Assembly: GCA_030648255.1 (NCBI GenBank)
Contig: JAUSHZ010000007.1
Coordinates: 24,404 to 88,403 of the forward strand
Direction of reading: 5' to 3'
Origin: a bacterium
GTDB lineage: Bacteria; Patescibacteriota; Minisyncoccia; Minisyncoccales; CG1-02-41-26
Length of the DNA stretch: 64,000 nucleotides
Part shown: positions 1 to 64,000 of the stretch, piece after piece
Position numbering within the stretch: position 1 is the stretch's first letter
How the letters are laid out: each line of letters starts with the position of its first letter
Translations under genes and position numbers: made by a program
The notes under the pieces: generated by a model
The model's input: only the letters and a program-made list of their open reading frames with translations
What the model was told of the DNA's origin: nothing
The model's database searches: none

Positions 1-617
1 TCCTCTGGTGTAATAACGCCATTTGTTTCAACCTCTAAAATCACTTTGTCAAAGTCAGTCCTTTTCCCAACCCGCATATTTTCAACTGTAGAGTTTACCT
101 TTCTCACTGGGGTAAAAATTGCATCCATTGGAAAAACTCCAACTTCAGACTTTCCACCTTCTCTTTTTTCTAAGGGTTGATAGCCAATGCCTTTTTCAAC
201 AACTGCGTCAATCTCTAATTCAGAAGTTGACTTTGTTAATGTGGCAATATGAGCCTCTGGATTTGCTAACTTTAATTGAGCAGTGAGCTTAAAGTCTTTT
301 GCCTTTACGTCTTTTTCACCTTTAATTTTTAAAGTTATTGTTTGAGGTTCGTCGCTGTAATTCTTAAAATTCAATTTTTTAAGGTTTAAAATAATCATTA
401 TCACATCTTCCATAACACCGCTTATTGCTGAAAACTCGTGAGGAGCTCCTTTTATTTTAACTTGAGTAATAGCTGCCCCCTCCAAAGAAGAAAGCAAAAC
501 TCTTCTCATAGCGTTTCCAATAGTAACTCCATAGCCGGGATAAAGGCCTTCTATTTCAAAAAAAGCGGTATTTCCTTCCTGAGTGCTTATTTTTGGTTTT
601 GATGGTAATGGAATCAT
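1..617 (-). CDS. rpoA: DNA-directed RNA polymerase alpha subunit, N-terminal part; 3' end cut by window edge
   Basis: rc translation starts MIPLPSKPKISTQEGNTAFFEIEGLYPGYGVTIGNAMRRVLLSSLEG; follows rpsD as in alpha operon. Confidence 0.9.
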   Translation of the reverse strand, partial: MIPLPSKPKISTQEGNTAFFEIEGLYPGYGVTIGNAMRRVLLSSLEGAAITQVKIKGAPHEFSAISGVMEDVIMIILNLKKLNFKNYSDEPQTITLKIKGEKDVKAKDFKLTAQLKLANPEAHIATLTKSTSELEIDAVVEKGIGYQPLEKREGGKSEVGVFPMDAIFTPVRKVNSTVENMRVGKRTDFDKVILEVETNGVITPE

Positions 618-641
618 ATAGTTTTTAATTTAATTATTTTT

Positions 642-1277
642 TTAGCGAGAATAGAACTCAAAAATAGATGAAATATCAATATTATTAACGTCTTCTGCTG
701 TGGGCTCGGCCATAATTTTACCTTCCATTTTTTCTTTATCTAAATCCAGCCATTTTGGCTGTTGATAATTTTTTAAGGCAGAAGAAAGATTCTTAAAAAT
801 CACTTTTCCTTTTTTATTCTCCTTAAAAGAAATGGCTAATCCTTTTTTAGTAGCAAAAGATGATATATTAACTGGTTTTCCATTTACTAAAAAATAACCA
901 TGAGAAACCATCTGCTTTGCCTCTCTCCTTGATTTAGCAAAACCTAATCTAAAAACAACATTGTCTAGCCGTCTTTCCAATTCTTTTAACAAAAACAGGG
1001 TAGCATCGCCTCCTTGCCCTCTTTTTTTCAAAACAAATTTAACATGGTTTCTAAACTGGCGCTCTCCCAAACCATAGTAGTTTCTTAATTTTTGTTTTTC
1101 TTTTAATTGTTTCGCAAACTCCGAAAAAGAGCCGCTTCTTCTTTTCTTTTTAGGGCCTGGGGCATATGGCCTTCTAATAAAAGGGCAGGTGGGGGAAAAG
1201 CATTTCTCCCCCTTTAAAAAAGTTTTTTGGCCTAATCGCCTGCAAACCTTGCAATTTGTGATAGTTTTTTTCTGCAT
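642..1277 (-). CDS. rpsD: 30S ribosomal protein S4 (zinc-ribbon form)
   Basis: ORF track 211 aa; CxxC..CxxC N-term, S4 motifs; operon position. Confidence 0.93.
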   Translation of the reverse strand: MQKKTITNCKVCRRLGQKTFLKGEKCFSPTCPFIRRPYAPGPKKKRRSGSFSEFAKQLKEKQKLRNYYGLGERQFRNHVKFVLKKRGQGGDATLFLLKELERRLDNVVFRLGFAKSRREAKQMVSHGYFLVNGKPVNISSFATKKGLAISFKENKKGKVIFKNLSSALKNYQQPKWLDLDKEKMEGKIMAEPTAEDVNNIDISSIFEFYSR

Positions 1278-1489
1278 GTTAGAAGCTGTGTGAATTTTTA
1301 AATTTAATGATTTAAAAATTCATTACAGATTCTTACACCCCGTTAAGTGCGAGCGATGAGCGAGCTACTTAACTGGGGTTTGTTTGTATTCTTATCCACC
1401 CCAGTGAAGTAAAATTTGAGTACAAATTCACTTCACGGGGTTAAGCGATTGTATTTGTTCAGCCTCGGCTTCGGCTTCGCAAACAATCG
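1278..1489 (-). repeat. intercistronic structured repeat, copy rpsK|rpsD (leader Y', core A, tail R4)
   Basis: 13-bp hairpin tgaatttttaaat/atttaaaaattca; two CCCC..GGGG hairpins; 9-bp IR agcgattgt/acaatcgct at rpsK TAG. Confidence 0.9.
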
Positions 1490-1945
1490 CTAAACCCTTC
1501 TTGGTTTTCTTGGCCGACAGCCATTATGAGGAATTGGCGTTACGTCTCTTATTGATTCTATCTCCAAGCCTTGAGCGGCAATAGTTTTTAAAGCTGAATC
1601 TCTTCCGCCTCCAACCCCCTTAACAAAAACAGCAACTTCTTTAATTTTAAATTGTTCGCAAGCTAAAGCTACCGCTTGGGCAACTTTAGAGGCGGCAAAA
1701 GAAGTGCCTTTCTTTGTGCCCTTAAACCCAACATTTCCAGCAGACCTCCAAAATAAGACATTTCCTTTTTCATCAGCCAAGCTGACAATAGTATTGTTAT
1801 AGGTTGAAGAAATATAAATTCTGCCCTTTCTAAAAGAAGTTCTGGTAGAAGCAACATTCAAATCTTTTCCTAATTTCTTTTCAACTTTATCTGTTTCTTC
1901 AATAAGCTCTTTTTCTGTTTTTTGTATTACTCTTTTCTTTCCCAT
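1490..1945 (-). CDS. rpsK: 30S ribosomal protein S11
   Basis: MGKKRVIQK... S11 core; start placed at ATG directly after repeat (track's 12-aa prefix is repeat read-through). Confidence 0.92.
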   Translation of the reverse strand: MGKKRVIQKTEKELIEETDKVEKKLGKDLNVASTRTSFRKGRIYISSTYNNTIVSLADEKGNVLFWRSAGNVGFKGTKKGTSFAASKVAQAVALACEQFKIKEVAVFVKGVGGGRDSALKTIAAQGLEIESIRDVTPIPHNGCRPRKPRRV

Positions 1946-2136
1946 GTTAGTATTCGTTAATGAATGAAGTGGCTTTGCCACGAATGAATTTACGAAGACT
2001 TACACCCTGTGGAGTAGAAATTTGCTCTGCAAATTTCTGTTTTAAATTTTTAGTAAAAAATTTAAAACTACTCCACGGGGTAAATTCGTCGTAAGCTCTG
2101 GCTTCGCCTGCTGGCTTTCCCTCGCTAACGGCTCAT
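1946..2136 (-). repeat. repeat copy rpsM|rpsK (leader W, core B, tail R3)
   Basis: gtggc-ttt-gccac; ccctgtggagtag..ctactccacgggg with two inner hairpins. Confidence 0.9.
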
Positions 2137-2526
2137 TTACTTTGGCCCTGGGGCTGTTTTTCTTCCAGAACTTACAGTTCTCTTAACATTGCCCCTTACA
2201 GTTCTTGAATTCTTTTTTGTTTTTTGCCCTCTAACAGTCAAGCCCTTTATGTGCCTGGTTCCTCGCCAACACTTAATCTCTTTTAATCTTTTAATATGGG
2301 CCACGTGCTCTCTTCTTAAGTCTCCTTCAATCTTATAACTTGCATCAATAACCTCTTTTATCTTCATTGCTTCTTGCTCGGTTAAATCTTTAGCTTTTTT
2401 CTGTGGCTCTATGTTGCATTGCTTTAAAATTCTTAAAGCCAATGGCCTGCCAATGCCAAAAACATAAGTCAAAGAAATGGCTATTTGTTTATTATCTGGA
2501 ATTGTGATGCTTGCTATTCGTGGCAT
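2137..2526 (-). CDS. rpsM: 30S ribosomal protein S13
   Basis: MPRIASITIPDNKQ... S13; start at ATG after ...tctaac of repeat. Confidence 0.92.
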   Translation of the reverse strand: MPRIASITIPDNKQIAISLTYVFGIGRPLALRILKQCNIEPQKKAKDLTEQEAMKIKEVIDASYKIEGDLRREHVAHIKRLKEIKCWRGTRHIKGLTVRGQKTKKNSRTVRGNVKRTVSSGRKTAPGPK

Positions 2527-2751
2527 GTTAGAAGCTGTGTGAATTTTCAAATTTAATGATTTGAAAATTCATTACAGATTCTTACACCCCGTTAAGTGCG
2601 AGCGATTAGCAAGCTACTTAACTGGGGTTTGTTTATATTTCTATCCACACCCCAGTGAAGTAGAATTTAATTTCATTAAATTCACTTCACGGGGTAAATT
2701 CCGCCAACCGCTCAAACTTCGGCTCATCGCCTCGTTTTCGCGGGGCGTCAT
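2527..2751 (-). repeat. repeat copy rpmJ|rpsM (Y, A, R2)
   Basis: near-identical to 2869-3085. Confidence 0.9.
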
Positions 2752-2868
2752 TTATGCGCCTTGGCGCTGTTTGTGTTTTGGAGTTTTGCAAATAACATAA
2801 ACCCTCCCCTTTCTTCTGGCGATTTTACAATCCTTACATAATTTTTTTACTGATGGTTTAACCTTCAT
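2752..2868 (-). CDS. rpmJ: 50S ribosomal protein L36
   Basis: rc gives [38 protein letters not shown] (38 aa, CxxC..C..H); absent from ORF track (<60 aa). Confidence 0.9.
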
Positions 2869-3085
2869 GTTAGAAGCTGTGTGAATTTTTAAATTTAATG
2901 ATTTGAAAATTCATTACAGATTCTTACACCCCGTTAAGTGCGAGCGATTAGCAAGCTACTTAACTGGGGTTTGTTTGTATTTCTATCCACACCCCAGTGA
3001 AGTAGAATTTGAGTACAAATTCACTTCACGGGGTAAATTCCGCTTGCCAATCGCGCTTCGCCTGCTGGCTCGCACTCTTGGAGCG
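2869..3085 (-). repeat. repeat copy infA|rpmJ (Y, A, R1)
   Basis: as above; tail ..ggagcgtcattta abuts infA TGA. Confidence 0.9.
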
Positions 3086-3304
3086 TCATTTAAGTCTATA
3101 AACTATTCTGCCTCTTTTATCATCAATAGAGGCCATTTCAACCAACACCTTATCGCCCAACAAAATTTTTATGCGATTAATTCTAAGCTTCCCGGCCAAA
3201 TGCGCCAAAACCTCGTTTCCATTTTCCAATTGAATTTTAAATAAAAGACTAGGCAAAGCCTCTACAACTTGGCCTCTTTCTCTTATTGTATTAATTTGTT
3301 TCAT
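3086..3304 (-). CDS. infA: translation initiation factor IF-1
   Basis: 72 aa S1-like fold, MKQINTIRERGQVVEALP... Confidence 0.9.
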   Translation of the reverse strand: MKQINTIRERGQVVEALPSLLFKIQLENGNEVLAHLAGKLRINRIKILLGDKVLVEMASIDDKRGRIVYRLK

Positions 3305-3358
3305 CTCGTTACGATTGTCTAAAATAGCAAATTATTCAAAAAAGGTCAACCCCTTTGG

Positions 3359-4738
3359 CTAGAAAACCATTTCTATCTTTATCTTATCTAGGCTTTTTGG
3401 CGCTCTTTTTATCCAAAAAGGCCAAAATTGCGTGTCCAGTCGTTCAATTTGGGGGTAGCTATTATTCAATAAAATCTCCATATCTTCTTTAGATTTTCCA
3501 GCTAAATCCGCAATTAAGGCTGTTTGGTCAATATCATTATAAAGCTTGGCATCTGTTTTTAAATTAAAAATCAAACTCCCTTTTTCCGTAATGCTGCCTT
3601 TTGGAACTACGCTTGTCGCTAAGCTTTGTTCGTATAATTTCTTTGAAGAAGATAGTTTTGTATCAATAAAGCTTTTGGCCATATCCTGCAAATCTGATCC
3701 CTTAAAAACAATTGTCTTAGCTTTTATTTTTGCATAACAATTAAATTCAGCGAGGTTGGCGCCAACAGCTTGAGAACAAGAGAACTCGGGCTCGCCATAG
3801 TCAACTGATTCTTGGTTAAAAGAAAATCCAGCGGTTGTTTGCTCCTTCAAGCCCGAAACAGCCATTTTTTTTAACTCCCTAATCAAGCTTTCTTGAGCAT
3901 TATCCATATCTCCTTGAGTTACTTGATCAACTTCTTTCTGACCCCCGCCGTCAATTTTTTCTCTTGATTCACCCCAAACATTATAGTATAAAGCTGTTCC
4001 TGTTAATCCTGGAATAGAAAACTTAGCAGGGGCTATATTATATTCCTCTCCCTCCTGATCAGCGACAACCTGAACCTCTGTAATGCTTGGGGTTAATTTT
4101 CCATTAAACAATGTGGCTTGGGGCAAAGAAATCTTATTTTTTGCCCGATAAACCTTTCCATCTTTTGATGATATAAATCTTGTTCCTGCTTTTAAGTTTA
4201 AGGGCATTGGGGGATTAATATTATTGTAAACAAATATAGCGCCCGTTGCCCCAGATTGTTCTGTTTCTTTTCCAGTTGACTTAAATGTTTCCCATTTCTC
4301 TACTTCTTTTTCAATTACATTTCCGGGAATAATCTTTTTTTCAAAATCGATTTGCGCTTGAGAAAAAGAAACTTGAATCTCGTCTTTAATTGTAATTGGC
4401 TCTAATAGCGGTTTCACGCTTATTTCTGCTTTTGCCTGCATCGTTAAATATAAAAAGGCTCCCCCTAAAAGCAAAATGGCTACACCAATAACTATGGGAA
4501 TTTTTAGAGCAAGTCTTGGTAAAGTAAAAGAAACTCGAATTTCTTTTTTTCCCTTGCCACGTCGGAGTTCCGCAGGAACGGAGGCGGGTCTTTCTTTTTT
4601 CACCTCCCCCTTCTTCATCCCCTTTCTTGTAGGTGATTTTTTTTGAGGCTTAGTTGAAGCTAAAACAATTGGAAATTGTTCCTCTGTTTCTTCTGCTTCT
4701 TCCTCATCTGGATTTGTTATATCAATAATTTGCTTCAT
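3359..4738 (-). CDS. hypothetical membrane-anchored protein (acidic/basic N-term, single TM, large extracytoplasmic domain)
   Basis: 459-aa ORF; one hydrophobic helix IPIVIGVAILLLGGAFLYL; no recognisable family. Confidence 0.55.
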   Translation of the reverse strand: MKQIIDITNPDEEEAEETEEQFPIVLASTKPQKKSPTRKGMKKGEVKKERPASVPAELRRGKGKKEIRVSFTLPRLALKIPIVIGVAILLLGGAFLYLTMQAKAEISVKPLLEPITIKDEIQVSFSQAQIDFEKKIIPGNVIEKEVEKWETFKSTGKETEQSGATGAIFVYNNINPPMPLNLKAGTRFISSKDGKVYRAKNKISLPQATLFNGKLTPSITEVQVVADQEGEEYNIAPAKFSIPGLTGTALYYNVWGESREKIDGGGQKEVDQVTQGDMDNAQESLIRELKKMAVSGLKEQTTAGFSFNQESVDYGEPEFSCSQAVGANLAEFNCYAKIKAKTIVFKGSDLQDMAKSFIDTKLSSSKKLYEQSLATSVVPKGSITEKGSLIFNLKTDAKLYNDIDQTALIADLAGKSKEDMEILLNNSYPQIERLDTQFWPFWIKRAPKSLDKIKIEMVF

Positions 4739-4866
4739 GTTAGAAATTCTTAATTGAGTGGCGAATTTATGAGCCGTGAAATTTAGAAGTTTTTAGTCCT
4801 CCGTAAATTCAAACTTCGCCTACTGACTCGTTTTCATTAACGGATTACTTATTCTACCACAAAAAT
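4739..4866 (-). repeat. degenerate repeat copy alaS|hypothetical (leader X + tail R3; central hairpin missing)
   Basis: gttagaaattcttaattgagtggcgaatttatgagccgtgaaatttagaa..gtcctccgtaa..attaacggattacttat. Confidence 0.8.
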
Positions 4867-6615
4867 TTACTGCTGCAAAATCGCTTTAATTCGCCGAACG
4901 CCAGCTGAACTGGCTTCTTCTTTAATAATTTTAAATACGCCCAAAGTTTTGGTATTTTCAACATGAGGACCAGCGCAAATTTCTTTAGAGAACTCTCCTG
5001 CGGAATAAACTTTCACTTTTTCTGGATACTTGTGGCCAAAAACTCCTGTGGCCCCTTCATCAAATGCTTTTTGAGTTTCCATTTCACGGCAAACAACAGG
5101 CAACTCCTTTTTTATTTGCTCGTTAACTAAGTCCTCCACTTTTTTTATTTCTTCTGGGGTTAATTTTCTTTCAAAAGAAAAATCAAACCTTATTCTTTCA
5201 GAAGTAATATTGCTACCTTTTTGCTGAACATCCCCTCCCAAAACTTGCCTTAAAGCAGCCAGCATTAAATGAGTGGCTGTGTGGTATTTTGTGGTTTGTT
5301 CAGAATCATCAGCTAAGCCGGATTTAAACTGCCCAGCACTGGCTGTTCTAGACAACTCTTGATGCTTTTTTAATTCCTCTTGAAAACCTTTTTCGTCAAT
5401 TTCCTTGTCTTTCTCCTTGGCAATCTCTCTTGTTATTTCTAAAGGAAATCCGTAAGTTTGATAAAGATTAAAAACCTCTTCCCCAGAAATAATTGGCATA
5501 TTTATTTTTTCAAATTCTTTTAATCCCCTGTCTAAACAAGTTAAAAATCTTTCTTCTTCTTTTTGTAGTTCATTTAAAATAAACTCCTGATTTTCTTTCA
5601 GTTCTGGGTAAACATTTTCATACATAGCAATAATAACTTTAGCAATCTCGCCCGTAAAAGCGCTCTCAATACCCAACAGCTTGCCGTATCTTATTGCCCG
5701 CCTTATTAATCTCCGCAACACATATCCTCTTTCTGTGTTTGACGGAACAAGCCCATCGGCTAATATAAAAACGCTGGCTTTTATATGGTCTGCAATAATG
5801 CGAAAAGATTTTGTATTTTCCTCATATTGCTTTCCCGAAATTTCTGAAATTCTATTTATTATCGGAGTAAACAGCTCTGTTTCATAAACATTACTTTTTC
5901 CTTGCAAAACCATTGTAGTTCTCTCCAGGCCCATGCCAGTGTCCACATTTTTCTGCGATAATTCTTCAAACTTTCCGTCTGCAGTTTTGTTATACTGCAT
6001 AAAAACATTGTTCCAAATCTCCACCCATTTTTTATCGCTTGGGTCAAATTTTTCAGGAACTTCCCCCTCTCCAACCCAATAAAACATTTCTGTGTCTGGG
6101 CCGCAGGGCCCTGTACTTCCTGCTGGGCCCCACCAATTATCCTCACGGCCCAAATAAGCAATCCGCTCTGGCTTAACCCCCAAACCTTGCCAAAGATTAA
6201 AGGCCCCCTCGTCTTTTGGTATATTATTTTCTGTTTCACCTTCAAAAACCGTAAAAGCTAACTTTTCCAAAGGAATATTTAATTCTTTAGTTAAAAATTC
6301 AAAGCTCCATTCAATGGCCTCTTTTTTAAAATAATCCCCCAAACTCCAATTACCAAGCATTTCAAAAAATGTTCCATGGGTGTTGTCCCCCACATCATCA
6401 ATATCACCCGTTCTAATACATTTTTGGCTATTGCAAAGCCGTTTACCTAGGGGATGGTTTTCCCCAAGCAAATAAGGCACCAATGGGTGCATACCTGCTG
6501 TGGTAAATAAAACTGTTGGGTCGTTTTCTGGAATTAAAGGGGCAGATGGTATTCTTTTGTGTCCCTTGTTCTCAAAAAACTTTAAATATTTTTCTCGTAT
6601 TTCTTTAGCTGTCAT
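4867..6615 (-). CDS. alaS: alanine--tRNA ligase, short form (catalytic plus editing-like region, no C-terminal domain)
   Basis: MTAKEIREKYLKFFENKGHKRIPSAPLIPENDPTVLFTTAGMHPL...; HTATHLM motif. Confidence 0.85.
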   Translation of the reverse strand: MTAKEIREKYLKFFENKGHKRIPSAPLIPENDPTVLFTTAGMHPLVPYLLGENHPLGKRLCNSQKCIRTGDIDDVGDNTHGTFFEMLGNWSLGDYFKKEAIEWSFEFLTKELNIPLEKLAFTVFEGETENNIPKDEGAFNLWQGLGVKPERIAYLGREDNWWGPAGSTGPCGPDTEMFYWVGEGEVPEKFDPSDKKWVEIWNNVFMQYNKTADGKFEELSQKNVDTGMGLERTTMVLQGKSNVYETELFTPIINRISEISGKQYEENTKSFRIIADHIKASVFILADGLVPSNTERGYVLRRLIRRAIRYGKLLGIESAFTGEIAKVIIAMYENVYPELKENQEFILNELQKEEERFLTCLDRGLKEFEKINMPIISGEEVFNLYQTYGFPLEITREIAKEKDKEIDEKGFQEELKKHQELSRTASAGQFKSGLADDSEQTTKYHTATHLMLAALRQVLGGDVQQKGSNITSERIRFDFSFERKLTPEEIKKVEDLVNEQIKKELPVVCREMETQKAFDEGATGVFGHKYPEKVKVYSAGEFSKEICAGPHVENTKTLGVFKIIKEEASSAGVRRIKAILQQ

Positions 6616-6621
6616 ATATTT

Positions 6622-7377
6622 CTAAATATTTTTTACCATAGCAGTAAATTCTTTTATATTCAATGAAGCGCCACCAACTAAGAGGCCATCAATTGCTTCA
6701 TTTTCTAAATATTTATTTGCGTTGTCTGACCCAACGCTTCCACCGTATAAAACTCTTACTTTCTCTTTGGCTTTTCTGCCGTAAATTTCAGCTATTAATT
6801 TTTTTATATATAAAGCCATTGTTAAGGCGTCGTCGGGAGCACAGGTTAATCCTTGGTTTGTGCTAATTGCCCACAAGGGCTCATAGGCTATAACAAGCTC
6901 TCCTACTTGTTGTTTTTTAATAGCTTTTAAGCTTTCCCTTAGCTTTTTCTCAACAATTTGAAATGTTTTGCTTTGGTTTCTTTCTTCTAATGTCTCGCCA
7001 ATGCAAACAACTGGTGTTAAACCCGTGCTTAACACGGCTTTTACTTTTTTGGCAGTCATCTCATTTGTTTCTCCCATTACCATTACTCTTTCAGAATGAC
7101 CTAAAATAACATACTTAACTCCTAAATTTTTTAGCATTGTTGGCGAAACCTCGCCCGTGAATGCTCCTTGATTTTCCCAAAAACAATCTTGCGATCCAAT
7201 TTTTACTGCCCCAACTCCAAAAACTTTTTTTGCCTCTGCTAAATAAACAAAGGGGGGGCAAACCACAACTTCTATTTTATTGTTTTTTATCCCCGCTCTC
7301 AATCCAACCATCATCTTTTGCGCCTCTTTTAGGGTTGTTGGATTACACTTCCAATTTGCAATAATTAGCTTTTTCAT
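6622..7377 (-). CDS. tpiA: triose-phosphate isomerase
   Basis: IANWKCN, GHSERV, VCIGETLEER motifs. Confidence 0.9.
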   Translation of the reverse strand: MKKLIIANWKCNPTTLKEAQKMMVGLRAGIKNNKIEVVVCPPFVYLAEAKKVFGVGAVKIGSQDCFWENQGAFTGEVSPTMLKNLGVKYVILGHSERVMVMGETNEMTAKKVKAVLSTGLTPVVCIGETLEERNQSKTFQIVEKKLRESLKAIKKQQVGELVIAYEPLWAISTNQGLTCAPDDALTMALYIKKLIAEIYGRKAKEKVRVLYGGSVGSDNANKYLENEAIDGLLVGGASLNIKEFTAMVKNI

Positions 7378-7381
7378 AGAT

Positions 7382-8368
7382 TTAAATCTTTATCTTTCTT
7401 AAATATTCAGCGGCTTTTTCTGGAGGCATTGTTATTATTTCAATGCCACTTCCCAGCTCAAAGCCAGCCCACACAGAAATGCGGGGCATAATAGTGAAAT
7501 GCCAATGGAAAAAAGAGTACTCTTTGTCATCGCACGGGCTTGTGTGTAAATAAAAATTATAATCTGGAAACTCCAAACCATAACCAATCTTTTTTAAAAC
7601 CTCGCCAAAAATTTGGGCTAAATCGCTTTTTTCTTCTTTGGTTATTTTTTCAAAATAAGGCAAGTGGTTTTTTGGAGATATAACAACTTCAAAATTCACT
7701 TTTGAAGCAAAAGGACAAATGGCTAAAAAATTGCTGTTTTCAAAAACAATTCTTGTTTGAACTGATTTTTCCGCCCTATTTGTAGCGCAAAAAAGGCACT
7801 GGCTTTTTTCTTTAAAAAACTCGCGAGAGGAATTTAAAGAGATAGACAAGTCTTTATCAAAAAATGGAATAGCAATAATTTGAGAATGCGGGTGAATTAA
7901 AGAAGCCCCGGCCATCTTGCCATGATTGTGGAAAATAGAAACATAGTTAACAATTTTTTCTTTTGATAGTTCAGTGTATCTTTGCTGGTAAATGCCAAGC
8001 AATTCTTCCCAATCTATTTGAGAAAAATCAGTTAATTGCTTTGAGTGGTCATTAAAAACCACAACTTCATGAAAGCCATTTGAAGGCAATCTTTGGAACA
8101 AAGCGTTGTCAGTTTTTAGTAAATTATTTTTCTGTGGAAAAAATGCGGGAAACTTATTGGGTATTACTACAAAATTTTTATCCCTGAATTTTTCCTGCGC
8201 AAAATAATCACAAAAAGCGCAAGGCATGTTGTCTATCGCCTCGTCTGTTTTTTTCTTTTTAAAATCCTCTGGTCTCTTACCCCTCCCCTCTGCCACCACC
8301 ACCCAATCCTTGTTAATAATGTCGTATCTCAACTCGGATTTTGATTTTACTACTTTTTTGAAAAACAT
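7382..8368 (-). CDS. galactose-1-phosphate uridylyltransferase-like HIT-family protein
   Basis: CAFCDY.. zinc site, HNHGKMAGASLIHPHSQ His-triad. Confidence 0.7.
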   Translation of the reverse strand: MFFKKVVKSKSELRYDIINKDWVVVAEGRGKRPEDFKKKKTDEAIDNMPCAFCDYFAQEKFRDKNFVVIPNKFPAFFPQKNNLLKTDNALFQRLPSNGFHEVVVFNDHSKQLTDFSQIDWEELLGIYQQRYTELSKEKIVNYVSIFHNHGKMAGASLIHPHSQIIAIPFFDKDLSISLNSSREFFKEKSQCLFCATNRAEKSVQTRIVFENSNFLAICPFASKVNFEVVISPKNHLPYFEKITKEEKSDLAQIFGEVLKKIGYGLEFPDYNFYLHTSPCDDKEYSFFHWHFTIMPRISVWAGFELGSGIEIITMPPEKAAEYLRKIKI

Positions 8369-8395
8369 ATTTACTTATTATAGCAAAATCTTTAA
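8369..8395 (-). promoter_or_regulatory. sigma70-like promoter giving near-leaderless galT-like/tpiA/alaS mRNA
   Basis: TATAAT (rc of 8377-8382) only 8 nt before ATG; TTGTTT ~15 nt upstream. Confidence 0.4.
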
Positions 8396-8401
8396 ATAAA
8401 C

Positions 8402-8428
8402 AAAAAGGCAGGGTTAAATTCCCCCGCC
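8402..8428 (-). terminator. rho-independent terminator after small basic ORF (adk-map unit)
   Basis: minus: ggcggggg-aatttaa-ccctgcc + UUUUUGUUUAUUU. Confidence 0.6.
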
Positions 8429-8438
8429 AAATCATAGA

Positions 8439-8573
8439 TCAAAAGTCCTGATTTGCTCTTGATTCCATAATTTCTTTGGATCTATCAATCATGCGAATCC
8501 TCTCCAGATATTTTTTAAGTAAACGCTCACGACATGTCTCTCTTTTTTTTAAAGTTCTTCTTCTTTTGTTCAT
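8439..8573 (-). CDS. small highly basic protein (44 aa) with canonical SD
   Basis: AAGGAGG 7 nt upstream of ATG; MNKRRRTLKKRETCRERLLKKYLERIRMIDRSKEIMESRANQDF. Confidence 0.5.
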   Translation of the reverse strand: MNKRRRTLKKRETCRERLLKKYLERIRMIDRSKEIMESRANQDF

Positions 8574-8584
8574 TTGAAACCTCC

Positions 8585-9337
8585 TTATTTTGTAAGAATT
8601 TCTGCTCCTTTTCTTGTAATGGCTATGGTGTGCTCGAAATGGCAAGATAGGGAGCCGTCGGCTGTTTTATAGCCGAAGCCGTCATTAGCTTTTCTTAATT
8701 TCCAATTACCCATTGTTACCATTGGCTCAAGGCAAAAAACCATGCCAACCTCAATCTTTTCACCAGAGTTTCGCTTGCCATAGTTAGAAATTTTTGGGTC
8801 TTCATGCAATGCCTTGCCAATACCATGCCCGCACAAATCCCTAACCACATTAAACCCTTGGTATTCAACAAACCTTTGCACAATATTGCCAATATCTCCA
8901 AAAGTATTACCCGGCCTTGCTTTAGCAATGGCTAGTTTCAACGCTTTTTGCGTGGCTTTAATAAGCCGAATCTTTTCCGAATCCTCTGCTTCAGGCTTGC
9001 CCACCAGAGTAGAAAAAGCGTAATCAGAAAAATAATCTTGATATTTAATTCCTAAATCCAAACAAAGCAAATCGCCCTGCTTTAGAATATAACCATCGGG
9101 CACCCCATGCACCACCATATCATTAATAGAAATACAAGAAACACAAGGAAATCCTTCGTAATCTTTAAAGGCTGGTTCGGCCCTATATTCTAAAATAAGA
9201 TTTTCACACGCTCTGTCTAATTCTTTAGAAATAATGCCCGGAGCTATCATTGGCTTTATTTTTTCAATAATTTCAGCCAAAATTTTTCCAGCCTCTCGCA
9301 TTATTTTTATCTCATTTTCTGTTTTAATAATTATCAT
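8585..9337 (-). CDS. map: methionine aminopeptidase type I
   Basis: 250 aa, metal ligands D..D..H..E..E pattern. Confidence 0.9.
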   Translation of the reverse strand: MIIIKTENEIKIMREAGKILAEIIEKIKPMIAPGIISKELDRACENLILEYRAEPAFKDYEGFPCVSCISINDMVVHGVPDGYILKQGDLLCLDLGIKYQDYFSDYAFSTLVGKPEAEDSEKIRLIKATQKALKLAIAKARPGNTFGDIGNIVQRFVEYQGFNVVRDLCGHGIGKALHEDPKISNYGKRNSGEKIEVGMVFCLEPMVTMGNWKLRKANDGFGYKTADGSLSCHFEHTIAITRKGAEILTK

Positions 9338-10001
9338 TTTTCTTTCTCACTTCATCTAAAATATCTTGAAAAACTTTTTCAATTGCCTGTTCGCCATTTA
9401 TCTTAATAAGTCGCTTTTTCTTTTTAAAATATTTTATTACCTTGCTCACGTCTTTATCAAAATAATCAAGCCGATTATTTATGGCTTGGGGAATATCGTC
9501 TGCTCTTTCTTCTAAATCACCGCCGCACTTATCGCAAGCTTGCAAGCTTTTATAATCCCCAACCCAAGGAATAATCTGTCCGCAATTCTTGCAAATTCTT
9601 CTTTTAGTTAATCTATCAAAAGCCTCTTTTCTTGAAATATTAAGCAAAATAACCATAGTACTTTTTTTTCTATCTAAGTAATCCAAAAAATCGTCTAGGT
9701 CTTTTGCCTCCTGCAATCTTCTTGGCATTCCATCCATAATAATTCCTTGCCCCTCTTTAACATTAAAAGCAATTTCGTGCATCCATAAAGTAGTAGCAAT
9801 ATCGTCAAATGGCAAGCCACCCCCTTCAATCAATTCTTTAATATGATGGCCCATTTCTGTATCTTGCCCAGCTAATTTTCTAAATAAAGAACCTGAAGAA
9901 ATGTAATAAAGATTACCAAAATGCTCACCTAAAAGCTTAGCTTGCGTACCCTTGCCACACCCCGCCCTGCCAATTAGAACAAAATTTATAGGTTTATGCA
10001 T
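9324..10001 (-). CDS. adk: adenylate kinase (zinc-lid form)
   Basis: GRAGCGKGTQ P-loop, CxxC..CxxC lid. Confidence 0.9.
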   Translation of the reverse strand: MHKPINFVLIGRAGCGKGTQAKLLGEHFGNLYYISSGSLFRKLAGQDTEMGHHIKELIEGGGLPFDDIATTLWMHEIAFNVKEGQGIIMDGMPRRLQEAKDLDDFLDYLDRKKSTMVILLNISRKEAFDRLTKRRICKNCGQIIPWVGDYKSLQACDKCGGDLEERADDIPQAINNRLDYFDKDVSKVIKYFKKKKRLIKINGEQAIEKVFQDILDEVRKKNDNY

Positions 10002-10024
10002 ATTATTTAATGATAACAGAATTT

Positions 10025-10043
10025 AAAAAAGGGGCAAAGCCCC
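10025..10043 (-). terminator. rho-independent terminator after lipoprotein gene
   Basis: ggggctttgcccc + UUUUUU on minus. Confidence 0.7.
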
Positions 10044-10239
10044 TATCGCACATATTTAATATATCATAAAAAAACTAACTTTCAATACTTGTGGATAATT
10101 CGGGTTAAATATTTTGATTCACTTTTGCGACGACCGTCTCAGAATTGAATCGTTTGAGATTTATGTTTTTTTAGCTTGAAATAAAGAAAAACAGGCTGGT
10201 CAGACCTGTATATTAGTTAACTTAACGACCGACTTTATT

Positions 10240-10524
10240 TTATCGAAAAACTACAAAATACCCACAGTTGACCCCATAGGGTTGATCAGTTGAATCGTCT
10301 GCTATAGAAATAAGTGTAAGGTTAGAGTGATTGGCAATAAATTTAGATAAAGAATTACCAAATGCCGCTTGAGTGGCAGCGAAATAATATACACCATTCC
10401 CATAATTAACTGGGGAAATAGTTTCTGTGGAATTAACTTTTGTTTCTTTGCCCGCATTACTACCACAGCCACAAATTATAAGAACAAGAACCATTAGAGA
10501 TATCAATATCGCTATTTTTCTCAT
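10240..10524 (-). CDS. small lipoprotein
   Basis: lipobox LIICGC; SD GAGGAG upstream. Confidence 0.6.
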   Translation of the reverse strand: MRKIAILISLMVLVLIICGCGSNAGKETKVNSTETISPVNYGNGVYYFAATQAAFGNSLSKFIANHSNLTLISIADDSTDQPYGVNCGYFVVFR

Positions 10525-10682
10525 TTTTTAACTCCTCTTAGATAATTTACCTAAAGCCAGTTTAAAGTATTCACGACAACACAAATATTACTACTTAACC
10601 ACAAAAAATCAAGCCATGCTGTCAAAACCCGATTTTGGGCTCCCTAAAAATCGGATTTCAAGGGATCCTTGATTGAAATAAA

Positions 10683-10700
10683 CAAAAAACGCCTTTCGGC
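10683..10700 (-). terminator. rho-independent terminator ~240 nt after secY
   Basis: cgccgaaaggcg + UUUUUU on minus. Confidence 0.7.
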
Positions 10701-10937
10701 GAGATATATATTCTTTTTTCTCTTCACCCCCCAACAAGAAAACTTGGAGAAATGCGAGCTTGTTTGTTTTTCTTTGCCTTACGAAGAGAGATTAGAAAAT
10801 TTAGGAGCGAAACGAGGGAAAATAGTGGTAGGTCGCCGAAGGCGATCGGGCACCACGTAATTTTTCCGAAGTTTCGCGACTAAAATTTTCAAGCTCTTGA
10901 AGTTCAGCAAAGAAAAATAAATAAGCGAAGTCAGCTT

Positions 10938-12221
10938 CTACAAGTTTTCGTAGTCCCTCATTTCCATTTGGGCTTTTACTTGCCTCCAAATATCCAAAAC
11001 CACAGAAACCACAATCAATATGGCAGTTCCTCCAATTAAAAATTGAAAAGCCACCACCCCTGTTATCCCCTGAATAATTGAAGGCATTACCGCAATTAAG
11101 CTTAAAGATAAAGCGCCAATAAAAAGTGTGCGGTATAAAATCTTTTGCAAAAACTTGGCAGTTGATTCCCCCGGCCTAATGCCTGGCACAAAGCCACCCA
11201 TTTTTTGCAAGTTAGTGGCAATTGATTTTGGGTCAAAGGTAACGGCTGTGTAGAAAAAAGTAAACAGAAAAACCAAAACAAAAAATAGAGATCCGTTCAC
11301 CCAAACATTTGATAAAAATAATGAAACTGCCTTGGCGGTATTGGCAATAAAAGCGTTTCCTCCAACAGTTAAAAAATTAGCAATCATTGTAGGGAAAAGT
11401 AAAATGCTTAAAGCAAAAATAATAGGAATCACGCCAGCCGGGTTTAAATTAATTGGCAAATAAGTGGACACACCTCCATACATTTTATTGCCCCGCACTC
11501 TCTTGGCATAGTTAACTGGAATATTTCTTTTCGCTTCAGTTATTAAGACAACTCCAGCAATAATTACCAAAGCAATGATAAAAAATGCAATATATGGAAG
11601 CGCTTTTGAAGAGTCCCAACTTAAAGCAATTTGTCTGATTTGCGAAGGCGTATCAGCCACAATGCCAGCAAATATCAAAATTGAAACACCATTACCAACA
11701 CCCTTTTCAGTAATAAGTTCGCCAAGCCACATTAAAAATAACGCCCCCCCAGTAATTGTGATAATAGAGGTAATCATTTGCCACGCTGGCAAAACAGCAA
11801 TGGCTCCCTGTTTCTGAAATAGCATTAACATTGCGTAGGCCTGTAATACTGCTAAAGGCACTGTTAAAATTCTGCCATATTTATTAAACCTGGCTCTGCC
11901 TGCTTCTCCTTCTTCTTTATACATTTTTTCCAAAGCTGGAAAAATCATTGTTAAAAGCTGAATAATAATGGTTGAAGTGATATACGGGCCCAAGCCAAGC
12001 ATAACAATTGATAAATTAGAAAAAGCCCCCCCGACGAAAACATTTAAAAGCCCCAAAAGCTCGTTTTGGCTAAAAAATCTTTTTAAATTTTCTAAGTCAA
12101 TCCCTGGAATGGGAATGTTAGCGGCCAATCGTGAAACAGCCAACAAAGCCAAAACAAATAGAATTTTATTTCTTAATTGTTTGTCTTTAAATATTAATAA
12201 TAGTTTTTGAAACCACTCCAT
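10938..12221 (-). CDS. secY: preprotein translocase subunit SecY
   Basis: 427 aa, 10 TM, operon position. Confidence 0.93.
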   Translation of the reverse strand: MEWFQKLLLIFKDKQLRNKILFVLALLAVSRLAANIPIPGIDLENLKRFFSQNELLGLLNVFVGGAFSNLSIVMLGLGPYITSTIIIQLLTMIFPALEKMYKEEGEAGRARFNKYGRILTVPLAVLQAYAMLMLFQKQGAIAVLPAWQMITSIITITGGALFLMWLGELITEKGVGNGVSILIFAGIVADTPSQIRQIALSWDSSKALPYIAFFIIALVIIAGVVLITEAKRNIPVNYAKRVRGNKMYGGVSTYLPINLNPAGVIPIIFALSILLFPTMIANFLTVGGNAFIANTAKAVSLFLSNVWVNGSLFFVLVFLFTFFYTAVTFDPKSIATNLQKMGGFVPGIRPGESTAKFLQKILYRTLFIGALSLSLIAVMPSIIQGITGVVAFQFLIGGTAILIVVSVVLDIWRQVKAQMEMRDYENL

Positions 12222-12409
12222 GTTAGTAATTCTTAATTGAACGGCGAATTTATGAGCTGTGAAATTTAGAATTTCTTACACCCCGTGGAGTAGAAATTTG
12301 CTCTGCAAATTTCTATTTTAAATTTTTTACTAAAAATTTAAAATTACTCCACAGGGTAAATTCCGCTTGCCAATCGCGCTTCGATTACTCAGCACTCTTG
12401 GAGCGTCAT
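12222..12409 (-). repeat. repeat copy secY|rplO (X, B, R1)
   Basis: direct sequence match to family. Confidence 0.9.
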
Positions 12410-12841
12410 TTACTTTACTGTTCCTCCTGCTTTTTCTATTTTAACTTGAGCAGCTTTTGAAACCAAGCAATCCTCAATAGTAAGTGATTTAGTAAGTTCG
12501 CCATTTCCTAAAATTTTTACCAATGGAACTTTGCCTATAATTTTTCTAATTAATTTTTTATCAACTAAAACTTCCGGGGTAATTTTGTCTCCTTTTTCAA
12601 AATTCTTTTCTAAAACATTAAGATTTATAGAGGCTGTTTCTTCTCCTCTTAATTCCTGCCTGTATCCTCTTATTTTTGGATATCTTTTAATAATCTCTCT
12701 CATAAAGGGTTGCATTTTTCTCCCAGCCCTTGATTTTTGGCCTTTGCAACCCTTCCCACAGTAAGTTCCCTTCTTGCCTCCTCTGCCAATTCTTTTTCTA
12801 TCTTTTGTCTTATTATTTGGTTGTATTTCGTGAATTTGCAT
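12410..12841 (-). CDS. rplO: 50S ribosomal protein L15
   Basis: 143 aa, Gly/Arg-rich N-term. Confidence 0.9.
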   Translation of the reverse strand: MQIHEIQPNNKTKDRKRIGRGGKKGTYCGKGCKGQKSRAGRKMQPFMREIIKRYPKIRGYRQELRGEETASINLNVLEKNFEKGDKITPEVLVDKKLIRKIIGKVPLVKILGNGELTKSLTIEDCLVSKAAQVKIEKAGGTVK

Positions 12842-13040
12842 GTTAGTAATTCTTAATTGAACTGCGAACGATTAGTGAGCTGTGAAATTTAGAAGTACTT
12901 ACACCCTGTGGAGTAGAAATTTGCTCTGCAAATTTCTGTTTTAAATTTTTAGTAAAAAATTTAAAACTACTCCACGGGGTAAATTCCGCCTTCCACTCAA
13001 ACTTCGGCTAATCGCCTCGTTTTCGTGGGGCGTCATTTAA
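12842..13040 (-). repeat. repeat copy rplO|rpsE (X, B, R2); tail 13008-13040 is translated as rpsE C-terminus
   Basis: ..cggctaatcgcctcgttttcgtggggcgtcattta in frame with S5. Confidence 0.88.
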
Positions 13041-13526
13041 CTGTTGTAAGGCCGCTACTGTTGCCCGGGCGATATTTAATTTATTTCTTGATCTTGACAA
13101 TAACTTTGATGATATATTCCTAATTCCAGCTAAACTGCAAATAACTCTTACCTGGCCGCCAGCCACCAACCCCCTACCTTTTGCCTGAGGCCTTAACAAA
13201 ACCCTTGCTGGGCCATACTTTGCTGTAACCTCATGGGGAATTGTTTCCTCAAACATTGGAACAGAAATTAAATTCTTCTTGGCCAACCGAGTTGATTTTT
13301 CAACAGCAATTGCCACATCAGGCCCCTTGGCCACACCTAATCCAATTTTTCCCTTTTTATTGCCAACCACCACAACTGCCCTAAACCTCATTTGCTTTCC
13401 TCCCTTTGTTACTCTTGTAACTCTGGCTAAATCTAAAACCACCGAGTCGAACTCATCTTTCGGTTTTGCTGGAAATTGACCTCTTCTTTCTCTATTAAAT
13501 TTTCCTTGTTGTTGCTGTTGTTCCAT
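13008..13526 (-). CDS. rpsE: 30S ribosomal protein S5 (last ~11 aa encoded by repeat-derived sequence)
   Basis: S5 dsRBD plus C-domain; tail ..[10 protein letters not shown] read through the cgtcattta motif. Confidence 0.9.
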   Translation of the reverse strand: MEQQQQQGKFNRERRGQFPAKPKDEFDSVVLDLARVTRVTKGGKQMRFRAVVVVGNKKGKIGLGVAKGPDVAIAVEKSTRLAKKNLISVPMFEETIPHEVTAKYGPARVLLRPQAKGRGLVAGGQVRVICSLAGIRNISSKLLSRSRNKLNIARATVAALQQLNDAPRKRGD

Positions 13527-13720
13527 GTTAGTAATTCTTAATTGAACGGCGAACGATTAGTGAGCTGTGAAGTTTAGAAGTACTTACACCCTGTGGAGTA
13601 GAAATTTGCTCTGCAAATTTCTGTTTTAAATTTTTTACTAAAAATTTAAAACTACTCCACGGGGTAAATTCCGCTTGCCAATCGTGCCTCACCTGCTGGC
13701 TCGCACTCTTGGAGCGTCAT
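13527..13720 (-). repeat. repeat copy rpsE|rplR (X, B, R1)
   Basis: sequence match. Confidence 0.9.
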
Positions 13721-14065
13721 TTAAAATTGTAGCCCACCTTCTCTCGCTCCTTCAGCCAACGCTTTTATTCTACCATGATATTTAAAGCCTCCTCTATCAA
13801 AAACAACTTTTTTAATCTTTTTTTCTATTGCTAATTTAGCAATTTCCTTACCAACATTAAAAGCCTTTTCTAATTTTTTCAGTTTTTTCTCTTTTGAATC
13901 GTTTGCTGAAATAATAGTTTTGCCTTTTGTGTCGTCAATTATTTGAGCATAGATATGCTGGTTTGATTTAAATACGCAAAGCCGAGGCGCGGTTGGTGTG
14001 CCAATGACTTTTGCCCTGATTCGGCTGTGTCTTCTTGTTCTTTTTTGTTGTTTTGTCTGTTGCAT
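13721..14065 (-). CDS. rplR: 50S ribosomal protein L18
   Basis: 114 aa. Confidence 0.9.
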
Positions 14066-14258
14066 GTTAGTAGTCGTTAATGAATGAGTGGCGATTAGCC
14101 ACGAGTGAATTTACGAATTCTTACACCCTGTGGAGTAGAAATTTGCTCTGCAAATTTCTGTTTCAAATTTTTAGCAAAAAATTTGAAACTACACCACGGG
14201 GTAAGTCCTCCGTAAGCTCTGGCTTCGGCTAATCGCCTTGCCATCGCTAACGGATTAC
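14066..14258 (-). repeat. repeat copy rplR|rplF (W, B, R3)
   Basis: sequence match; gtggc-gatta-gccac. Confidence 0.9.
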
Positions 14259-14819
14259 TTATTTTCCAGCTTTCTTGCCCTCTTTCTTGCGGACAATTTC
14301 ACCAAAATATCTAACGCCCTTGCCTTTGTATGGCTCTGGCTTTCTTAAAGCTCTTATTTTTGCTGCAAACTGGCCAACCTGTTGCTTGTCAAAACCAAAA
14401 ATATTTATAAATTGTTTTTCTATTTTTATAGACAAACCCCCTGGAATCTCCATAAAAATAGGGTGAGAAAAACCCAAGTCCAATCTTATTTTCGATTCTC
14501 CCTCCATAGCAGCCTTGTATCCAACTCCCCTAAGCTCTAATTTCTTTTCAAATCCAACTGAGACGCCATGAACATGGTTCAATAATAAAGCAGTGGTTAA
14601 CCCCCAGAGAGCAGGAATTTCTTTGCTCTCTTTTTCCTGTCTGCCGACAGGCAGGGCTGGCTTTACAACTAAAATATTACCTTGTTGTTCCACAACAATA
14701 CCAACAGGAATTTCCTGTTTTATCTCTCCCTTAGGCCCTTTAAATAAAACATTATCTTTTTCAAGAATAACTGTTACGCCTTGGGGTATTTCTATTGGTT
14801 TTTTTCCTATTCTTGACAT
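14259..14819 (-). CDS. rplF: 50S ribosomal protein L6
   Basis: MSRIGKKPIEIPQGV...; track prefix MKTHTISNM is artefact. Confidence 0.92.
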   Translation of the reverse strand: MSRIGKKPIEIPQGVTVILEKDNVLFKGPKGEIKQEIPVGIVVEQQGNILVVKPALPVGRQEKESKEIPALWGLTTALLLNHVHGVSVGFEKKLELRGVGYKAAMEGESKIRLDLGFSHPIFMEIPGGLSIKIEKQFINIFGFDKQQVGQFAAKIRALRKPEPYKGKGVRYFGEIVRKKEGKKAGK

Positions 14820-15021
14820 GTTAGAAATTGTGTGAGTTTTCAAGCTATAATCTTTTTTATGGCTTGAAAACTCATTACAAGTTCTTACACCCTGTGGAGT
14901 AGAAATTTGCTCCGCAAATTTCTGTTTTAAATTTTTTACTAAAAATTTAAAACTACTCCACGGGGTAAGGTATCCGTAAGCTCGGGCTTCGCCTGCTGGC
15001 TCGCCCTCGCTAACGGCTACC
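14820..15021 (-). repeat. repeat copy rplF|rpsH (Z, B, R3)
   Basis: 13-bp hairpin tgagttttcaagc/gcttgaaaactca. Confidence 0.9.
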
Positions 15022-15411
15022 TTACCACACTTCCACCATTAATTCACCTCCGACTTTATCTTTTCTGGCTTGCTTATCTGTTAATAAACCATTGGTGGTT
15101 GAAACAATAGATAAGCCATAGCCACTTCTTACCTTTGAAATCTCGTCTGCTTTTTTATAAATTCTTTGCCCTGGCTTTGAAATCCTTTTAAACCCAGAGA
15201 CGGCTGGCATCTTTTCATTATATTTTAACTGTATTTTTATAATTTGAAACGGCTTTTTCCCTTTTTTCTTGCAATCCAAAATAAGCCCCTCTGCTTTTAA
15301 AATTTCAGCAATTGAGTATCTTAGTTTTGAAAAAGGAACATCGGTTGTTTTATGGAAAACAACTTGAGCGTTCCTTATTCTATTAAACATGTCTGTTATT
15401 GGATCGGTCAT
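15022..15411 (-). CDS. rpsH: 30S ribosomal protein S8
   Basis: MTDPITDMFNRIRNA... Confidence 0.92.
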   Translation of the reverse strand: MTDPITDMFNRIRNAQVVFHKTTDVPFSKLRYSIAEILKAEGLILDCKKKGKKPFQIIKIQLKYNEKMPAVSGFKRISKPGQRIYKKADEISKVRSGYGLSIVSTTNGLLTDKQARKDKVGGELMVEVW

Positions 15412-15612
15412 ATTAGAAGTTGTGTGAGTTTTCAAGCTATAATTTTTTTTATGGCTTGAAAACTCATTACAAATTCTTATACCCCGTGGAGTAGAAATTT
15501 GCTCTGCAAATTTCTGTTTTAAATTTTTTACTAAAAATTTAAAACTACTCCACAGGGTAAGTCCTCCGTAAGCTCTGGCTCGGCTGTTGCCTCGCCATAG
15601 CTAACGGATTAC
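15412..15612 (-). repeat. repeat copy rpsH|rpsN (Z, B, R3)
   Basis: sequence match. Confidence 0.9.
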
Positions 15613-15798
15613 TTACCAAGACGACTTCTTAATCCCGGGTATTTCTCCTTTACTTGCCATTTCCCTAAAACAAATTCTGCACAAACCAAAGTCCCTTATA
15701 AATCCCCTGTACCTTCCGCACTTAAAACATCGCCTCACTATTCTTGAAGAAAACTTTGGTTTTCGGTTTGATTGATTAATTAATGATTTTTTTGCCAT
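15613..15798 (-). CDS. rpsN: 30S ribosomal protein S14 type Z (zinc)
   Basis: 61 aa, CxxC..CxxC. Confidence 0.9.
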
Positions 15799-16020
15799 GT
15801 TAGTGATTCTTAATTGAACGGCGAGCGATTAGCGAGCTGTGAAATTTAGAATGACTTACACCCCGTTAAGTGCGAGCGATTAGCGAGCTACTTAACTGGG
15901 GTTTCGTTGTATTCTTACCCCACCCCAGTGAAGTAGAATTTGAGTACAAATTCACTTCACGGGGTAAGGCTCTGCTACCGCTCAACCTTCGCCTTCGGCT
16001 CGGCTTCACGGGCAGAAGCC
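15799..16020 (-). repeat. repeat copy rpsN|rplE (X, A, R2-like); tail 15975-16020 translated as rplE C-terminus
   Basis: taccgctcaaccttcgccttcggctcggcttcacgg ~ R2 consensus. Confidence 0.85.
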
Positions 16021-16577
16021 TTAAATGGAAACCCCAGCAATCTTAATAATGCAGCGCCTTCTTCCTTTGTTTTGGCTGTTGTTGAAATTGTTACTTCTAA
16101 TCCAAAAATGCCTTTCTCTTTTTCAACTTTCAATTCAGGAAATGGAACATACTCTTTAAATCCAACTGTAATATCTCCTTGGCTTGTCATAGATTTCTCT
16201 TCAACGCCCCTAAAGTCTCTAGACCTTGGCAAAACAACCCAAATCAACTTCTCTAAAAAATCATACATTCTTTTCTTTCTTAAGGTGCAGCTGGCTCCAA
16301 CCGCCATACCTTCTCTTAGCTTGAAAGCAGCAATTGATTTTTTTGCTTTATTTAGAGATGGTTTTTGCCCGGTAATAGCGGCTATTGATTGAGCAATATA
16401 TTCTTCCGCTTTTTCTCTCTCACTGGCGCTTTTTCCAATAACCATTTTGCCAAAACCGCAATTAACAACAATCTTCTTTATTTTTGGCACAGCCATAACA
16501 GAACTATACCCGAATTTCTTCGTCATTTCAGGAATAACTATTTTATTGTATTGCTCTTGTAATTTCATATTTTTCAT
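15975..16577 (-). CDS. rplE: 50S ribosomal protein L5 (C-terminal ~14 aa encoded by repeat-derived sequence)
   Basis: start taken at MKNMKLQEQYNKIVIPEM after 22-bp hairpin; tail ASAREAEPKAKVER. Confidence 0.85.
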   Translation of the reverse strand: MKNMKLQEQYNKIVIPEMTKKFGYSSVMAVPKIKKIVVNCGFGKMVIGKSASEREKAEEYIAQSIAAITGQKPSLNKAKKSIAAFKLREGMAVGASCTLRKKRMYDFLEKLIWVVLPRSRDFRGVEEKSMTSQGDITVGFKEYVPFPELKVEKEKGIFGLEVTISTTAKTKEEGAALLRLLGFPFKASAREAEPKAKVER

Positions 16578-16586
16578 GAAGCTGTC

Positions 16587-16641
16587 GAAGCTGTTGAAAC
16601 CGAGCTTCTGGAAGCCCTTGAAGCTCGGTTTCAACAGCTTC
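16587..16641 (-). repeat. perfect 22-bp inverted repeat (distinct from main family) directly upstream of rplE
   Basis: gaagctgttgaaaccgagcttc-tggaagccctt-gaagctcggtttcaacagcttc. Confidence 0.9.
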
Positions 16642-16655
16642 AGGCTCCATAGCTT

Positions 16656-16961
16656 TTAAATATCAGCTTTGCATTTCTTGCAAATTCTAACTTTATTTTC
16701 TCCTTCTACCTTATAGCCAATTCTTGTGGGTTTATTGCACTTAGGACATAAAGCCTGCGCTTTGGAGGCATTCATTGGAAAAGAAATTTCCACAATTTGC
16801 CCTTTTTCTCCTTGTTTTTTTGGCTTTTTATGCGTCTTTTTTATATTAACTCCTTCAACCAAAATCATTTCCTTAGATGGAAAGCTTTTTAAAACCTTGG
16901 CTTTCTTGCCTTTATCCTTGCCAGCGATTATTAAAACATTGTCTCCTTTTTTGATTCGCAT
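16656..16961 (-). CDS. rplX: 50S ribosomal protein L24 with C-terminal zinc ribbon
   Basis: MRIKKGDNVLIIAGKDKGKK..; CPKC..CKKC. Confidence 0.9.
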   Translation of the reverse strand: MRIKKGDNVLIIAGKDKGKKAKVLKSFPSKEMILVEGVNIKKTHKKPKKQGEKGQIVEISFPMNASKAQALCPKCNKPTRIGYKVEGENKVRICKKCKADI

Positions 16962-17177
16962 GTTAGAAATTGTGTGAGTTTTCAAGCTATAATCTTTTTT
17001 ATGGCTTGAAAACTCATTACAAGTTCTTACACCCTGTTAAGTGCGAGCGATGAGCGAGCTACTTAACTGGGGTTTGTTTATATTATTCTCATACCCCAGT
17101 GAAGTAGAATTTGATTACAAATTCACTTCACGGGGTTAAGCGATTGTAATGCTCGGCTATCGCCTCGCAGACAATCG
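16962..17177 (-). repeat. repeat copy rplN|rplX (Z, A, R4)
   Basis: sequence match; IR agcgattgt/acaatcgct at rplN TAG. Confidence 0.9.
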
Positions 17178-17546
17178 CTAAACAACATCTTTAGCCATGG
17201 TTATTATGGCATCAAATCCTTTTTCTTTTAATTCTCGAGGAACCGGCCCTAAAATTCTATTTCCTTTAGGCTGTTTCTGATCATTTAAAATACAGCAAGC
17301 ATTGTCATCAAATCGCAAATAGGAACCGTCTTTTCTTCTAAACGGACTCTTTTGCCTTACAATAACGGCCTTAACAACCTGATGTTCCTTAACATCGCGC
17401 CTTGGCTCTGCTTTTTTAACCGCTGCAACAATTATGTCGCCAATTCTTGCATATTTCTTTCTTGTGCCTCCAGGCACCCCAAAACACTGAACTATCTTAG
17501 CTCCAGTATTATCTGCCACATTTAACATTGTTCTTAACTGAATCAT
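17178..17546 (-). CDS. rplN: 50S ribosomal protein L14
   Basis: MIQLRTMLNVADNTGAK. Confidence 0.93.
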   Translation of the reverse strand: MIQLRTMLNVADNTGAKIVQCFGVPGGTRKKYARIGDIIVAAVKKAEPRRDVKEHQVVKAVIVRQKSPFRRKDGSYLRFDDNACCILNDQKQPKGNRILGPVPRELKEKGFDAIITMAKDVV

Positions 17547-17550
17547 GGGT

Positions 17551-17778
17551 TTATTTTTTTACTACTTTCCAACACTTATCTTTACTCAAAGGCCTTGACT
17601 CTTCTATTAAAACCTTGTCTCCAATTTCAAAAATATTGCCCGCTGTATCTGCCTTATACTTTTTCGAAGATGTGTATCGCTTTCTGTATTTTGGATGCAC
17701 CTTTATTGTTTCCACTTTCACCACAACAGTGTTTGTCATTTTATTGGAAACTATTTGTCCTTTTAATATCTTTTTCAT
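17551..17778 (-). CDS. rpsQ: 30S ribosomal protein S17
   Basis: 75 aa. Confidence 0.9.
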   Translation of the reverse strand: MKKILKGQIVSNKMTNTVVVKVETIKVHPKYRKRYTSSKKYKADTAGNIFEIGDKVLIEESRPLSKDKCWKVVKK

Positions 17779-17966
17779 TTTTTTATTAAAGTTAATATGC
17801 GAGCTATATTTCTTCTTGATGTTCTTATCTGTCTAATATCCTTTATTTTTCCAGCAGCCAAATCAAATCTAAAAACTCGAAGATTTTCTTGCTTTTCCCT
17901 CAATGATTTTTGCAAATCATCTTTGCTTAATTTTGAAAGCTCTTTTAGCGCTTCTTGTCTTTTCAT
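17775..17966 (-). CDS. rpmC: 50S ribosomal protein L29
   Basis: 63 aa coiled coil. Confidence 0.88.
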   Translation of the reverse strand: MKRQEALKELSKLSKDDLQKSLREKQENLRVFRFDLAAGKIKDIRQIRTSRRNIARILTLIKK

Positions 17967-17967
17967 A

Positions 17968-18375
17968 CTATTTTTTTACAAATTTAACTTTAATTGGCAA
18001 TTTATCTGAGGCCTTGCCAAACGCCTCAACAGCAATCTTTTCATCCACTCCATCAATTTCAAATATCACTCTACCAGGTTTTATCGGAAAAACATAATGG
18101 TCAACAGCCCCCTTGCCTCCACCCATTCCAACTTCTCCGCCTTTTTGCGTAATTGGTTTTTGGGGGAATATCCTAATCCATAGCTTACCCTTTCTTTTCA
18201 TTGCTTTTGTAATAGCTTTTCTAGCTGATTCCATTTGGTTGGCTGTAATCCATTTTGTTCCCATTGATTTCAATCCAAAAGAACCATAGGAAACTTCTGT
18301 TCCTCTTGTATCATTTCCTTTGCTTGTGCCCTTATGCCATTTCCTATGTTTCATTTTTCTTGGTTGTGTCAACAT
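17968..18375 (-). CDS. rplP: 50S ribosomal protein L16
   Basis: MLTQPRKMKHRKWHKG... Confidence 0.92.
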   Translation of the reverse strand: MLTQPRKMKHRKWHKGTSKGNDTRGTEVSYGSFGLKSMGTKWITANQMESARKAITKAMKRKGKLWIRIFPQKPITQKGGEVGMGGGKGAVDHYVFPIKPGRVIFEIDGVDEKIAVEAFGKASDKLPIKVKFVKK

Positions 18376-18566
18376 GTTAGAAGCTGTGTGAATTTTCAAA
18401 TTTAATGATTTGAAAATTCATTACAGATTCTTACACCCCGTGGAGTAGAAATTTGCTCTGCAAATTTCTGTTTTAAATTTTTAGTAAAAAATTTAAAACT
18501 ACTCCACAGGGTAAATTCCGCTTGCCAATCACGCTCGCCTGCTGGCTCGCGCTCTTGGAGCGTCAT
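18376..18566 (-). repeat. repeat copy rpsC|rplP (Y, B, R1)
   Basis: sequence match. Confidence 0.9.
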
Positions 18567-19226
18567 TTAATTAAAGCGTTCTCCCTTATACATCCAAACC
18601 TTAACGCCAATAACCCCATAAGTGCAGTGTGCCTCGCATGAGCCATATTCAACTATGGCTCTTATTGTTTGAAGCGGAAGTCGCCCATCTTTTAACCATT
18701 CTCTTCTGGAAATTTCAACTCCATTTAACCTACCTGATACCTCAACCTTCACGCCTTTTATTTCTTTTTGCTCAGCTGTTTTGCTTATTGCCATTTTCAA
18801 AACTCTTCTAAACGGCACTTGCTTTTCGATTTGGCCAGCCATCCATTGAGCTGTTAAGCTGGCTGAAAGCCATGGGTTTCTTATTTCAATAATTTCTATT
18901 TTAATGCTGTTTTTATCTGTTTTTATCTTCCCCTTTACTTTTGATATTGCTTTTTCAATTCCCATTTTCAAATCCTCAACTCCTTTGCCCCCCCTGCCGA
19001 TAATCAAAGCGGGTCTGGAAGTTTTAATAATAATTTTTAAGGCAGCGGATGTTCTCTCTATCTCTACTTCCTGAATAATACCCGCGGGTAGCTTCTTAGT
19101 GATAAACTGCCTAATTATAAAATCCTCCTCTAAGTAAACAGGAAAATTGTTCTTATAAAAGCCTCTTGAAAGCCAGTCTTTCATTTCTCTTATCTTAAAA
19201 GATTTTGGGTTGACTTTATGGCTCAT
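18567..19226 (-). CDS. rpsC: 30S ribosomal protein S3
   Basis: KH domain, 219 aa. Confidence 0.93.
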   Translation of the reverse strand: MSHKVNPKSFKIREMKDWLSRGFYKNNFPVYLEEDFIIRQFITKKLPAGIIQEVEIERTSAALKIIIKTSRPALIIGRGGKGVEDLKMGIEKAISKVKGKIKTDKNSIKIEIIEIRNPWLSASLTAQWMAGQIEKQVPFRRVLKMAISKTAEQKEIKGVKVEVSGRLNGVEISRREWLKDGRLPLQTIRAIVEYGSCEAHCTYGVIGVKVWMYKGERFN

Positions 19227-19576
19227 ACTTTTGATTTATCTTGTTTAAAAATATCTAAATTTAAAGTAATATTAGAAGTTTTCTTTTCTATTCTACAAGC
19301 CCTGCCCCTAGCTCTGGCCCTCCATCTTTTAAGGGTTCTGCCCTCATCAACTTTAATTAAGGAAATAAACAAATCTTTTTCTTCTAATTTAAAATTGTTT
19401 TTAGCGTTGGCCACTGCTGAATCCAAAAGCTTTTTTAAAGGCAAGGCTCCTTTTTTAATGCAAAATCCTAAAGATGCTTGGGCTTTCCCAGCAGATTTTC
19501 CTCTAACCATATCAGCCACCAAGCGAACTTTTCTGGGTGATATTCTTAAATTGTTTAATTTTGCTATAACTTGCAT
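19223..19576 (-). CDS. rplV: 50S ribosomal protein L22
   Basis: MQVIAKLNNLRISPRKVRLVADMVRGK; 18-aa track prefix is repeat read-through. Confidence 0.9.
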   Translation of the reverse strand: MQVIAKLNNLRISPRKVRLVADMVRGKSAGKAQASLGFCIKKGALPLKKLLDSAVANAKNNFKLEEKDLFISLIKVDEGRTLKRWRARARGRACRIEKKTSNITLNLDIFKQDKSKV

Positions 19577-19776
19577 GTTAGAAATTGTGTGAGTTTTCAA
19601 GCTATATTTCCTTATGGCTTGAAAACTCATTACAAGTTCTTACACCCCGTGGAGTAGAAATTTGCTCCGCAAATTTCTGTTTTAAATTTTTAGTAAAAAA
19701 TTTAAAACTACTCCACAGGGTAAATTCCGCTTGCCAATCGCGCTTCGCCTGCTGGCTCGCGCTCTTGGAGCGTCAT
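19577..19776 (-). repeat. repeat copy rpsS|rplV (Z, B, R1)
   Basis: sequence match. Confidence 0.9.
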
Positions 19777-20103
19777 TTATTTCTTTACTGGTACTGGTGC
19801 TTTAGGTTGGGTTTGAGTTTGCACTTTTGATTCTTGCTCTCTTTGCATTTTTCCGCCATGCCTGCCAAACTTCGTGGTTGGGGAAAATTCTCCTAATTTA
19901 TGGCCAACCATATCTTCTGAAACATAAACGGGAATATGCTCTTTTCCATTATGGACTCCAAAAGTAAAGCCAACCATTTCTGGTGTAACAGAACACTCGC
20001 GAGACCATGTCTTAATAACTTTTTTCTCGCCAGCTTTCTGGTTGATGACTTTTTTTATTAATCTTTCGTCCACAAAAGGACCCTTTTTTAGTGATCGTGG
20101 CAT
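19777..20103 (-). CDS. rpsS: 30S ribosomal protein S19
   Basis: [15 protein letters not shown]. Confidence 0.93.
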
Positions 20104-20107
20104 AAAA

Positions 20108-20902
20108 TTATTTGTGCTTCTTCTGAATTCGTCTTTTTAAAATTAACCTACTTGTCCAGCTTTTCCTTCTGGTTTTAACTCCCAAGGCTGGTTTTCCCCA
20201 AGGAGTTCTTGGGTGGCGGCCAATTGGCTGTTTGTTCTTTCCACCTCCATGAGGGTGGTCGCAAGCATTCATAGCTGAACCTCTCACAGTTGGACGGTGG
20301 CCCATTTTTCTGGCAGTGCCTGCTTTCCCAATTTGCTTAAATCTGTGTTCCGGATTTGAAACCTGACCAATTGAGGCAAAACATTCGTTTAAAACTTTCC
20401 TTACTTCAGTGGAAGGCATTTTTAACTGGCTATACTTTCCCTCGTGGCCCATAATAACAATGCCACTTCCAGCGGATCTTGCCATTTTACCCCCAGCCAT
20501 TGGAAATAGTTCAATATTATGGACAATTGAACCAACGGGAATATTTTTTAAACGCATTCTGTTGCCGGCCTTAATCGGAGTTAAGTCCGAACAAACTAGT
20601 TCATCGCCAACGGTTAATCCATCTGGAGCAATAATATATTTCTGTTCGCCATCATTATACTTTAATAAAGCAATATGGCAAGTTCTATTTGGGTCATATT
20701 CAAGAGATTGGACAACCGAAGATTCATTAATTCTTGATTGGCCAAAATCAACCATTCGATACATCCTTTTTACCCCGCCTCCTTTATGGTGTACAGTAAT
20801 ACGGCCGGTATTATTTTTACCGCCTGTTTTTTTCAACACCCTTAATAAACTCTTCTGGGGCTTGTTCTTTGATAAAATTGTTTTTTTTCTGTGTAAAGCC
20901 AT
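20108..20902 (-). CDS. rplB: 50S ribosomal protein L2
   Basis: 264 aa. Confidence 0.93.
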
Positions 20903-20904
20903 AA

Positions 20905-21348
20905 TTATCGCGGAATTATTTCAATCTCTTGCCCCTTCTTAATAGTAACAATTGCTTTTTTATATCCTTTTTTCCAGCCGGTTGTTCTGCCCAATCTTTT
21001 TTTCTTCCTGTCAACATTAATTATTCTTACTTTTTCAACGACAACACCATAAACCTCTTGGACTGCTTTTTTTACTTCTGGCTTGGTGGCTGTTTTAAAA
21101 GCTTGAAAAATATATTGGTTTTTTTCCATTAAAAAAGTGGCTTTTTCAGTAATTTGAGGCCTGCTTAAAACGCTTGGAGCTAATTTTATATCCACTTTTT
21201 TTGCTTTGCCCGCCGTAGTTTTAATAGGGGCGGACTTTTCCTCTACAACTTTCCTTTCCTTCTTGTCCGCCGAAGCTTTAGCGGAGGTGGACTTTTTCTT
21301 ATCTTTAAAGCTTTCCTCTTTTTTTGTTTTTTTAAAAAATAATGACAT
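20905..21348 (-). CDS. rplW: 50S ribosomal protein L23 with Lys-rich N-terminal extension
   Basis: 147 aa. Confidence 0.85.
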   Translation of the reverse strand: MSLFFKKTKKEESFKDKKKSTSAKASADKKERKVVEEKSAPIKTTAGKAKKVDIKLAPSVLSRPQITEKATFLMEKNQYIFQAFKTATKPEVKKAVQEVYGVVVEKVRIINVDRKKKRLGRTTGWKKGYKKAIVTIKKGQEIEIIPR

Positions 21349-21349
21349 A

Positions 21350-21988
21350 CTACTTCTTTTCTTTTATAAATAAATCCTGCATAACCTTTATACTTTCCTT
21401 GGGCATAATTAAATATTTGTTGTTCAAAACATCTAAAGCATTCAGGTCTTTTACTTGCATAATTTTTGTTTTGTCTATATTTCTAGAAGCCAAAATAAAG
21501 TCATTGTCCATTTCAGGTAAAGCAATTAAAGTTGTCTTGCCAAGAGTTGGCATTTTTTCTAAAATACCAGCTGCTAATTTTGTTTTAGCAGTTTTTATTT
21601 TTAAATCCTCTATTAAAATTACAAAATTATTCTTAGCTTTTTCAGTCAAAGCCATAAATAGAGCTGCTCTTTTTATTTTCTTTGGCACAATTTTTTTATA
21701 AACTTTTTCGTTTGTGGGGCCAAAAGTAACACCTCCGCCCTTCCAAATAGGAGACCTGGTGGAGCCAGCTCTGGCTCTGCCTGTTCCTTTTTGACGCCAT
21801 GGTTTTTTGCCTCCCCCAGAAACATCGCCTCTGTCTTTTGTGTGGGCGTTGCCTTGCCTTCTGTTTGCCATCTGGGAAACAGCCACTTGATGCAACAAAT
21901 CCTTAGATAATTTCACATCAAAAATCTCCTTCGGCAATTCCGCCTGGCCTGTTTTCTCACCCATTTGATTGTATATATCGATTTTCAT
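21350..21988 (-). CDS. rplD: 50S ribosomal protein L4
   Basis: 212 aa. Confidence 0.92.
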   Translation of the reverse strand: MKIDIYNQMGEKTGQAELPKEIFDVKLSKDLLHQVAVSQMANRRQGNAHTKDRGDVSGGGKKPWRQKGTGRARAGSTRSPIWKGGGVTFGPTNEKVYKKIVPKKIKRAALFMALTEKAKNNFVILIEDLKIKTAKTKLAAGILEKMPTLGKTTLIALPEMDNDFILASRNIDKTKIMQVKDLNALDVLNNKYLIMPKESIKVMQDLFIKEKK

Positions 21989-22014
21989 GTTGGCTATTTT
22001 CTATCCACTGCTTA

Positions 22015-22641
22015 CTATTTACTCTTTTTCTTATTTACTATTGAACTTGTAATCTCTACAAGCGTTCCTCGCCTGCCAGGGATGGCGCCTTTTACTGCAA
22101 TCAAATTATTTTCCAAATCAATTTTAACAATTTTTAAATTTCTCACCGAAATTCGCACAAATCCCATATGGCCTGGCATTCTCTTGCCCGGGAAAACTCT
22201 ACCCGGGTCAGTAGCACCAACCGAACCAATTGTTCTTACTTCATGCTTTGTGCCATGGGTTGTGTGATGCCCCCTAAAATTATATCTCTTAACACCTCCT
22301 TGAAACCCTTTGCCCTTGCTAATACCTGAAATTTTAACTTTATCTCCTTCTTGAAAAACAGAGGCATTAATCTCCTGCCCTAATTCATAATTCTTAATTC
22401 CTGATTCCTGAGGCCTGAACTCTTTTAAATATCTATACTCTTTGCCTTTCTCGGTTTTCTTAATTTTTCTAGCTTTTTTTTCAAAACCAATCTGAACCGA
22501 TTCATAGCCATCTTTGCTTTCCTTGGTCTTATTTTGTAAAACAACACAAGGCCCAGCTGTAATCAAAGTTACTGGGACTGCATCTCCCTTTTCATTAAAT
22601 ATTTGAGTCATCTCTAATTTTTTTCCAAGAATAAATGACAT
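22015..22641 (-). CDS. rplC: 50S ribosomal protein L3
   Basis: 208 aa. Confidence 0.92.
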   Translation of the reverse strand: MSFILGKKLEMTQIFNEKGDAVPVTLITAGPCVVLQNKTKESKDGYESVQIGFEKKARKIKKTEKGKEYRYLKEFRPQESGIKNYELGQEINASVFQEGDKVKISGISKGKGFQGGVKRYNFRGHHTTHGTKHEVRTIGSVGATDPGRVFPGKRMPGHMGFVRISVRNLKIVKIDLENNLIAVKGAIPGRRGTLVEITSSIVNKKKSK

Positions 22642-22941
22642 GTTAGAAGCTGTGTGAATTTTTAAATTTAATGATTTAAAAATTCATTACAGATTCTTAC
22701 ACCCTGTGAAGTAAAATTTGAGTACAAATTTTAATTTTAAATTTTTTACTAAAAATTTAAAATTACTTCACGGGGTTAATAATCCGTAAGCTCAAGCTTC
22801 GCCTGCTGGCTCGCTCTCGCTAACGAATTATTAAAAACACGAGGCATTAACTCCCCGCATTTTTGTTAAAAACTCAAGGGTTAAATTCTTCCCACTTTCA
22901 AGGGTTAAACTAATTAAGTTTTACCTTGAACTCTATATTAA
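22642..22941 (-). repeat. repeat copy rpsJ|rplC (Y', A/B hybrid core, R3) plus ~110-nt unique tail with tttaacccttga direct repeat
   Basis: ccctgtgaagtaaaatttgagtacaaatt..ttactaaaaatttaaaattacttcacgggg. Confidence 0.88.
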
Positions 22942-23280
22942 TTAAATCGTTTTAATTTCAATTTCCACGCCCGCTGGCAAGGTTAAATCACGAAGCGACT
23001 CAATAAATCTTTGGTTTGGATTTGTTACTTCTATCAATCGCTTGTGCACTCTCATTTCAAATTGCTCTCTAGCATCTTTGTGAACAAATGTTGACCTGTT
23101 TACTGTGTATTTTTTTATTTCTGTTGGCAAAGGCACAGGCCCAACCATTTCCACGCCCGACCTGCCCGAAATTTCTGTAATCTGATGGCACGAAGCGTCA
23201 ACCACCTTGCTATCATATGATTTTAGCTTAATTCTTAGCTGAACCGCCTGCTCCACTGGTTTTTCTTTTACTGTTGCCAT
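22942..23280 (-). CDS. rpsJ: 30S ribosomal protein S10
   Basis: start overlaps tuf stop (TAATG). Confidence 0.9.
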   Translation of the reverse strand: MATVKEKPVEQAVQLRIKLKSYDSKVVDASCHQITEISGRSGVEMVGPVPLPTEIKKYTVNRSTFVHKDAREQFEMRVHKRLIEVTNPNQRFIESLRDLTLPAGVEIEIKTI

Positions 23281-24479
23281 TATTTTATTATCTTTGAAAC
23301 CACCCCAGCGCCAACTGTTCGCCCGCCCTCTCTAATAGCAAATTTCTGTTTCTCTTCTAAGGCAATTGGGGTAATCAATTTAACTGTCACACTGATCGTA
23401 TCTCCCGGCATAACCATTTCAACTCCCGCTGGCAAAATAACATCTCCTGTTACATCGCAAGTTCTAATAAAGAACTGTGGCTTGTATCCAGAGAAAAACG
23501 GAGTGTGCCTTCCGCCTTCATCTTTAGTTAAGGCGTAAATTTCTGCTTCAAATTCAGAATGAGGAGTCACAGAGCCTGGCTTAGCAAGCACTTGCCCCCT
23601 TTCAATATCTTCCTTTTTAAACCCTCTCAACAAAATACCCACGTTATCGCCAGCTCTGCCTTCATCAAGAATTTTGTTAAACATTTCCACGCTTGTGGCA
23701 ATAGTTTTTTGAGTGGCTCTTAAGCCAACAATTTCCACCTCCTCTCCGCCCTTCACAATACCTCTTTCTACTCTGCCAGTAGCCACTGTGCCTCTGCCTT
23801 CAATAGAAAAAACATCTTCCACAGCCATTAAAAATGGCTTGTCAGTAGCTCTTACGGGTTCGGGAAAGAAAGAATCAATCTTTTCAAATAATTCAGCAAT
23901 TGGCTTCATATCCTCATCATCCGCTGATTCGGCCGCCACTGCTTTTAATGCTGAGCCTCTAATAATTGGGGTTGTGTCTCCCGGGAAATCGTATTTCTTT
24001 AACAACTCTCGCAATTCTGATTCCACTAATTCAATCATTTCTGGGTCATCCACCTGATCGCATTTATTTAAAAAGATAAGCAAATTTGGCAAACCCACTT
24101 GATTGGCAAGCAAAACGTGCTCTCTGGTTTGAGGCATAGGGCCTTCGGCCGCAGACACAACCAAAATACCTCCGTCCATTTGAGCGGCGCCAGTAATCAT
24201 ATTTTTGATATAATCAGCGTGGCCCGGGCAGTCAATCAAAGCGTAGTGCCTGTTAGCTGTTTCAAATTCGTTGTGTGAAATGTTAATCGTTACGCCTCTG
24301 GCTTTTTCTTCTGGAGCTGAATCAATTTCATCAATTGATTTATTTGAAGATTTAAAACCTTTTAAGTGGGCGTACTTCAACATAGCTGCTGTTAAAGTAG
24401 TTTTGCCGTGGTCAACATGGCCAATAGTGCCAATATTTAAGTGCGGCTTAGTTCTTTCGAATTTTTGTTTCTCTGCCAT
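23280..24479 (-). CDS. tuf: elongation factor Tu
   Basis: [19 protein letters not shown]. Confidence 0.97.
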
Positions 24480-24535
24480 AGATTTAAATTATTTTATTAT
24501 GTTTATTATATTGATTAAAAAAATAAAGTCAATGC

Positions 24536-24805
24536 TTAAAACGGTAAATCATCTAAAGTTAGATCAGCTGTGGGCTTTTCTGACGCTGAAATTTTTTCTA
24601 ATTGCGATTCTGGTTTTGCTTCTAACTCTATTTCTTCAACTGTAATGGGCGTTTTTGATTCTAATAAAGCCGAAGTTAAATCTAAATTTTTTCTTTTTGT
24701 TTTTTCGTACTCGTTAAAAGACATAACCACCATAATATCGTCATTGTCAATTATGAGAACCTTTCCCTCTTCAGAAACAATTTGTTTTATTTTAAATAAA
24801 TCCAT
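24536..24805 (-). CDS. Phd/YefM-like antitoxin-fold domain protein with acidic tail (orphan)
   Basis: KVLIIDNDDIMVVMSFNEYEK resembles YefM core; no adjacent toxin. Confidence 0.45.
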   Translation of the reverse strand: MDLFKIKQIVSEEGKVLIIDNDDIMVVMSFNEYEKTKRKNLDLTSALLESKTPITVEEIELEAKPESQLEKISASEKPTADLTLDDLPF

Positions 24806-24810
24806 AATCT

Positions 24811-24889
24811 TAGAAACCAGAATTCCGAAACCAGAATTCCGAACTTTAATAACTAGAAATTTTTCGGATTTCGGATTTCGTGCTTCGGA
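24811..24889 (-). promoter_or_regulatory. inverted arrays of TTCCGAA (x2) and TTCGGA (x3) flanking an AT-rich core upstream of YefM-like ORF
   Basis: aaaccagaattccg x2 at 24814-24841; ttcgga at 24863, 24870, 24884. Confidence 0.5.
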
Positions 24890-24898
24890 TTTTTATTG

Positions 24899-27001
24899 TT
24901 ATATTCTTTTTCCTTCCACTATTTCTTGCGCTATGTTACTTGGCACTCTTTCATAATGATCAAATTCCATTGTAAAAGCTCCTCTGCCTTGAGTCAATGA
25001 CCTAAGCGAAGTGGCATAGCCAAACATTTCTGACAAAGGCACCTTGCCTTTAATTATTTTTTGGCCAACTCTGTCATCTGTTTCTTCAATCAATCCCCTT
25101 CTTCTATTTAAATCGCCAATTACATCGCCAAAAAATTCTTCTGGGCAAGCTGCTTCAAGTTTCATGATTGGTTCCAAGACAATTGGAGTAGCTTTTTTAC
25201 AAGCTGCCTGAAACGCCATAGACGAGGCAATTTTAAAAGCGATTTCTGACGAATCAACGTCATGATAAGAGCCATCATACAAAGTTATTTCAATATCCAC
25301 CACTGGATACCCCGCCACAACGCCCTTGTTAGTAGCTTCTTTAACTCCTTTCTGAACGCCTGGAATAAACTCTTGAGGAATAGCCCCTCCTTTAATAGCA
25401 TTGATAAATTCATAGCCAAGCCCTCTTTCTTTTGGCTTAACTCTCAAATACACATGGCCATATTGACCTCGCCCGCCTGACTGCTTAATATATTTTCCTT
25501 CAGCTTCGGCCTGGGCCATAATTGTTTCTTTGTAGGCCACTTGGGGCTTGCCAGTATTGGCCTCAACGCCAAATTCTCTTTTCATTCTTTCAACTAAAAT
25601 ATCTAAATGCAATTCTCCCATACCCGACATAATTGTCTCCCCAGTTTCCAAATCCTCTTTAATCCTAAAAGTTGGGTCTTCATCAGATAACTTCTTTAAG
25701 GCAATAATAAGCTTTTCTTGGTCTGCCTTTGTTTTTGGCTCAATTCTAATAGAAATAACTGGCTCTGGGAATACTGGCTTTTCTAAAATAATTTGATTAG
25801 CTTCATCACATAAAGTGTGACCTGTGCCAGTTCTTCGCAAGCCCACGGTGGCTGCAATATCTCCGGCCATAATCTCATCAATATCTTTTCTGGAATTTGC
25901 ATGCATTTGCAAAATTCGGCCAATTCTTTCTTTTTCACCAGTAATTGGATTTAATAAATAAGAACCTTTTGTTAAAGTTCCAGAATAAACCCTAAAATAA
26001 GCCAAACTGCCCACAAATGGGTCGGTGGCAATTTTAAAAACTAAAGCTGAAAATGGCTCTGTGTCATCTGCTTTTCTGGTAATTTCTTTTTCAGTTTTTG
26101 GGTCAAGGCCCTTAACTGGTGGCAAGTCGGCTGGGCTTGGCAAATAATAGCAAACAGCGTCAAGCATTAGTTGAACGCCTTTATTTTTTAAAGCTGAACC
26201 CGCCATCACTGGAATAAGCTTATAAGCTAAAACTGATTTTCGTAAAGATGCCCTCACTTCGTCCACTGAAATTTCTTTACCTTCCACAAACCTGTCTAAT
26301 AAATCTTCGTCTTCTGAAGCAATTTTTTCCATCATATTATGCCTCCATTCTTTGGCTTTTTCTTTTAGGTTTTCCGGGATTTCATTTTCAATAACTTTTT
26401 CTCCTTTTTCTCCCTCAAATGTATAATATTTTTGCGTAATTAAGTCCACAATGCCTTTAAATCTTTCCTCGTGGTCATCGGGAAATTGAATAGCCACAGA
26501 CGACTTGGTAAGTTTTTGTTCAATAGAAGCCAAGCATTTATCAAAACTTGCTCCCATTCTGTCCAGTTTATTAACAAAACAAATTCGGGGCACTTTATAA
26601 TTGTCGGCCTGTCTCCAAACAGTTTCAGATTGAGCTTCCACTCCAGCTACTCCATCAAACACAACCACAGCCCCATCTAAAACCCGCAAAGATCTTTGCA
26701 CCTCGGCTGTAAAATCAATGTGGCCGGGAGTATCAATTAAATTAAATCTAAATAAATTGTCTTTTTCTTTTTCCATTCCAGTGGGCGTCCAATAACAAGT
26801 GGTAGCAGCTGATGTAATAGTAATGCCCCTTTCTCTTTCTTGTTCCATCCAATCCATTACTGCCTCGCCTTCGTGCACTTCGCCAATTTTATGGGAAATG
26901 CCGGTATAAAACAAAACCCGCTCCGAAACGGTTGTTTTTCCTGCGTCAATATGAGCAATAATGCCAATATCCCTTGTTTTTTCTATAGAAAATTCTCGCA
27001 T
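24899..27001 (-). CDS. fusA: elongation factor G
   Basis: AHIDAGKTT, 700 aa. Confidence 0.97.
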   Translation of the reverse strand: MREFSIEKTRDIGIIAHIDAGKTTVSERVLFYTGISHKIGEVHEGEAVMDWMEQERERGITITSAATTCYWTPTGMEKEKDNLFRFNLIDTPGHIDFTAEVQRSLRVLDGAVVVFDGVAGVEAQSETVWRQADNYKVPRICFVNKLDRMGASFDKCLASIEQKLTKSSVAIQFPDDHEERFKGIVDLITQKYYTFEGEKGEKVIENEIPENLKEKAKEWRHNMMEKIASEDEDLLDRFVEGKEISVDEVRASLRKSVLAYKLIPVMAGSALKNKGVQLMLDAVCYYLPSPADLPPVKGLDPKTEKEITRKADDTEPFSALVFKIATDPFVGSLAYFRVYSGTLTKGSYLLNPITGEKERIGRILQMHANSRKDIDEIMAGDIAATVGLRRTGTGHTLCDEANQIILEKPVFPEPVISIRIEPKTKADQEKLIIALKKLSDEDPTFRIKEDLETGETIMSGMGELHLDILVERMKREFGVEANTGKPQVAYKETIMAQAEAEGKYIKQSGGRGQYGHVYLRVKPKERGLGYEFINAIKGGAIPQEFIPGVQKGVKEATNKGVVAGYPVVDIEITLYDGSYHDVDSSEIAFKIASSMAFQAACKKATPIVLEPIMKLEAACPEEFFGDVIGDLNRRRGLIEETDDRVGQKIIKGKVPLSEMFGYATSLRSLTQGRGAFTMEFDHYERVPSNIAQEIVEGKRI

Positions 27002-27088
27002 AAGTTAATCGGTTTAGTCATTCTGAGCCAACGGGCGAAGAATCTCGGCCGAGACCCTTCGCTAATCACTTAGGGTGACAACAATATT

Positions 27089-27550
27089 TTATCGGGCTAG
27101 ATAAGCAAAAGCTTTGTTGGCTTCGGCCATTTTATGGACATTGATTTTCTTTTTCACTGCCTCGCCCTCCCCCTTGCTTGCCTGCATAATTTCTTCAGCT
27201 AATCTGCTGGCCATATCTTTGCCTTTTTTCTTTTGGGCAGATGAAATAAGCCATCTCATGGCCAAGCTCAAAGCCCGTTTGTCTTTAACCTCTCTGGGCA
27301 CCTGATAAGTAGCTCCCCCAACACGCTGTGGCCTCACTTCAACTTTTGGAGCAGCTTCTTCTAAAGCTTTTTCAAAAATATCCATTGGCTCTTGTTTGGT
27401 TTGCTCTTTGACAATATCAAAAGCGCTATAAACAATTTTTTGGGCAATGCTTTTTTTGCCTTGAGTCATTACAGTGTTTATAAATTTTGCAACAATAACG
27501 CTGTCATAAGATGAATCAGGCAATATTTCTCTTGTTTTAAATTTAGCCAT
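27089..27550 (-). CDS. rpsG: 30S ribosomal protein S7
   Basis: 153 aa. Confidence 0.93.
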   Translation of the reverse strand: MAKFKTREILPDSSYDSVIVAKFINTVMTQGKKSIAQKIVYSAFDIVKEQTKQEPMDIFEKALEEAAPKVEVRPQRVGGATYQVPREVKDKRALSLAMRWLISSAQKKKGKDMASRLAEEIMQASKGEGEAVKKKINVHKMAEANKAFAYLAR

Positions 27551-27814
27551 GTTAGTAATCGTTAATGAATGAGTGGCGATTAGCCACGAGTGAATTTACG
27601 AGGACTTACACCCTGTGAAGTAAGATTTGAGGTCTCTTCCAAAAAGTGTATTCTCTTAAACTTTTAACTATTTTTCTCTCGCATCAATTGTTAATAATCG
27701 TACCCTCAAATCTTAATTTTAAATTTTTTACTAAAAATTTAAAATTACTTCACGGGGTAAATTCCGCCAACCGCTCAAACTTCGGCTCATCGCCTCGTTT
27801 TTGCTGGGCGTCAT
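27551..27814 (-). repeat. repeat copy rpsL|rpsG (W, B-type hairpin carrying ~80-nt insertion, R2)
   Basis: ccctgtgaagtaagatttgagg..[insert]..cctcaaatc..attacttcacgggg. Confidence 0.88.
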
Positions 27815-28231
27815 TTAACTTTTAACTCTTTTTGCTCCGTATTTAGATCTTCCATTTTTTCTGCCAGCCACCCCTGTGGTATCTAAATGTCCTCTAACAA
27901 TATGATATCTCACGCCGGGTAAATCTTTAACCCTTCCCCCTCTCACCAAAACCATTGAGTGCTCTTGTAGGTTGTGGCCTTCCCCGCCAATATAAGCAGA
28001 AACTTCTTTGCCATTTGATAGCTTAACCCTGGCTACTTTTCGTAAAGCCGAGTTTGGTTTTTTTGGAGTAACTGTGAAAACCTTAGTGCAAATTCCTCTC
28101 TTAAATGGAGACGCGTAGTCCTGTGGCCTGTTTTTTAAAACATTAAAACCATAAGTCAAAGCTCTCATCTTGATTGTTTTTTTCACTGGCTTTCTTGGCT
28201 TTTTAATTAATTGATGAATTGTTGGACACAT
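27815..28231 (-). CDS. rpsL: 30S ribosomal protein S12
   Basis: [11 protein letters not shown], 138 aa. Confidence 0.95.
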
Positions 28232-28280
28232 AAATAATAAAAATAAATAAAAAATAAATCACTCTTTCACAAGTAAATTT

Positions 28281-28309
28281 AATTTACCAAATAAAAAATT
28301 TAATGTCAA
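28281..28309 (-). promoter_or_regulatory. promoter of rpsL-led ribosomal operon
   Basis: minus: TTGACA-17-TAAATT about 45 nt before rpsL ATG. Confidence 0.6.
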
Positions 28310-28323
28310 CAATGCTTGAACTA

Positions 28324-28356
28324 AAACTCAGCAGATATCTGCTGAGTTTAGTTTTT
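28324..28356. terminator. bidirectional palindromic terminator
   Basis: 26-nt perfect palindrome aaactcagcagat|atctgctgagttt flanked by T/A runs. Confidence 0.6.
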
Positions 28357-28366
28357 AAAATAATTT

Positions 28367-29317
28367 TTACTTACACTGCTGGGGTTTCACAGAGGTGCAG
28401 GTCAATGTTCCGTCAAGTGCTGTGCACCAAGTAATTCCTGCTTTGTCTGTATCTCCAATTCCCAAACAGCCAGTCAACGCTCCACTTCCTATCATAACTG
28501 TTGTCGAAGCAGAAGACGACACCTCCAAATTATACGCCGGCGTTGTCGTCCCAATCCCGATATTACCCTTCAATATTGTTTTCGTAATACTAGTATTTCC
28601 TAAAGTTACAGAATTGCTGCCATTGCCTATAGCACTCGCTCCTATTACTATTTCATTGGTATTCCCGTCTGCTCCAGCCATTGCGTTATAACCCTCATAA
28701 ACAGAGTTACTGGAAGTTGTATTGGCGGTAACACCATCGGCAATATAAACACCAGCCTTCGTGCCATTGGCGGTGTTTTGATAACCAGTATTATAGTAGA
28801 GAGCCTGCATACCGTTAGCGGTATTTTGATAACCAGTAGTGTTTGAGAAAAGAGCCTGCATACCGTTAGCGGTATTGTAATCGCCAGCAGTATTAGAATA
28901 AAGGGCATACACGCCATTAGCTGTATTTGTATATCCTGTAGTGTTAGAGTAGAGAGATCTATAACCAACAGCAGTATTATAACCCGCTTCATTTGTACTG
29001 GCTGTTGAACTTGCCATCCCCGCTTGATAGCCAACAAAAGTATTGTATAAGGATACATCATAATGACCTGCCTGGTAGCCAATATTAGTTTTAAAGCCAA
29101 TATTATTAAAATCAATTAGATCAGTAACCGCTATACCAAGAGAGGTTAGATATGTAGTAGTAGTTGTAGCTAATGTGCTAGTACTAAAAACATCTAGAGC
29201 TCCCCCAATAGAAACATTATTACCAATTGTGGTAACAGCTTGGGCGACTATAACTACGCAAAAAACCGTTGTTATGACGCTCACTACTACAGTAAAAATT
29301 TGCTTTTTATTATTCAT
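28367..29317 (-). CDS. membrane-anchored surface protein with GYxNTANG repeats (tail-fibre / YadA-head-like) and Cys-rich C-terminus
   Basis: N-terminal TM; ~8 tandem ~14-aa repeats NTANGxxALYSNTxGY; GNIGIGTTTPAYNLEV resembles tail-fibre neck motif. Confidence 0.55.
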   Translation of the reverse strand: MNNKKQIFTVVVSVITTVFCVVIVAQAVTTIGNNVSIGGALDVFSTSTLATTTTTYLTSLGIAVTDLIDFNNIGFKTNIGYQAGHYDVSLYNTFVGYQAGMASSTASTNEAGYNTAVGYRSLYSNTTGYTNTANGVYALYSNTAGDYNTANGMQALFSNTTGYQNTANGMQALYYNTGYQNTANGTKAGVYIADGVTANTTSSNSVYEGYNAMAGADGNTNEIVIGASAIGNGSNSVTLGNTSITKTILKGNIGIGTTTPAYNLEVSSSASTTVMIGSGALTGCLGIGDTDKAGITWCTALDGTLTCTSVKPQQCK

Positions 29318-29448
29318 AGCTTCTTCATTCTTAATTTTTTAGTTTATATCCTATACTACCTTTTACACTTAGTCAAACAAAAAACTAACACTTTTTGTTA
29401 GTTAAATTTTTACTTCACTTTACCCGCGGTCGCCGGTATTTTGAAGCA

Positions 29449-29478
29449 TTGACAAATGACTTTGAAATTTGCTATTAT
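29449..29478 (+). promoter_or_regulatory. consensus sigma70 promoter
   Basis: TTGACA-18-TATTAT. Confidence 0.65.
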
Positions 29479-29484
29479 TTAAAT

Positions 29485-29611
29485 AACCTGCTGGATGCCT
29501 TAGTGACCACCGCTCGTAATTGACGGTCTGAGCTAAGGATTACTTGGGCACAGACCCAAGTCGATCCCTGCAGAACGAAGCCCGCGGCTATTTAAGCCGT
29601 GGTTTTCGTTT
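29485..29611 (+). ncRNA. candidate small RNA (~125 nt), convergent with and overlapping 3' end of ORF 29588-30103
   Basis: stems ccttag/ctaagg, cttggg/cccaag; terminator cccgcggct-attta-agccgtgg + UUUUCGUUU. Confidence 0.45.
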
Positions 29612-30103
29612 ATCTGAAGAAAAAATGTCTAAAACATTATTGGCTTTTACTACAACATCTGGCTTTCTTTCACCTCGGAAAACAGCGATGGCCTCTTGAT
29701 GCGCTTTACTTTTCTTGCCTATTTGGCTAAAAGACACCTTTGGCGATTTAATTTTATTTTTATCAAACAAAGAAAGTAAGATGCTTCTAATTACGGCTTC
29801 GTGACCTGGGTATTCTCTATCAATAATTAAAGAATCAATTTTTTCGTTTTTAATTAGTAAAAATACTAAACCAGCAAAAATTCTAAATACAAAATTTTTG
29901 TGGGGCCTGTCTATCTCTCGCATAACAATTAAAACCTTTCGTTTTTCTTTAGCGCTAATCAAAAGAGTTCTCGCCTTACCATTAGCAAAACAAACTACCG
30001 TTAGTTTCCTAGTATCTTCAACTTTTCCTGATTGATCAATTTCTATAGGCATAAAGTTATCATAATTTATTCTAATTCTAACATAAGGATTTTTACAAAA
30101 CAA
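29588..30103 (-). CDS. hypothetical protein (171 aa)
   Basis: ORF only; no family recognised. Confidence 0.4.
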   Translation of the reverse strand: MFCKNPYVRIRINYDNFMPIEIDQSGKVEDTRKLTVVCFANGKARTLLISAKEKRKVLIVMREIDRPHKNFVFRIFAGLVFLLIKNEKIDSLIIDREYPGHEAVIRSILLSLFDKNKIKSPKVSFSQIGKKSKAHQEAIAVFRGERKPDVVVKANNVLDIFSSDKRKPRLK

Positions 30104-30340
30104 AACCGCCCTAATAAAATCAAAAGCGGAATTTTGTTTAGTATTTTATTTTTTTATTTCGCTGGGAAGGCTGGAATATTTGGTCTTATCTGGATTGACT
30201 GGGCGGTGATGCTGCCGTCATAGCTAGCGATTTTTCATCACCTTTCAAGTTGTGGAAATATCATACCATTTTTCACCCAAAATTCAAACCCTAAAATACA
30301 ACAACGTTCGGAGTTCCGAACGCTGTCTAATATGCAAAGC

Positions 30341-30436
30341 TCATTTAATATTATGATTTTTGCCAAAAAATTGGCTAAAAAACACAACACACAAAACAAG
30401 AATACTAGCAATTAAAGTACTATAATTAATGGTCAT
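30341..30436 (-). CDS. 31-aa hydrophobic peptide (type I toxin-like or membrane leader peptide)
   Basis: AAGGAGG 10 nt upstream; MTINYSTLIASILVLCVVFFSQFFGKNHNIK has one TM then polar tail; not in ORF track. Confidence 0.45.
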   Translation of the reverse strand: MTINYSTLIASILVLCVVFFSQFFGKNHNIK

Positions 30437-30518
30437 TATTTACGCCTCCTTTTAAGTTAAAGAGCCCTTACTTAAGACACAAAAGAAATTGCTATACTTT
30501 AGCAACTTTTTTTGTGGC

Positions 30519-31142
30519 TCAAACGATTTTTGTTCCAACCAAAAACTGAAAAATCTCCATCAAATAACTTCCAAAATACGGGAATACAAAATAAATAAAC
30601 ATAATAAGAAAAAATATTCCAAATTGGTTTAAAAAAGCTATGGCGTTTTCTGCTGATTTTGGTAAAAAAGCAAACAAAATATGCGAGCCGTCAAGCGGAG
30701 GTATCGGCACCAAATTAAAAAATGCCAATAGTAAATTTATCCAAACAACTTCCAAGAAAATCGCCCCTAAATTTTGGCTAAATAAAGAACTGCCCAATGG
30801 TAAAAAGCGCAAAACTAAAGTAAAAATCAAAGCCACAGAAATATTAGCCAAGGGACCTGCCATAGCCACCTTAGCTTCGCCATATTTTCTATCTCGCAAG
30901 GCATACGGATTTATTGGCACTGGTTTTGCCCAGCCAATCAACATACTGCTATGAGATATTACCAAAAGCAAAGGCACAATTATTGAGCCAAACAAATCAA
31001 TGTGTTTTATGGGGTTTAAGGTTATTCTCCCCATATCTCTGGCGGTTCTATCTCCCAAGCGTTCAGCCATGGCTCCATGGGCCACTTCGTGGATAATAAT
31101 AGAAAAAACCAAAACAATTACGCTAAAAATAATATCAATCAT
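30519..31142 (-). CDS. site-2 protease family (peptidase M50) zinc metalloprotease
   Basis: HEVAHG ... NLVPIPPLDGSH. Confidence 0.85.
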   Translation of the reverse strand: MIDIIFSVIVLVFSIIIHEVAHGAMAERLGDRTARDMGRITLNPIKHIDLFGSIIVPLLLVISHSSMLIGWAKPVPINPYALRDRKYGEAKVAMAGPLANISVALIFTLVLRFLPLGSSLFSQNLGAIFLEVVWINLLLAFFNLVPIPPLDGSHILFAFLPKSAENAIAFLNQFGIFFLIMFIYFVFPYFGSYLMEIFQFLVGTKIV

Positions 31143-31191
31143 TGTTTTTTCTTACATATTATACTAATATGATTAAAACTACAAATTAAAT

Positions 31192-31310
31192 GGTGGGCTA
31201 CCCCAGCTCAAATTTTGCGAAGTAATGCGGGGGCAACCCGCTTCGCCCACCGCCAGCTGGCGGTAAGGGATGGGGCTATTCGCCCCACGCAGGTTGCAAG
31301 ATATTTTTTT
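31192..31310. ncRNA. multi-stem structured element between M50 gene and rpmB (strand ambiguous; leader or sRNA)
   Basis: outer 7-bp ggtgggc/gcccacc; inner hairpins cgaag..cttcg, gcggg/cccgc, palindrome ccgccagctggcgg, ggggc-tatt-cgcccc. Confidence 0.4.
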
Positions 31311-31401
31311 AAGTTTAATTAAATTTTATATAAAGTGGTGTTAGCGGAGGCAAAATTTGAGCGGGGTGCTCATTTTGTTAATTCGCTTCGCTCAAAACAA
31401 A

Positions 31402-31686
31402 ATGGCAAAAGTATGTACAATATGTGGCAAGGGCTCATTAATGTTTGGAAAATTAAACAAGTTAAGGGGAAAATATAACCCAGCCCCAAAAGTAAGAAAA
31501 TACCCAAACCTTCAATGGCTAACTGTGCCAAAAGATGTTCGCAATAAAAAATTCACTAAGCTTGCTGGCCAAAGAATCGAGGCCTGTACTAAGTGTATTA
31601 AAACTTTATCTAAGCCCGTGCGACAGAAAAAGCAAAAAGAATCTCCAAAAGAAGAAGTAAAAGAACCCGCAAAAATCGGGGCATAG
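31402..31686 (+). CDS. rpmB: 50S ribosomal protein L28 with Lys-rich C-terminal extension
   Basis: MAKVCTICGKG...YPNLQ; start at 31402 rather than track's 31357. Confidence 0.75.
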   Translation: MAKVCTICGKGSLMFGKLNKLRGKYNPAPKVRKYPNLQWLTVPKDVRNKKFTKLAGQRIEACTKCIKTLSKPVRQKKQKESPKEEVKEPAKIGA

Positions 31687-31756
31687 TATATCAGTATTAT
31701 GCAGGGCTGGGGGTCCTGTGAGCTGGGTGCGATTCCCAGTGCCCCGACTGTAAAGC

Positions 31757-31784
31757 CCGCCAAACCAAAAACCGCCGAAAGGCG
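31757..31784. terminator. bidirectional terminator after rpmB
   Basis: aaaaaccgccgaaaggcggttttt. Confidence 0.75.
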
Positions 31785-31832
31785 GTTTTTGGTTAAATTA
31801 TTACACTGGTAAGACCTGTGTAAAACTTTATC

Positions 31833-31862
31833 TTGACAATGGTTATATTTTTTTGCTAATAT
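31833..31862 (+). promoter_or_regulatory. consensus sigma70 promoter
   Basis: TTGACA-18-TAATAT. Confidence 0.65.
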
Positions 31863-31868
31863 AACAGT

Positions 31869-32060
31869 GTGCTTGTGGGGCGTCAGCCCTATTCGGCTAA
31901 TTCCTAAGCTGAAGGCAGGCACATTTACATCTTCTTGCGGGGCTGAAATGCAGAAAATCGGCTCTACTGCGGGGTGCGAGTAGTCCCTTTACGGGGTATC
32001 CAAAGCGCTACGAGGGAGGGTTGCCGTCCTCCCAGCTCCACAAGAGGATGTATTTTTTTA
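31869..32060 (+). ncRNA. candidate ~190-nt small RNA (ends base-paired, 6S-like architecture; identity unknown)
   Basis: 5' gcttgtgg pairs with 3' ccacaagc; gggagg-gttgccgt-cctccc hairpin then U-run 32052-32059. Confidence 0.45.
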
Positions 32061-32247
32061 TATAATCGTTATCTCGCAATCTAAATGCTGTGGCAATTTG
32101 AATTTCTTCTAATTCTATTCCATCGCATAATATTTTTACAGCTTCAATGGAGCATAAATAATCTAAACTTCCAATTCTTTTCACCAAGCAATACCCACCC
32201 CGTTTGCTTGTTTTATTTTGGTAAATTTTATCTGGATACTTAACTAT

Positions 32248-32436
32248 TTATTCCTCAACCTCAACCCCACACTCCCGACAAAAAATCTTAAAATCATTTA
32301 TGTTCTCGGTATGGTCAACCTGAAGCTGGCCATCAGAAAAAGTCAAAATGTCGTATTGATTCGGCTCACTAACAAACTCCCCCGCCCCACACTTCGCACA
32401 ACACCCATCAACTATTTTAAAAAACTTTTTTGACAT
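32248..32436 (-). CDS. small zinc-ribbon protein
   Basis: CCAKCGAG ... CRECG. Confidence 0.5.
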   Translation of the reverse strand: MSKKFFKIVDGCCAKCGAGEFVSEPNQYDILTFSDGQLQVDHTENINDFKIFCRECGVEVEE

Positions 32437-32440
32437 GAGT

Positions 32441-32983
32441 TTAAAATATTCTAAAAATAAAAAAATCTTGTGGTAAAAAAGAAACTAGAATAACCGTAGT
32501 GCCAATGACAAATAAAATTAGTAAAACATTTAATGCGGTAGTTCCATAATTTTCCTGTTCTTTTGGTTGCTTCATTGTGTTTGCTAAATTTATCGTTTTT
32601 TCTTTTAATTGTTCCATTCTAATTTCTATCAAATCCTTTGACACTATTTGCATTCTTGCCTCAATGATTTTACCTAATTCCTTAATCCATTTTTTATATT
32701 TTCCAGCTTCATCAATAAAAGTTCTCTTCACCCAAAAAATTGCGTATGCGATAGATAAAAATAATATAAATTGTCCAAGTAGCCATAATTCTAAATGTTT
32801 TGCAAAAGATAATGCTGTAAAGCCAAAACCAGCTATTAAACCAAACACTTGGACTAATTTATATACATAATCAAGTGCCCTTTCCCTCACTTTCTCGTGT
32901 GCTTGCACTATTTCTTCCTGTAATTTTATATCCTCGTGAAGATAATATAAATTATCTTTGAGTAATTGTGTGTATTCTTTCAT
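32441..32983 (-). CDS. hypothetical membrane protein
   Basis: 2-3 TM helices. Confidence 0.45.
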   Translation of the reverse strand: MKEYTQLLKDNLYYLHEDIKLQEEIVQAHEKVRERALDYVYKLVQVFGLIAGFGFTALSFAKHLELWLLGQFILFLSIAYAIFWVKRTFIDEAGKYKKWIKELGKIIEARMQIVSKDLIEIRMEQLKEKTINLANTMKQPKEQENYGTTALNVLLILFVIGTTVILVSFLPQDFFIFRIF

Positions 32984-33036
32984 ATTTTAAAAACCTTCTT
33001 TGCCATAGATTTAATTAGCTGGAATCTAAAAGAAAT

Positions 33037-33285
33037 TTACCTATATTTTTCTGGCATAAATTTTGCTTCTTCCTGCCAAGTCAAATTAAATACATCTTCG
33101 CCAATTCTATGAAATTCAAATAGACAATCTCCATCTACACATCCATCTTCTTCGTCCCATTCCTCAACACTAACCATATTTTCGTCTTTTAAACAATCAA
33201 CCGTACCTAATCCATTTTTTTCGCAAATGTCTGCTATATCGTCAAAAGAATACTTTTTATCTTTTGTAAAAATTTCCATAATCAT
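33037..33285 (-). CDS. small acidic protein
   Basis: ORF only. Confidence 0.35.
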   Translation of the reverse strand: MIMEIFTKDKKYSFDDIADICEKNGLGTVDCLKDENMVSVEEWDEEDGCVDGDCLFEFHRIGEDVFNLTWQEEAKFMPEKYR

Positions 33286-33457
33286 AATTAAGAAATATTT
33301 CTTTTACATCTTTTTTTGAGTATCTCTCAATAACAACACTCTTATTCCAAACTTGTAGATCTTTTCCCTCGTACTCCAAATAATCAAACGGCTCAGTAGT
33401 CGTTTTGAAATACGAATAAATTTTATTGTATTGAGATTCTAATTTTTTATAATTCAT
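33257..33457 (-). CDS. small hypothetical protein (overlaps next ORF by 29 nt)
   Basis: ORF only. Confidence 0.3.
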   Translation of the reverse strand: MNYKKLESQYNKIYSYFKTTTEPFDYLEYEGKDLQVWNKSVVIERYSKKDVKEIFLNYDYGNFYKR

Positions 33458-33462
33458 AATTT

Positions 33463-34305
33463 TTATGAAAAATCTGTTAAAAACTTGATTTGGTTTGCTT
33501 GTTGCACATTAAAGTTTATTTTATTTTTGATAAATTCCAAACGATATTCTGGAGAAATTTCCCCGCCATTTGCCAACCTATCTAAAATCATTTGATAATA
33601 TTTAGGATGTATTTCACAAGAAACAAAATCTCTCTTAAGTTCTTTACATTTTAGTAGCTCTGAACCACTCCCACCAAACAACACAAAAATATTGTCGCCT
33701 TCTTTGGTGCTTGATTTTATCAACATTTCAACTAAGCTCAAAGGTATTTGGCAAGAATGAAAAGTTTTATCTTTAGAAACATTTTTAACTAAATCAAAAT
33801 AAAACCAAGAGTATGGCATCCTTCCAGCACTTCCATTTTTAATTCTTCCCTGTATTCTTTTATCGGTTGGATTTTGATAGGGTAAAGCAACTTGATCTTT
33901 ATAAAAATTATTATTTTTTGTTTTTGTAGCGTGTAAAATAACTCTATGGGCAGTGGTAAATTTTTTATCGCTATGGCCAATATTTGAGTTATAAACCCAA
34001 ACATAGTCATTTACTAAAAAGGCATTGTCGTCTAGAAATTTTACTCTTAAATAGGCATTTTGTTTTGGGTAATTCATCATAAATAAATTCCCTGTCGGTT
34101 TTAAAACCCTCATACATTCTTTCGTAAGCTCAATATACCAATCAATATACTCATTCCATTTAGCGGTAAATTTTTTACCAGCATAATTTATGCCCACATT
34201 ATAATCTGGGTCACCATATACCATATCAACCGAATTATCTGGCATTTTCTTTAGAGTAACTAGAATATCGTCATTAAAAATTTTGTTTATAAAATTTTCT
34301 ATCAT
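33463..34305 (-). CDS. DNA methyltransferase, beta-class N6A/N4C
   Basis: DPDY (motif IV-like) near N-term, FVLFGGSGSE (motif I) near C-term. Confidence 0.75.
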   Translation of the reverse strand: MIENFINKIFNDDILVTLKKMPDNSVDMVYGDPDYNVGINYAGKKFTAKWNEYIDWYIELTKECMRVLKPTGNLFMMNYPKQNAYLRVKFLDDNAFLVNDYVWVYNSNIGHSDKKFTTAHRVILHATKTKNNNFYKDQVALPYQNPTDKRIQGRIKNGSAGRMPYSWFYFDLVKNVSKDKTFHSCQIPLSLVEMLIKSSTKEGDNIFVLFGGSGSELLKCKELKRDFVSCEIHPKYYQMILDRLANGGEISPEYRLEFIKNKINFNVQQANQIKFLTDFS

Positions 34306-35141
34306 TTTTTGTTTTGATTTATTAAGTTATACCTAACTGACTTTAAAAATTTAATTGAAGTTATGTCTTGGGGATTAGTAAAAGTATAAGCATACAAATT
34401 AAGTGCATCAAACCCCTTTTGCCTTTCCCTGACCACATAGATACAAACAATTTCTTTTATTTTTGTTTTTAATTCTGGTTTTTGTTTTGCCTGCCAATAA
34501 TAAAGAAAGGGGTGGTAAATTTGGTATATCGAAAAATTCGTTGGCTTACCATTTTTTGCTTCAAAAATCCCTATTTTGCCCATAAATTCAATCGTTAAAT
34601 CAATCTCAATCTGAACTTTATTTAGTTTTATCCCTACATTTTTACCAAAACCATACCCTAAATTAGCTTTTGTTCTATGGGGAAAATATGTTTTTGGTCT
34701 ACTGGCAATGTCCGAATTATCAAACTCTTTGTCTTGACCAAATAAAAAGTGATGCAAAATTCGCTGATTGTTTGCAACCGACAAAATATTCGATTCGCTG
34801 GTGTTGTATTGGTTTAAAATTGATTTTTTATATTGCCAATCAATTATCTTTTGTATTGGCTCAAAATTATGATAAATTTTTTCTATATCTTTAATAAACT
34901 GGTGCTTTCCACTTCCTAAATGAATAAGAGCAAAATCTTCTTTTTGCAAAGCAACAGGCAGTCTTTCTTTGGTATCTAGTTTTGTAGCGTCGAAATGATT
35001 TTGAAATCCTACTTTTTTAGAAACCGCTTTAACTAAGTCATTGTCAAAAACAAAATCGTTTTTATCTTTACAAATTTTAAAAATCATCGACAAAACCTTT
35101 TTCTTTTTATTTTCTTTTTGTGAAGCTTTTTTGGTACTCAT
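34302..35141 (-). CDS. putative type II restriction endonuclease (PD-(D/E)xK-like)
   Basis: 4-nt overlap with the methyltransferase gene; EIDLT..IFEAK could be a D..ExK core. Confidence 0.45.
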   Translation of the reverse strand: MSTKKASQKENKKKKVLSMIFKICKDKNDFVFDNDLVKAVSKKVGFQNHFDATKLDTKERLPVALQKEDFALIHLGSGKHQFIKDIEKIYHNFEPIQKIIDWQYKKSILNQYNTSESNILSVANNQRILHHFLFGQDKEFDNSDIASRPKTYFPHRTKANLGYGFGKNVGIKLNKVQIEIDLTIEFMGKIGIFEAKNGKPTNFSIYQIYHPFLYYWQAKQKPELKTKIKEIVCIYVVRERQKGFDALNLYAYTFTNPQDITSIKFLKSVRYNLINQNKK

Positions 35142-35165
35142 AATTTTATTTTTACTATATCAAAA

Positions 35166-35786
35166 TTAAATACTTTTGTCTTTCACTACATCTGTGAAAT
35201 TTCTCAAAACACTGATGACTTTGCCTTGGATTATTACGGTTTTAACATATAGGGGTTTTAAGGCGGGGTTGGCGGGTTGGAGGCGGATGCGGGTTTTTTC
35301 TTTAAATATCTTTTTTAAAGTAACTTCGTTGCCGTTTATCAACGCCACAGCTGTTTCCCCATTTTCTACGGTGTTTTGTTTGCGGATTATCACAGTATCC
35401 CCATCAAAAATACCTTCGTCAATCATACTGTTGCCTTTTACCCCCAAAGCAAAATGTTCGCCCGAGACAGCCACCATATTTTGAGGCACGGTTATAGTTT
35501 CGTGTTCTTCAATAGCTTCAATTGGCTCACCTGCGGCAATGTATCCCTTAAATGGAATGCTAACACTTGACTCCTGCTTGCCAACTTTTACAGCTCTAGC
35601 GATATTTTTTTCTCGCGTAATATAACCCTTTCCTTGCAAGACCTGCATATAGTGGTTCACTGTTGAAACAGACGCCAACTTAAAATGTTTTCTTATTTCC
35701 TCGTGCGATGGGCTATACCCATTTTTTTCAAAACAATTTTGAATATAATCCAAAAACTTTTTTTGTTTTTTAGTAAGTGAAAACAT
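35166..35786 (-). CDS. lexA: LexA repressor (S24 peptidase)
   Basis: winged HTH N-term, GNSM...K catalytic dyad; start at MFSLTKKQKKF. Confidence 0.8.
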   Translation of the reverse strand: MFSLTKKQKKFLDYIQNCFEKNGYSPSHEEIRKHFKLASVSTVNHYMQVLQGKGYITREKNIARAVKVGKQESSVSIPFKGYIAAGEPIEAIEEHETITVPQNMVAVSGEHFALGVKGNSMIDEGIFDGDTVIIRKQNTVENGETAVALINGNEVTLKKIFKEKTRIRLQPANPALKPLYVKTVIIQGKVISVLRNFTDVVKDKSI

Positions 35787-35957
35787 ATGAATACTTTTAT
35801 TCACTGTAATAGAACAAAAATAGAAAATCAAGCCAAGTTATCCACAGCAACCAAAAAGACGGCTTTAGCCGTCATTAGACAAAAACACCCCTTAAAAAAT
35901 TTTACAGAAACTTTGAAAATTCTGCTGGCGAAACATTTATTTCCCGCAAAATTTGTC

Positions 35958-36155
35958 TTAATAATTTAGGCTGTACTTAGGATTTGTTTTCGCTACTTCA
36001 AGGCAAAGCAAGATTGCTTCGCGAATTCTTTCTTTTAAATCCCCTAATGTTTTTGCTTGCGTATGACAACCAGGCAGGGCTGGCACAGAAGCCACGAAAT
36101 AGCCGTCTTCATCCTGCTCAATAATAATTTTATATTGATTGATTTTTTTAGCCAT
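35958..36155 (-). CDS. HicB-family antitoxin-like protein (solo)
   Basis: YKIIIEQDEDGYFVASVPALPGCHTQAKTLGDLKERIREAI. Confidence 0.7.
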   Translation of the reverse strand: MAKKINQYKIIIEQDEDGYFVASVPALPGCHTQAKTLGDLKERIREAILLCLEVAKTNPKYSLNY

Positions 36156-36225
36156 AAGTTTATTTTTATGTTAGACAAAAAATTCCCCAAAGTCAAATTT
36201 TCCGCCAAAATACCATTAACTCATC

Positions 36226-36552
36226 TTAAACTCCCAAATCCCTTTTCTTCTCCTCAAATTCTTTTTTATCTATTTCACCTTTCGCGTATCGTTCTTTCAA
36301 AATCTCAAGCGGAGATTTTTCATGCGCGCCATCGCTATGGTTGTGTCCGCACATATGACCCTTTCCAGAACCTCCTCTTATTAAAGCTATAATCCCCCAA
36401 ATTATGAGGCCCCAAAAAACCAGCATAAAAATCCAACCGAATCCGCCAAAAGGCGTAAATCCAAAATTCATCATACCTTGCGCAAGGGAGAAAGTCGGCA
36501 AAACAAAACTTAAAATAAAAATAAAAGTTGTGATAAAAAATATTTTTTTCAT
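36226..36552 (-). CDS. SHOCT-domain membrane protein
   Basis: C-terminal EILKERYAKGEIDKKEFEEKKRDL. Confidence 0.6.
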   Translation of the reverse strand: MKKIFFITTFIFILSFVLPTFSLAQGMMNFGFTPFGGFGWIFMLVFWGLIIWGIIALIRGGSGKGHMCGHNHSDGAHEKSPLEILKERYAKGEIDKKEFEEKKRDLGV

Positions 36553-36562
36553 AAATTTATTG

Positions 36563-36955
36563 TTATCTAAACCACTCCTTTAAACTTTTTGGAATTTCCA
36601 ACAGATATAAAAGCGCCAACGGCGCGCCGATATTGGCAAATCGTTCTACAAAGTCCCAAATGGGTTCTCCGGCTATTGGCCGAATAAGCGCGGTGGCAAA
36701 TGCCCAAAACGTCATCCAGAGCAAAGCTATTCTAACTGGTTTTATCAGAATTAAAATGGCAAGGGCTATATCTAAAGCGCCGATAAGCGGTAAAAGAGTA
36801 ACGGCGGTATCCGCCGAAATGCCCACCGAAGTAAAATAAGGAATCCAGCCTTGCTTTGCTTGCAAGCCAAATACGCCATGGCCGATAAACTCGCCAGCCA
36901 CGGCTACCCGCAGAATCCATTCAATTTTTTTAGAGTTTTCCATATTTTTATTCAA
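36563..36955 (-). CDS. DoxX-family membrane protein
   Basis: 130 aa, 4 TM. Confidence 0.55.
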   Translation of the reverse strand: MNKNMENSKKIEWILRVAVAGEFIGHGVFGLQAKQGWIPYFTSVGISADTAVTLLPLIGALDIALAILILIKPVRIALLWMTFWAFATALIRPIAGEPIWDFVERFANIGAPLALLYLLEIPKSLKEWFR

Positions 36956-37282
36956 TTAACCGAAAACTAAAACTTTATCCGAGTCCTCGACCATTTTTAG
37001 CAAGTCGGGCATCGTGGAAACAGGACACACCTTGCTTTCCTCTTTGCCACGAACTTTTAGACAAGTTCCGCAAGCATAAATTTCACCTTTTGACTCTTTA
37101 AACTCCGCCACTTTCATGGATATGTCAAAATTCTCGCTGTCTGGAATAATATCAAGTTCTGACCCCTCGTTCATTAAAAAAATTTTCACTTGATGGCTTG
37201 CTTTTAAAGCGGTAATTCCAAAACGAAATGTATTCCACACATGTTCAGGTTTATTTGATTGCAAGATAATACCGAGTTTCAT
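36956..37282 (-). CDS. DsrE/DsrF-like sulfur-relay family protein
   Basis: 108 aa, ACGTC motif. Confidence 0.55.
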   Translation of the reverse strand: MKLGIILQSNKPEHVWNTFRFGITALKASHQVKIFLMNEGSELDIIPDSENFDISMKVAEFKESKGEIYACGTCLKVRGKEESKVCPVSTMPDLLKMVEDSDKVLVFG

Positions 37283-37863
37283 AATTTAATATGTTGTTTT
37301 GATTCTTTTATAATTTTAACCGAAAAATATAAAACCAATCCAGCCATTCCCATTCCAACGATTATATCAGGCCACATAGAGTTGAAGTAGCCAACCAAAA
37401 TTCCAGCTCCAATAACGCTGATGTTTCCATACACATCATTTCTGGAGCAAATCCAGGCAGACTTCATATTTATGTTTTTATCTCTATATCTTGTTAGAAG
37501 GAAAAAACATACGACATTGGCTACAAGGGCCAAAATACCAATCAGCGTAATAGTTTGCGCCGATGGAACTACTGGATAAAACACTCTATAAAATGATTGC
37601 CAAAGAACATACAAACCTACTGTAAGCATTATAACACCTTTTATTAGAGACGCCCTCGCTTGGGTTTTATGGTTTTTAGATAAAACAAATAAACTAAGCC
37701 CGTACACAAACGCGTCCCCAAACATATCCAAAGAATCAGCGATCAATACATTAGAGTGAGCCACTATTCCGCTTGCCAATTCAGTAAAGAACATCCCGGC
37801 GTTGATAAAAAAAGCTACATAAAGCACCCACTTTATCCTCGGCTCTATATTACAGCAATCCAT
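37279..37863 (-). CDS. cation diffusion facilitator transporter (membrane domain only)
   Basis: HSNVLIADSLDMFGD. Confidence 0.7.
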   Translation of the reverse strand: MDCCNIEPRIKWVLYVAFFINAGMFFTELASGIVAHSNVLIADSLDMFGDAFVYGLSLFVLSKNHKTQARASLIKGVIMLTVGLYVLWQSFYRVFYPVVPSAQTITLIGILALVANVVCFFLLTRYRDKNINMKSAWICSRNDVYGNISVIGAGILVGYFNSMWPDIIVGMGMAGLVLYFSVKIIKESKQHIKL

Positions 37864-37867
37864 AATT

Positions 37868-38800
37868 TTAGAATATTATAAATTTTTTAATCTCGGTTCT
37901 GTAAACACGGTATGGCTTGGGCCCTACGAAAGCTTTGCCATTGATAAAAACTGTCGGGGTGCCATAGAGATGGGTTTTTTGCAGCTGTTCGAGCTGATAC
38001 TCTACTGCGTCAACGGTTTCTGAATTATTAAGGCATTGATTAATTTTATTTACATCAAACTCAAAATTATCCAAGATTCTTTCCATATAATCCTTGCCAT
38101 AAATTGCCACTTTATCTACTGTAAATAAATAATCGTTAAACTGCCAAAATCGTTCACCATATTCTTTATACACGCAATATCCAATCTCCGACAAGTAATT
38201 TGTGGTTTCTTTAGCGGGATAGTGGGCAAAAGTATAATTGGTTTTTTGTTCTTTCACTAATTTTTGAATATCGGGATATGCCTTTCGAGTATAGTCACAC
38301 TCATAACACCCTATTAAAACAACTGTATTTTTTGAACCGATATTTTTAGTTGGAAAACTTGATAAATCTACATTGTCAAGAGTTACATTTTCCTCTTTCT
38401 TTTCTACCTCCGGGCACTGAACGTTAATTTCAGTCACTTTATTGTTTTCGCCTTTTGGGTCAAAAGCGCAAAAACCGCTTTGGTTGAGGCCATTACAGCT
38501 GCCATAAAGATAATAATTATATCCGCCTTTTACCACCCAAAAAGTGCTGGCTACCATTAAGATAAGAAATGCCCAGGAAAAAACTTCAAAGTATTTATTG
38601 AAAATACGAGCGGCAAAAACAGACCTGTTTAACAGTCGGGCGACTAATTGACTTTTTATTTTTTCATTGAATCCGGTGTTGCACGGACGGAGTGTTACTC
38701 TTCTAAATACGCAGTCTAACGCCTCTTTAGCTAACACTCGGTGCGTAGCGCTGAAAATTCCGAGTATAGAAAATACAATCAAAGCTATAATACAAATCAT
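37868..38800 (-). CDS. membrane-anchored DsbA-family thiol:disulfide oxidoreductase
   Basis: CYEC active site, GTPTVFING. Confidence 0.7.
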   Translation of the reverse strand: MICIIALIVFSILGIFSATHRVLAKEALDCVFRRVTLRPCNTGFNEKIKSQLVARLLNRSVFAARIFNKYFEVFSWAFLILMVASTFWVVKGGYNYYLYGSCNGLNQSGFCAFDPKGENNKVTEINVQCPEVEKKEENVTLDNVDLSSFPTKNIGSKNTVVLIGCYECDYTRKAYPDIQKLVKEQKTNYTFAHYPAKETTNYLSEIGYCVYKEYGERFWQFNDYLFTVDKVAIYGKDYMERILDNFEFDVNKINQCLNNSETVDAVEYQLEQLQKTHLYGTPTVFINGKAFVGPKPYRVYRTEIKKFIIF

Positions 38801-40005
38801 AATATTTTAATTATTTTATTGAATGTTTCAATAAAAATTTTTGCCTCATCCATAGTATTATAAAAATACAAAGACACCCGAGCAGAATTTTTAATCTTTC
38901 TATCATTAAACCAAGAATGGACGCAATGCTGGCCAGACCTAATCATTACATTGGACATCTCATCTAGTATTAAAGTGGTCTGGTGCATATCCGTACCATC
39001 AATATAAAAAGAAATAATGCCCGACCTTAAAGCCGAATCGCTAGGGCCAATGATTTTAATTTTTGGAAATTTGCTTATTTCTTCGGTAATATAGCGATTT
39101 AGTTTCAACTCCTGCTCTCTTATATTATCAAATCCTATGGCTTCAAGGTACTTAATCGCCTCGCCAAGCCCTATAATTCCAGCGTAATCCTGAAGTCCGG
39201 CCTCAAATTTTTCTGGCGATTGCAACATTTTGTGGTCAGTATAAGTAGAATATTCTACTGTGTCTCCCCCAACCATAAATGGTTCTAATTTTTCAAGTAA
39301 GTTATATTTTCCATAAAAAACACCTGTGCCAGTCGGCCCCAACATTTTATGCCCAGAAAAAGCCATAAAATCAACATCTAAATCCCTTACATCAATTTTT
39401 TTATGCGGAGCGCTTTGCGCCGCATCCAAAAATACTAAAGCGCCATTTTCGTGGGCAATTTTAATAATTTCTTTAGCTGGAATTGTCGCGCCATCTAAAT
39501 TTGAAGTGTGAACCATTGACACCAATTTTACCCCCCTTACCAATTCTTTGTACTTTTCAAAATTAAAAACACTGTCGTCGTTTGATTTGACTATCTCATG
39601 ACGAATTCCTTTCTTCTTAATCAATACTTGCCACGGAATCAAATTGGAATTGTGCTCCTTGTCGGTAGTTAAAACCAAGTCCCCGTTTCTTAGATCTAAT
39701 GAGTTGGCTAACAAATTGATTCCTTCGGTGGTGTTTCTCGTAAAAACGATTTCTTGTTCGTCAGCGTTAATAAACCTGGCAACTGCCTGTCTCGCTCCTT
39801 TTATTTTCTTTGTAACCAATTCGCCTAGACGATGCGAACTTCTACCCGCACACGCTGGAAATTCAAAATAATATTCGTTCATCGCTTCAATAACCTGCCT
39901 CGGCTTCAAGCTCATACAAGAACTGTCAAAATAAATTATCTTTTTATCATTTATCTGCTTACTCAATAATGGAAAATCATTTTTAATTTTTTCGTAATTT
40001 AACAT
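38797..40005 (-). CDS. cysteine desulfurase (SufS/NifS class V aminotransferase)
   Basis: SGHKMLGPTGTG. Confidence 0.85.
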   Translation of the reverse strand: MLNYEKIKNDFPLLSKQINDKKIIYFDSSCMSLKPRQVIEAMNEYYFEFPACAGRSSHRLGELVTKKIKGARQAVARFINADEQEIVFTRNTTEGINLLANSLDLRNGDLVLTTDKEHNSNLIPWQVLIKKKGIRHEIVKSNDDSVFNFEKYKELVRGVKLVSMVHTSNLDGATIPAKEIIKIAHENGALVFLDAAQSAPHKKIDVRDLDVDFMAFSGHKMLGPTGTGVFYGKYNLLEKLEPFMVGGDTVEYSTYTDHKMLQSPEKFEAGLQDYAGIIGLGEAIKYLEAIGFDNIREQELKLNRYITEEISKFPKIKIIGPSDSALRSGIISFYIDGTDMHQTTLILDEMSNVMIRSGQHCVHSWFNDRKIKNSARVSLYFYNTMDEAKIFIETFNKIIKIL

Positions 40006-40017
40006 TTTTTACAGGAT

Positions 40018-42663
40018 TTAGCTCATTTTGCTCAAGCGAGCGAAGAGAAAGAAAATTAAAGTGAATATTATGGCCATGGCAAACGGGGCTACACTAGAAA
40101 GCCAGTTGCGTTTGTTTGGCTTAAAGCCACGCAAAAATAATGAATTAGAAACCACCGAAACCGAGCTCAAAGCCATAGCCAGGCCTGCCAATTCGGGTTT
40201 TAAAACAATGCCCAGCCCCACCAAAACTCGAGCCGCAATTGGAATGCCCATTACATTATAAAACAAAGCAAAAAACATATTTTGTTTTATTTTGCTCATT
40301 GTTTCTTTGCTTAACTGTATGGCAGTTAACACATCTCGCAAATCATCTTTGATTATCACAATGCCCCCTGCCTCCATTGCCACGTCTGTGCCACTGCCCA
40401 TAGCAATGCCCAAATCCGCTTGGGCTAAAGCTGGAGCGTCATTTATGCCATCTCCCACCATTGCCACTTTAATACCTGTATCTTGCAATTTTTTAATTTC
40501 ATTGGCTTTATCTTGAGGCAGAACTTCAGCTAAAACATTTTTTATGCCAGCCTGTTTAGCGATAGCTTGGGCTGTTCTTTGATTGTCCCCTGTTATCATA
40601 TAAACGGCTATGCCTCTTTTTTGTAATAAAGAAACTGTTTCTGCTGATGTTTCTTTAATAGTGTCAGCCACCGCCACCAATCCCAAAATTTCCTGGCTTG
40701 AAGCCAAGATCATTACGGTCTTTCCTTCTTCTTCTAAGCGTTTCATCTTTCTTTCGATGCCTTCCACTTTAAAGCCAGCGATATCCATAATTAACTTACG
40801 ATTGCCCAAATAATATTTATTAGCATTGATAACTCCCTCAACACCATGCCCGGGAATTGCTTTAAAATTACTTGCTTCTTTTATAGTAATTGCCTCTTCT
40901 CCTGCGTATTTAACAATGGCTTCAGCTAATGGATGTTCGGATAATTTTTCCAAGCTTGCTGCTATAGCGATAACTTCGTCTTCGTCAATTGAGGTAACTC
41001 CAACAATATCTGTAACCTCTGGCTTGCCTTTAGTTAAAGTGCCTGTTTTATCAAAGACAATCGCCCTTACTTTACAAGCCGCTTCCAATGGCTCCCCTCC
41101 TTTAATTAAAATACCGCTTTCAGCGCCCTTGCCAGTTCCTACCATAATAGCGGTTGGCGTGGCTAATCCCAAAGCACAAGGGCAGGCAATAACAATTACC
41201 GAAGTAAATGCCATTAAAGCAAAACTCAAGCTAGAACCTAATATAAAAAACCAAATTAAAAATGTTAAAACAGATATTCCCAAAACAATAGGCACAAACT
41301 TAGCGGAAATTTTATCAGCCACCGCCTGAATAGGGGCTTTAGAGCCTTGGGCGTCTTCAATTAAGCGGATAATTTGCGCTAACGCAGTTTCTTTGCCAAC
41401 TTTAGTGGCTTTAAATTCAAAACTGCCATTTTTGTTAATAGTGGCGCCAATAACCATATCCCCAATATTTTTTTCTTTGGGAATGCTCTCCCCTGTTAGC
41501 ATTGACTCGTCCACCGATGACTGGCCTTTAACAATAACACCGTCAACTGGAATTTTTTCACCCGGCCGAACCACCACAATATCCCCTGCCATTACTTGGT
41601 CCACTGGAATATCAACTGTTGAACTGCCACGAGTCACTCGAGCTGTTTTTGGCTGCAAGCCAACCAGCTTTTTAATGGCTTGAGAAGTTCTGCCTTTGGC
41701 TTTTGCCTCAAGAAACTTTCCTAAAGAAACAAAAGTAATTAAAAAAGCGGCTGTTTCAAAATAGAGTTCTGGTATTTTGGCGCCAGCCAATCCGATTACA
41801 GAATTATTTACAACAATATAATTAATAAACTGCCACAAGCTATAGAAAAAAGCGGTGCTGGTGCCAATGGCAATCAAACTATCCATATTAAAGGTTTTCA
41901 TTTTCAGCCCGCTCCAAAACCCTTTGTAAAATCCCTTGCCAATAATAAACTGGACAGGCAAAGTTAAAATTAAAGAAATAATGCCAATGTAGGGTAAAAA
42001 AGCAACGCCTCCCGGTAAGAACTTAAAAAAGTCCAAGAACATAAAGTAAAGCATTGGGGCAGACAACACTGCTCCCCAGATAAATTTCCTCCACAATGAT
42101 TTTATATGCTTTTCTTTGTTAGCGCTTTCTTCCTCTGTGTTTGCCTCCTCGTGTACAGATGCTTTATAGCCAGCTTTATTAACAGCAGAAATTAAATTTT
42201 CAACTGAAGAAACCGAGCTATCAAAAATAACCCGGGCTTTTTCCGCGGCAAAGTTAACCGAAGCGGTTTTAACCCCAGGCGTTTTTTTAATTGCTCTTTC
42301 AATAATACCTGCGCACGAAGCGCAATGCATTCCGCCTAAAATTAAGCTAATATGTTCTTCTCCTTTGCTTTTTGTTGAAGAGGAATCTGGCAATGAGTCG
42401 TGATGGGGCATTTGAGGTGGCTGCAGAACAACCCCAGAGCTAATATTTTGGGTTGATTTAACATCCCCAGAAAAAATACTGAACAACTGGCTAATTTTTG
42501 AAGAGTGAATTAAATTTTCAACAATTTTATCAATGTCTTCTCGGCCTTGGGGCACCTCAAACTCGCCTTTTTTATAATGCTTAACCTTACCTTCAAAATT
42601 TGGAATGTCATTTTTAGAAGAAAAGCTACCTTCTGCTTCCACCATTGACTCCACCTTCATTTT
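40018..42663 (-). CDS. copA: copper-translocating P1B-type ATPase
   Basis: [32 protein letters not shown]; start trimmed to MKVESMV after copZ stop. Confidence 0.9.
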
Positions 42664-42676
42664 AAAAGGCGCGTCG

Positions 42677-42970
42677 CTATTTACCGTTTTTTTTTTCCAG
42701 AGAAATTTGCGACTCTTCATTGGCGCTGTTATTGCTATTGTTTTGATTGCCCTCTTCGTTGGCAATCTCTGCTTTATAGCCAGCTTTTTCTATTGTCTGT
42801 AAAACAGCTTGCTCGCTAACAAGACCGCTGTCTATTTCTAATTCCCCAACTCCAGATGTAGAATCTATTTTTATATTGCTTACCCCTGGCAATTCGCCAA
42901 GCTCCATAGTGATAATTTTTTCACAAGAAGCGCAGTGCATACCGCTAATTTTTAGAATTATTTTTTTCAT
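42677..42970 (-). CDS. copZ: CopZ-like heavy-metal-associated chaperone
   Basis: GMHCASCEK. Confidence 0.8.
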
Positions 42971-42983
42971 AAATTTTTTTTGT

Positions 42984-43211
42984 TTAAATCCATATCTTAA
43001 AATTTTGACCCAAAACCGCTAAAGCAAAATGAACGAGAAAGAACACTACTGCCAAATAAATAATCTTTTTGTGGTATTTTTGGGCTAAATTGAAAAATTT
43101 ATTTCTCGCCAGCCGTAAATTGCAACAGCAGCCCAAAAAGCTAAGAACGAAAAATATGCCTGTTAGCATGCCCGACCAATAAACCAAGCTTTTATCAAAG
43201 ATTGTTATCAT
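42984..43211 (-). CDS. small membrane protein with CCC motif
   Basis: ORF only. Confidence 0.35.
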   Translation of the reverse strand: MITIFDKSLVYWSGMLTGIFFVLSFLGCCCNLRLARNKFFNLAQKYHKKIIYLAVVFFLVHFALAVLGQNFKIWI

Positions 43212-43215
43212 TGCA

Positions 43216-43644
43216 TTATTTCACTATCAACTTGCCTTGCATGGCTCTATGCCCTTCCCCGCACATATTAGTACAGTACCAAGAAAATTCTCCAACCTGG
43301 TCTGCTGTAAATTCTAATACTTCATTACCGCTTATTCCCAAGTCCGGAATTCTCATCCCATGAAGGACATCTGTATTCTCTATATTAATTTTTATTTTTT
43401 CGCCCTTTGTTGCATTAATAACATTTGGCTCATAGCCAAACCGAAACGCTTTTATACTTACCTCTCTTGGTGGCTGTTCTTTTCCTTTTTGAACTTCTTG
43501 TTGAACTTCTACCGGCTTTTTTTCTAAAGCCAAGTTAGTATTGGCTGTCTTGGGGATATTTCCTTTTAAAAGTGATAAAAATGCTATTCCACCTATAAAA
43601 ATAATTCCCACCACAGCTGAAATAATTTTTTGATTTTTTGTCAT
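43216..43644 (-). CDS. cupredoxin-like copper-binding protein (CuA-type H..C..C..H..M site)
   Basis: HGMRIPD...WYCTNMCGEGHRAM. Confidence 0.65.
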   Translation of the reverse strand: MTKNQKIISAVVGIIFIGGIAFLSLLKGNIPKTANTNLALEKKPVEVQQEVQKGKEQPPREVSIKAFRFGYEPNVINATKGEKIKINIENTDVLHGMRIPDLGISGNEVLEFTADQVGEFSWYCTNMCGEGHRAMQGKLIVK

Positions 43645-43670
43645 ATGTTTTTTTTCTTTAAATGATTTGA

Positions 43671-44504
43671 TTAAAAAAGATTAGAAACTTGCTCAATATC
43701 GGCCTGTTCTATAATTATTTTACCATCTTGTAATTGTAAATTGGGGTTTATTGGCCCGGGATTGCACCCGCCCTTTTCTGTGGCGATTTTTTCTATAGGA
43801 TAGCGATTGCCACAATTATTGCAAACAATTTCATCTCCTTCTTGGCGGAATCCTTTTCGCTCTCCGAAACAAACTTGGCAAGCATCTGCGGCGGCTCGAT
43901 AAACTCCTTTCTTATCCTTAATCACAAAAAAACGAACTATCTTCCCATCAGGCATCTCCACATTATAAAAACGAGCTTTGTTATCATTAAATTGCGTGGC
44001 TTCCAACCTAATTTCTTTGTTCTCAAAAACCACTTTTTCGCCCTTTTGGCCAAAAAAAGATTTTTCTGTTTGAACTTGAACTGCAGGCAAAGAAACAGAT
44101 GTGGAGGACGGTTGATTTTCAGCTTGATAGCCATCGCCTACCGGGCAAGAAAGCAATTCTTTTATTTCATCAAAAGTTCTGTAGCCCTCATAAACTTTTT
44201 CATTAATAATAAAAGTGGGCACCCCTGTAAACTTATAGCGAACAGGGCCCACAGAGGCATTTATTTTATTTATCTTAATGCCTAACCCCTCTATTTTCTC
44301 CAATGTGCCCTCTGATTTTACTTTATTACACCATTCACAGCCGTCAAGATAGTAAAAAGTTATTTCTTTAATTGCGCAAATAGAAGAAGCATTGCCTCCT
44401 TGTTTTCCCTGCTCTCCTGGCTTGGCAAAAAGAAAATAACCAGCCATAGCAACTGCCACAGCCACAATAATAATGCTAATAATAAAATTTCGTTTTATTT
44501 TCAT
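43671..44504 (-). CDS. thioredoxin-like (CEWC) plus C-terminal Cys4 zinc-ribbon protein
   Basis: CEWC; CQVC..CNNC. Confidence 0.55.
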   Translation of the reverse strand: MKIKRNFIISIIIVAVAVAMAGYFLFAKPGEQGKQGGNASSICAIKEITFYYLDGCEWCNKVKSEGTLEKIEGLGIKINKINASVGPVRYKFTGVPTFIINEKVYEGYRTFDEIKELLSCPVGDGYQAENQPSSTSVSLPAVQVQTEKSFFGQKGEKVVFENKEIRLEATQFNDNKARFYNVEMPDGKIVRFFVIKDKKGVYRAAADACQVCFGERKGFRQEGDEIVCNNCGNRYPIEKIATEKGGCNPGPINPNLQLQDGKIIIEQADIEQVSNLF

Positions 44505-44507
44505 AAA

Positions 44508-45482
44508 TTATTTCAACAAACTATCAATGGCTTCTTTAAAGGTGGCGTAAGGCAATGCTCCGCTAATTAACTGACCATTTATAAAAGTAGCTGGCGTGCC
44601 ATCCACTCCTTTTTCTTGGCCTTCTTTGGCATCGGCTTGAACTTTTTGAGCGTATTTTCCAGAATCAAGACAGTTATTAAACTGGCTACTCTTTAAGCCC
44701 AAATCACTGGCCCATTTTTTGAAATTTTCAACGCTATAACTGCTCTGGTTTTCGAATAGTTTATCGTGATATTCCCAAAAGCCGTCTTGTTCGCTAGCAC
44801 ACTCTGACGCTTCAGCCGCTTTTTGAGCGTATTGATGAAAACCCAAAGGAAAATGCTTATAAACCAACCTTATTTCTTTTGGATATTCTTTTTGTAACTG
44901 CTTTAAAGTTTGATATTGCTTTTCGCAAAATGGACACTGAAAATCAGAAAATTCCACCAAAGTAATATTAGCATTTGAGTTGCCTCTAATATGGTCGTCT
45001 TTGGTAATAGTAAAGGTTTGTACTGTTTGGGCGTCTTGAATGATGCCCGCATCTTGAGCTTGTTTTTGAGGTAGATTGTTATTTTTTGCAGAATCCGCTT
45101 TTGCTTGCAAAGATGATTGCTTATACGAAACGCTAAAAAATATATTTAATAACAAAAAAACAGCTACCCCGCCCGCTAAAAGCCCTTTTAAAAAGGACTT
45201 GGAAAAAGTAGGCGTTGCATTTTGACCATCTGCTTTATCTTGGCCATCGCTATCGCCAAGTTCTTGGGCTTGATAATCTCCCGCTTTTTTAACAGCGTCA
45301 AAAATGCCTTGCTTTTGTATTTTTGTTTTATCATACATAACCAAGCCGGAATTGGATTCAAAATCAACTTTGGCCTCAATAACTCCATGCTGTTCTTTCA
45401 ATTCTTTAGTAATTAATTGAACGCAAGCATTACAGCTCATTCCTCTTATTTTAAAATTTATTTTATTCATATGATTTAGCAA
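44508..45482 (-). CDS. HMA domain fused to DsbA-family oxidoreductase
   Basis: GMSCNACV; CPFC. Confidence 0.7.
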   Translation of the reverse strand: MLNHMNKINFKIRGMSCNACVQLITKELKEQHGVIEAKVDFESNSGLVMYDKTKIQKQGIFDAVKKAGDYQAQELGDSDGQDKADGQNATPTFSKSFLKGLLAGGVAVFLLLNIFFSVSYKQSSLQAKADSAKNNNLPQKQAQDAGIIQDAQTVQTFTITKDDHIRGNSNANITLVEFSDFQCPFCEKQYQTLKQLQKEYPKEIRLVYKHFPLGFHQYAQKAAEASECASEQDGFWEYHDKLFENQSSYSVENFKKWASDLGLKSSQFNNCLDSGKYAQKVQADAKEGQEKGVDGTPATFINGQLISGALPYATFKEAIDSLLK

Positions 45483-45494
45483 TATAACCTTGAT

Positions 45495-47045
45495 TTATTT
45501 CCCGCCACAGCTACTACCACCTCCCCCCCCACAGCCACAGCCCTTAGCCCCAGACGGGACAACATCCGTATTATTTACAGCGATATTAGCATTACCGCTA
45601 TTTCCGCTTGGAGCTGAATTTACATCCACCACCTCCATAATCCCCGAAACCATTCCCATCCAGCAGGAAAATTTAAACTTTCCTGTTTTTTTAGGCGTAA
45701 ACTCTTTAACACTGGTTTGCCCGGGAGTTAAACCAATCTGCCCGCTAAATAAACTATTAGAGATAACCGCATTAGTACAACCGCTTGTGCCTTTGTCAGT
45801 AATTTCCCATCTAACTGGCACGCCAACCCTTACTTTAAAATAATTAGGACTATACCCCGAAGAAGAAGCGTCCATCTTTATCACCTGCTTGCCATCTACA
45901 ATTGCCGGCAAGCCCTCTTCGTTATTGCTATTATTATTTTGAGTTTTGTTGCTTGCTGATTGAGTTGTCTTGCCAAGAAAATCGCCAATACCCGAATAGC
46001 CCAAAACATTCATTTGGTTATTGGCATTAAATAGGGCAAAAAATAGAACCACCACTCCAGCTGTTTTCAAAAACCTTTCTGATAACTTCCTATTGTTTAC
46101 AAGCTTAGCGCTAGAAAGCCCAATAAACAACAAAACCGGCAAAGTTCCCAAAGCAAAGGCCAACATAATTAAACTGCCTTGTAAAAAACTCCCGGAAATT
46201 AAAGCCAAGCCCTGCGCGGTTATAGTGAACCCGCAAGGCAAAAAGAAAGTTAAAGCGCCCATTACAAGAGGCATATATTTGCCCTTAAAATTTTTCTCGT
46301 TAGCCACATAGCGAGTCATTGACTTTGGCATAGTTATCTGGAAACGCTGAAAAGCCTTAACCCCTATCATTTGCAAAGCCAAAAATAGCATTAAAACCGA
46401 AACCCCTAAAACCAAAAGAGCCGAAAAGCTGGGCGATAATTGCAGCTTGCTTCCAATAGCGCCTAATATGCCTCCCAATAAAGCGTACGAAACTAAACGG
46501 CCAGCATTAAACATTAAATGAGGAGTTGATTTTTGCTTGTTGCTTCCGCCTGCGTAGGCCTCATTCCATTGTTTGGACATAGAAAGCACTAAACCCCCAA
46601 CCAAGGCCGCACAAGTAGAAAGCCCAGCCAACAGCCCAAATAGCATAAAAGCTGGCAAGGAAGATTTCTCGCCCACATTAACCCATCTTGAAAGCCCTAA
46701 TTTATTTAAAAATAGAAACCCTAAAAATACGAACGCCCCTATCACAACAGCCATGATAATATTATAAGAGCTGTTAGAATTTTTTTCTTCCTCGCCACGC
46801 CGAACCCCCGCAGGGACGGAGACGGTTTTTTCTTTTTCCGAAAAAATATAACCGTCTTTTTCAAATAGCTTATTCAAATGATGGGCAGAGGGCTTTTCGC
46901 CTGTATATTCAACTAAAACCTCGCCCCTTTGGTTTGATGCCTCCACTGCTTCTATGTTTTTTTCTTCAAGTAATTTTTTCTCAATTAAAATTTCACAGCT
47001 CGCACAATGAGTTCCCTTAACGAAATATTTTTGTTCTTTTATCAT
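45495..47045 (-). CDS. HMA domain + CcdA/DsbD-like (TauE-like) membrane protein + cupredoxin-like C-domain with Cys/Gly-rich tail
   Basis: HCASCE; LSTCAAL; tail GCGCGGGGGSSCGG. Confidence 0.6.
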   Translation of the reverse strand: MIKEQKYFVKGTHCASCEILIEKKLLEEKNIEAVEASNQRGEVLVEYTGEKPSAHHLNKLFEKDGYIFSEKEKTVSVPAGVRRGEEEKNSNSSYNIIMAVVIGAFVFLGFLFLNKLGLSRWVNVGEKSSLPAFMLFGLLAGLSTCAALVGGLVLSMSKQWNEAYAGGSNKQKSTPHLMFNAGRLVSYALLGGILGAIGSKLQLSPSFSALLVLGVSVLMLFLALQMIGVKAFQRFQITMPKSMTRYVANEKNFKGKYMPLVMGALTFFLPCGFTITAQGLALISGSFLQGSLIMLAFALGTLPVLLFIGLSSAKLVNNRKLSERFLKTAGVVVLFFALFNANNQMNVLGYSGIGDFLGKTTQSASNKTQNNNSNNEEGLPAIVDGKQVIKMDASSSGYSPNYFKVRVGVPVRWEITDKGTSGCTNAVISNSLFSGQIGLTPGQTSVKEFTPKKTGKFKFSCWMGMVSGIMEVVDVNSAPSGNSGNANIAVNNTDVVPSGAKGCGCGGGGGSSCGGK

Positions 47046-47088
47046 ATGTTTTTAGCTTTAATAACATTATTACAACCAAAAACAAATT

Positions 47089-47622
47089 TTATTCCACACC
47101 ACAACTTCCTCCCGCTTGGCCGCCACCCCCAGAACAGCCACAGCTTGGCTGTGGTTTAGTTTCTTTAGGTAAAGAACAAATATGGCTAGTTGAGCAGCCA
47201 CAGCCACATTGATACAGCGGAGAAATAATTGGAATATTATTTACTTGGACATATTCCATTATTTTTTGGTGAAAAGGGGTTAAGAAAACCGCCAAGCTCA
47301 CCATGGCTATAGATATTAAAATAATCGTTAGGCCCAGCAATAAGGGCTTTTTATAAAAAGCAGGAAATTTTTTAGATAAAACCCAGGCCAGCACCACAAA
47401 TAAAGCGACTGCTAAAATTATGGCTATTAAAAAAGGAGAGTAGCCCTTTACCTTTAAAGCAAATCCAATAAAGCTGGTGCCAAAAACCGCAAAAACCATA
47501 GCAACGATTGCCAGAAAAAGCAAAGCAATCGCCTGAAAAACAAACAGTGCTTTGGGCTTCATTTTAACTTTGCCCGCTTTTATTTTCTCTATTACTTTTT
47601 GGGAAATATTATTTGTTTGCAT
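47089..47622 (-). CDS. anti-sigma-factor-like membrane protein with Cys/Gly-rich C-terminal tail
   Basis: overlaps sigma gene stop; CGCGCS..CGCSGGGGQAGGSCG. Confidence 0.5.
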   Translation of the reverse strand: MQTNNISQKVIEKIKAGKVKMKPKALFVFQAIALLFLAIVAMVFAVFGTSFIGFALKVKGYSPFLIAIILAVALFVVLAWVLSKKFPAFYKKPLLLGLTIILISIAMVSLAVFLTPFHQKIMEYVQVNNIPIISPLYQCGCGCSTSHICSLPKETKPQPSCGCSGGGGQAGGSCGVE

Positions 47623-48205
47623 ATATTTTTCCGCCAGAGGCGGATCCGCCTTTGGCGGAGGCGATTTCTTTTATGGCTTCTTTGGCTCTTTTAATTCGAA
47701 CGCCAACCGTGGCTATGGGAATTTTTAACACCTCGGCTATTTCTTGATAAGACAGTTCCTGAAAATAATAAAGTAAAATAACTTCTTTTTGCTTAAAATT
47801 AAGCTCGTTAATAAATTCTTCTATTTTTGGAGGAAATAATTTTTTTTCTGCTTCATTTTCAATATCTTCTTTGTCAATATTATAGCGGGGTAAAAAAACA
47901 TCAAAATCAAATAAAGGCAAGGGCTTTTTCTTTTTTAAATAATTTACAGTTTCATTGTGGGCAATTCTATAAACCCAAGGAGAGAATCTTTGTTTGGTAT
48001 CAAATCCTTTAATATTTTCAAACGCTTTTAAAAAAACATTTTGGGTAATGTCGTTTGGCTCATCTGGACCCTGCACCATTCTTCTAACATATTTTTTTAT
48101 CTTATCTTGATATTTCTCAATCAAAAAACCAAAGGCCTCCACATTGCCCTGCTGAGTCAACAGCGCCAATTGCTCGTCTGTTTTTCCCAAAAACTCCTCC
48201 ATCAT
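47609..48205 (-). CDS. ECF-type RNA polymerase sigma-70 factor
   Basis: regions 2 and 4; start taken at MMEEFLG. Confidence 0.8.
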   Translation of the reverse strand: MMEEFLGKTDEQLALLTQQGNVEAFGFLIEKYQDKIKKYVRRMVQGPDEPNDITQNVFLKAFENIKGFDTKQRFSPWVYRIAHNETVNYLKKKKPLPLFDFDVFLPRYNIDKEDIENEAEKKLFPPKIEEFINELNFKQKEVILLYYFQELSYQEIAEVLKIPIATVGVRIKRAKEAIKEIASAKGGSASGGKIYANK

Positions 48206-48215
48206 ATTATTACAA

Positions 48216-48956
48216 TTAAACACCCTTTTTATTACTAACCCACAACATCTCAAACACCTGCTTTTGCATCTGGCTAAATTCCGCATTTTCAATAACCACG
48301 GCCAAAAACTCTTTTTGCTTGCCCGATACCATTATAACTTTTTCATTATAAATAAACATTGTAGCTGAAAAAGAAAATTCTTTTGGTAAAAACCTAATTT
48401 CTCTCAAGCCCTTTTTCCCTTCGCTGACTCTTGCTTGAACTGATGGTGTCTCAAAGTCCAGCCAACGCAAAAAAACGCCTTGCTTTATTCGTTTTTGTGT
48501 CCAGCTTTCTTCGTATTGCTCGTCAATATGTTTTTTAAAATTTTCATAAGAAGCAATCCCGAGTAATTCTTTTGGCTTTTCTTTTAAGATGTTTCCATAA
48601 ACTGCTAAATAGCCTTCTTGCCCCTCAAAAAATCTCACTTTGGGCTTGTTGCCTGTTATGTTGTAAATCGATTTTAACTCTGGCAAGGACTCTTTAAACA
48701 TTTGAGCTCGCCTGTCTGCTATTTGCCCCAAAATTTCCGGGCTTTCAGCCACTAAGAATGTTTTAGCTCCTTTTTTAATTTGGCTAATAATGCCCTTTTC
48801 TTTTAAGCCATCGATGGCCGTATAAACAGTGGTGCGCCTAACCCCCGACTTTTTGCCCAATTCTTGCACTGTGGCCTGACCTAATTCCAAGGCCGCTAAA
48901 TAAACCTTTGTTTCATTGTCGCTCAAACCTAATTGTTTTAATGTTTCTATTGACAT
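48216..48956 (-). CDS. TrmB-family transcriptional regulator
   Basis: N-terminal winged HTH. Confidence 0.65.
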   Translation of the reverse strand: MSIETLKQLGLSDNETKVYLAALELGQATVQELGKKSGVRRTTVYTAIDGLKEKGIISQIKKGAKTFLVAESPEILGQIADRRAQMFKESLPELKSIYNITGNKPKVRFFEGQEGYLAVYGNILKEKPKELLGIASYENFKKHIDEQYEESWTQKRIKQGVFLRWLDFETPSVQARVSEGKKGLREIRFLPKEFSFSATMFIYNEKVIMVSGKQKEFLAVVIENAEFSQMQKQVFEMLWVSNKKGV

Positions 48957-49115
48957 ATTTTTTTATTATATTATAATTATATTAGAGCTGGCAATAATAG
49001 CTTTTAGGAGACCACGAGGGTACCCTCCGCGCATGTGGAGGTCTTAATACTTGTGGTAAATCCTAGGAGACGCCACTCTATAAAAATCATCTCTTTTGAG
49101 GTGTTTTTTATTATT

Positions 49116-49784
49116 TTATTTTTTGTTAAATTCTTTCCAATAATCTTTAAATAATTCTTGTGAAGCAATAATATTACTGTGTAAAATTTCATAAAACTTT
49201 TTTCCAAATGGTCGGTTAGTGTAATAGCGATATAATGCCCCGCAAATCCAGTCGGCAATTTGTATATTAGAATCAGTTGCAGAATCAACAGTATTTACAT
49301 AAACGCTCGCTTTTTTAGATAGTTGCAAGATAATATGCAAACGCAAGTTTTCTTTAAATTCTTTTTGTGAAACTTTTTTCAAACTTCTATGGTCTAAATT
49401 AAGAATAATTTGTGGCTCTGCGTTAGGAAAAATAATATCAAGAGTTTTAGCTATTATCTCAGTATAAAGACGGCCCGACTCAACAGCGCTTTTTCTTCTA
49501 AATTCCAAAGGAATATTTTCTGATTTTAGAAAAGAATAAAAAATACGGATATTTTGTTGAGCTAAATATAATAGTGTTTCAGCGCGCAATTTATCAGTTA
49601 AACGAGCATCGGTGAACTTAACTTCCCTGCGGAATTTAAGTTTTTTGTTAGCAAATTTTGCGTCTTGCCACTTGCGAAACGCTTTGGCAGTGGTTCGTTG
49701 ATTGCCAATAATAAACCCGCCGACTATGAAAAGTTTTTCTTTATCACCTTGAAAATTACCAGATTCATCAATAAAAATATACAT
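49116..49784 (-). CDS. DUF3800 family protein
   Basis: MYIFIDESGNF hallmark. Confidence 0.65.
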   Translation of the reverse strand: MYIFIDESGNFQGDKEKLFIVGGFIIGNQRTTAKAFRKWQDAKFANKKLKFRREVKFTDARLTDKLRAETLLYLAQQNIRIFYSFLKSENIPLEFRRKSAVESGRLYTEIIAKTLDIIFPNAEPQIILNLDHRSLKKVSQKEFKENLRLHIILQLSKKASVYVNTVDSATDSNIQIADWICGALYRYYTNRPFGKKFYEILHSNIIASQELFKDYWKEFNKK

Positions 49785-50040
49785 GCTATTAAGTAAATGT
49801 TGTCAGTTATGTCGACAAAACTAATCCACAAACTCATTATAATACTAATTAAAAACCTGTCAACCCCTTTTATTAACAGCATACAGCTAATATATCCAAA
49901 ACCCATATTTTGCCAAAAAACTTGTCAAACCCCTTGACAAGTTTTAAGGTATATGCTATCTAAAAATAAAAGACGAGCGCGTTCCAACTCAACTGCCCCA
50001 CCCAAGACATACAAGGAGATAGAAAATTAATAATAACAAA

Positions 50041-50286
50041 ATGTTAGTAATCTGTTGCGATAGCCACAGGGACTGGACAGAAAAAAGTCTGTCTAGGATT
50101 TATCCTCAGATAGAAAAAAAAGAGATCCTTTCCATACACAACGAAGAGTTACATCAACTTCCCGATGACGGGAAAGTTAATGTGATACTCATAGTATGCC
50201 ACGACCTGTTCCATATTATTGAGTTGTTAAGGAAACGTTACAAAAAAACTGCTGTAATAAAAATCGGGGAGAGAATACCCGACTAG
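50041..50286 (+). CDS. small hypothetical protein
   Basis: ORF only. Confidence 0.3.
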   Translation: MLVICCDSHRDWTEKSLSRIYPQIEKKEILSIHNEELHQLPDDGKVNVILIVCHDLFHIIELLRKRYKKTAVIKIGERIPD

Positions 50287-50351
50287 TGACATGAGGCAAC
50301 GCATAAGCTCACAGAATACTAATCTGTGGGCTTTTCATTTATTTTTTAATC

Positions 50352-51041
50352 TTATTTCTGTAAGTAAGCTAACCAATAATTTCTTTTATAGCTTTGGTTT
50401 TGAAATTTCGCATAGCCGGATTTTTTAATCAATTTTTCAATTTTAAAATACTTTCCATAAAATTCTTTAAAATCCTTTTCACTAAAAACTCTTTCCATCA
50501 AATCTAGTTCTTTAATAATGTAAGTATCGTATTCTTTCCCAGGGGAAAGTTTTAATAAATTTTTTGCGTTTTTATCACCATCTTTGCACAGCCCTCTTAT
50601 AAATAAGTATCCGCCTTTTTTAAGTGTGCGATAAACCTCCTTAATATAAATATCTCTTTCTTTTTCGTTTAACGAGTTTGACGAAGTTATGTCCAAAACT
50701 AAATCAAAATAATTATCAGCAAACGGATAGCTTTCCCCCATATCTCCAACAACATAGCTTACTTTATCGCCAATCTGCATTTCATTGGCTCGGTTTTTTG
50801 CTATATCAATTGCTGTTTTTGAAATGTCCACACCAACAACCGTGTTGCCAAGCGAGGCCAAATAATTAGAATTTCTGCCTGTTCCACATCCCAAATCTAA
50901 AACACTCAAGCCATTCAATTCAACCTTCTCCTCTTTTTTTAAATATCTTAAAAACCGCAAAACATCCTTTTGAGGTTCTGGCTTTTTAGTTACCAGTTTA
51001 GAGTTTCTATATTCGTTTTCCCAAACTTGAATTTGAGCCAC
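50352..51041 (-). CDS. class I SAM-dependent methyltransferase
   Basis: VLDLGCGTGRN. Confidence 0.8.
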   Translation of the reverse strand: MAQIQVWENEYRNSKLVTKKPEPQKDVLRFLRYLKKEEKVELNGLSVLDLGCGTGRNSNYLASLGNTVVGVDISKTAIDIAKNRANEMQIGDKVSYVVGDMGESYPFADNYFDLVLDITSSNSLNEKERDIYIKEVYRTLKKGGYLFIRGLCKDGDKNAKNLLKLSPGKEYDTYIIKELDLMERVFSEKDFKEFYGKYFKIEKLIKKSGYAKFQNQSYKRNYWLAYLQK

Positions 51042-51049
51042 AAATTTGA

Positions 51050-51382
51050 TTACTTTACTCTCGCCCCATTAGGGACTTTTTTATCGGGCTGTAATAAAAT
51101 TGGAACGCCAGCTTCATTAGCCGCCAATAACATCCCTTGGCTTTCTTGGCCCATTAAAGTTTTTGGCTCCAAGTTAGCCACAATAATAATTTGCTTGCCA
51201 ACCAAATCTTCTGGCGTATAGACCAAGCCAATGCCAGCCACAATTTGGCGCTGGCCCATTTCCACACCCAAATCAATTTGCAACTTTACCAGTTTATCAG
51301 AGCCCTCCACTTTTTCAGCTTGCAAAATAGTGGCTACCCGCAAATCGGTTTCTTTAAATTTTTCGAAAGTTATATTTTCCAT
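51050..51382 (-). CDS. tRNA-binding domain protein (CsaA / MetRS C-terminal-like)
   Basis: 110 aa OB fold, DLRV...IVANL. Confidence 0.7.
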   Translation of the reverse strand: MENITFEKFKETDLRVATILQAEKVEGSDKLVKLQIDLGVEMGQRQIVAGIGLVYTPEDLVGKQIIIVANLEPKTLMGQESQGMLLAANEAGVPILLQPDKKVPNGARVK

Positions 51383-51386
51383 AAAA

Positions 51387-52160
51387 TTAGATAATAAAAA
51401 TTAAAAATATTATAGCTAATATAATTCTATAAACCCCAAAGCCAATAAAGCTATACTTTTGGATAAACTTAATTAAAAATTTGATTGAAAACAAAGCCAC
51501 CACAAAAGAAACTAAAATGCCAACAAGCAACACCCAAACCTGATTGGCAGAAAAGCTGGCTCCTGATTTTAACAAATCATATCCTGTGGCTGCTATCATT
51601 GTTGGCACAGCCAAAAGAAAAGAAAACTCCACAATGGCTTTCCTTGAAATATTGCTTAAAAGCCCCCCCATAATAGTGGCTCCGCTTCTGGAAACCCCAG
51701 GAATCATAGCCAATGATTGAAAACACCCAATTAAAAAGCATTTTTTAAAAGGAATGTTTAATGGCTCGTCAATAAGGTTTTCTTTTTGCTTGGACTTAAA
51801 AAATAATTCAAGCAAAATTAAGGCCACCCCACCCAAAAGCAAAGCCCACAAAACAATTGCTTCGCTATTTAATAAATAACCCTTGATTATCTTATAAAGC
51901 AAAAACCCTAAAATAGCGGTGGGTAAAAAGGCCACAAAAAGCCGCTTTAAAATTTCTTTGTTTAAAAATGCTTTCCAGTACAAAGCCACCACCGACAAAA
52001 TTGCCCCCCCCTGTATGGCGATTTCAAAAGTTTTAGCAAAATCGGTTTGTGAAAGGCCTAAAATTTTATTGGCTAAAATTAAATGCCCAGTGGAAGAAAT
52101 TGGTAAAAATTCAGTTATGCCTTCAACCACCCCCAAAATAATTGTTTGTAAAATATCCAT
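51387..52160 (-). CDS. uppP: undecaprenyl-diphosphatase
   Basis: PGVSRSGATI. Confidence 0.88.
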   Translation of the reverse strand: MDILQTIILGVVEGITEFLPISSTGHLILANKILGLSQTDFAKTFEIAIQGGAILSVVALYWKAFLNKEILKRLFVAFLPTAILGFLLYKIIKGYLLNSEAIVLWALLLGGVALILLELFFKSKQKENLIDEPLNIPFKKCFLIGCFQSLAMIPGVSRSGATIMGGLLSNISRKAIVEFSFLLAVPTMIAATGYDLLKSGASFSANQVWVLLVGILVSFVVALFSIKFLIKFIQKYSFIGFGVYRIILAIIFLIFII

Positions 52161-52180
52161 TCGAACATTATAATATAAAT

Positions 52181-53167
52181 ATGATTATTGAACAATTAAA
52201 ACAAAGCGGGCTTTTGGGCAGAAGTGGCAGTAATTTTCCTGTTTGGAAAAAATGGGAAGCAGTAAAAAATATTTCTGCGGATAAAAAATTTGTAATATGT
52301 AATGCTTCAGAAGGTGAACCTGAGGTTTTCAAAGACGCATTTATTTTAGAAAATTATTTACCCGAAGTTATTGATGGCGTAAAAATCGCTTTGCAAGAAA
52401 TTGGCGCCTCAACCGCCTATATTTATTTAAATAAAAATTTTTATTTAAAATACAAAAATAAACTTTTACAACTAATAGAAAATTCACCTATTGAGCTTTT
52501 TGAAAAACCATCCGGATATTTAGCGGGAGAAGAAACTGCAATTTTAAGCACTATTGAAGGCAGAAGAGTAGAGCCAAGAATAAAACCACCATTCCCGACG
52601 GAAAAAGGTTTGTGGGGGAAACCCACTTTAATAAATAATGTGGAAACATTTTATTGGGTAAACAAAATCGCCAAGGGAGAATACAGTCATAATCGTTTTT
52701 ACTGCATCAGCGGAGATACTCCAAATCCAGGTGTTTATGAACTGCCAGAAACTTTTACTATTAAACAGACATTGGAGCGAACTACTAACTATCAACTACC
52801 AGCTACTAACTATTTTTATCAAATTGGGGGAGGAGCAGTTGGTGAAATTCTATTAGACACCGAACTAAGCCAACCTATTAAGGGGTTGGCTTCTATTATT
52901 ATTTTTAATAAAGAAAAAGAAAACCCGATTGATTTAATGAAAAATTGGGTTCAATTTTTGATGTTGCAAAACTGCGACCAATGCGCTCCCTGCCGAGAAG
53001 GGCTTTACCGCATAAACGAAATCCTCCAGCAAATTAAAGAAAAACCAACAGAAGAACAGCTTAAAACTTTATCAGACATTTTTGATGTTTTGGAAAAGTC
53101 TTCGCTTTGCCCTTTCGGCCACACTGCCTACCTGCCATTTAAAACAGCAATAGAAAAACTCACTTGA
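52181..53167 (+). CDS. NuoF-like NAD(P)H-binding flavoprotein/4Fe-4S subunit (hydrogenase diaphorase-type)
   Basis: GRSGSNFPVWKKWE; CDQCAPCREG. Confidence 0.75.
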   Translation: MIIEQLKQSGLLGRSGSNFPVWKKWEAVKNISADKKFVICNASEGEPEVFKDAFILENYLPEVIDGVKIALQEIGASTAYIYLNKNFYLKYKNKLLQLIENSPIELFEKPSGYLAGEETAILSTIEGRRVEPRIKPPFPTEKGLWGKPTLINNVETFYWVNKIAKGEYSHNRFYCISGDTPNPGVYELPETFTIKQTLERTTNYQLPATNYFYQIGGGAVGEILLDTELSQPIKGLASIIIFNKEKENPIDLMKNWVQFLMLQNCDQCAPCREGLYRINEILQQIKEKPTEEQLKTLSDIFDVLEKSSLCPFGHTAYLPFKTAIEKLT

Positions 53168-53230
53168 GACCCGACCTCCAAAAATCTGAGCCCCAGTTTT
53201 GGGGAGGTCGGGTCTCGGTCAGCTTTATTT

Positions 53231-54922
53231 ATGATTCAAATAACCATTAACAACAAAAAAATAGAAACCGAAAAAGACAAAACTATTTTAGAAATTGCCA
53301 GAGAAAATAATATTTACATTCCCACTCTTTGCTTTCACTCGGATTTAACTGCCCATGCTTCGTGCCGGCTTTGTTTGGTTAGTATTAAGGGCATTAACAA
53401 CCCCCAAACTGCTTGTTCAACAATAGTTGAAAATGGAATGGAAATTGAAACTGAAAATCCAGAAATTGCTAAATTGCGAAAAACTAACCTTGAACTTTTA
53501 TTCGCCCAGCACAAAGAAGAATGCTCGGACTGCGTTTTATTATATAACTGCCAATTTTTAAAATTAGCCAAAGAACTAAATGCTAACATTTCAAGGTTTT
53601 CTGACCGCAAAAAAGATTTTCCTGCCATAGAGTTTGGTCCTAGCGTAGTTTTTGATTCTTCAAAATGTATTGACTGTCGCAATTGTGTTGAAGTTTGCCA
53701 AAATCAAGCTGTTGGTTATTTAGAAGTGGGAGGGAAAGACAGTTTTTACCAAATAACTCCCTCACCCACCAAATCCTGCATTTATTGTGGCCAATGCATT
53801 GCTCATTGCCCAGTTGGCGCTTTTGAAGCAAAAAGCGAATTTGAACAAATCGAGGAACCTTTAAATAATAAAAATAAGATTCTGGTTTTCCAATTTGCTC
53901 CCTCAATTAGAAGCTCAATTGGGGAAGAGTTTGAAATGCCCCATGGCACCATTGTAACCGAACAATTAGTTGGCGCTATTAAACAGCTTGGGGCTGATTA
54001 TGTTTTTGATGTTTCGGTTGGGGCTGACTTTACCACTTTTGAAGAAGCTAAAGAAATAGTGGAAAAATTTAAGTCAAACAAACCCTCTTTGCTAATGTCC
54101 TCTTGCTGCCCTTCTTGGGTAAGGTTTGTGGAAAAATATTATCCAGAATTTATTCCCAATATTGCAACAGCCAAGCCCCCGCACATAATTTTGGGCGGAT
54201 TGATTAAAACTTATTGGGCCTCTTGCGAAAAAATAAGCCCAAAGAAAATTTTTGTGGTTTCCGTGATGCCCTGTGTGGCTAAAAAATATGAGATCGTCAG
54301 GAAAGAAATGCTTTTTAAATACAACGGCACAAGCTATGCGCCGGTTGATTATGTTTTAACCACCAGAGAGTTAGCTTATTTATTAAAAAAACGGGGCATT
54401 GATTTGGCCAAGGCCAAGCCCCAAAAAGCAGACAACCCATTTGGCGATCCGTCGGGTAGCGGTGTTATTTATGGAGCTTCGGGGGGTGTAATGGAATCAG
54501 CTATTAGAACTGCCTTAAAAATTTTAGGAGCTTACAGCGCTCCGAGTGCTGTAAAATCTATAAGAGGTCAAGAAGGAATAAAAGTTAGCCAAGTAGAAAT
54601 AAATGGAAAAATTTTAAATGTGGCAGCTGTTAATGGCACAGGTAATGCTAAAATTATTTTAGAGCAATTAAGGAAAAACCCAGGCCTATATCAATGCGTT
54701 GAAGTAATGGCTTGTCCGGGTGGATGTATTGGCGGGGGCGGACAGCCCTTGCCCAATGATAAAACAATAAGAACTAAAAGAGCTCAAGCTCTTTACGATA
54801 TTGATGAACAAAAAAAAGTGCGCACCGCCTTTGACAATCCTGATTTACAAAAAGTTTATAAAGAATTTCTAAAAAACGAAAAGATAATAAAACAAATATG
54901 CCATACAAAATACTCACTCTAA
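53231..54922 (+). CDS. hydA: [FeFe]-hydrogenase catalytic subunit HydA-like
   Basis: 2Fe-2S + two 4Fe-4S N-term; H-cluster motifs SSCCPSW, MPCVAKKYE, EVMACPGGCIGGGGQP. Confidence 0.85.
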   Translation: MIQITINNKKIETEKDKTILEIARENNIYIPTLCFHSDLTAHASCRLCLVSIKGINNPQTACSTIVENGMEIETENPEIAKLRKTNLELLFAQHKEECSDCVLLYNCQFLKLAKELNANISRFSDRKKDFPAIEFGPSVVFDSSKCIDCRNCVEVCQNQAVGYLEVGGKDSFYQITPSPTKSCIYCGQCIAHCPVGAFEAKSEFEQIEEPLNNKNKILVFQFAPSIRSSIGEEFEMPHGTIVTEQLVGAIKQLGADYVFDVSVGADFTTFEEAKEIVEKFKSNKPSLLMSSCCPSWVRFVEKYYPEFIPNIATAKPPHIILGGLIKTYWASCEKISPKKIFVVSVMPCVAKKYEIVRKEMLFKYNGTSYAPVDYVLTTRELAYLLKKRGIDLAKAKPQKADNPFGDPSGSGVIYGASGGVMESAIRTALKILGAYSAPSAVKSIRGQEGIKVSQVEINGKILNVAAVNGTGNAKIILEQLRKNPGLYQCVEVMACPGGCIGGGGQPLPNDKTIRTKRAQALYDIDEQKKVRTAFDNPDLQKVYKEFLKNEKIIKQICHTKYSL

Positions 54923-55455
54923 ACAAAACAAAAATTCTTTCTCTCATTTATTTCACCGCCCTGCTGGGTGTGTCTATAGTTGCGCCATTGTTTCACTTTC
55001 AGCCAATTACTGGCCCCATTGTTAACGCTTGCTTATTTATTGCCACAGCTATTTTGGGCGTTCAGGCTGGCATTATGCTTGGGCTTTTGCCAAGCTTGGT
55101 TGCTTTATCAGTTGGCACCTTGCCAGCTCCCCTAGCCCCAATGGTGCCTTTCATTATGGCCAGCAACGCTATCATGGTTGTTGTTTTCGCCGAAGCCACC
55201 GAGTGGCTTCGGAGGACGAAGCCACTCGGTGGCTTCCAAAATTCTTTTCGTTTTTTTACAGGCGTTATTTTGGCAAGTGTTTTAAAATTCTTATTTTTAT
55301 TCTCCACCAGCTATATTGTTATTCACTTAATCGCTCAAAAACCAATTGCCCAAAAAGCATCTGTAATGATGTCCTGGCCCCAGCTCACCACCGCCCTCCT
55401 GGGCGGCCTCCTCGCTTTTGCTGTTCTAAAAGTTTTCCACAATCAAAAATCTTGA
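54898..55455 (+). CDS. polytopic membrane protein (ECF-transporter S-component-like)
   Basis: 5-6 TM helices. Confidence 0.45.
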   Translation: MPYKILTLNKTKILSLIYFTALLGVSIVAPLFHFQPITGPIVNACLFIATAILGVQAGIMLGLLPSLVALSVGTLPAPLAPMVPFIMASNAIMVVVFAEATEWLRRTKPLGGFQNSFRFFTGVILASVLKFLFLFSTSYIVIHLIAQKPIAQKASVMMSWPQLTTALLGGLLAFAVLKVFHNQKS

Positions 55456-55480
55456 CATTTTCTTTTAATTTGGTATTATA
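55452..55480 (+). promoter_or_regulatory. sigma70 promoter
   Basis: TTGACA-17-ATTATA. Confidence 0.6.
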
Positions 55481-55486
55481 CGGGCA

Positions 55487-55695
55487 ATAGGCAATGCTCG
55501 CATTACGAGCTATAGTTGCGTGTCAACAAAAGGGACCTTTTGCAAAAACGGTCTTTTTTGTTATAATAAAACCGTGGATCTGGGCCCGTAGTGCATAAAG
55601 TAGCATATTGCCTTTGACACGCAATAAAGGGAGTGCAAGTCTCCCCGGGTCCACACCAAAAATTCTTTCTTTACAGAAAGAATTTTTGATTATTT
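55487..55695 (+). ncRNA. candidate small-RNA locus with second internal promoter (TTGCAA-16-TATAAT at 55540-55567) and 12-bp AU-rich terminator
   Basis: long-range IR ttgcgtgtcaa/ttgacacgcaa; terminator aaaattctttct-ttac-agaaagaatttt + U-rich. Confidence 0.45.
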
Positions 55696-55822
55696 TTATT
55701 TTATTTATTATTTATTAAATTTTTTGCAATAAAAAAGAAGTTTTGTTGTCAGGGAACAAAACCTCTTTATATTTAGTGTTATTTTTAATGAATTTCCCGC
55801 TCCCGACAGCGGAATTTCCTAG

Positions 55823-56119
55823 TTAGTTAAGGGAATATCCTAGCCCGACATTTACCCCTAACTCCGTATATTTTTTGCGAACCACTGACCTGTAGTACTC
55901 GGTCCCTAGGTCAGGTTTCCCCTGAACCCAGTCTGCCATTTTTAAATCGATGGCAGGAAAGGAGACATACATAACCTCTTCGAAAGCCTTGACGGCTTCC
56001 TCGAAGGCAGCGTTTTCTCTATCCGCTTTCCTGTATTCTACCTGTTTGCCCTTATCATAATAGTAAGAGCCGACCATCCAAACGCCAAAAAGCAACAAAA
56101 ATGCAAATAATACGCCCAT
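55823..56119 (-). CDS. small membrane-anchored protein
   Basis: start at MGVLFAFLLL with AGGAAAGGAAG upstream. Confidence 0.4.
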   Translation of the reverse strand: MGVLFAFLLLFGVWMVGSYYYDKGKQVEYRKADRENAAFEEAVKAFEEVMYVSFPAIDLKMADWVQGKPDLGTEYYRSVVRKKYTELGVNVGLGYSLN

Positions 56120-56261
56120 GGTAACTTCCTTTCCTGAGGTGGCACTCCGTGCCAAAAAATGAAAAACGCTTCCGATTTCTCTTATACCATACCACTATAT
56201 TTATAAATTGTCAATATGGCGGGGGTTGCTTGCTGTGCTACAATGATAATACTAAAAAATT

Positions 56262-57902
56262 ATGAAAAACAAAAAAAGATTTATTTTAATTGCTTCGGGG
56301 GTGGTTGTTGTACTGGCTATTACCGCTGGGATTGTAGTTGGGCAAATAAATAAGCCTTTGCCTTATGAATTTGTTATTGTTAAAAAACAAAATGTTATTC
56401 AAGAAGTTTCGGTAACAGGCAAAGTCAAGCCAGCCCAATCAGTGGACTTGGCTCTTGAGCGGGGTGGAAAAATAAAGTCATCCCCTATCCAAGTTGGCGA
56501 TTTGGTGACCGAAGGGCAAATTTTAGTGTCTTTAGACAAGTCTGAACTTCAGGCCCAATTAGCTCAAGCCCAAGCTAATTTAGAAAGCCAGCAAGCCCAA
56601 TTAAATCAATTACAAAACGGCACCAGGCCAGAACAACTACAGCTTTACCAAACAAAATTAGCCAATGCTCAAAAAAATTTTGAAGATGAGAAAACAAACT
56701 TAACTAATGTTCAAACTAAAGCCACTTCTGATTTAGCCAATCTTTATGATGATGTAAAAGATTCTCTAAACGATGCTTATGTCAAAGCTGATGACGCTGT
56801 CAATAAACAAACTCAAGAACTTTTTTCTAATGCTAATACTAACAGCCCCCAACTAACTTTTTATTGCTCTAGTTATCAGTTAGTGATAGATAGCCAAAAT
56901 AAAAAAGTTTTGGCTAATAATTCTGTAGCGAATTTAAAAGCAAACGACAACTCGCTAGACAAAGCTCTTGCTGACCTAAACCAAATAAGCGATTTTTTGA
57001 ACACGGTTGATAGCGCCCTAAGTAATGCTTCTGGCTTGTCTGCTTCAGTTATTTCAACCTACAAGGGTTATGTTAATACTGGCCGAACAAATATTAACAC
57101 TATCCTCACAAGCATTAATGCCTTAAAGCAATCGATTTCTTCTCAAAAAATAACCAACCAAAAAAATATTGATACCCAACAATCAGTTTATAACTCTGCC
57201 AAAAGTGCCTTAGATGTAGCTCAAAACGAGTTAGAACTGCAATTGGCTGGCTCCACTCTTGAGGCTATCCAATCTCAAGACGCCTTAACAAAGGCGGCCC
57301 AAGCCAGTGTGGATAATATTTCAGCCCAAATAACCAAGGCCACCTTAAAAGCGCCTATTACTGGCATTATTATCTTGCAAAACGCCAAGCCCGGAGAAAT
57401 CGCCCAAGCTGGGGCAAAAATAGTATCTTTAATCTCTCAAGCAGAATTTGAAATTGAAGCCAATATTCCCGAGGCCGATATTGCTAAAATAAAACTAGGC
57501 GATATTGCCACCGCTACCTTAGATGCTTATGGGCCAGATGTTAAATTCCAAGCTAAAATTGCTAAAGTAGACCCAGCGGAAACAATACTTGAAGGCGTAG
57601 CGACCTACAAAACCACTTTGCAATTTACCCAAAAAGATGAACGGATAAAATCTGGCTTCACAGCTAATATTGATATTTTAACCAATCAAAGAGAAAATGT
57701 TTTGGCCGTGCCCTATCGTGCGGTTATAACTAAAAATGGCGATAAAATTGTTAAAGTTGTCAACCCTTCGGCACGCTCAGGGCAAGCAAAAATTGAAGAA
57801 AGAAAAGTTGCTTTAGGTCTGCGAGGGTCAGATGGAAATGTGGAAATTTTAAACGGCATTAGCGAAGGAGAAAAAGTTATCACTTTTGAAAAAGCAAAAT
57901 AA
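56262..57902 (+). CDS. HlyD/MacA-family periplasmic adaptor with long coiled coil
   Basis: N-term TM, coiled coil, beta-barrel C-term. Confidence 0.8.
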   Translation: MKNKKRFILIASGVVVVLAITAGIVVGQINKPLPYEFVIVKKQNVIQEVSVTGKVKPAQSVDLALERGGKIKSSPIQVGDLVTEGQILVSLDKSELQAQLAQAQANLESQQAQLNQLQNGTRPEQLQLYQTKLANAQKNFEDEKTNLTNVQTKATSDLANLYDDVKDSLNDAYVKADDAVNKQTQELFSNANTNSPQLTFYCSSYQLVIDSQNKKVLANNSVANLKANDNSLDKALADLNQISDFLNTVDSALSNASGLSASVISTYKGYVNTGRTNINTILTSINALKQSISSQKITNQKNIDTQQSVYNSAKSALDVAQNELELQLAGSTLEAIQSQDALTKAAQASVDNISAQITKATLKAPITGIIILQNAKPGEIAQAGAKIVSLISQAEFEIEANIPEADIAKIKLGDIATATLDAYGPDVKFQAKIAKVDPAETILEGVATYKTTLQFTQKDERIKSGFTANIDILTNQRENVLAVPYRAVITKNGDKIVKVVNPSARSGQAKIEERKVALGLRGSDGNVEILNGISEGEKVITFEKAK

Positions 57903-57905
57903 AAA

Positions 57906-58625
57906 TTGATGCCACTTATAGAAGTCCACAATTTAGAGAAAATTTATTCGGAGGGCGAAACTAAAACTCGCGCTTTATGTGGGGTTTCTTTTGATGTAGA
58001 AGCGGGCGAGTTTGTGGCTGTAATGGGGCCTTCGGGTTCTGGTAAATCCACTCTTTTACATATTTTAGGGTTTTTGGATAGGCAAACAAAAGGCAGCTAT
58101 CTGTTTGATGGCAAAGAGTTAAACGAATATACAGATAATGAAGTGGCAAGAGTCCGCAATGAAAAAATGGGCTTTGTTTTTCAATCCTTTAATTTATTGG
58201 CTCGAACTTCTGTTTTGGAAAATGTAAAATTACCCTTGCTTTATTCAACAACTCCCCAATCAAAATGGGAGACGTTAGCTAAAAAAGCTATTGACCAAGT
58301 AGGGCTTTCTCATCGCCTAAACCATTTAACTTCTCAACTATCTGGCGGTGAAAAACAAAGGGTGGCAATTGCTAGGGCTTTAATCAACGAGCCAAAAATT
58401 ATATTCGCTGACGAGCCAACTGGCAATTTAGATTCAAAATCTGGCAGCGGTGTAATGGAAATTATAGGGGACTTAAACAATCAAGGCCACACGATTATTT
58501 TAATTACCCACGAAACATACACGGCTCAATATGCGCAAAGAATCATAACCCTTCGCGATGGAGAGATAGAAAGCGACCACAAAGTTGATCAAAGGCGGGC
58601 AGGTAAGGAAAACTTTATAAAATAA
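57906..58625 (+). CDS. ABC transporter ATP-binding protein (MacB/LolD-type)
   Basis: GPSGSGKST, LSGGEKQR. Confidence 0.9.
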   Translation: MMPLIEVHNLEKIYSEGETKTRALCGVSFDVEAGEFVAVMGPSGSGKSTLLHILGFLDRQTKGSYLFDGKELNEYTDNEVARVRNEKMGFVFQSFNLLARTSVLENVKLPLLYSTTPQSKWETLAKKAIDQVGLSHRLNHLTSQLSGGEKQRVAIARALINEPKIIFADEPTGNLDSKSGSGVMEIIGDLNNQGHTIILITHETYTAQYAQRIITLRDGEIESDHKVDQRRAGKENFIK

Positions 58626-58629
58626 ATGT

Positions 58630-59868
58630 ATGACCCTAAAAAACAGCTTTAAAACTGCGATAAAAGGACTGCGGGCAAACAAATCCCGCTCAGCTTTAAC
58701 TATTTTGGGAATTATTATTGGCATCACTTCTATTATTTTAATTATGTCTTTGGGCAAAGGAGCCCAAGAGCTTATCTTAAACCAAGTAAGGGGCCTGGGC
58801 TCTGCCACTATTATTATTGAGCCAGGCAGAGAACCCAAAGGCCCTTCTGACTTTAGCGCTTTTTTTACTGACTCTTTGAAAGAAAGAGAGGTTCAAGCAC
58901 TTTTAAATCCTTCCAATGTGCCAGGCCTTGAAAGTTTATCTCCAATTGTTTTGGTTTCTGGAACTGTTGCTTATCAAAACGAAGTCCACAATTTTAGCGT
59001 GGTTGGTGCCTCTGAATTATTAGCCCAAATAGTAAATGTTTATCCCGAAACCGGCCAGCTTTTTTCTGATGAACAAACTCAAGACCTTTCAGCCGTGGCT
59101 GTTATTGGCTATGAAGTTAAAGATAAACTTTTTGGAGAATCAGACGCTATTGGCGAAACAATAAAAATAAAAAATAAAGCATTTAAAGTTTTTGGCGTTT
59201 TCCCCAAAAAAGGCCAGGTGGGAATGCTTGATGTTGATAACACTATTATTATCCCCTACACCACTGCTCAAAAATATCTGGCTGGAGTTAATTATTACCA
59301 AGAAATTATCGCTAAGGCCAAAACAGAAGCGCTTGTGCCTCAAACAGTTGAAGATATTAAAATTACTTTGCGCAATTTGCACAATATAACTGACCCCGCC
59401 AAAGATGATTTCCATGTAGTGACCCAAGAGGATATTGCCCAAAGAGTGGGCATGGTTACTTCTATTTTAACCATATTTTTATCAGCCATCGCCGCTATTT
59501 CCTTGGTGGTTGGTGGTATTGGTATTATGAATATTATGCTTGTGTCTGTTACTGAAAGAACTCGTGAAATTGGCTTGCGTAAGGCCTTGGGGGCCACCAC
59601 TAAAAATATTTTAACTCAATTTTTATTAGAGTCAGTTATTTTAACTTTGTTAGGTGGTGTTATTGGAATTTTGTTAGGAATTTTCTTTTCGTTTGTCTCT
59701 GCTCTAATTTTAAGCAAAGTGGTAGGCTCGGGCTGGCAATTCGCCATCTCTATTCAGGCGATTCTTTTGGGATTGGGTGTCTCTGCTTTTGTTGGCCTTG
59801 TTTTTGGCCTTTACCCAGCCCAACAAGCCTCCAAAAAATCCCCTATTGAGGCCCTTCGCTATGAATAA
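58630..59868 (+). CDS. ABC transporter permease, FtsX/MacB family
   Basis: N-term TM, large periplasmic domain, 3 C-term TM. Confidence 0.85.
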   Translation: MTLKNSFKTAIKGLRANKSRSALTILGIIIGITSIILIMSLGKGAQELILNQVRGLGSATIIIEPGREPKGPSDFSAFFTDSLKEREVQALLNPSNVPGLESLSPIVLVSGTVAYQNEVHNFSVVGASELLAQIVNVYPETGQLFSDEQTQDLSAVAVIGYEVKDKLFGESDAIGETIKIKNKAFKVFGVFPKKGQVGMLDVDNTIIIPYTTAQKYLAGVNYYQEIIAKAKTEALVPQTVEDIKITLRNLHNITDPAKDDFHVVTQEDIAQRVGMVTSILTIFLSAIAAISLVVGGIGIMNIMLVSVTERTREIGLRKALGATTKNILTQFLLESVILTLLGGVIGILLGIFFSFVSALILSKVVGSGWQFAISIQAILLGLGVSAFVGLVFGLYPAQQASKKSPIEALRYE

Positions 59869-59894
59869 CTTATCCCCATAAAGCCATTGACTCG

Positions 59895-59925
59895 ACATAG
59901 CGTATATGCTATACTCAACAAATAA
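59895..59925 (+). promoter_or_regulatory. promoter with overlapping palindrome for Gp49/XRE toxin-antitoxin operon
   Basis: TTGACT-17-TATACT; gtata-tgc-tatac over -10. Confidence 0.55.
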
Positions 59926-59941
59926 CATCGGTGATAAAAAA

Positions 59942-60319
59942 ATGTTTAGTGAAAATTATGAAGTTTTTTATTACAAAAACAACCGTACACAAAAAATCCC
60001 TGTCCAAGAGTATATTTCTTGTCTCCCCAAAAAAGAAAGAGCTAAAATTTTTAAATATATTGATTTTTTAGCTATAAGTAAAGGTTATTTAGATGAGCCA
60101 TACTCCAAACATATTATGGGAAAAATTAGAGAATTAAGAGTTGATTTTTCCCACAACAAACACCGAATTTTTTACTTTACTTTTGTAGGACGAAAAATTA
60201 TTCTTCTACATAGCTTTCTTAAAAAGACAAGCAAAACCCCACAGCAAGAAATTAACCGAGCGCTACAGAATCTTTCTGATTGTGAAATTAATAAATCTTT
60301 CGTGCAATATGAACACTAA
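59942..60319 (+). CDS. Gp49-like (HigB/RelE-superfamily) toxin
   Basis: start after TTGACT-17-TATACT promoter; Gp49 family hallmarks. Confidence 0.6.
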   Translation: MFSENYEVFYYKNNRTQKIPVQEYISCLPKKERAKIFKYIDFLAISKGYLDEPYSKHIMGKIRELRVDFSHNKHRIFYFTFVGRKIILLHSFLKKTSKTPQQEINRALQNLSDCEINKSFVQYEH

Positions 60320-60614
60320 AAAAAATAAAAAAATTATATATCCGTCTTTTAGTAAACATCTTAAAAAAGAATTAAAAGATCCTGAATTCAAAAAATATTT
60401 TGATGAATACGGCAAACAACTGGAAATTTCCTACAAAATTTTGCAATTGCGCAAAAAGCAAAAGCTTAGCCAAGAAGAGCTTGCTAAAAAATTAAATACC
60501 ACGCAAAGCGTAGTAGCTCGCATAGAAGCTGGAAAACAAAACATTACCCTTGAGACCCTCCAAAAAATCGCTTCAGCTTTTAAACGCGAATTAAAAATTG
60601 ATTTTGTGGGATAG
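60309..60614 (+). CDS. XRE-family HTH antitoxin (HigA-like)
   Basis: LRKKQKLSQEELAKKLNTTQSVVARIEAG; overlaps toxin stop. Confidence 0.7.
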   Translation: MNTKKNKKIIYPSFSKHLKKELKDPEFKKYFDEYGKQLEISYKILQLRKKQKLSQEELAKKLNTTQSVVARIEAGKQNITLETLQKIASAFKRELKIDFVG

Positions 60615-60626
60615 CAATGGCTGATT

Positions 60627-61232
60627 ATGCCTATCACTGAAATACTAATCCAATACATAACCGCTTTAATTTCCTTGGGGGGATATTTTTTTGTTTTCTT
60701 GGCAATGTTTTTAGAAGGCATTATTTTCCCTATACCCAGCGAAGCTGTTTTGGCTTTCACTGGTTTTTTAGTGGCTAAAGGAACTTTTTCTTTTTGGATA
60801 GCAGTTATTGTTAGCTCTATAGGCAGTTTTTTGTGCGCTTTAGTTTATTATCTTATTGGCTATTTTGGCTTTAAGCCATTTATTTTGAAATACGGTAAAT
60901 ATGTTTTTTTAAAATCAAAAGATATTGAAAAAACCGAAAAATTTTTTGATAAGCACGGCCAAAAAGCTATTTTTTTAAGCCGCTTTGTGCCAATTATCCG
61001 CCAGCTTGGCGCTTTACCAGCTGGGGGAGCTAAAATGAATTTTGGCAAATTTTCTTTTTTTACAATATTGGGCGCTTTTATTTGGAACAGCGTTTTTATT
61101 TTGCTTGGCATTTCTTTAAAACAAAACTGGCAAAAACTTGAGCAATACACCAAATACTTTGACTATATATTTTTAATAGCCATAATAATCGCCCTAATAA
61201 TTTTCATCATAAAAAGAAAAAGAGCCATCTGA
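60627..61232 (+). CDS. DedA-family membrane protein
   Basis: SRFVPIIRQLGALPAGG. Confidence 0.8.
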   Translation: MPITEILIQYITALISLGGYFFVFLAMFLEGIIFPIPSEAVLAFTGFLVAKGTFSFWIAVIVSSIGSFLCALVYYLIGYFGFKPFILKYGKYVFLKSKDIEKTEKFFDKHGQKAIFLSRFVPIIRQLGALPAGGAKMNFGKFSFFTILGAFIWNSVFILLGISLKQNWQKLEQYTKYFDYIFLIAIIIALIIFIIKRKRAI

Positions 61233-61293
61233 TCTATTGACCGATGCTCCTTTTTACCCCTTTTCTTTTTTCGCATTTACTATGCTGGAGGAC

Positions 61294-61674
61294 CTATGCC
61301 TCCTTTTTTTCTTTTAACACCTCCTCTATTATATTTTTTAAGTCCCTTGGCCAATATGGCTTTGGTAGAGTTGCATCAAAGCCGTCAACCTTTTCACCCT
61401 CGAACAAATAACCCGAAGAAACCACTGCCATGCCTCCGTAACCTATTTGAAGGAGATTCCTTAGTGTCTCTACTGCCCCCATCCTATTTTTAACATTCAA
61501 ATCAAGTATCACAACATCTGGGGGGGGTTCTTCGGAAAATTTGACTAATAAATCTTCGCCACTTGCGAAGGTTGAAACATCAAACTCCATCAAAAAAAGA
61601 GACCCCTCGACCAATTCTCTTAAGTCGGGTTCTTCGTCCATGAACCATATCTTTTTCTTTTCTGTCATTGTCAT
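61294..61674 (-). CDS. single-domain response regulator (CheY-like receiver)
   Basis: DD..D..K receiver pattern. Confidence 0.6.
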   Translation of the reverse strand: MTMTEKKKIWFMDEEPDLRELVEGSLFLMEFDVSTFASGEDLLVKFSEEPPPDVVILDLNVKNRMGAVETLRNLLQIGYGGMAVVSSGYLFEGEKVDGFDATLPKPYWPRDLKNIIEEVLKEKKEA

Positions 61675-61876
61675 TTCCCTCAAACAAAAAATGGAGCATT
61701 AAGCTCCGTTATTAAAATCGAACACTAGTTGTTTTATACCACAGATGTGGAAAAAATGCAACCCCGTAGTAGAATTTCATCTGCCCCTTGGGCAAAAATA
61801 ATGATGAAATTCACTACAAGGCTAACCCCAAAAGCGTAGCCACTTGTGCCGATCGGCACGGATGACTACACTTTTA

Positions 61877-62641
61877 CTATTCAGTTATATAAAGTTTCAT
61901 TGTTAACATTAGTAAAATACCTAAAATAAAAACGCAGAAGTAGCCGAGGGCTTTGGCTGGGGCAAAGTCCTTTTTAATTTCAGGAATTAAATCCGAGCAA
62001 GCAATATAGATAAAATTACCGGCGGCAAAAGGCAATAAATAAACAATATTAAAGCCAATTTTTTCTGCTAAGAAAAATCCAACCAACCCCCCAAGCACTG
62101 CCAGTAAAGCCGACAAAAAGTTAAACAATAATGCCTTACTTTTCGTTAACCCGCCATAAACCAAAACGCCAAAATCCCCCAGCTCTTGAGGTATTTCGTG
62201 CAAAGCCACAGCTATTGTGGTTGCTACTCCGCTAATCGGAGAAACAACAAAACTGCCCGCAATTATTAAGCCATCTAAAAAATTGTGCAGTCCGTCAGAA
62301 AACAAAATTAAATACGAAAACGGTCTTATGCACTCCTCTTTTGAGTGGCTAGTTGAATGATGGTGGTGCCATTTTATAAATTCTTCTAGAATATAAAACA
62401 AACAAAAACCAACTAAAACAAACACAAAAACTTTTAAAATATTTTCTACTCCTGCTGTTTCAACCGCCTCTGGTAATAAATGCAAAAAAGCGCCCCCCAA
62501 TAAAGCGCCAGCAGAAAACGCCACTAAAACCAAAAGGATTTTATTTAAAAACTTTTCTTTAAAAAATAAACTCAAAGTGCCAACAAACGAAATCAAGCTC
62601 ACCAGAAAAGCGCTTAACAAAATGTAAAAAAGAATGACCAT
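61877..62641 (-). CDS. zupT: ZIP-family metal transporter
   Basis: HEIPQELGDF. Confidence 0.85.
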   Translation of the reverse strand: MVILFYILLSAFLVSLISFVGTLSLFFKEKFLNKILLVLVAFSAGALLGGAFLHLLPEAVETAGVENILKVFVFVLVGFCLFYILEEFIKWHHHHSTSHSKEECIRPFSYLILFSDGLHNFLDGLIIAGSFVVSPISGVATTIAVALHEIPQELGDFGVLVYGGLTKSKALLFNFLSALLAVLGGLVGFFLAEKIGFNIVYLLPFAAGNFIYIACSDLIPEIKKDFAPAKALGYFCVFILGILLMLTMKLYITE

Positions 62642-62979
62642 AAACAGGTGTCAACCCCAGTTTTAATTTTGCGGGATTATTCTAATGGCGAAGCGCATGC
62701 GCTTCGCGATTGCTACCTATACCCATTGTAATGCAATATTTATCTACTTTGCAATGGCAAAATCAAAACGGGGTTATTGTTTGTTTCGCCATTTGTCTTT
62801 GCAGTAGCAAAGCCCTCTGGCGACAAACAATAAAAAAAGACTCTGGCGCCTCCTAGTTAATATATTTGGGACTTGAATCCAAGTGGGTGCTCTATTACCC
62901 TGCCCAAGGGTAGGGCAAAAATAAGCTCCCATGCAAATATTTGTTCCTCAATTAATCTAGAAAGTCCAGAGCCAAGTAC

Positions 62980-63008
62980 ATTATACTACTTAATTCCCAG
63001 TGCTTCAA
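62980..63008 (-). promoter_or_regulatory. promoter for long zupT leader, overlapping stop of upstream kinase gene
   Basis: minus: TTGAAG-17-TATAAT. Confidence 0.5.
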
Positions 63009-64000
63009 CCAGTTGTTTTATCAAGGAAACCACCACAGCTGGGGGCATTAAACTATAAGAAGCAACCCCCTCATCATCAGTTACCTGCCATGGCTTTTCG
63101 CCTACTTTTATACTCCCGTCGGCTTGCAATTCATAAGTATATTCCGGAGTTATTTCATAACTATCAAGCATCTCCCCAGCCTTATCAACTGGCACAGAAT
63201 TTCGCAAGAGAATCTTTGGCACACCATAAAGAGTTGTGGCTTGCTTCATTAATTCTTCATCAGTCTTTAACCGTTCTTTGATTGGCTCAATGCCAAGCTC
63301 GTCACCCTCCTTAGTGCCCATTCTTGCTCCAGCGCATTCTGGGTTGTCGCAGTTTAAATAAAACTTTTCTGTTTCTTTATCATAGCCGGGCTTTGTGGTG
63401 GCTAACAGCTTCAAATTTCTTGATGTTTTACATAATGGGCAAATCAACCTGTATTTTATCCTTTCATCAATTACTGTTTCTGGAACATCAATCATCACAA
63501 AAACATCCGGATCATCTCGATAACCCATTAAATCCCTAAAAAACAATGAGTAAGAAACTTGGTCCATGCTTCTTGGAAAGCCGTCAATAAAAATAGCTTT
63601 CTTTGGCATATCAGCTATTTTCTTTTTAACTAAAGCCAAAATAAGTTCAGAGGGCAAAAGCACTTTTGTGCTTCTTCCCTCCAAGGCCTCCATAATTTCA
63701 TCTAAATGCAAATAGCCCCTATAGTTTTTTTCTAAAAATGCTACTAAGTCCTTTTTCTTTTCTGGGTCAGCAACTACCTCATCAAGGTCTCTTATCATGT
63801 CTCCAACCGACAAATGGACAATTTTATCATTGCCCACAATTTCAGCCAACATTTTAGCGTAAGTACCTTTGCCAGAATTTTTTTTGCCCAATAAATAAGC
63901 AATAAAACTACCCTCTCTTAGATAATCTCTTAACTTTCTTATTTCAGGCCCAGCTTTGGCTTGAAAATATTCAGCTCTGCCAGAGGGCGAAGTTACATCA
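62986..64000 (-). CDS. adenylate-kinase-family NMP kinase with extra N-terminal region; 5' end beyond window
   Basis: frame stays open upstream of track's TTG start: ..FIAYLLGKKNSGKGTYAKML; zinc lid CPLC..C..C. Confidence 0.6.
   Translation of the reverse strand, partial: DVTSPSGRAEYFQAKAGPEIRKLRDYLREGSFIAYLLGKKNSGKGTYAKMLAEIVGNDKIVHLSVGDMIRDLDEVVADPEKKKDLVAFLEKNYRGYLHLDEIMEALEGRSTKVLLPSELILALVKKKIADMPKKAIFIDGFPRSMDQVSYSLFFRDLMGYRDDPDVFVMIDVPETVIDERIKYRLICPLCKTSRNLKLLATTKPGYDKETEKFYLNCDNPECAGARMGTKEGDELGIEPIKERLKTDEELMKQATTLYGVPKILLRNSVPVDKAGEMLDSYEITPEYTYELQADGSIKVGEKPWQVTDDEGVASYSLMPPAVVVSLIKQLVEALGIK

Follow-up and report, generated by a model that had tools for sequence, protein, structure and literature searches.

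Small bacterial repeats differ in how they are built and where they sit. The pneumococcal BOX elements are modular, with interchangeable hairpin-forming boxes (boxA, boxB and boxC). Mycobacterial MIRUs lie between the genes of operons in one orientation, touch the flanking stop and start codons and consist of tandem units of 46–101 bp with small coupling ORFs. Ordinary cut-and-paste MITEs insert in both orientations. The repeats in the ribosomal protein cluster studied here have a build like that of BOX and a placement like that of MIRUs; they are, to our knowledge, unrelated in sequence to either and, unlike MIRUs, have no conserved ORF across the whole element. They are real, and belong to an uncultured CPR (Paceibacteria) bacterium; as small DNA elements that fold into three hairpins and encode nothing, they constitute a family not described before.

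Copies in the ribosomal protein cluster

The window (the whole stretch of 64,000 nt that was analysed) contains 17 copies, 16 with a core and 1 coreless, all on the (-) strand between 1278 and 27814 (Table 1), and none in the remaining 36 kb. A covariance model of the leader recovers exactly 17 copies, all on the (-) strand (1275–27610), with none in 28–64 kb, and a 17-nt pattern for the core/leader junction matches 16 times against 0.43 expected, on one strand only (1332–27621). These counts and the three-hairpin folds confirm the modular, hairpin-rich family of about 17 copies reported by the first-pass annotation. Its statement that almost every gap is filled by a copy needs one correction: three further gaps (16580–16655, 24806–24898 and 27002–27088) are filled by other hairpins, unrelated to the element. 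The rpsJ>rplC gap is 300 nt long, and the approximately 106 nt beyond its copy (22836–22941) comprise other hairpins, one of them terminator-like.

Table 1 Copies of the element in the 64,000-nt window
Junction	Coordinates	Strand	Modules	Remarks
rpsL>rpsG	27551–27814	(-)	tail (TAAATGACGCC..), core B, leader W	71-nt insertion in second inner hairpin of core
rpsJ>rplC	22642–22835	(-)	tail, core B variant, leader X	
rpsS>rplV	19578–19776	(-)	ATGACGCTCC-type tail, core B, leader Y	core is a three-way junction
rpsC>rplP	18376–18566	(-)	tail, core B, leader X	fold -87 kcal/mol, z = -12
rplN>rplX	16962–17177	(-)	TAG-type tail (TTAGCGATTGT..ACAATCGCTTAA), core A, leader Y	two hairpins in core
rplE>rpsN	15799–15974	(-)	core A, leader Z	no tail
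rpsN>rpsH	15412–15612	(-)	TAAGTAATCC-type tail, core B, leader Y	compensated leader foot TATAAG..CTAAT
rpsH>rplF	14820–15021	(-)	tail TAAGGTAGCC..TACCTTA, core B, leader Y	neighbouring copy 90% identical
rplF>rplR	14066–14258	(-)	canonical form	5' end GTAATCCGTTAGCGA.. and reverse complement of 3' ..CATTAACGACTAC are terminal inverted repeats (22/30); TAA on both sides
rplR>rpsE	13527–13720	(-)	tail, core B, leader Z	fold z = -5.9
rpsE>rplO	12842–13038	(-)		tail begins within rpsE ORF; final 9 codons and TAG stop of rpsE are element sequence
rplO>secY	12222–12409	(-)	tail, core B, leader Z	
alaS>hyp459	4739–4866	(-)	tail fused directly to leader Z	coreless
infA>rpmJ	2869–3085	(-)	tail, core A, leader X	TGA stop of infA lies within the element's TAAATGA
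rpmJ>rpsM	2527–2751	(-)	tail, core A, leader X	97% identical to infA>rpmJ copy over 152 nt
rpsM>rpsK	1946–2136	(-)	tail TAAATGAGCCGTTAGC, core B, leader W	
rpsK>rpsD	1278–1489	(-)	TAG-type tail, core A, leader X	fold z = -8.5

The 85–98% identity first given for the copies is corrected here: only the most similar pairs reach 93–97%, over 152–172 aligned nt, whereas whole elements are mostly 84–90% identical to their best paralogue, and odd copies fall to 45–67%. Successive copies are 342–14103 nt apart with ribosomal protein genes between them, which upholds the earlier exclusion of a CRISPR array, in which short direct repeats alternate regularly with unique spacers and no genes intervene. 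No Rfam covariance model matches the element at its curated gathering score anywhere in the window (only tRNA and DUF3800-V, at 48983–49080, pass); an E-value cut-off applied to 12–20 kb returned only sub-threshold miRNA-hairpin noise, and the literature searched gave no match.

Anatomy and predicted folding

Reading every gap on the mRNA strand bore out the anatomy first described: after the upstream stop codon come a GC-rich tail, a core of type A or B and a leader of one of four types, whose final ..TTCTAAC or TACTAAC runs straight into ATG, so that a copy spans exactly the distance from stop codon to start codon. Elements are 160–300 nt long. The canonical copy consists of TAA, a tail hairpin (about 58–60 nt), a core hairpin that is usually a three-way junction, a leader hairpin and TAAC. 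We found no coding capacity in the element; internal reading frames differ between leader types, and its TAAATGA motif supplies stop codons in two frames. The 18-residue N-termini shared by predicted proteins are, as had been suspected, artefacts, produced by TTG-start extensions of ORFs into the leader.

The predicted folds have three abutting hairpin domains (tail, core and leader) with z-scores of -5.9 to -12, and compensatory changes preserve stem pairing (for example, UA:18/CG:14, GC:19/CG:13, and TGTAAG..CTAAC versus TATAAG..CTAAT). In these folds the foot of the leader hairpin extends as far as the first base of the AUG, and the foot of the tail includes the stop codon in its pairing; because the feet abut, the stop codon (or the start of the transcript) and the next AUG would lie near each other in space. 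Folding energy is equal on the two strands (sense -25.3, antisense -26.2 kcal/mol) and there is no clear sense-strand excess of G-U pairs, which fits a palindrome at the DNA level. Terminator-like matches (a GC-rich hairpin and a U-run) within copies occur on the antisense (+) strand only, and the copies contain no sense-strand intrinsic terminator or attenuator.

Leader W and the tail, which flank the core, are homologous in inverted orientation, down to the loop GGCGATTAG; in canonical copies tail and leader can thus be read as hairpin-forming terminal inverted repeats with TAA on both flanks. Terminal inverted repeats exceed the 95th percentile of shuffled sequences in only about 28% of copies; copies that have leader X or Y, or an ATGACGC tail, lack them. 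The TAA before the 5' repeat and the TAA(C/T) after the 3' repeat, present in nearly all copies, are a candidate target-site duplication; no filled and empty sites matched closely enough to place its boundaries, and residual spacers differ from those of empty sites: the spacer past ..CTAAC is 0 nt in most copies and in none of the empty junctions read. Module swaps, remnants and nested insertions occur in the family, and nested palindromes and a GIY-YIG gene lie within hairpin loops of copies.

At the coreless copy, an extended -10-like box (TGGTAGAAT) stands in front of the element, and its last T is the T of the tail TAA. The same arrangement, with a single T serving both as the end of the -10 hexamer and as the beginning of the tail, recurs in at least 13 promoter contexts.

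The first-pass annotation had singled out genes downstream of copies as lacking Shine–Dalgarno sequences. This is no peculiarity of theirs, as a Shine–Dalgarno-like motif at -18 to -4 is present in about 1 of 63 genes scanned, with or without an element. Such sites being rare throughout the window, we rejected Shine–Dalgarno-independent presentation of the start site as a special property of the repeat. Upstream of the starts in the window, the sequence is rich in A/T and leaders are very short.

Comparison with close relatives

We compared presence and absence over ten orthologous junctions, from S17>L14 to L15>SecY, in relatives with 89–92% SecY identity. The window has eight copies at these junctions, relatives with 91% SecY identity (L082/L208) have three, all short, another with 90% (L081, GCA_028710765.1) has two and one with 89% (L211, GCA_028715435.1) has none; at 92% identity (L205–207), zero of three junctions are occupied. 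Close relatives are therefore polymorphic for insertion, with totals of 0, 2, 3 and 8 over this set of junctions. The empty-site comparison proposed by the first-pass annotation thus yielded tight empty junctions (for example, TAAATATATG), and at L22>S3, a pair of genes that overlap in the window, L081 contains a copy. Remnants persist at S3>L16 of L208 (AGATTTCTAACGT) and S8>L6 of L211 (ATTAAGAATTTTTAAT). Orthologous copies in the window and L081 are 50–76% identical and of different module types, compared with 84–90% among paralogues within the window.

The family appears to have spread recently into the gaps between ribosomal protein genes. Because close relatives lack copies at the same sites, the behaviour of the elements is that of tolerated mobile parasites of the operon and not of essential operon machinery. 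Of the three roles first offered, an essential processing or stoichiometry system is not supported, given the tight empty junctions of genomes with about 90% SecY identity, and a MITE-like selfish element specialized for TAA/ATG junctions fits the comparative data best.

Distribution in metagenomes

The family is widespread, as the covariance-model search of related metagenomes suggested at the outset now shows (96 hits in 428 kb); it is present in at least 120 Paceibacteria metagenome stretches and was recovered independently from JGI, ENA and NCBI assemblies. Of 87 distinct copies from the metagenomes and the window, 78 have a real ORF after them, and orientation is sense in all copies of the window (17/17) and of L081 (5/5). 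The family is not restricted to ribosomal protein genes: genes downstream of metagenome copies encode response regulators and pilus proteins and include murG, clpP, groES, hsp20, nusA/B and lexA, among others. Copies are concentrated at highly expressed genes, with an enrichment upstream of those for ribosomal proteins, chaperones, proteases and transcription. Inside compared with outside the ribosomal cluster, there are 17 versus 0 copies in the window and 5 versus 0 in the three stretches of the sister genome that were examined.

Candidate mobilizing enzymes

No transposase was found among 30 proteins scanned between 28 and 59 kb, and no RAYT-like gene in the 64-kb window. RAYT-like Y1_Tnp genes (Pfam Y1_Tnp, E = 2e-8) occur twice in the sister metagenome-assembled genome GCA_028710765.1 (L214 and L216) and twice on contigs that carry the element (L112 and L137). 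REP hairpins whose feet read TTAC..GTAA flank each of these genes, and the feet of the element core are similar (TTAC|CCCGTG..CACGGG|GTGTAA). This foot and the style of G/C runs are all that the flanking hairpins (for example, GCGGGGGATGGACCCCCG and CGGAGACCCGGTCTCCG) have in common with the core, and they are low in copy number in the loci compared; one type is a palindrome nested within copies of the element. As none of the flanking REPs is identical to an element module, the link is one of resemblance, by which the RAYT-like Y1 transposases of the sister genome may mobilize the element. No autonomous copy with the ends of the element was found; the scan of the compared loci for far-apart tail and leader ends around an ORF used patterns too narrow to carry weight.

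Models for origin and function

We consider it probable that these repeats are mobile elements, a large non-autonomous family of Paceibacteria (CPR) genomes that is MITE/REPIN/BIME-like in its modular palindromic build, has no coding capacity and is co-transcribed in a single orientation. They would be copied into TAA-containing sites directly upstream of start codons, the targets being stop–start junctions within operons or the position that follows a -10 box. The enzyme responsible is probably provided in trans; the best candidate, a RAYT-like Y1 (HUH) transposase, would act on hairpins of single-stranded DNA, a mode that would also account for every copy pointing in the direction of the gene. 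Modules would later be exchanged, deleted or invaded by other small palindromes, and the operon would tolerate a copy that is transcribed in the mRNA, provides the upstream stop codon, lacks a sense-strand terminator and, through its abutting hairpin feet, would keep that stop codon (or the transcript start) near the next AUG. Any benefit, such as hairpin protection of the 3' or 5' ends of flanking cistrons, mRNA stabilization or a processing site, would be secondary. Some regularities count against mobility: every copy is sense-oriented and abuts a start codon, and concentration in highly expressed genes would also be expected of a useful RNA module. Simple insertion does not predict the locked orientation, the 0-nt spacers or the T shared by -10 box and tail, which point to strong selection on geometry at the RNA level or to a very specific target.

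Those regularities lead to an alternative that we judge unlikely, in which the mRNA needs the element as a host-selected cassette (an intercistronic or 5'-untranslated module cut by RNase III or RNase Y, a set of end-protecting hairpins, or a device for reinitiation at an AUG beside a stop codon) and mobility explains its distribution only. Locked orientation, contact of the hairpin feet with stop codon and AUG, compensatory stem changes and enrichment before the gene classes listed above would all be expected of such a cassette; the transcript would start within the 5'-terminal hairpin where the -10 box ends exactly at the tail, and a related genome encodes RNase Y and PNPase. However, genomes about 90% identical in SecY dispense with copies, or carry others, at the same junctions, orthologous sites hold different module types, wobble pairs and folding energy show no sense-strand bias, and a hairpin over -1 to -25 should impede initiation where Shine–Dalgarno sites are not used.

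A combination of mobility and function is more doubtful still. The three hairpins could extrude about 200 nt and bring either the preceding stop codon or the transcript's first bases up against the next AUG as a bridge on which ribosomes of this Shine–Dalgarno-poor, short-leader CPR bacterium reinitiate; alternatively, cleavage at the hairpin feet could give leaderless monocistronic mRNAs with protective hairpin caps. If so, this would be a transposable element that brings along a device for translational coupling or mRNA processing, and the genes with the highest expression would be the ones to recruit it preferentially.

It is very unlikely that transposition played no part, with hairpins born in place by template switching (snap-back) as a heavily transcribed operon is replicated, and then spread and homogenized by gene conversion between neighbouring junctions. 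The best paralogue of a copy is often a near neighbour and identity among window copies declines weakly with distance (rho -0.21, p 0.013), inner hairpins have been swapped wholesale for unrelated sequences that still pair, and a sister lineage (L083) has unrelated AT-rich palindromes in the same gaps; but the same composite with the same junction sequences (GGGTGTAAG and TTCTAAC) recurs at hundreds of unlinked loci, at unrelated genes and in many samples, and flanking homology that could support conversion between junctions is absent. That the repeats are an artefact of assembly, a chimera, or translated sequence in the form of small ORFs or N-terminal extensions is scarcely credible: repeats have broken or scrambled some metagenome contigs (S14 is joined to L22 in L147, and L092/L107 have a 350-nt tandem triplication) and ORF callers run genes into the leader, but gene order in the window is canonical, three assembly sources show the family independently and reading frames vary between leader types.

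Comparison with known systems

Two likenesses are analogies of geometry only. Like the intercistronic RNase III sites of phage T7, the elements are stable hairpins between cistrons of a polycistronic mRNA and, as in ribosome shunting on the CaMV 35S leader, an upstream ORF ends at the foot of a structure with the next start just past it; unlike both, the element is dispensed with in sister genomes.

The REP/BIME/REPIN–RAYT systems of E. coli and Pseudomonas are closer. They too are mosaics of short imperfect palindromes, with inverted homologous units around a centre (as in REPINs, tail and leader W form an inverted pair around the core that makes a larger hairpin), and they too are intergenic in operons, co-transcribed and potentially protective of mRNA ends; RAYT-like genes flanked by REP hairpins with core-like feet exist in the lineage. 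The element differs in its 160–300 nt, three specialized modules, strictly single orientation and exact stop-to-start span, and in that the RAYT-flanking REPs are not its own modules, which leaves RAYT a candidate partner. The earlier statement that the repeat is not REP/BIME-sized is therefore right for the whole element, whereas its single modules and mosaic build are REP/BIME/REPIN-like.

From bacterial MITEs (Correia/NEMIS of Neisseria, ERIC, RUP and Nezha) the element differs in having inverted repeats detectable in about a quarter of copies, a locked orientation, ends that are stop and start codons, and no known autonomous IS partner. It resembles them in being small, non-coding, multi-copy, co-transcribed and hairpin-forming, within the size range of MITEs (<300–500 bp), in its insertion polymorphism between close relatives and in canonical copies that have terminal inverted repeats and TAA..TAA flanks.

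Repeats in the ribosomal protein cluster

The str–S10–spc–alpha ribosomal protein cluster occupies window positions 28231 to 642 (minus strand), in the order rpsL, rpsG, fusA, tuf, rpsJ ... rplO, secY, adk, map ... infA, rpmJ, rpsM, rpsK and rpsD; the cluster has no L30 gene. SecY is 88–92% identical to proteins from ‘Candidatus Pacebacteria’ and Patescibacteria MAGs, which places the source among the Paceibacteria, within the CPR. A repeat search of the window recovered overlapping families of 80–196 nt over 1274–27823, and the core/leader junction pattern (CTTACACCCYGTKRAGT) gave 16 matches against 0.43 expected, on one strand throughout. A covariance model trained on 32 diverse leaders found exactly 17 copies in the whole window, all on the minus strand at 1275–27610 and none in 28–64 kb. 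These searches confirm the repeat family that the first-pass annotation had described between ribosomal genes; no Rfam family matches it at gathering or E-value thresholds. The family takes up about 3.4 kb of the 27-kb cluster.

On the mRNA strand, a typical copy begins with a tail, a GC-rich hairpin of which the first three bases are the stop codon of the upstream gene and the feet are of three types (TAAAT..ATTTA, TAAGT..ACTTA and TAAGGTA..TACCTTA). The core is either a three-way junction, in which CCCCGTGGAGTAG and CTACTCCACGGGG enclose two inner hairpins, or a pair of hairpins. The leader hairpin (four types: X, Y, Z and W) follows at TGTAAG, and its 3′ arm ends in ..TTCTAAC or ..TACTAAC with the ATG immediately after. 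ViennaRNA folds the copies into three abutting domains of −68 to −87 kcal/mol (z-scores of −5.9 to −12), with the A of the AUG taking part in the last leader pair. A small ORF that stops at the TAA preceding the ATG is conserved with leader X only, not with Y, Z or W, and was rejected as a general feature; consistent sigma-70 promoters inside the element were not above shuffle level.

The earlier reading also took the lack of a Shine–Dalgarno (SD) sequence to be special to genes downstream of copies. This distinction fails: an SD-like motif 4–18 nt upstream occurs in one of the 63 window genes scanned, with further sites at an SD-led small ORF at 8573 and near 30440, and the lack of such sites belongs to the genome as a whole rather than to the element. 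Window genes without an element have A/T-rich sequence before the start, often with a −10-like box only 6–20 nt upstream, implying that 5′ leaders are very short or absent.

Elsewhere in the window, a gene for a 316-amino-acid hypothetical protein with no Pfam match contains four tandem 51-nt repeats (71–100% identity), and the Rfam DUF3800-V RNA motif (41.9 bits) adjoins a DUF3800 gene.

Fit to stop codons, start codons and promoters

Every copy has the sense orientation. In most copies inside operons, the tail opens with the stop codon as its very first triplet, and for 27 copies the upstream ORF ended by this stop is 40 codons or longer; rpsE has lost its own stop, so that its frame runs nine codons into the tail, and infA stops at the TGA within the element's TAAATGA. 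At the other end, ..CTAAC is followed by a 0-nt spacer in most copies, a length seen in none of the empty junctions read. The tail also shares its first T with a −10-like hexamer (often TGnTAnnnT), as the final base of that box, in at least 13 independent promoter contexts read off the sequences themselves, among them that of the window's coreless copy (TGGTAGAATAAGTAATCC). These regularities would not be expected from simple insertion into TAA and suggest selection on geometry, in which the first hairpin directly adjoins the stop codon or transcript start and the last hairpin the AUG.

Stems, symmetry and strand

The stems are maintained by compensatory changes. Among 32 aligned leaders, two pairs alternate between UA and CG (18:14) and between GC and CG (19:13), and the foot changes from G–C (TGTAAG..CTAAC) to A–U (TATAAG..CTAAT) in one; three further TATAAG leaders in the wider set, including that of the window rpsN>rpsH copy, also end in ..CTAAT. 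The inner stems of the tail alternate between AU, GC and UA, and the inner hairpins of the core are swapped wholesale for unrelated AT-rich or GC-rich sequences with pairing retained. The two strands fold equally well (antisense −26.2 versus sense −25.3 kcal/mol for 185 modules), and 57 internal G–U pairs against 40 A–C mismatches are no clear sense-strand excess and reveal no strand preference; thus, there is no sign of selection on the RNA alone.

Canonical copies have similar ends: the 30 nt that follow the 5′ TAA resemble, in reverse complement, the 30 nt that precede the 3′ TAA (22 of 30 positions match in the rplF>rplR copy of the window, loop GGCGATTAG included). This makes leader W an inverted homologue of the tail and gives these copies hairpin-forming terminal inverted repeats between flanking TAA triplets. 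This symmetry exceeds the 95th percentile of shuffles in about 28% of copies and is lost in leaders X and Y and in the ATGACGC tail. Read antisense (window 12286–19684, plus strand), core B forms a hairpin and T-run like those of an intrinsic terminator and makes up most of the 27 terminator-like matches (7.3 expected). Such structures may block antisense transcription, or may help to purge inverted insertions, although only AT-rich variants qualify.

Gain and loss among sister operons

Sister operons were retrieved through SecY homologues and compared at ten junctions, from S17>L14 to L15>SecY. The window has copies at eight of these, L081 (GCA_028710765.1; SecY 90% identical to that of the window) at two, and L082/L208 (91%) has three shorter copies with a single-hairpin core and leader W; L211 (GCA_028715435.1; 89%) has none, nor do L205–L207 (92%) at the three junctions covered. 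Genes lie close together at the empty junctions (for example, TGGTAAATATATG and TAAATATG), and short gaps of L208 (AGATTTCTAACGT) and L211 (ATTAAGAATTTTTAAT) hold sequence that resembles the 3′ end of a copy since lost. A copy separates rplV and rpsC in L081, whereas these genes overlap in the window. In the more distant operon L083 (SecY 76%), the same gaps hold unrelated AT-rich palindromes. Window copies are mostly 84–90% identical to their best paralogues, several of which are neighbours, whereas orthologous copies in L081 are only 50–76% identical and have different modules. From the presence and absence at junctions and the closer identity of paralogues, the elements are therefore dispensable, recently gained and lost, and homogenized or copied within a genome.

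The maintained stems and flush codons are compatible with a primary host function in mRNA processing, stabilization or reinitiation; set beside copies that sister operons do without and that fold alike on both strands, such a function seems unlikely to be the main explanation.

Three gaps in the window cluster hold fillers unrelated to the family, of which the rpsG>fusA hairpin type (GTCACCCTAAG..CTCAGAATGAC) is found too in L082, L104 and L208. The rpsJ>rplC gap upstream of the element contains extra hairpins in both the window and L081. Among them is a terminator-like stem with a T-run after it (GCGGGGAGTTAATGCCTCGTGTTTTT), which may act as an attenuator or mark where a transcription unit ends. 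Another MITE-like family, present in L081, has terminal inverted repeats of 19 nt (CCCCGCACCAAACAAGCTT..AAGCTTGTTTGGTGCGGGG) and abuts GTG start codons (galT>tpi and infA>rpmJ); its second copy contains a nested insertion.

Occurrence beyond the operon

Public metagenome contigs searched with the 22-nt core/leader junction pattern gave at least 120 stretches, from groundwater, lake sediment and similar samples (Hainich groundwater is one of the sources of L085–L164). Nearly all of the matches listed are true copies that share the three-part build and end in ..TTCTAAC, 0–10 nt and ATG; the three on L102, L136 and L153 arose by chance. Across all of IMG/VR, this pattern matched once, by chance and inside a coding region. 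An L6-based scan of genome contigs recovered only operons of about 50% identity, all without the element.

The leader model found 96 copies over 428 kb of metagenome loci. At least 13 of 57 downstream proteins are ribosomal (S16, S8, L27, S7, L18, L22, L20, L17 and L11); others include ClpP, GroES, Hsp20, NusA, NusB, RpoA, LexA, response regulators, MurG, proton pyrophosphatase, transglycosylase and pilus ATPases. Copies are thus not confined to the ribosomal operon, although highly expressed genes are favoured. Inside individual genomes, they are strongly concentrated in the ribosomal cluster (17 versus 0 in the window; 5 versus 0 in the sister MAG, L081 versus L214 and L216).

On two metagenome contigs, L092 and L107, a 350-nt unit of rpsN and one element occurs in tandem triplicate; either the flanking copies recombined or the assembly is at fault. 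In L147, S14 runs straight into L22 across an element, and this contig is probably a chimera.

A candidate mobilizer

IS200 TnpA and Escherichia coli RAYT sequences were used as tblastn queries; the former gave no lead and the latter a weak match on L112, where Pfam confirmed a Y1_Tnp domain (E = 2e-8). A homologue occurs on L137, and both contigs bear the element. This RAYT-like family is common in Paceibacteria (3426 relatives), and two members, P0195 and P0125, are encoded in GCA_028710765.1, the same MAG as the sister operon L081. Each RAYT-like gene has its own perfect REP hairpin at its flank, and four of five (L112, L137, L212 and L216) have an additional copy within the coding sequence; in L214, the internal match and the upstream one are identical. 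The position of the internal copy within the gene is constant; the peptide that it encodes varies (for example, GGSSPV, TEGRPRG and ACTGKTGE), and protein length at this spot ranges from 232 to 262 amino acids.

The flanking hairpins mostly have TTAC..GTAA feet, and the element core reads TTAC|CCCGTG..CACGGG|GTGTAA. The L137 type (GAGGGCAGACCTC) is the palindrome nested in element loops of L101, L123 and L157, and a small REP-like hairpin downstream of tRNA-Pro and a terminator in the window (TTACACTGGTAAGACCTGTGTAA) is of a type common to the RAYT flanks of L212 and the post-secY site of L211. The flanking REPs differ from the element's own modules and are low-copy in the loci examined. A hairpin-recognizing single-strand Y1 transposase is a reasonable candidate mobilizer on these sequence grounds, as a lead rather than a result; because such enzymes act on single-strand hairpins, one would explain the single orientation of the copies.

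One element, on L104 (also L085, L111 and L144), carries an 89-amino-acid GIY-YIG nuclease gene inside its core loop, the frame of which crosses the core 3′ arm and stops in the leader's TCGTAAAT; this element lies between a TATAAT box and a LexA–methyltransferase gene. The nuclease was not adopted as mobilizer, being a single case (L104 and three identical contigs). A search of the fetched loci for an autonomous copy, with tail and leader ends far apart around an ORF, used over-narrow patterns and gave no informative matches.

Coordinates of features in the window and in fetched loci
Feature	Locus	Position	Strand or remark
RAYT-like gene	L112	8942–9658	
RAYT-like gene	L137	6171–6512	
RAYT-like genes	L212, L214, L216	10001–107xx	
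GIY-YIG nuclease gene	L104	4290–4730	
−10-like boxes close to ATG (examples)	Window	8369–8392; 31143–31175; 48957–48985	
rplX>rplE filler	Window	16580–16655	22-bp perfect palindrome
fusA>hyp89 filler	Window	24806–24898	ATCCGAA-rich inverted repeats
rpsG>fusA filler	Window	27002–27088	hairpin
Extra rpsJ>rplC hairpins	Window	22836–22941	
Extra rpsJ>rplC hairpins	L081	198–330	
Second MITE-like family	L081	14114–14244; 18609–18860	
Small REP-like hairpin	Window	31803–31825	
316-amino-acid hypothetical gene	Window	28367–29317	
Tandem 51-nt repeats	Window	28739–28939	
DUF3800-V motif	Window	48983–49080	plus
DUF3800 gene	Window	49116–49784	minus
Tandem triplicate	L092	13340–14120	
Tandem triplicate	L107	10080–10860	

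Interpretation

On balance, we consider the repeats to be probably a MITE/REPIN-like mobile palindromic family that occupies stop–start junctions and the short 5′ leaders of highly expressed genes and is tolerated in operons. Tolerance would follow from the element supplying a stop codon and folding compactly; it also avoids sense-strand terminators. The mobile-element and host-function readings are not mutually exclusive, host function being the weaker rival.

CPR genomes are usually viewed as streamlined, yet this ribosomal cluster gives up about 3.4 kb to one palindrome family, which would be an example of a parasite persisting in the most constrained operon of the cell. Filled and empty junctions in near-identical operons offer a natural experiment on the translation of internal cistrons where SD sites are hardly used. 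The repeats also break or scramble metagenome assemblies of the marker cluster used for CPR phylogeny, and produce false N-terminal and C-terminal gene extensions.

We found no description in the literature of small mobile palindromes in CPR/Patescibacteria. The family is new for CPR bacteria and is not a new class of element; what is unusual in it is the orientation lock and the codon-to-codon fit.

Follow-up and report, generated by a model that had tools for sequence, protein, structure and literature searches.

Analysis of the 64,000-nt window, which comes from a Paceibacteria (CPR) bacterium, reveals that the hairpin located between the L15 and SecY genes is the centre of a larger composite unit. 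This unit is made up of an L hairpin, a core, an R hairpin and an (A/U)CUAAC tail, in that order; it starts at the upstream stop codon (or a -10 box), reaches the A of the AUG that follows, and measures about 150–270 nt in total, typically ~190 nt. Since the repeat is absent from the same operon in the closest relatives, it behaves like a mobile element adapted to mRNA and not like a conserved processing signal. We consider it probable that it represents a mobile composite repeat of nested palindromes, of the MITE, BIME, Correia or BOX kind, the copies of which have been filtered for compatibility with the mRNA. Full-text searching of the literature found no description of this repeat family.

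The first-pass annotation of the window had proposed a three-way-junction hairpin on the mRNA strand, repeated at no fewer than 11 cistron junctions. Folding of residues 12280–12357 with RNAfold indeed yields a three-way junction with a free energy of -38.1 kcal/mol (z = -7.4; mean of the shuffled sequences -16.0 +/- 3.0 kcal/mol, none of the 200 shuffles being equal to it). Read on the minus strand this core, referred to as type B, is ACCCUGUGGAGUA-[AUUUUAAAUUUUU AGUA AAAAAUUUAAAAU]-AG-[AAAUUUGC AGA GCAAAUUU]-CUACUCCACGGGGU, and it consists of an outer stem of 13 bp, carrying U.G at position 5, and two sub-hairpins. The letters first quoted for this site do describe a real core B, but that of the sister copy at 12903–12980; the two cores differ at a few positions, including the loop (AGUA vs. 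UACU) and C/U and A/G at stem position 5. The right-arm 16-mer of the core occurs 19 times with at most three mismatches (both arms counted), compared with 0.1 expected. A regular-expression harvest combined with the coordinates gave 11 B-type and five A-type cores in the window, the proposed repetition thus being recovered. Every one of them is on the minus (mRNA) strand, at a junction within the S12-to-S4 ribosomal-protein cluster (minus strand, S12-S7-EF-G-EF-Tu-S10...L15-SecY...IF1-L36-S13-S11-S4), and no core was found between 28 and 64 kb. In line with this, comparison of the window with itself by BLAST returned 17 repeat blocks of 110–250 nt, all on the minus strand and within 1275–27818; the other 36 kb gave none. 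The A-type cores carry two separate hairpins, as had been described, and the statement that outer stems are conserved while the loop is free to vary is borne out by the kept stems and the variable apical parts: the core at 22701–22776 is a hybrid whose second arm matches the A-type apex, and that at 27610–27758 has a second arm larger by about 75 nt.

The hairpin is therefore real but is not the whole unit, being only the middle of the L-core-R composite. In folds of whole junctions, the three parts appear as abutting self-contained hairpins with zero linker bases. The L hairpin exists in four sequence types, and its base helix, UAAAU/AUUUA, includes the upstream stop codon. The core is of type A, of type B, or of type B with an enlarged arm. 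The R hairpin again has four types; its 3' arm terminates in ...(A/U)CUAAC, and pairing extends to the A of the following AUG, which is the last base to be paired. A mosaic reminiscent of REP/BIME elements thus results, with four types of L, at least three of core and four of R, and with L-core-R as the invariable order. The core is a dispensable nested insert, because one copy (4739–4850) joins L straight to R. The elements of the window, and the parts of the copy at the L15/SecY junction (hereafter the focal element), are the following (L1–L4 and R1–R4 denote hairpin types):

1278–1489, minus strand: S11/S4 element, L4 + core A (1337–1441) + R3
1946–2138, minus strand: S13/S11 element, L2 variant + core B (2004–2081) + R2
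2527–2754, minus strand: L36/S13 element, L3 + core A (2586–2695) + R3
2869–3092, minus strand: IF1/L36 element, L1 + core A (2928–3034) + R3
4739–4850, minus strand: coreless copy, L2 fused to R1, upstream of a gene for a 459-aa GlxA-like protein; L model 60.4 bits; -10-like TGGTAGAAT at its 5' edge
12222–12412, minus strand: focal L15/SecY element, L1 + core B (12280–12357) + R1; -66.5 kcal/mol over 194 nt
12410–12412 and 12219–12221, minus strand: edges of the focal element, namely the L15 stop codon UAA and the SecY AUG, which is abutted by CUAAC
12358–12412, minus strand: focal L domain, an irregular hairpin; covariance-model match of 44.1 bits, E = 2e-7; helices separated by GA/GA and GA/GAA internal loops, stop codon held in the UAAAU/AUUUA base helix
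12222–12279, minus strand: focal R1 with CUAAC tail, a weak hairpin with a 3' arm reaching as far as the A of the SecY AUG
12842–13039, minus strand: S5/L15 element, L3 + core B (12903–12980) + R1; the copy from which the letters had been quoted
13527–13723, minus strand: L18/S5 element, L1 + core B (13588–13665) + R1
14066–14260, minus strand: L6/L18 element, L2 + core B (14125–14202) + R2, L2 and R2 being inverted relatives
14820–15023, minus strand: S8/L6 element, L2 + core B (14889–14966) + R4
15412–15614, minus strand: S14/S8 element, L2 + core B (15481–15558) + R4
15799–16022, minus strand: L5/S14 element, L overlapping the 3' end of the L5 coding sequence + core A (15860–15965) + R1
16962–17177, minus strand: L14/L24 element, L4 + core A (17031–17136) + R4
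18376–18569, minus strand: S3/L16 element, L1 + core B (18435–18512) + R3
19577–19779, minus strand: S19/L22 element, L1 + core B (19644–19721) + R4
22642–22833, minus strand: S10/L3 element, following an S10-L3 leader hairpin, L2 + hybrid core, counted as B (22701–22776) + R3
27551–27817, minus strand: S12/S7 element, L3 + core B with enlarged second arm (27610–27758) + R2

The placement of the unit relative to genes is very strict. Orientation was assessed on 64 unique copies, 60 of which could be evaluated, and in all 60 a same-strand ORF beginning with ATG lies within 10 nt of the tail, at a distance of 0 nt in 53 of them; where a few extra bases precede the ATG, the end of the element is still CUAACA. 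An upstream ORF precedes 51 copies, with a stop codon that is usually found 57–59 nt before the core and corresponds to the first codon of L, and in roughly a fifth of the copies this ORF runs into L. In at least seven copies the first base is the last T of a TATAAT or TGnTATAAT box, the element there making up the entire 5' leader. Because it is placed either at a cistron junction or as the complete leader following a -10 box, the repeat is always part of an mRNA and sits only in transcribed spacers directly 5' of a start codon. Copies in non-transcribed DNA, which together with a lack of cleavage at the stems would, according to the first-pass annotation, favour a purely selfish DNA element, were looked for, and none was seen among the 60 evaluable copies. 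Nor is there the insertion in either orientation that characterizes MITEs, these copies being co-oriented without exception and the L-model matches of the window all lying on the minus strand. Beyond the ribosomal cluster, the downstream genes encode RpoC, RRF, NusA, S16, SecG, rubrerythrin, response regulators, pilins and membrane proteins. A Shine-Dalgarno sequence is present at only 1–2 of about 52 gene starts of the window, several genes having a -10 box 6–8 nt from the ATG; the missing Shine-Dalgarno sequence was for this reason rejected as a property specific to the element. A small ORF within L (UAA-AUG-ACG...) was likewise discarded, as L2 lacks the AUG and, between L1 and L3, neither frame nor length agrees.

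We further analyzed the distribution of the repeat. A pattern scan of species-representative genomes yielded 15 loci, 12 of which belong to the Candidatus Paceibacterota MAG STD1_120, across four contigs, and the other three to MAGs labelled Saccharibacteria, Gribaldobacteria and "bacterium". The ribosomal genes of STD1_120 show ~82% DNA identity to those of the window and its loci contain at least 45 element segments. The pattern also matches 23 metagenome contigs but zero viral contigs, for which reason a phage was rejected as vector. In a search for empty and filled alleles at the level of strains, the exact S19 protein was matched in one 1.5-kb contig only, ending at the repeat; the Logan contig L039 stops at the S19 stop codon. 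No Rfam family matched at the gathering score, a search by E-value returning only sub-threshold generic hairpin (miRNA) models. A ribozyme, a tRNA-like structure and an intron were rejected since there is neither a conserved unpaired core nor any junction linker, and ARAGORN detects two ordinary tRNAs located elsewhere. Pfam analysis of 30 window proteins revealed no transposase, recombinase or RNase III (rnc) gene, which led us to dismiss a local partner gene.

Comparison of individual junctions shows that the repeat is not conserved in position. With STD1_120 and the relative L035 as references, the L15/SecY, S19/L22 and S10/L3 junctions are filled in the window only, and L2/S19, L23/L2, L16/L29 and S17/L14 in STD1_120 only, while L035 is empty at five junctions occupied in both and retains a solo R tail. 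Two further contigs, L040 and L041, were obtained via the L2 protein. The first is the closest relative of the window (90.0% mean identity of ribosomal proteins) and the second that of STD1_120 (88.3%); from S12 to SecY neither contains any element, the spacers being 1–60 nt in length. The element is thus dispensable for expressing this operon, given that both relatives do without a single copy over this whole interval, and there have been many gains or many clean losses since the lineages split. Presence/absence polymorphism of this type, together with the short, non-coding, multi-copy nature of the repeat (modules 85–100% alike), is what is seen for MITEs, whereas a conserved signal would occupy the same junctions in relatives. 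Moreover, non-orthologous modules of the window and STD1_120 share 92–95% identity, as compared with about 82% for flanking coding DNA, and orthologous copies are mostly not mutual best matches. As non-orthologous modules are more alike than the flanking genes, these sequence comparisons suggest either that both genomes draw on a common pool that has been spreading recently or that homogenisation is strong.

The boundaries of the sites are less easily accounted for. Filled sites never keep the native spacer of 1–60 nt, a loss that is not predicted by simple insertion. Some empty sites of L040 and L041 have tail-like ends (TAA-C-ATG, TAA-TAAC-ATG, TAA-GAATTACTAAA-ATG and TAA-ATTAAGAATTACTAAA-ATG), which could be either the remains of deletions or a pre-start motif native to these genomes and copied by the element. 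With regard to a target-site duplication, TAA is found at both element ends, but a constant C follows the right-hand one. The gene ends beside filled junctions show no clear mosaic similarity, windows of 75 nt being too noisy to decide, and transfer of whole junctions by homologous recombination, which lacks a clear mosaic signal at these noisy gene ends, was not retained. The more distant relative L029 (67% identity) possesses one member of the family; almost all of its other junctions are occupied by an unrelated long palindrome running from stop to start.

The three modules differ in the constraints that they reveal. When 43 distinct L sequences were aligned with MAFFT, pairing in the two central helices amounted to 93.7%; double-sided changes numbered 62 compared to 16.7 +/- 4 in shuffles (none of 500 reaching 62), and pairing fell to 18–38% once the partner columns were slid. 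Across 60 copies, L contains 40 G.U against 6 A.C oppositions as well as 73 GA/GA and 31 GA/GAA internal loops, and its sense strand folds at -21.8 kcal/mol vs. -16.2 kcal/mol for the complement, the sense strand being the stronger in 55 of the 60. L looks like an RNA under sense-strand constraint. The bias of R is the opposite (-16.7 kcal/mol for sense vs. -22.1 kcal/mol for the complement; sense weaker in 58/60). R contains A.A, C.U and UC/UC internal loops and pairs gene positions -15 to -1, whose unpaired probability is 0.29 compared with 0.53 for other genes. A relationship between the two ends is seen for one combination of types, L2 aligning with the reverse complement of R2 at 38–42 of about 60 positions (z = 4.3–5.4); for L1 or L3 with R1 and for L2 with R4, similarity as inverted pairs is non-significant. 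Kissing of the apical loops, GAUUA in L and UAAUC in R, was considered and abandoned, as the two loops do not consistently co-occur.

In the core, G.U and C.A are about equally frequent (38 vs. 37), and of 57 unique sequences 36 fold better as the antisense strand. All the stem changes in 27 aligned cores are double-sided swaps from one Watson-Crick pair to another, the first loop is UACU or its complement AGUA, and in 12 of the 57 unique cores the interior is inverted, with the order of the arms swapped. Because of this inversion the flipping, symmetric core fits a DNA palindrome or a generic duplex and not a shaped RNA site. Covariation together with an excess of G.U over A.C, as expected for a cis-regulatory RNA, is accordingly found in L but not in the core, and R is biased the opposite way. 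One irregularity is nevertheless maintained: the fifth stem pair of B cores is C.A in 36 cases, U.G in 10, C-G in seven and U-A in four (n = 57), and A-type hairpins have a bulge at the equivalent place, 5 bp from the core base. A strict wobble rule (C.A or U.G only) holds within the window but had to be given up on account of the C-G and U-A pairs of metagenome copies; the mismatch enrichment itself persists when these are included.

Several explanations other than a mobile repeat filtered by the transcript have to be weighed against these data. In one, which we regard as rather unlikely, the unit would be a dedicated intercistronic cassette for processing and stabilisation: an endoribonuclease (RNase III or another) would cut the core duplex or the perfect 13-bp apex of R, leaving the upstream mRNA capped by L and providing the downstream mRNA with a short unstructured leader and activated translation. 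The form of the site is suitable. It is an intercistronic hairpin in which the outer stem of core B and the coaxial arm give about 26 bp of near-perfect duplex, and the irregularity at position 5 is kept in both core types, with 46 non-Watson-Crick against 11 Watson-Crick B cores; L and R are imperfect and their internal loops are conserved; the sequestration of positions -15 to -1 by R implies that opening or cutting it would aid initiation; and promoter-adjacent copies put the 5' end at a stem-loop. Precedents are the RNase III sites of T7 and the Correia elements, which are cleaved by the same enzyme. All this has to be reconciled with the operon of L040 and L041, which runs with spacers of 1–60 nt and no element, with the coreless copy, with a core that flips its interior and shows no sense-strand bias, and with a window that contains no rnc gene. 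The likeness to phage-type RNase III sites stressed in the first-pass annotation thus holds for the intercistronic duplex and its irregularity, but the core is not biased to the mRNA strand and is not conserved in relatives. Since sister genomes lack the element, RNase III processing cannot be essential; cleavage of the core or of the R apex is possible and would be a reasonable addition to the mobile-repeat reading.

The opposite extreme, a purely selfish DNA palindrome with no role in RNA, appears unlikely to us. Orientation and position would then result from strand-specific insertion of single-stranded DNA at imperfect hairpins, in the manner of IS200/IS605, RAYT or integron attC, coupled to transcription or replication. 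The strand symmetry of the core and its conserved stem mismatch or bulge recall the hairpins that HUH enzymes recognise, the flip-flop of palindromic parts is indicative of DNA-level events, and gain and loss are fast, with an identity across species above that of host genes. Minus is in addition the G-rich strand across the window, so that replication and gene co-orientation are confounded. However, all 60 evaluable copies abut a same-strand start codon, whereas a replication rule would leave some of them antisense beside lagging-strand genes; the G.U excess and GA loops of L and the opposite bias of R are what selection on the transcript predicts; and no Y1/HUH gene was seen. Still less plausible, and in our view very unlikely, is a translation device in which folding places the stop codon (base of L) near the AUG (base of R) for re-initiation across about 190 nt, or, alternatively, in which initiation is enhanced by the CUAAC tail, the genome being without Shine-Dalgarno sequences. 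The stop codon and the A of the AUG do both lie in base helices, the domains have no linkers, and the scarcity of Shine-Dalgarno sequences at gene starts is in keeping with this reading, as are the ...ACUAA(C/A)-AUG that ends several spacers of element-free relatives and the solo R tail of L035. Copies directly behind promoters have no upstream cistron, though, about one copy in five has an upstream ORF that continues into L, L-R pairing is confined to the L2/R2 type, and relatives couple the same genes with spacers of 1–5 nt.

The repeat resembles several known systems without coinciding with any of them. As in the Correia (NEMIS) elements of Neisseria, which are substrates of RNase III, the enzyme invoked in the first-pass annotation, we find short non-coding inverted repeats in many copies, co-transcribed in operons as long mRNA hairpins and varying in presence between strains. 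The sequences are however unrelated and the host belongs to another phylum; moreover, Correia elements are bounded by terminal inverted repeats of 26 bp, with a TA duplication, and are inserted in either orientation at varied distances from genes, whereas the element described here has three parts, shares the orientation of the gene in every case and stops precisely at the start codon. With the REP/BIME/REPIN elements of enterobacteria and pseudomonads, which stabilise upstream mRNA segments, it shares imperfect palindromes assembled with other motifs in a few fixed mosaics, a location in transcribed intergenic DNA and hairpins with conserved mismatches. REPs are 20–40 nt in length, usually 3' of genes, often in inverted pairs and tied to a RAYT gene; the present unit is about 190 nt long, 5' of the start codon and in a single orientation. 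The pneumococcal BOX elements, boxA-boxB(n)-boxC, are also modular (A-B-C) with a variable middle, are intergenic and co-transcribed, have a strong predicted RNA structure and are thought to be mobilised in trans, but their sequences are unrelated and their terminal modules pair together, whereas here each module forms its own hairpin; to our knowledge, neither the stop-start interval nor a single orientation is obligatory for BOX elements. RNase III sites of the T7 type, finally, are likewise irregular intercistronic hairpins of polycistronic mRNA with internal loops in a duplex of at least 20 bp. These, however, are unique, positionally conserved signals of one genome, whereas the hairpins analyzed here form a dispersed repeat family that is missing in sister genomes and has a core without strand-specific constraint.

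The preferred reading, a mobile composite repeat filtered by mRNA, may be envisaged as follows. The family would spread and be lost quickly in Paceibacteria-type CPR bacteria, and in highly expressed operons probably only self-folding copies survive, namely those that offer a stable stem-loop at the 5' end or directly following the stop codon, plus a weaker one presenting the AUG behind the usual ...ACUAAC pre-start motif of the clade. The filter at the level of the transcript would consist in not pairing with coding sequence and in leaving the start region openable. The one-way orientation, the 3' boundary fixed to a single base, the constraints on L and the weakness of R are what such a filter would produce. 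L is probably a protective terminal stem-loop of the mRNA, and a nuclease specific for double strands would most likely act on the long perfect duplex of the core. Against mobility, it has to be said that clear terminal inverted repeats are limited to the L2/R2 combination and that cut-and-paste of double-stranded DNA should give both orientations, so that the single one seen counts against it. A further reading is that of a mobile cassette integrating with single-base precision between the stop codon (or the last T of the -10 box) and the start codon, which would replace the prior spacer and bring its own stop codon, protective 5'/3' stem-loop and start-codon context. If true, this would explain why the ribosomal-protein operons of two lineages are tiled and those of their sister lineages are clean; we judge it doubtful, and we know of no bacterial mobile element whose insertion rule is set by translation signals.

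The mechanism of entry into the DNA would be new if integration truly targets the stop-start interval. In practical terms, the repeat family breaks assemblies (e.g. at L039) and makes ORF callers prolong genes into R or L, a point of importance when CPR MAGs are annotated. Should L and R stabilise or process the transcript, the unit would constitute a compact portable spacer similar to gene insulators in synthetic operons. CPR (Patescibacteria) genomes are among the most streamlined known, and yet about 1% of the most highly expressed essential operon is repeat. The family thus offers a natural experiment, in which a repeat lies within the mRNA of up to 17 translation genes at no visible cost, and sister genomes with and without it show which structure is tolerated between stop and start where Shine-Dalgarno sequences are nearly absent.

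Read on the strand opposite to the mRNA, the B cores of the repeat element, three-way hairpins composed of an outer stem and two arms, present arm 2 followed by the T-rich arm 1, an arrangement that fits a terminator-like pattern and is found at the following positions:

12286–12320, 12909–12943, 13594–13628, 14895–14929, 15487–15521, 18441–18475 and 19650–19684, plus strand: antisense terminator-like sites in B cores

The scan for this pattern yielded 27 sites vs. 7.3 expected, nearly exclusively on the plus strand; no site was predicted on the mRNA strand.

Further hairpins and repeats, in the window and in the related STD1_120 locus, lie at gene junctions or near them:

22836–22941, minus strand: S10/L3 leader with a hairpin and a U-run (GCGGGGAGUUAAUGCCUCGUGUUUUU)
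24806–24898, minus strand: second kind of junction hairpin, in the spacer between EF-G and an 89-residue ORF
27002–27088, minus strand: GC-richer repeat in the S7/EF-G spacer, containing GUCAUUCUGAGCCAACGGGCGAAGAAUCUCGGCCGAGACCCUUCGCUAAUC on the plus strand
STD1_120 locus L014, 4254–4301: further in situ hairpin, covering the L15/SecY spacer and the SecY start

The S10/L3 leader, whose hairpin and U-run are conserved and found in all relatives, resembles an attenuator, and the copy of the repeat element at this junction of the window follows it directly. The second kind of junction hairpin is unrelated to the repeat element, and its arms consist of short tandem words (AAUCCGAA and UUCGGAAUUC). 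This hairpin type is also present at junctions of L040, the closest relative of the window, and of the more distant L029, where similar stop-to-start palindromes occupy most ribosomal junctions. The GC-richer repeat is kept in L041, the closest relative of STD1_120, and a similar motif occurs in the L23/L2 spacer of L029. The STD1_120 hairpin is built from five tandem ATGTTTC units opposite GAAACTT words, and three other loci (L004, L008 and L015) carry a small additional hairpin within the apex of the L domain of the element.

Other regions of the window contain the following features:

48983–49080, plus strand: DUF3800-V RNA (Rfam, 41.9 bits vs. a gathering score of 37.4)
28739–28939: four tandem 51-nt repeats (71–100% identity) inside ORF 28367–29317 (minus strand)
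4867–6615, minus strand: alanyl-tRNA synthetase ORF of just 582 residues

The RNA match adjoins a DUF3800 protein gene (49116–49784, minus strand), which is the expected pairing for this motif. The 316-residue ORF containing the tandem repeats has no Pfam match. The synthetase retains the catalytic and SAD domains but falls short of the length typical of its bacterial counterparts. Between 32001 and 36000, a possible acquired island, the GC content drops to 0.31–0.32; the genes here encode a DNA methylase (33463–34305), a DUF6996/DUF6997 protein and LexA.

Shine-Dalgarno motifs precede only 1–2 of about 52 gene starts in the whole window. TATAAT lies 6–8 nt 5' of the ATG in several genes (e.g. 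starts at 8368 and 52160), a spacing in the sequence that suggests leaderless or very short-leader mRNAs. Two ORFs were over-extended by gene callers into the R domain of the element:

19223–19630, minus strand: L22
17968–18399, minus strand: L16

These calls start at AUG or UUG within R3 or R4, two sequence types of the R domain, and in the S19/L22 copy the AUG of R4 shares its frame with L22. Start codons inside the R domain are an annotation trap for L22 and L16.

Follow-up and report, generated by a model that had tools for sequence, protein, structure and literature searches.

We found that the last nine to ten residues of ribosomal protein S5 in an uncultured, groundwater-type member of the Candidatus Paceibacteria are encoded by the first hairpin of a repeat element. 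In the 64,000-nucleotide stretch of DNA analysed here (the window), it is very probable that the ribosomal protein operons were colonised by a dispersed cassette, that one copy was joined to rpsE at a TAA lying out of frame, that the S5 tail is encoded by this element, and that the tail is a neutral by-product. A preliminary description of the same DNA had proposed that the element donated a new C-terminus to S5, and sequence comparisons support that interpretation: relatives without the element end differently, those that carry it share the frame, and untranslated copies of the element spell the same peptide.

Annotation of open reading frames placed the str, S10, spc and alpha operons on the minus strand of positions 1-28300, in the order S12, S7, EF-G, EF-Tu, S10 ... 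L18, S5, L15, SecY ... IF1, L36, S13, S11, S4. The rpsE gene (uS5) spans 13008-13526 on the minus strand and consists of 172 codons and a TAG. Its product matched Pfam Ribosomal_S5 over residues 27-90 (E = 2.8e-23) and Ribosomal_S5_C over residues 102-166 (E = 1.6e-21), as well as uS5 structures in the PDB with E-values down to 5.6e-39. Both S5 domains, together with the L18-S5-L15-SecY context of the spc operon, identify the protein as uS5. The best S5 database matches were 93-98% identical, and the homologues belong to the Candidatus Paceibacteria/Pacebacteria (Patescibacteria, CPR). The gene on the 3' side of the rpsE element is rplO (L15; 12410-12841, minus strand), as judged from its reading frame and gene order.

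Next to the rpsE stop codon, the 3' codons read caa cag tta aat gac gcc cca cga aaa cga ggc gat TAG, giving S5 a 12-residue end that closes in NDAPRKRGD. Alignment with relatives showed that the two glutamines and the first base of the leucine codon are native S5 sequence. The element-encoded part (13011-13039, minus strand) consists of two bases of Leu163 and codons N164-D172. The tail is thus element-encoded, as had been claimed, but it amounts to nine full codons, the two bases of Leu163 and the stop instead of about 11 residues. The element's own TAA, which is the in-frame stop in 30 of 50 copies, lies out of frame here (13037-13039, minus strand; tTA Aat). Because this TAA straddles two rpsE codons, the S5 frame runs on to the TAG at 13008-13010 (minus strand), which falls within the apical loop of hairpin module A (GGC-GAUUA-GCC). 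The same loop variant is also present in the non-coding copy between the L6 and L18 genes. The shifted reading frame noticed at the outset was therefore confirmed, and the stop does lie inside the element, although 29 nt, not 30, past the first base of its TAA. The assembled junction, within 13000-13060, reads CAGTTAAATGACG and includes the A/T-rich run CAGTTAAAT; the repeat begins at the rpsE 3' end with TAAATGACGCCCC. By sequence, the tryptic peptide expected from the S5 tail is ATVAALQQLNDAPR.

The element is a cassette of 150-270 nt that runs from stop codon to start codon and is built of three abutting hairpin modules, A, B and C. About 17 spacers of the ribosomal protein region hold it, and it fills most gaps between these genes. 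A 24-mer from its left end, CTCGTTTTCGTGGGGCGTCATTTA, lies at 13016-13039 on the plus strand and has related strings at 2731-2754 (1 mismatch) and 27794-27817 (3 mismatches); shuffled sequence gave 0 matches. At rpsE, module A (12980-13039, minus strand) has the basal stem UAAAU/AUUUA, three more stems and internal loops GA/GA and GA/GAA, with a predicted energy of -25.4 kcal/mol; its covariance-model match covers 12976-13039 and scores 81.9 bits. Module B (12904-12979, minus strand) places a 13-bp stem, CCCCGUGGAGUAG/CUACUCCACAGGG, around two hairpins in a Y shape. Module C (12841-12903, minus strand) is a long imperfect hairpin, GUGUAAG...UUACUAAC, whose last pair takes in the A of the rplO AUG. 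Ahead of rplO, the end of the cassette holds no Shine-Dalgarno sequence. Module C also contains a likeness to splice signals (GUAAGU...UACUAAC), which we regard as coincidence, as both strings pair as strands of hairpin C.

A covariance model of module A gave 68 matches, of which 17 fall in the window and the others in related loci. These 17 lie on the minus strand between 1277 and 27817, in spacers of the str, S10, spc and alpha operons except for one 3' of alaS. All 17, and all copies in the related locus L006, are on the gene strand. The closest paralogue of the rpsE module lies 3' of rpmJ (2691-2754, minus strand) and another lies 3' of rpsL (27754-27817, minus strand). At both sites the element carries the stop of the upstream gene, as first described: rpmJ (L36) ends in frame at the TAA 2752-2754, and rpsL (S12) at the TAA 27815-27817. 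In the copy 3' of infA (3030-3092, minus strand), the IF1 stop is the TGA of TTAAATGA, at 3086-3088. We also observed a shortened cassette with modules A and C but without B (4739-4866, minus strand), between the gene for alanyl-tRNA synthetase (582 aa; 4867-6615) and one for a GlxA beta-barrel domain protein (3359-4738). This is the sole copy in the window that does not lie between translation-factor or ribosomal protein genes. In metagenome contigs the cassette follows genes that we take, by the look of their sequences, to be NusA-, NusB-, S16-, L11-, ThrRS-, Hsp20-, histidine kinase- and pyrophosphatase-like, among others.

The covariance model found no module A copy in the 28-64 kb part of the window, though up to about 52 kb most genes of this part likewise have minus-strand orientation. 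This part holds other features. Four tandem 51-nt repeats (28739-28939) lie inside an open reading frame without a Pfam match (28367-29317, minus strand). At 33463-35831 (minus strand) a LexA-like repressor (35166-35831), a DUF6996/DUF6997 protein and an N6/N4 DNA methylase stand in a row; in two related metagenome contigs, L028 and L108, what we presume from sequence to be LexA-methyltransferase fusion reading frames lie directly 3' of a copy of the element. A DUF3800-V RNA (Rfam RF02964, 41.9 bits) at 48983-49080 on the plus strand adjoins a DUF3800 protein gene (49116-49784, minus strand). The 13-mer ATAAATGACGCTCC at 40433-40445 was considered as an element copy and rejected as a chance match, being the GDGINDAP motif of a 915-aa reading frame. 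This frame presumably encodes a P-type heavy-metal ATPase and happens to contain the same INDAP peptide.

Searching the whole window against Rfam at gathering thresholds gave no match to the cassette, and a search of 12200-16000 at E<=10 returned only sub-threshold hits (E >= 0.02, far below gathering), mostly to hairpin models of microRNA precursors. The element family was not found described in a search of the full-text literature and appears to be undescribed. Among viral contigs, the pattern of the B/C junction gave 11 matches, but none was accompanied by the other modules and they were set aside as chance matches.

The 216-nt spacer between rpsE and rplO had a predicted fold of -70.8 kcal/mol (z = -8.5 against shuffles), and the three-module architecture was predicted in most of the 15 spacers folded. 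For module B, a long stem enclosing two hairpins and two consecutive hairpins are alternatives. Module A, a 60-nt hairpin, comes in three or more sequence types that share one architecture, and its GA/GA and GA/GAA internal loops are conserved across these types. A kink-turn was considered for these loops and rejected, as they are symmetric 2x2 (GA/GA) or 2x3 (GA/GAA) without a 3-nt bulge. Among 15 copies of module A, 93% of the cells were paired and 11 of 20 pairs had changed on both sides, compared with 24-42% paired in slid controls. The basal stem, stop codon included, varies as UAAAU/AUUUA, UAAGU/ACUUA and UAGCG/CGCUUA. Even the rpsE-linked hairpins of three genomes show compensatory changes (CCAC/GUGG, UCGC/GCGA and CCGC/GCGG; AAAC/GUUU against ACGCC/GGUGU). 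They keep their fold though one strand is translated, which suggests that the constraint acts on the nucleic acid and not on the peptide.

Which strand matters was examined in several ways. The count of G-U against A-C pairs (57 against 27) weakly favours the sense strand, but as a strand test it was rejected as too weak and confounded by the alignment register. On the sense strand of the element, promoter-like sites stood at chance level (9 against 8.0 expected) and no terminator-like sites were found. On the antisense strand, module B has the look of an intrinsic terminator, with a T-run behind the hairpin, at 17 sites against 3.8 expected; examples on the plus strand are 12286-12320, 12909-12943, 13594-13628, 14131-14165, 14895-14929 and 15487-15521.

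The origin of the S5 tail was addressed by comparison with related loci, labelled L001, L006, L007, L008, L158, L160 and so on, with W for the window; among the S5 clusters, P0002 corresponds to L001 and P0004 to L160. S5 homologues are alike up to ...NKLNIARAT[IV].AL..LK and then diverge fully. Unrelated short tails were found in all but four (P0001, P0003, P0008 and P0106) of the about 120 closest homologue clusters listed; these proteins have hypervariable tails and no conserved canonical uS5 terminus. When S5 C-termini were aligned with those of element-free relatives, as the preliminary description had suggested, none of the element-free proteins ended in the tail of the window. The S5 of L001, which has a compact operon without the element and is 98% identical over 95% of S5, ends in QQLKIKQYADKRPKTTT because its rpsE overlaps rplO by 32 nt. 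The S5 of L160, whose spacer is also element-free, likewise reads into rplO and ends in LKTNANPRNTTATQK, and that of L008 ends in RQLKTKA three bases ahead of the rplO ATG. Element-free relatives other than L001 thus show ends such as LKTKA or LKTNANPR.... Overlaps of 29-41 nt between rpsE and rplO were observed in compact relatives (L001, 3563-3594; L160, 1997-2034; L009-L011), and the recurrent CPR tails 'YAD..KTK' and 'HANSSNKTKK' are the 5' end of rplO read in another frame. Judging from these alignments, the tail that was replaced at rpsE is itself unconserved and came from an rplO overlap of about 30 nt.

Tails of the form NDA[PS]R or KDAP occurred solely where the rpsE-rplO spacer holds the element or a relic of it, namely in L006, L158 and L007. 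The S5 of L006 reads LKV-NDASRKQGEAKV (junction string LKVNDASRKQGEAKV) and stops at a TGA 38 nt into the element. That of L158, with the element present in the spacer, reads LKI-NDAPRTPKHGEV (junction LKINDAPRTPKHGEV), and that of L007 reads LKI-KDAPKTQVVSETK (junction LKIKDAPKTQVVSETK), where a decayed relic no longer folds. These relatives have the S5 frame in common and differ in the position of the stop. Tail donation is not confined to this genome: several Paceibacteria lineages share it or show it repeated. The decisive check came from the untranslated copies at rpmJ and rpsL: read in the S5 frame, each gave a 14-residue peptide that is the same as the S5 tail peptide, indicating that the peptide belongs to the element and not to S5. 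HMMER (phmmer) did align the tail as far as residue 171 with spinach chloroplast uS5 (...QFSDVARDRG), an alignment best read as chance because untranslated copies spell the same peptide.

S5 is not the only protein extended in this way. The left end of the element, TAAATGA, closes two of the three frames (TAA, TGA) within its first seven bases, so that an insertion changes the upstream protein in just one frame of three. We took a census of stops in 50 non-redundant copies with a substantial upstream reading frame. The stop was at the element TAA in 30, at position 5 in 5 and just before the TAA in 3, while about 9 genes read into the element; some 18% of the copies thus donate C-terminal residues. 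A second and longer case in the window is L5. Its gene, rplE (15975 to about 16577), enters a module A copy at 15961-16023 (minus strand) and stops at TAG 15975-15977, which gives a 14-residue tail, ASAREAEPKAKVER; L5 of L001 ends in ...GFPFKK. Among ribosomal proteins the read-in cases are S5 (in the window and L006), L5 (in the window) and, outside the window, S17. The other read-in proteins, likewise from elsewhere, are, as we assume from their sequences, Fpg/MutM-like (...CPRCQK followed by 10 residues), histidine-kinase-like and glycogen-synthase-like. Read-in stops always fell within 10-14 codons.

How the cassette reached these sites can be partly read from its ends. For both S5 and L5 in the window, the left end of the cassette is a TAA already present in another frame, a few codons short of the true stop, and the stretch from this TAA to the next ATG is replaced. 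Both cassette ends carry a TAA (TAA|ATGACG...TTAC|TAA|CATG), the left one being paired in the basal stem; compared with relatives, filled sites lack the native spacer bases. No terminal inverted repeats were found: in a seed search, inverted repeats lay within or beside module B and none joined the two ends. No transposase, Y1, RAYT or TnpB gene was present among the 40 reading frames scanned in the 64-kb window. Because native bases are not kept, terminal inverted repeats are lacking and the window holds no transposase gene, we favour a spread by replacement or recombination, probably anchored on TAA...ATG, over cut-and-paste transposition. The element had initially been said to have inserted into, or recombined with, the 3' end of rpsE; the second option agrees with these data, and simple cut-and-paste insertion fits less well, the stretch from the TAA to the rplO ATG having been replaced. 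In L006, L158 and L007 the TAAAT of the element merges with Val/Ile-Lys codons (AAA GTA AAT or AAA ATA AAT), and the window lacks six bases at the junction compared with them (TTA------AAT). An in-frame deletion between two TAAA repeats would explain this, as would a separate event.

The spacers also differ between close relatives. The window and L006 differ in cassette occupancy at no fewer than 5 spacers, which points to fast turnover, and L007 has only the non-folding relic. A tree of 3.6 kb of concatenated genes had the form (L008,(L006,(W,L001,L007))), in which the window, L001 and L007 stand at almost equal distances. As the element-free L001 and the relic-bearing L007 are nearest to the window and L006 lies outside, the element must be assumed to have been lost in L001 or gained more than once at this spacer. 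The 3.6-kb tree does not separate one ancient insertion with loss in L001 from repeated gains. Two further observations concern these spacers. The 16-nt S8-L6 spacers of L007, L008 and L001 hold no element; their sequence (attaagaattactaaa and similar) matches module C at its 3' end, AATTAAGAATTACTAAC. They may be remnants of a deletion, or module C may have been built from such an ancestral start context. Another repeat, a GC-rich hairpin (cgccccacccctcggctttcgggccgaggagtggggcg), occupies the L18-S5, L36-S13 and S10-L3 spacers of L007 and the L29-S17 spacer of L008, and colonisation of ribosomal protein spacers by hairpin repeats seems to be common in the clade.

Overlap with, or extension of, gene 3' ends has been documented before for repeats of Coxiella (PMC5896051) and for BOX, BRE and others (PMC3184786). 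In Coxiella burnetii, copies of the small non-coding repeats QMITE1 and QMITE2 share 1-50 bp with the 3' ends of functional genes and provide C-terminal residues, including a 33-aa extension of EnhC in strain Dugway, and an indel sets whether the stop falls before or inside the element (PMC5896051). QMITEs, however, have terminal inverted and direct repeats and are not stop-to-start cassettes, whereas the present element has no terminal inverted repeats, is strictly co-oriented with the genes and abuts the next start codon. It resembles MITEs in being short, non-coding, multi-copy and polymorphic in presence between close genomes, and departs from them in lacking terminal inverted repeats. A second comparison is with MIRUs, which Supply et al. 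in 1997 reportedly found to be co-oriented with their flanking genes. According to PMC3184786, MIRUs stand between cistrons of polycistronic operons, are co-transcribed and have ends that overlap the adjacent genes. The present element shares the intercistronic, co-oriented placement, but MIRUs are direct repeats of 40-100 bp with small reading frames thought to couple translation, whereas it is built of hairpins. A MIRU-like reading frame spanning the element was looked for and rejected: between TAAATG and TAACATG every frame is interrupted, the frames are inconsistent from copy to copy, and the modules vary in length by amounts that are not multiples of 3.

By modular logic only, the element can be likened to BOX (boxA-boxB-boxC) of S. 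pneumoniae and BIME/REP of E. coli, which have modular, exchangeable variants with stable predicted RNA structures and are intergenic and transcribed (PMC3184786). Those repeats occur in both orientations and are not tied to stop and start codons, in contrast to the single stop-to-start orientation seen here; REPs are moreover linked to RAYT transposases, none of which was among the 40 window frames scanned. The element thus has neither the free orientation nor a cognate RAYT expected of a REP or BIME. Rickettsia RPEs (Ogata et al. 2000, cited in PMC5896051 and PMC3184786) are palindromic repeats translated within their host protein, with hairpin-forming sequence serving as codons. RPEs lie in frame inside genes and give internal peptide segments, whereas here the frame takes in just the 5' half of a terminal hairpin, at the C-terminus. 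The element is best placed among the small, dispersed and structured intergenic repeats. The tail phenomenon is of a known kind, and the cassette family behind the S5 tail, apparently undescribed, is the more interesting object.

Several other explanations of the tail were weighed. It could be ancestral, a shortened bacterial or chloroplast uS5 tail, in which case the A3-type module would have arisen from the rpsE 3' end and then been copied elsewhere. Many bacterial uS5 proteins have a basic ...KRGK tail, the chloroplast alignment extends to residue 171, and Pfam S5_C reaches as far as residue 166. On the other hand, only four of the other 118 close Patescibacteria clusters listed have the tail, two close relatives without the element in the spacer read into rplO, and module A is a covarying hairpin family of three or more sequence types found 3' of dozens of unrelated genes. 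NDAPR is latent in A1 copies that are never translated, and orthologous tails part after NDA[PS]R exactly as the compensatory changes of the hairpin dictate. An ancestral tail is thus largely refuted and very improbable. We consider it extremely improbable that a sequencing or assembly frameshift hides a true S5 end at the element TAA, as in other genes: the assembly is of metagenome type and the A/T-rich junction is prone to indels, but the leucine codon TTA stands in the same frame in the element-free L001, L160 and L008, the out-of-frame relation recurs in four independent assemblies, and the 6-nt difference from relatives is in frame. The tail might instead have been co-opted, with the basic PRKRGD selected for rRNA or protein contacts, or with translation into hairpin A regulating rplO through processing or coupling. 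The persistence of an element-derived tail in several lineages, even after decay of the element in L007, and the apparent avoidance of long extensions, with stops never beyond 14 codons, would agree with such a role, which we nevertheless hold to be improbable: beyond the part fixed by the element the tails are unconserved (NDAPRKRGD against the endings of L006, L158 and L007), close relatives do without one, and CPR S5 tails are generally hypervariable. The S5 tail is most likely, from these comparisons, a neutral by-product without a function of its own.

Whether the cassette does anything for its host is a more even matter. To the view that it is purely selfish MITE- or REP-like DNA, with orientation and stop/start adjacency produced only by purifying selection in compact operons, we give somewhat less than an even chance. 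Presence and absence vary between close genomes, relics exist, and the element lies 3' of many unrelated genes. Native spacers are only 1-20 nt long, so that any insertion adjoins a stop and a start, and with module B terminator-like on the antisense strand (17 sites against 3.8 expected) the reverse orientation would be lethal in operons; under selfish spread, only the observed orientation would be tolerated there. Against it stand the lack of terminal inverted repeats and of a clear target duplication, a stop codon that forms part of a covarying basal stem, native spacer bases that were replaced and not retained, and non-canonical GA/GA and GA/GAA loops conserved across sequence types. A functional RNA role for the cassette is possible but rather doubtful. 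That it represents an undescribed class of intercistronic RNA modules in the Paceibacteria, a self-folding 'stop-hairpins-start' unit and not junk, we regard as unlikely.

The explanation we prefer for the S5 tail runs as follows. The ribosomal protein operons of this Paceibacteria genome have been colonised by a dispersed, modular and highly structured intercistronic repeat. At rpsE, the cassette is joined at a TAA lying out of frame in the last S5 codons, leaving S5 in the one open frame. The ribosome would translate the 5' strand of hairpin A and stop at a TAG that happens to fall in its apical loop, and NDAPRKRGD has taken the place of an older, equally unconserved tail from the 30-nt rplO overlap. 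The hairpin would be kept by constraints on the nucleic acid, not by the peptide, and the cassette probably either works at the level of the sense-strand RNA or can be tolerated in the sense orientation alone. Internal ribosomal protein cistrons of this lineage lack Shine-Dalgarno sequences even in compact relatives, and so probably rely on coupling between termination and reinitiation. Because each module folds on itself, stop and start would lie a few helix widths apart. Self-folding modules that keep stop and start physically near would let a downstream cistron without a Shine-Dalgarno sequence be translated by coupling, or after RNA processing. The cassette may thus, on the predicted folds, preserve coupling or mark processing sites.

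If the cassette were an RNA module, it might hold stop and restart sites adjacent or provide processing sites that give near-leaderless mRNAs; it might also insulate cistrons and block antisense transcription, and the reading of hairpin A at rpsE and rplE would then serve as an inherent means of modulating the expression of the next gene. Structured cassettes of 150-270 nt between most ribosomal protein genes of a reduced genome, in the operons that it expresses most highly, run counter to the compaction of its closest relatives. They leave no Shine-Dalgarno-like context, and the start codon comes to lie buried at a hairpin base, which raises the question of how the internal cistrons are translated. 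With one insertion frame in three altering the upstream protein, the repeat is in a sense 'pre-adapted' to operons. The S5 and L5 tails described here, like the 'YAD..KTK' S5 tails of the CPR, are by-products of the sequence downstream and should not be read as lineage-specific ribosomal features.

Follow-up and report, generated by a model that had tools for sequence, protein, structure and literature searches.

The REP/BIME/REPIN repeats of E. coli and Pseudomonas, with their RAYT genes, resemble the intercistronic modules analyzed here in several ways: they are multi-copy extragenic repeats that are transcribed with operons, they are mosaic and modular inverted doublets of hairpin-forming units, and one small nuclease gene lies between a repeat pair alongside many copies that have no ORF. 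REPs are usually located after genes, whereas the modules abut start codons and fill the whole stop-to-start spacer, and the modules differ further in having a three-way-junction centre, a foot of GTTAG/GTAAG rather than GTAG and, between the arms, a GIY-YIG gene (Pfam PF01541) in place of one for a Y1 HUH transposase; membership in the REP/BIME/REPIN+RAYT family was rejected for want of a Y1 HUH gene and a conserved GTAG foot. The seg genes of phage T4 are also small GIY-YIG ORFs between conserved co-transcribed genes; they are patchy at orthologous sites of close relatives, and whole intergenic spacers are replaced, as repair-mediated copying predicts, and the element described below shares each of these features. 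Seg proteins carry a DNA-binding domain, whereas the protein of this element is a bare catalytic domain of 86-90 aa, with the catalytic motif residues of free-standing GIY-YIG homing endonucleases and no separate DNA-binding domain, and the element has palindromic arms, ORF-less miniatures and dozens of copies at unrelated loci of one genome, none of which is described for seg genes.

The MITE-like operon repeats ERIC/IRU, Neisseria Correia, RUP, BOX and Rickettsia RPE are, as the modules are, 100-250-nt ORF-less repeats with inverted ends that form long mRNA hairpins between cistrons and vary in occupancy among strains. The modules also have the multiple short ORF-less copies, the ends common to an ORF-carrying partner and (in Kaiserbacteria-type copies) the terminal inverted repeats of MITEs, but the only partner found encodes a GIY-YIG catalytic domain and no transposase of a known family, DDE or other; no consistent target-site duplication was seen, and the modules differ as well in their fixed orientation and exact fusion to an ATG, and in having ends that supply a stop codon and a start-codon context. 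The closest solved structures to the element's protein are UPF0213 proteins (1zg2 and 1ywl, E = 1e-5 and 1.4e-3, residues 2-67), which were deposited as hypothetical and for which a literature and database search found no description as palindromic-repeat cargo. The branch of the nuclease family that includes UPF0213 also contains the Slx1-type structure-specific nucleases, and YhbQ is linked to it. A full-text literature search found no description of the element itself, and the single paper that comes near it (PMC11270868) notes GIY-YIG ORFs, as well as short insertions left unclassified, in the rRNA genes of CPR bacteria.

The minus strand of the window (the whole 64-kb stretch of DNA that was analyzed) carries the str-S10-spc-alpha ribosomal cluster in the order S12, S7, EF-G, EF-Tu, S10, L3 ... 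L15, SecY, then InfA, L36, S13, S11 and S4, with no L30 between S5 and L15. A Shine-Dalgarno (SD) sequence precedes few of the window genes and is lacking from most. Copies of one repeat family fill 17 intergenic gaps of 130-300 nt, all within 28 kb of the window (Table 1), and several spurious small ORFs lie within these modules. An earlier note on this DNA had described a leader hairpin in some of them, in variants Y, Y' and Z; every copy that it listed is present as a perfect 13-bp helix with the arms and loops it gave, and ten mononucleotide shuffles of the window contained no perfect 13-bp hairpin. Those copies had been read on the plus strand, which is antisense to the genes; the genes and their RNA are on the minus strand, and all sequences in RNA letters below are so oriented. 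An additional copy, a Y/Y' hybrid at 2882-2913, had been overlooked, and its single mismatch is C.A on the mRNA strand and T.G on the plus strand.

Table 1. Intercistronic modules of the window and the helices of their leader hairpins (window coordinates; X>Y, junction between upstream gene X and downstream gene Y).
Feature	Coordinates	Strand	Remarks
Focal module, S8 (rpsH)>L6 (rplF)	14817..15026	-	S8 stop to L6 ATG; from RNA fold and gene map
Focal module parts	H1 15026-14964; H2 three-way junction 14963-14891; H3 14890-14818; ATG 14819-14817	-	
Z-type apical 13-bp helix of focal H3	arms 14833-14845 and 14862-14874	-	covariation
S14>S8 module	15409..15612	-	Z-type H3 (helix 15425-15466)
L14>L24 module	16959..17177	-	H2 two-hairpin variant; Z-type H3 (helix 16975-17016)
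S19>L22 module	19574..19776	-	Z-type H3 (helix 19590-19629)
S3>L16 module	18373..18566	-	Y-type H3 (helix 18389-18420)
S10>L3 module	22639..22831	-	distal part of spacer; Y'-type H3 (helix 22655-22686)
S12>S7 module	27548..27814	-	long H2; V-type H3; GIY-YIG pseudogene remnant 27605-27691
L5>S14 module	15796..15974	-	H1 almost absent; H2 two-hairpin variant; W-type H3
L6>L18 module	14063..14258	-	V-type H3
L18>S5 module	13524..13720	-	W-type H3
S5>L15 module	12839..13007	-	truncated H1; W-type H3
L15>SecY module	12219..12409	-	W-type H3
Partial module 5' of 459-aa gene	4736..4866	-	H1 directly joined to W-type H3; no H2
InfA>L36 module	2866..3085	-	Y/Y' hybrid H3 (helix 2882-2913), one C.A mismatch on mRNA strand
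L36>S13 module	2524..2751	-	Y-type H3 (helix 2540-2571)
S13>S11 module	1943..2136	-	V-type H3
S11>S4 module	1275..1489	-	Y'-type H3 (helix 1291-1322)
Y-type helices	2540-2571, 18389-18420		perfect 13 bp
Y'-type helices	1291-1322, 22655-22686		perfect 13 bp
Z-type helices	14833-14874, 15425-15466, 16975-17016, 19590-19629		perfect 13 bp

Each module consists of three abutting domains, H1-H2-H3, is 170-270 nt long and fills the entire spacer from stop codon to ATG. The focal module folds as RNA into these three domains with no linker between them at -99.5 kcal/mol (z = -11.5), and the fold of the L36>S13 module has z = -10.4. H1 is a hairpin whose start is on or at the stop codon of the gene upstream. 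The stem of H2, CCCYGUGRAGUA/UACUYCACRGGG, bears two small hairpins to give a three-way junction with zero unpaired nt, and H2 also occurs in an alternative two-hairpin variant; the two small hairpins are found in both orders, with their loops reverse-complemented. H3 is the leader hairpin and the right arm of the module. Its base has the form GUGU-A-AGNN-N-NNNN paired with NNNN-N-NNCU-A-ACAU; in DNA its foot reads GTGTAAG...CTAAC (GTTAG on the other strand), and a minimal H3 is ~46 nt long. The invariant A.A mismatch and the GUAAG/CUAAC foot repeat one helical turn apart. Above this base is an apical slot that holds dozens of unrelated near-perfect palindromes among the copies, some of them H2-like stems; W and V are two further H3 tops in the window that are unrelated in sequence to Y, Y' and Z. 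Copies of the Kaiserbacteria type have an H1 that is the reverse complement of H3, and so the whole module is one large imperfect palindrome whose arms are hairpins. In the window the H1 and H3 types assort independently, and the left arms (H1) are diverged or, often, truncated, with H3 complete at every filled junction.

The hairpin of the earlier note is real, but it is the apical part of a ~73-nt H3 and not a free-standing leader. That note had also placed the end of the helix 13 nt before the AUG, where an SD would normally sit. These 13 nt pair with the 5' sequence GUGUAAGAAYUUGUAA in three 4-bp helices with 1x1 mismatches between them, and the A and U of the AUG start codon are themselves inside the H3 foot, so the stretch at the SD position is paired and offers no unpaired SD site.

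The substitutions that the earlier note took to be compensatory are real, and they hold on larger alignments of 24 Y/Z leaders and 82 basal sequences. The first of these was built from 24 distinct leaders of Y/Z type, found in the window, in four relatives and on metagenome contigs; the Y/Z helix has standard pairs in 98.1% of its cells and two-sided changes in 8 of 24 pairs (39 cells), and slid registers pair in only 24-49%. The second comprises 82 distinct basal H3 sequences (14 nt from each end, with the apical part replaced by a GAAA linker; gap-free) and has the pattern 4 bp, A.A, 4 bp, 1x1 mismatch, 4 bp, with two-sided changes in 10 of 14 columns (117 cells); the fifth column is A opposite A, unpaired in 82 of 82 sequences, and the tenth is mostly a pyrimidine-pyrimidine mismatch. 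Pairing and two-sided changes among the copies and their relatives exceed those of all column shuffles (0 of 500 equal the observed values in either alignment), although these shuffles are not phylogeny-aware and the copies are not independent. The H3-related loci were gathered by patterns that fix the H3 flanks, and conservation of those flanks is accordingly a product of ascertainment. Both alignments thus contain pairs that are kept by two-sided changes, as a structured mRNA element would have, and the pairing of the stems is under constraint. In a set of 12 distinct Z-type leaders drawn from the window, three relatives and metagenome contigs, the pairwise difference per site is 0.019 for the stem, against 0.225 for the loop and 0.038 for the base; the 13-bp stem is 12 times less variable than the loop, which argues for more than recent copying. 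The A-U/G-C change at helix position 4 is found with different helix tops. No complementary partner of the Y/Z helices was found in the left arm of the same module, so it is the local hairpin itself that is kept.

Covariation in a palindromic repeat does not by itself reveal which strand or molecule is selected, and this caution applies here. When isolated mismatches with two Watson-Crick pairs on each side are counted on the mRNA strand, H3 has 30 A.C and 6 G.U, and its apical stems have 39 A.C, 4 G.U, 10 A.A, 10 C.C, 3 A.G and 1 U.U; the antisense fold of H3 is the stabler in 182 of 198 copies (-17.7 vs -13.2 kcal/mol). H1 is the mirror image of this on the mRNA strand (46 U.U, 14 A.G, 13 G.U and 3 A.C), and its sense fold is the stabler in 148 of 182 copies. 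A helix kept for its stability on the mRNA should tolerate G.U and be purged of A.C, and H3 shows the reverse. H2 of the same loci, read on the same strand, is unbiased (49 A.C and 42 G.U), and a general strand-specific mutation bias behind the A.C excess was rejected for that reason. On the mRNA, then, H1 behaves as a stability-selected helix and H3 bears only the most destabilizing mismatches. The H3 spectrum may reflect a start-codon leader helix that is kept but kept weak, and the H3 and H1 spectra together may equally reflect a mirror-symmetric constraint at the level of the element on the strand that reads inward from each end. The earlier note's conclusion, selection on RNA secondary structure and not merely copying, holds in its second half, given the 12-fold difference between stem and loop; simple selection for mRNA-hairpin stability is only partly supported, because H3 on the mRNA strand carries A.C, A.A and C.C and not G.U, and H1 is its mirror.

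The modules have a tie to a nuclease gene: about a dozen related loci carry, at the position of H2, a GIY-YIG gene encoding 86-90 aa. A tblastn search over all loci gave 21 matches, about a dozen of them full length, and in locus L086 an 89-aa ORF within the H2 stem encodes a GIY-YIG domain (PF01541, E = 1.3e-14). The ORF flanks were read in 12 copies, and nearly all have the same arrangement: H1, H2 5' strand, GIY-YIG ORF, H2 3' strand, H3 and host ATG. The ORF starts 12-17 nt past the 5' strand of the H2 stem. Its final codons, ...RLKSY(L/F)TGCK, coincide with the 3' strand of that stem together with GGGUGUAAG (the codons ...Y-L/F-T-G-C-K being the conserved AUUUAACAGGGUGUAAG), and the reading frame closes inside H3, with the UAA of the UCUAA motif as stop codon; the host ATG comes after it, at the end of H3. 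In the miniatures two small hairpins stand in place of the ORF, which gives the perfect three-way junction. The protein is a bare catalytic domain in whose 86-90 aa a separate DNA-binding or target-recognition part is not recognizable. It has 478 homologues in the protein database at E <= 1e-5, the best 120 of which are 68-100% identical and, where named, mostly from Patescibacteria. Y4, Y6, Y17, G19, R27, E29, H31 and E51 are invariant in 20 homologues, and the C-terminal RLKSY..G is likewise invariant among homologues.

A DNA alignment of a close relative's ORF-carrying element with the window modules shows that H1, the H2 stem and H3 are common to both. The remnant in the S12>S7 module preserves 84 nt from the 3' end of the ORF: it aligns at 78.6% identity with nt 177-261 of the 267-nt GIY-YIG ORF of locus L042 and carries frame-breaking indels. 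The 64-kb window lacks an intact nuclease gene. The shared H1, H2 stem and H3, the ORF remnant and the lack of an intact copy identify the window modules as ORF-less miniatures of the GIY-YIG element.

The L6 protein of the window assigns this ultra-small bacterium to Patescibacteria (Paceibacteria); relatives of the protein have 66-90% identity, and four that were fetched (L001-L004; 66-83% identity) had their ribosomal operons compared with the window junction by junction. Module occupancy at orthologous junctions is a patchwork among the five. The L002 ribosomal operon has no H3-motif module, L001 has two modules with the motif plus two H3-like leaders that are degenerate, and L003 has 12 motif-bearing modules, four of which occupy sites with no module in the window (EF-Tu>S10, L23>L2, L2>S19 and L16>L29). 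At S14>S8 a module is present in L001, L003 and L004 and lacking only from L002, and the S19>L22 spacer is 17 nt long in L001 and L002. Empty junctions are 5-30 nt, and at filled ones the whole spacer, stop to ATG, is replaced; comparison of filled with empty orthologous junctions gave no consistent target-site duplication and no clean insertion boundary. TAA...CTAA microhomology is possible in these comparisons. Some empty sites resemble deletion footprints, for example TAACATG and the S8>L6 spacer of L001 and L002, which matches the last ~19 nt of a W-type H3 with one difference. H3 tops and H2 versions differ between genomes at the same orthologous junction (S3>L16, for instance, has a Z-type H3 in L003 and a Y-type in the window), and this, with the independent assortment of H1 and H3, means that parts of the modules recombine. 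Modules are thus gained, lost and recombined between close relatives, and the patchy occupancy suggests that the element is mobile.

An exact-pattern scan of species-representative genomes found 90 stretches, of which 84 are listed, nearly all in Patescibacteria MAGs; those with listed matches include Paceibacterota, Kaiserbacteria (among them isolates named for 49-58% G+C), Gribaldobacteria, Komeilibacteria and others. The few matches outside Patescibacteria are as low in number as chance predicts. The pattern matches exactly at 27 or more places in one relative's genome, JAQULB01; the Y/Z-type base was found in at least 120 metagenome stretches, and the viral contigs of IMG/VR gave no match. 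The start-codon context was surveyed in 163 distinct copies anchored on the 5' half of H3 only: the ATG lies directly after CTAA[CT] in 147 of them and after two extra nt in 12, and it opens a real ORF in 151 of the 163. Fusion to real start codons is thus near-universal. DnaK-, GroEL-, NusA-, SSB-, L27-, L11-, S11- and L24-like N-termini are recognizable downstream, and the module leader also precedes a PilB-like gene. The copies run in sense orientation from an upstream stop codon to a downstream start codon, and no module serving divergent genes at both its ends was found.

Several other identities were considered for the modules and rejected. Integron attC sites do not fit, since the order is GTTAGAA...TTCTAAC on both strands rather than RYYYAAC...GTTRRRY and the flanking genes are a conserved ribosomal-protein cluster, not mobile cassettes. 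Sigma-70-like promoter matches (24) are not above the chance number (17.9 ± 3.8); terminator-like sites are enriched only antisense and only in AT-rich H2 variants, and inspection by eye found no terminator motif in GC-rich Kaiserbacteria H2. A hammerhead or other small ribozyme was rejected as the H2 junction has no unpaired core nt. Rfam gave no match in the modules at the gathering score over the whole window and, at an E-value threshold over 12200-15650, only far sub-threshold matches (a miRNA precursor and other unrelated models).

We consider it probable that the hairpin is the right arm, H3, of an ORF-less miniature of a small GIY-YIG mobile element that is found across Parcubacteria. 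Such an element would spread by nuclease-triggered repair or recombination, with the miniatures riding along. The pairing of its stems would have begun as DNA palindromy; part of the pairing in H3 goes back to that origin, H3 being one arm of a repeat of nested palindromes that descends from a GIY-YIG element. It would then have been kept because the insert, when single-stranded, must fold into three compact domains that abut one another, and the molecule in question is most likely the polycistronic mRNA. Once folded, the insert would hold the stop codon of one gene close to the start codon of the next and place the host AUG at the base of a deliberately weak helix, punctuated by mismatches, that the ribosome could open, so that an insert of ~200 nt might sit harmlessly in tightly coupled ribosomal-protein operons. 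In ORF-carrying copies, ribosomes completing the nuclease ORF would stop within the 5' arm of H3, thereby uncovering the host AUG, and the fold may possibly serve also as a hairpin or cruciform substrate for the element's own nuclease. Y, Y', Z, V and W would be different occupants of the apical slot, which is hypervariable and rests on an invariant H3 base.

The same stems could be constrained as DNA only, with the nested palindromes a mobility substrate cut by the GIY-YIG nuclease (presumably structure-specific) or by host recombination, the compensated stems a mark of competence for transposition or gene conversion, and the RNA fold a by-product. Much of the anatomy suits this: the whole module is an imperfect palindrome with arms that are reverse complements, the central hairpins occur in both orders (flip/flop), H2-like stems are nested in the apical slot of H3, and the nuclease is, among solved structures, nearest to UPF0213, in a branch with Slx1-type structure-specific nucleases. 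Each arm is, moreover, stabler on the strand that has its 5' end at the element terminus, which suits a symmetric DNA process better than a function in mRNA. Cruciform extrusion, however, folds both strands together and predicts no strand-specific mismatch spectrum, the truncation of many left arms beside a complete and independently assorting H3 points to selection in place at the start codon, and the near-universal orientation and abutment to real ATGs would go unexplained, so we regard a DNA-only constraint as possible but doubtful. That the modules are instead punctuation of the RNA, processing sites at which RNase III or another endonuclease cuts in H2 or at the foot of H3, so that each resulting unit would end in a stable hairpin (H1) and begin with a hairpin or a leaderless AUG (H3), seems to us unlikely. 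Modules made only of helices that run exactly from stop codon to start codon would fit such a role, as would an H1 that is stable on mRNA like a 3' protective hairpin, the AUG starts of the anchored copies (in 147 of 163 the codon immediately follows CTAA[CT]), as leaderless initiation needs, and the lack of an SD in most window genes. But punctuation is not required, because ribosomal-protein cistrons need equal output and the relatives manage with 5-30-nt spacers; there is no conserved unpaired cleavage motif and no Rfam family match, and a helix with a mismatch every 4 bp is, the Y/Z tops excepted, a poor RNase III substrate.

Covariation and a sequestered start codon are also what a host-evolved cis-regulatory leader would show, whether an autoregulatory protein site or an RNA thermometer, unrelated to mobile DNA, and the A.A mismatch and GUAAG/CUAAC foot could form a protein-binding face. 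Yet the same leader stands before unrelated genes (DnaK-, GroEL-, SSB- and PilB-like), and the wobble signature of the mRNA strand is reversed; the differing occupancy of orthologous junctions in close relatives, the arms in common with the nuclease gene and the pseudogene of that gene in one window module largely refute such a leader, and we think it very improbable. Recent copying by itself, in which three or four perfect palindromes were lately duplicated and their pairing is under no constraint, is scarcely credible: palindromes are perfectly paired at birth and same-type copies in the window have identical stems, but Z-type stems are identical across several genomes and metagenome contigs in which the loops have diverged 12 times as far, the position-4 change is not tied to one helix top, and the basal helices covary across class-level lineages.

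The reading as an arm of a GIY-YIG element leads us to suggest, tentatively and as somewhat unlikely in this full form, that the modules represent a class of selfish element not yet described, in which a bare GIY-YIG gene lies within nested palindromes and its miniatures replace whole stop-to-start spacers throughout essential operons of Parcubacteria and neutralize themselves by folding rather than by splicing. If so, whatever gene follows the insert would receive from it a standard leader, structured but deliberately weakened, and the short unclassified insertions and GIY-YIG ORFs of CPR rRNA genes could belong to the same family. If the miniature reading is correct, copies of one selfish element would occupy some two-thirds of the junctions between cistrons in the most conserved operons of the genome, in a lineage known for extreme genome reduction. 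It would also provide a concrete repeat family to mask and annotate in Patescibacteria MAGs and a candidate role for the abundant uncharacterized 86-90-aa GIY-YIG proteins of CPR bacteria. The modules would then be a natural portable leader, placed before many unrelated genes in organisms that mostly lack Shine-Dalgarno sequences, through which the way these ribosomes find start codons would become experimentally approachable.

Terminator-like sites are enriched between 12000 and 20000 of the window, where 27 are found versus 7.3 ± 2.9 expected, and nearly all of the excess falls on the + strand, which is antisense to the genes. The majority of these sites consist of the second small hairpin of H2, the central domain of the repeat modules that fill the ribosomal-protein gene spacers, followed by a T-run. 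A promoter-like match (TAGAAA-18-TATAAT) is also present on the + strand, in Z-type loops of the leader hairpin H3, at 14822–14851 and 16964–16993.

The module in the S12–S7 spacer encloses a frame-broken remnant of a GIY-YIG nuclease gene, derived from its 3'-terminal third (27605–27691, − strand). The close relative STD1_120 carries two identical copies of the 89-aa GIY-YIG element about 500 nt apart (locus L042, 4357–5112), each of which precedes a different small membrane-protein gene. In CPR rRNA genes, GIY-YIG ORFs have been described within insertions that are neither group I nor group II introns, along with numerous unclassified insertions that are <200 bp long and ORF-less (PMC11270868); such insertions may belong to the same family as the GIY-YIG element.

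The S10–L3 spacer opens, upstream of its module, with a separate stretch of ~110 nt (22832–22941, − strand) whose 3' end is a terminator-like hairpin (aaaatgcggggagttaatgcctcgtgttttt). Similar stretches lie at the same junction in the ribosomal operons of three relatives (L001–L003). A leader or attenuator for ribosomal-protein genes is a possible identity of the window's stretch. The 84-nt L24–L5 spacer holds a perfect 19-bp inverted repeat, gctgttgaaaccgagcttc / gaagctcggtttcaacagc (16578–16655, − strand), that is not related to the modules; in relatives this junction has no insert.

Further features are listed in the table below. Homologues of the 459-aa gene in the operons of two relatives (L002 and L004) have a GlxA-like Pfam match. 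A 316-aa minus-strand ORF contains four tandem 51-nt repeats (28739–28939), suggesting that its predicted product is a repeat-containing protein.

Coordinates of RNA matches, an unusual module and small ORFs in the window
Feature	Position	Strand	Remark
tRNA	31677–31747	+	Rfam match at gathering score
DUF3800-V RNA motif	48983–49080	+	Rfam match at gathering score
Module without H2, left arm H1 fused directly to W-type H3	4736–4866	−	Upstream of 459-aa gene
54-codon ORF	18402–18566	−	Wholly within module
49-codon ORF	14095–14244	−	Wholly within module
36-codon ORF	2641–2751	−	Wholly within module

Two of the three intra-module ORFs begin at an ATG directly 3' of the upstream stop codon (TAAATGACGC...). 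All three look like repeat artefacts, and they could be mistaken for genes in annotation.
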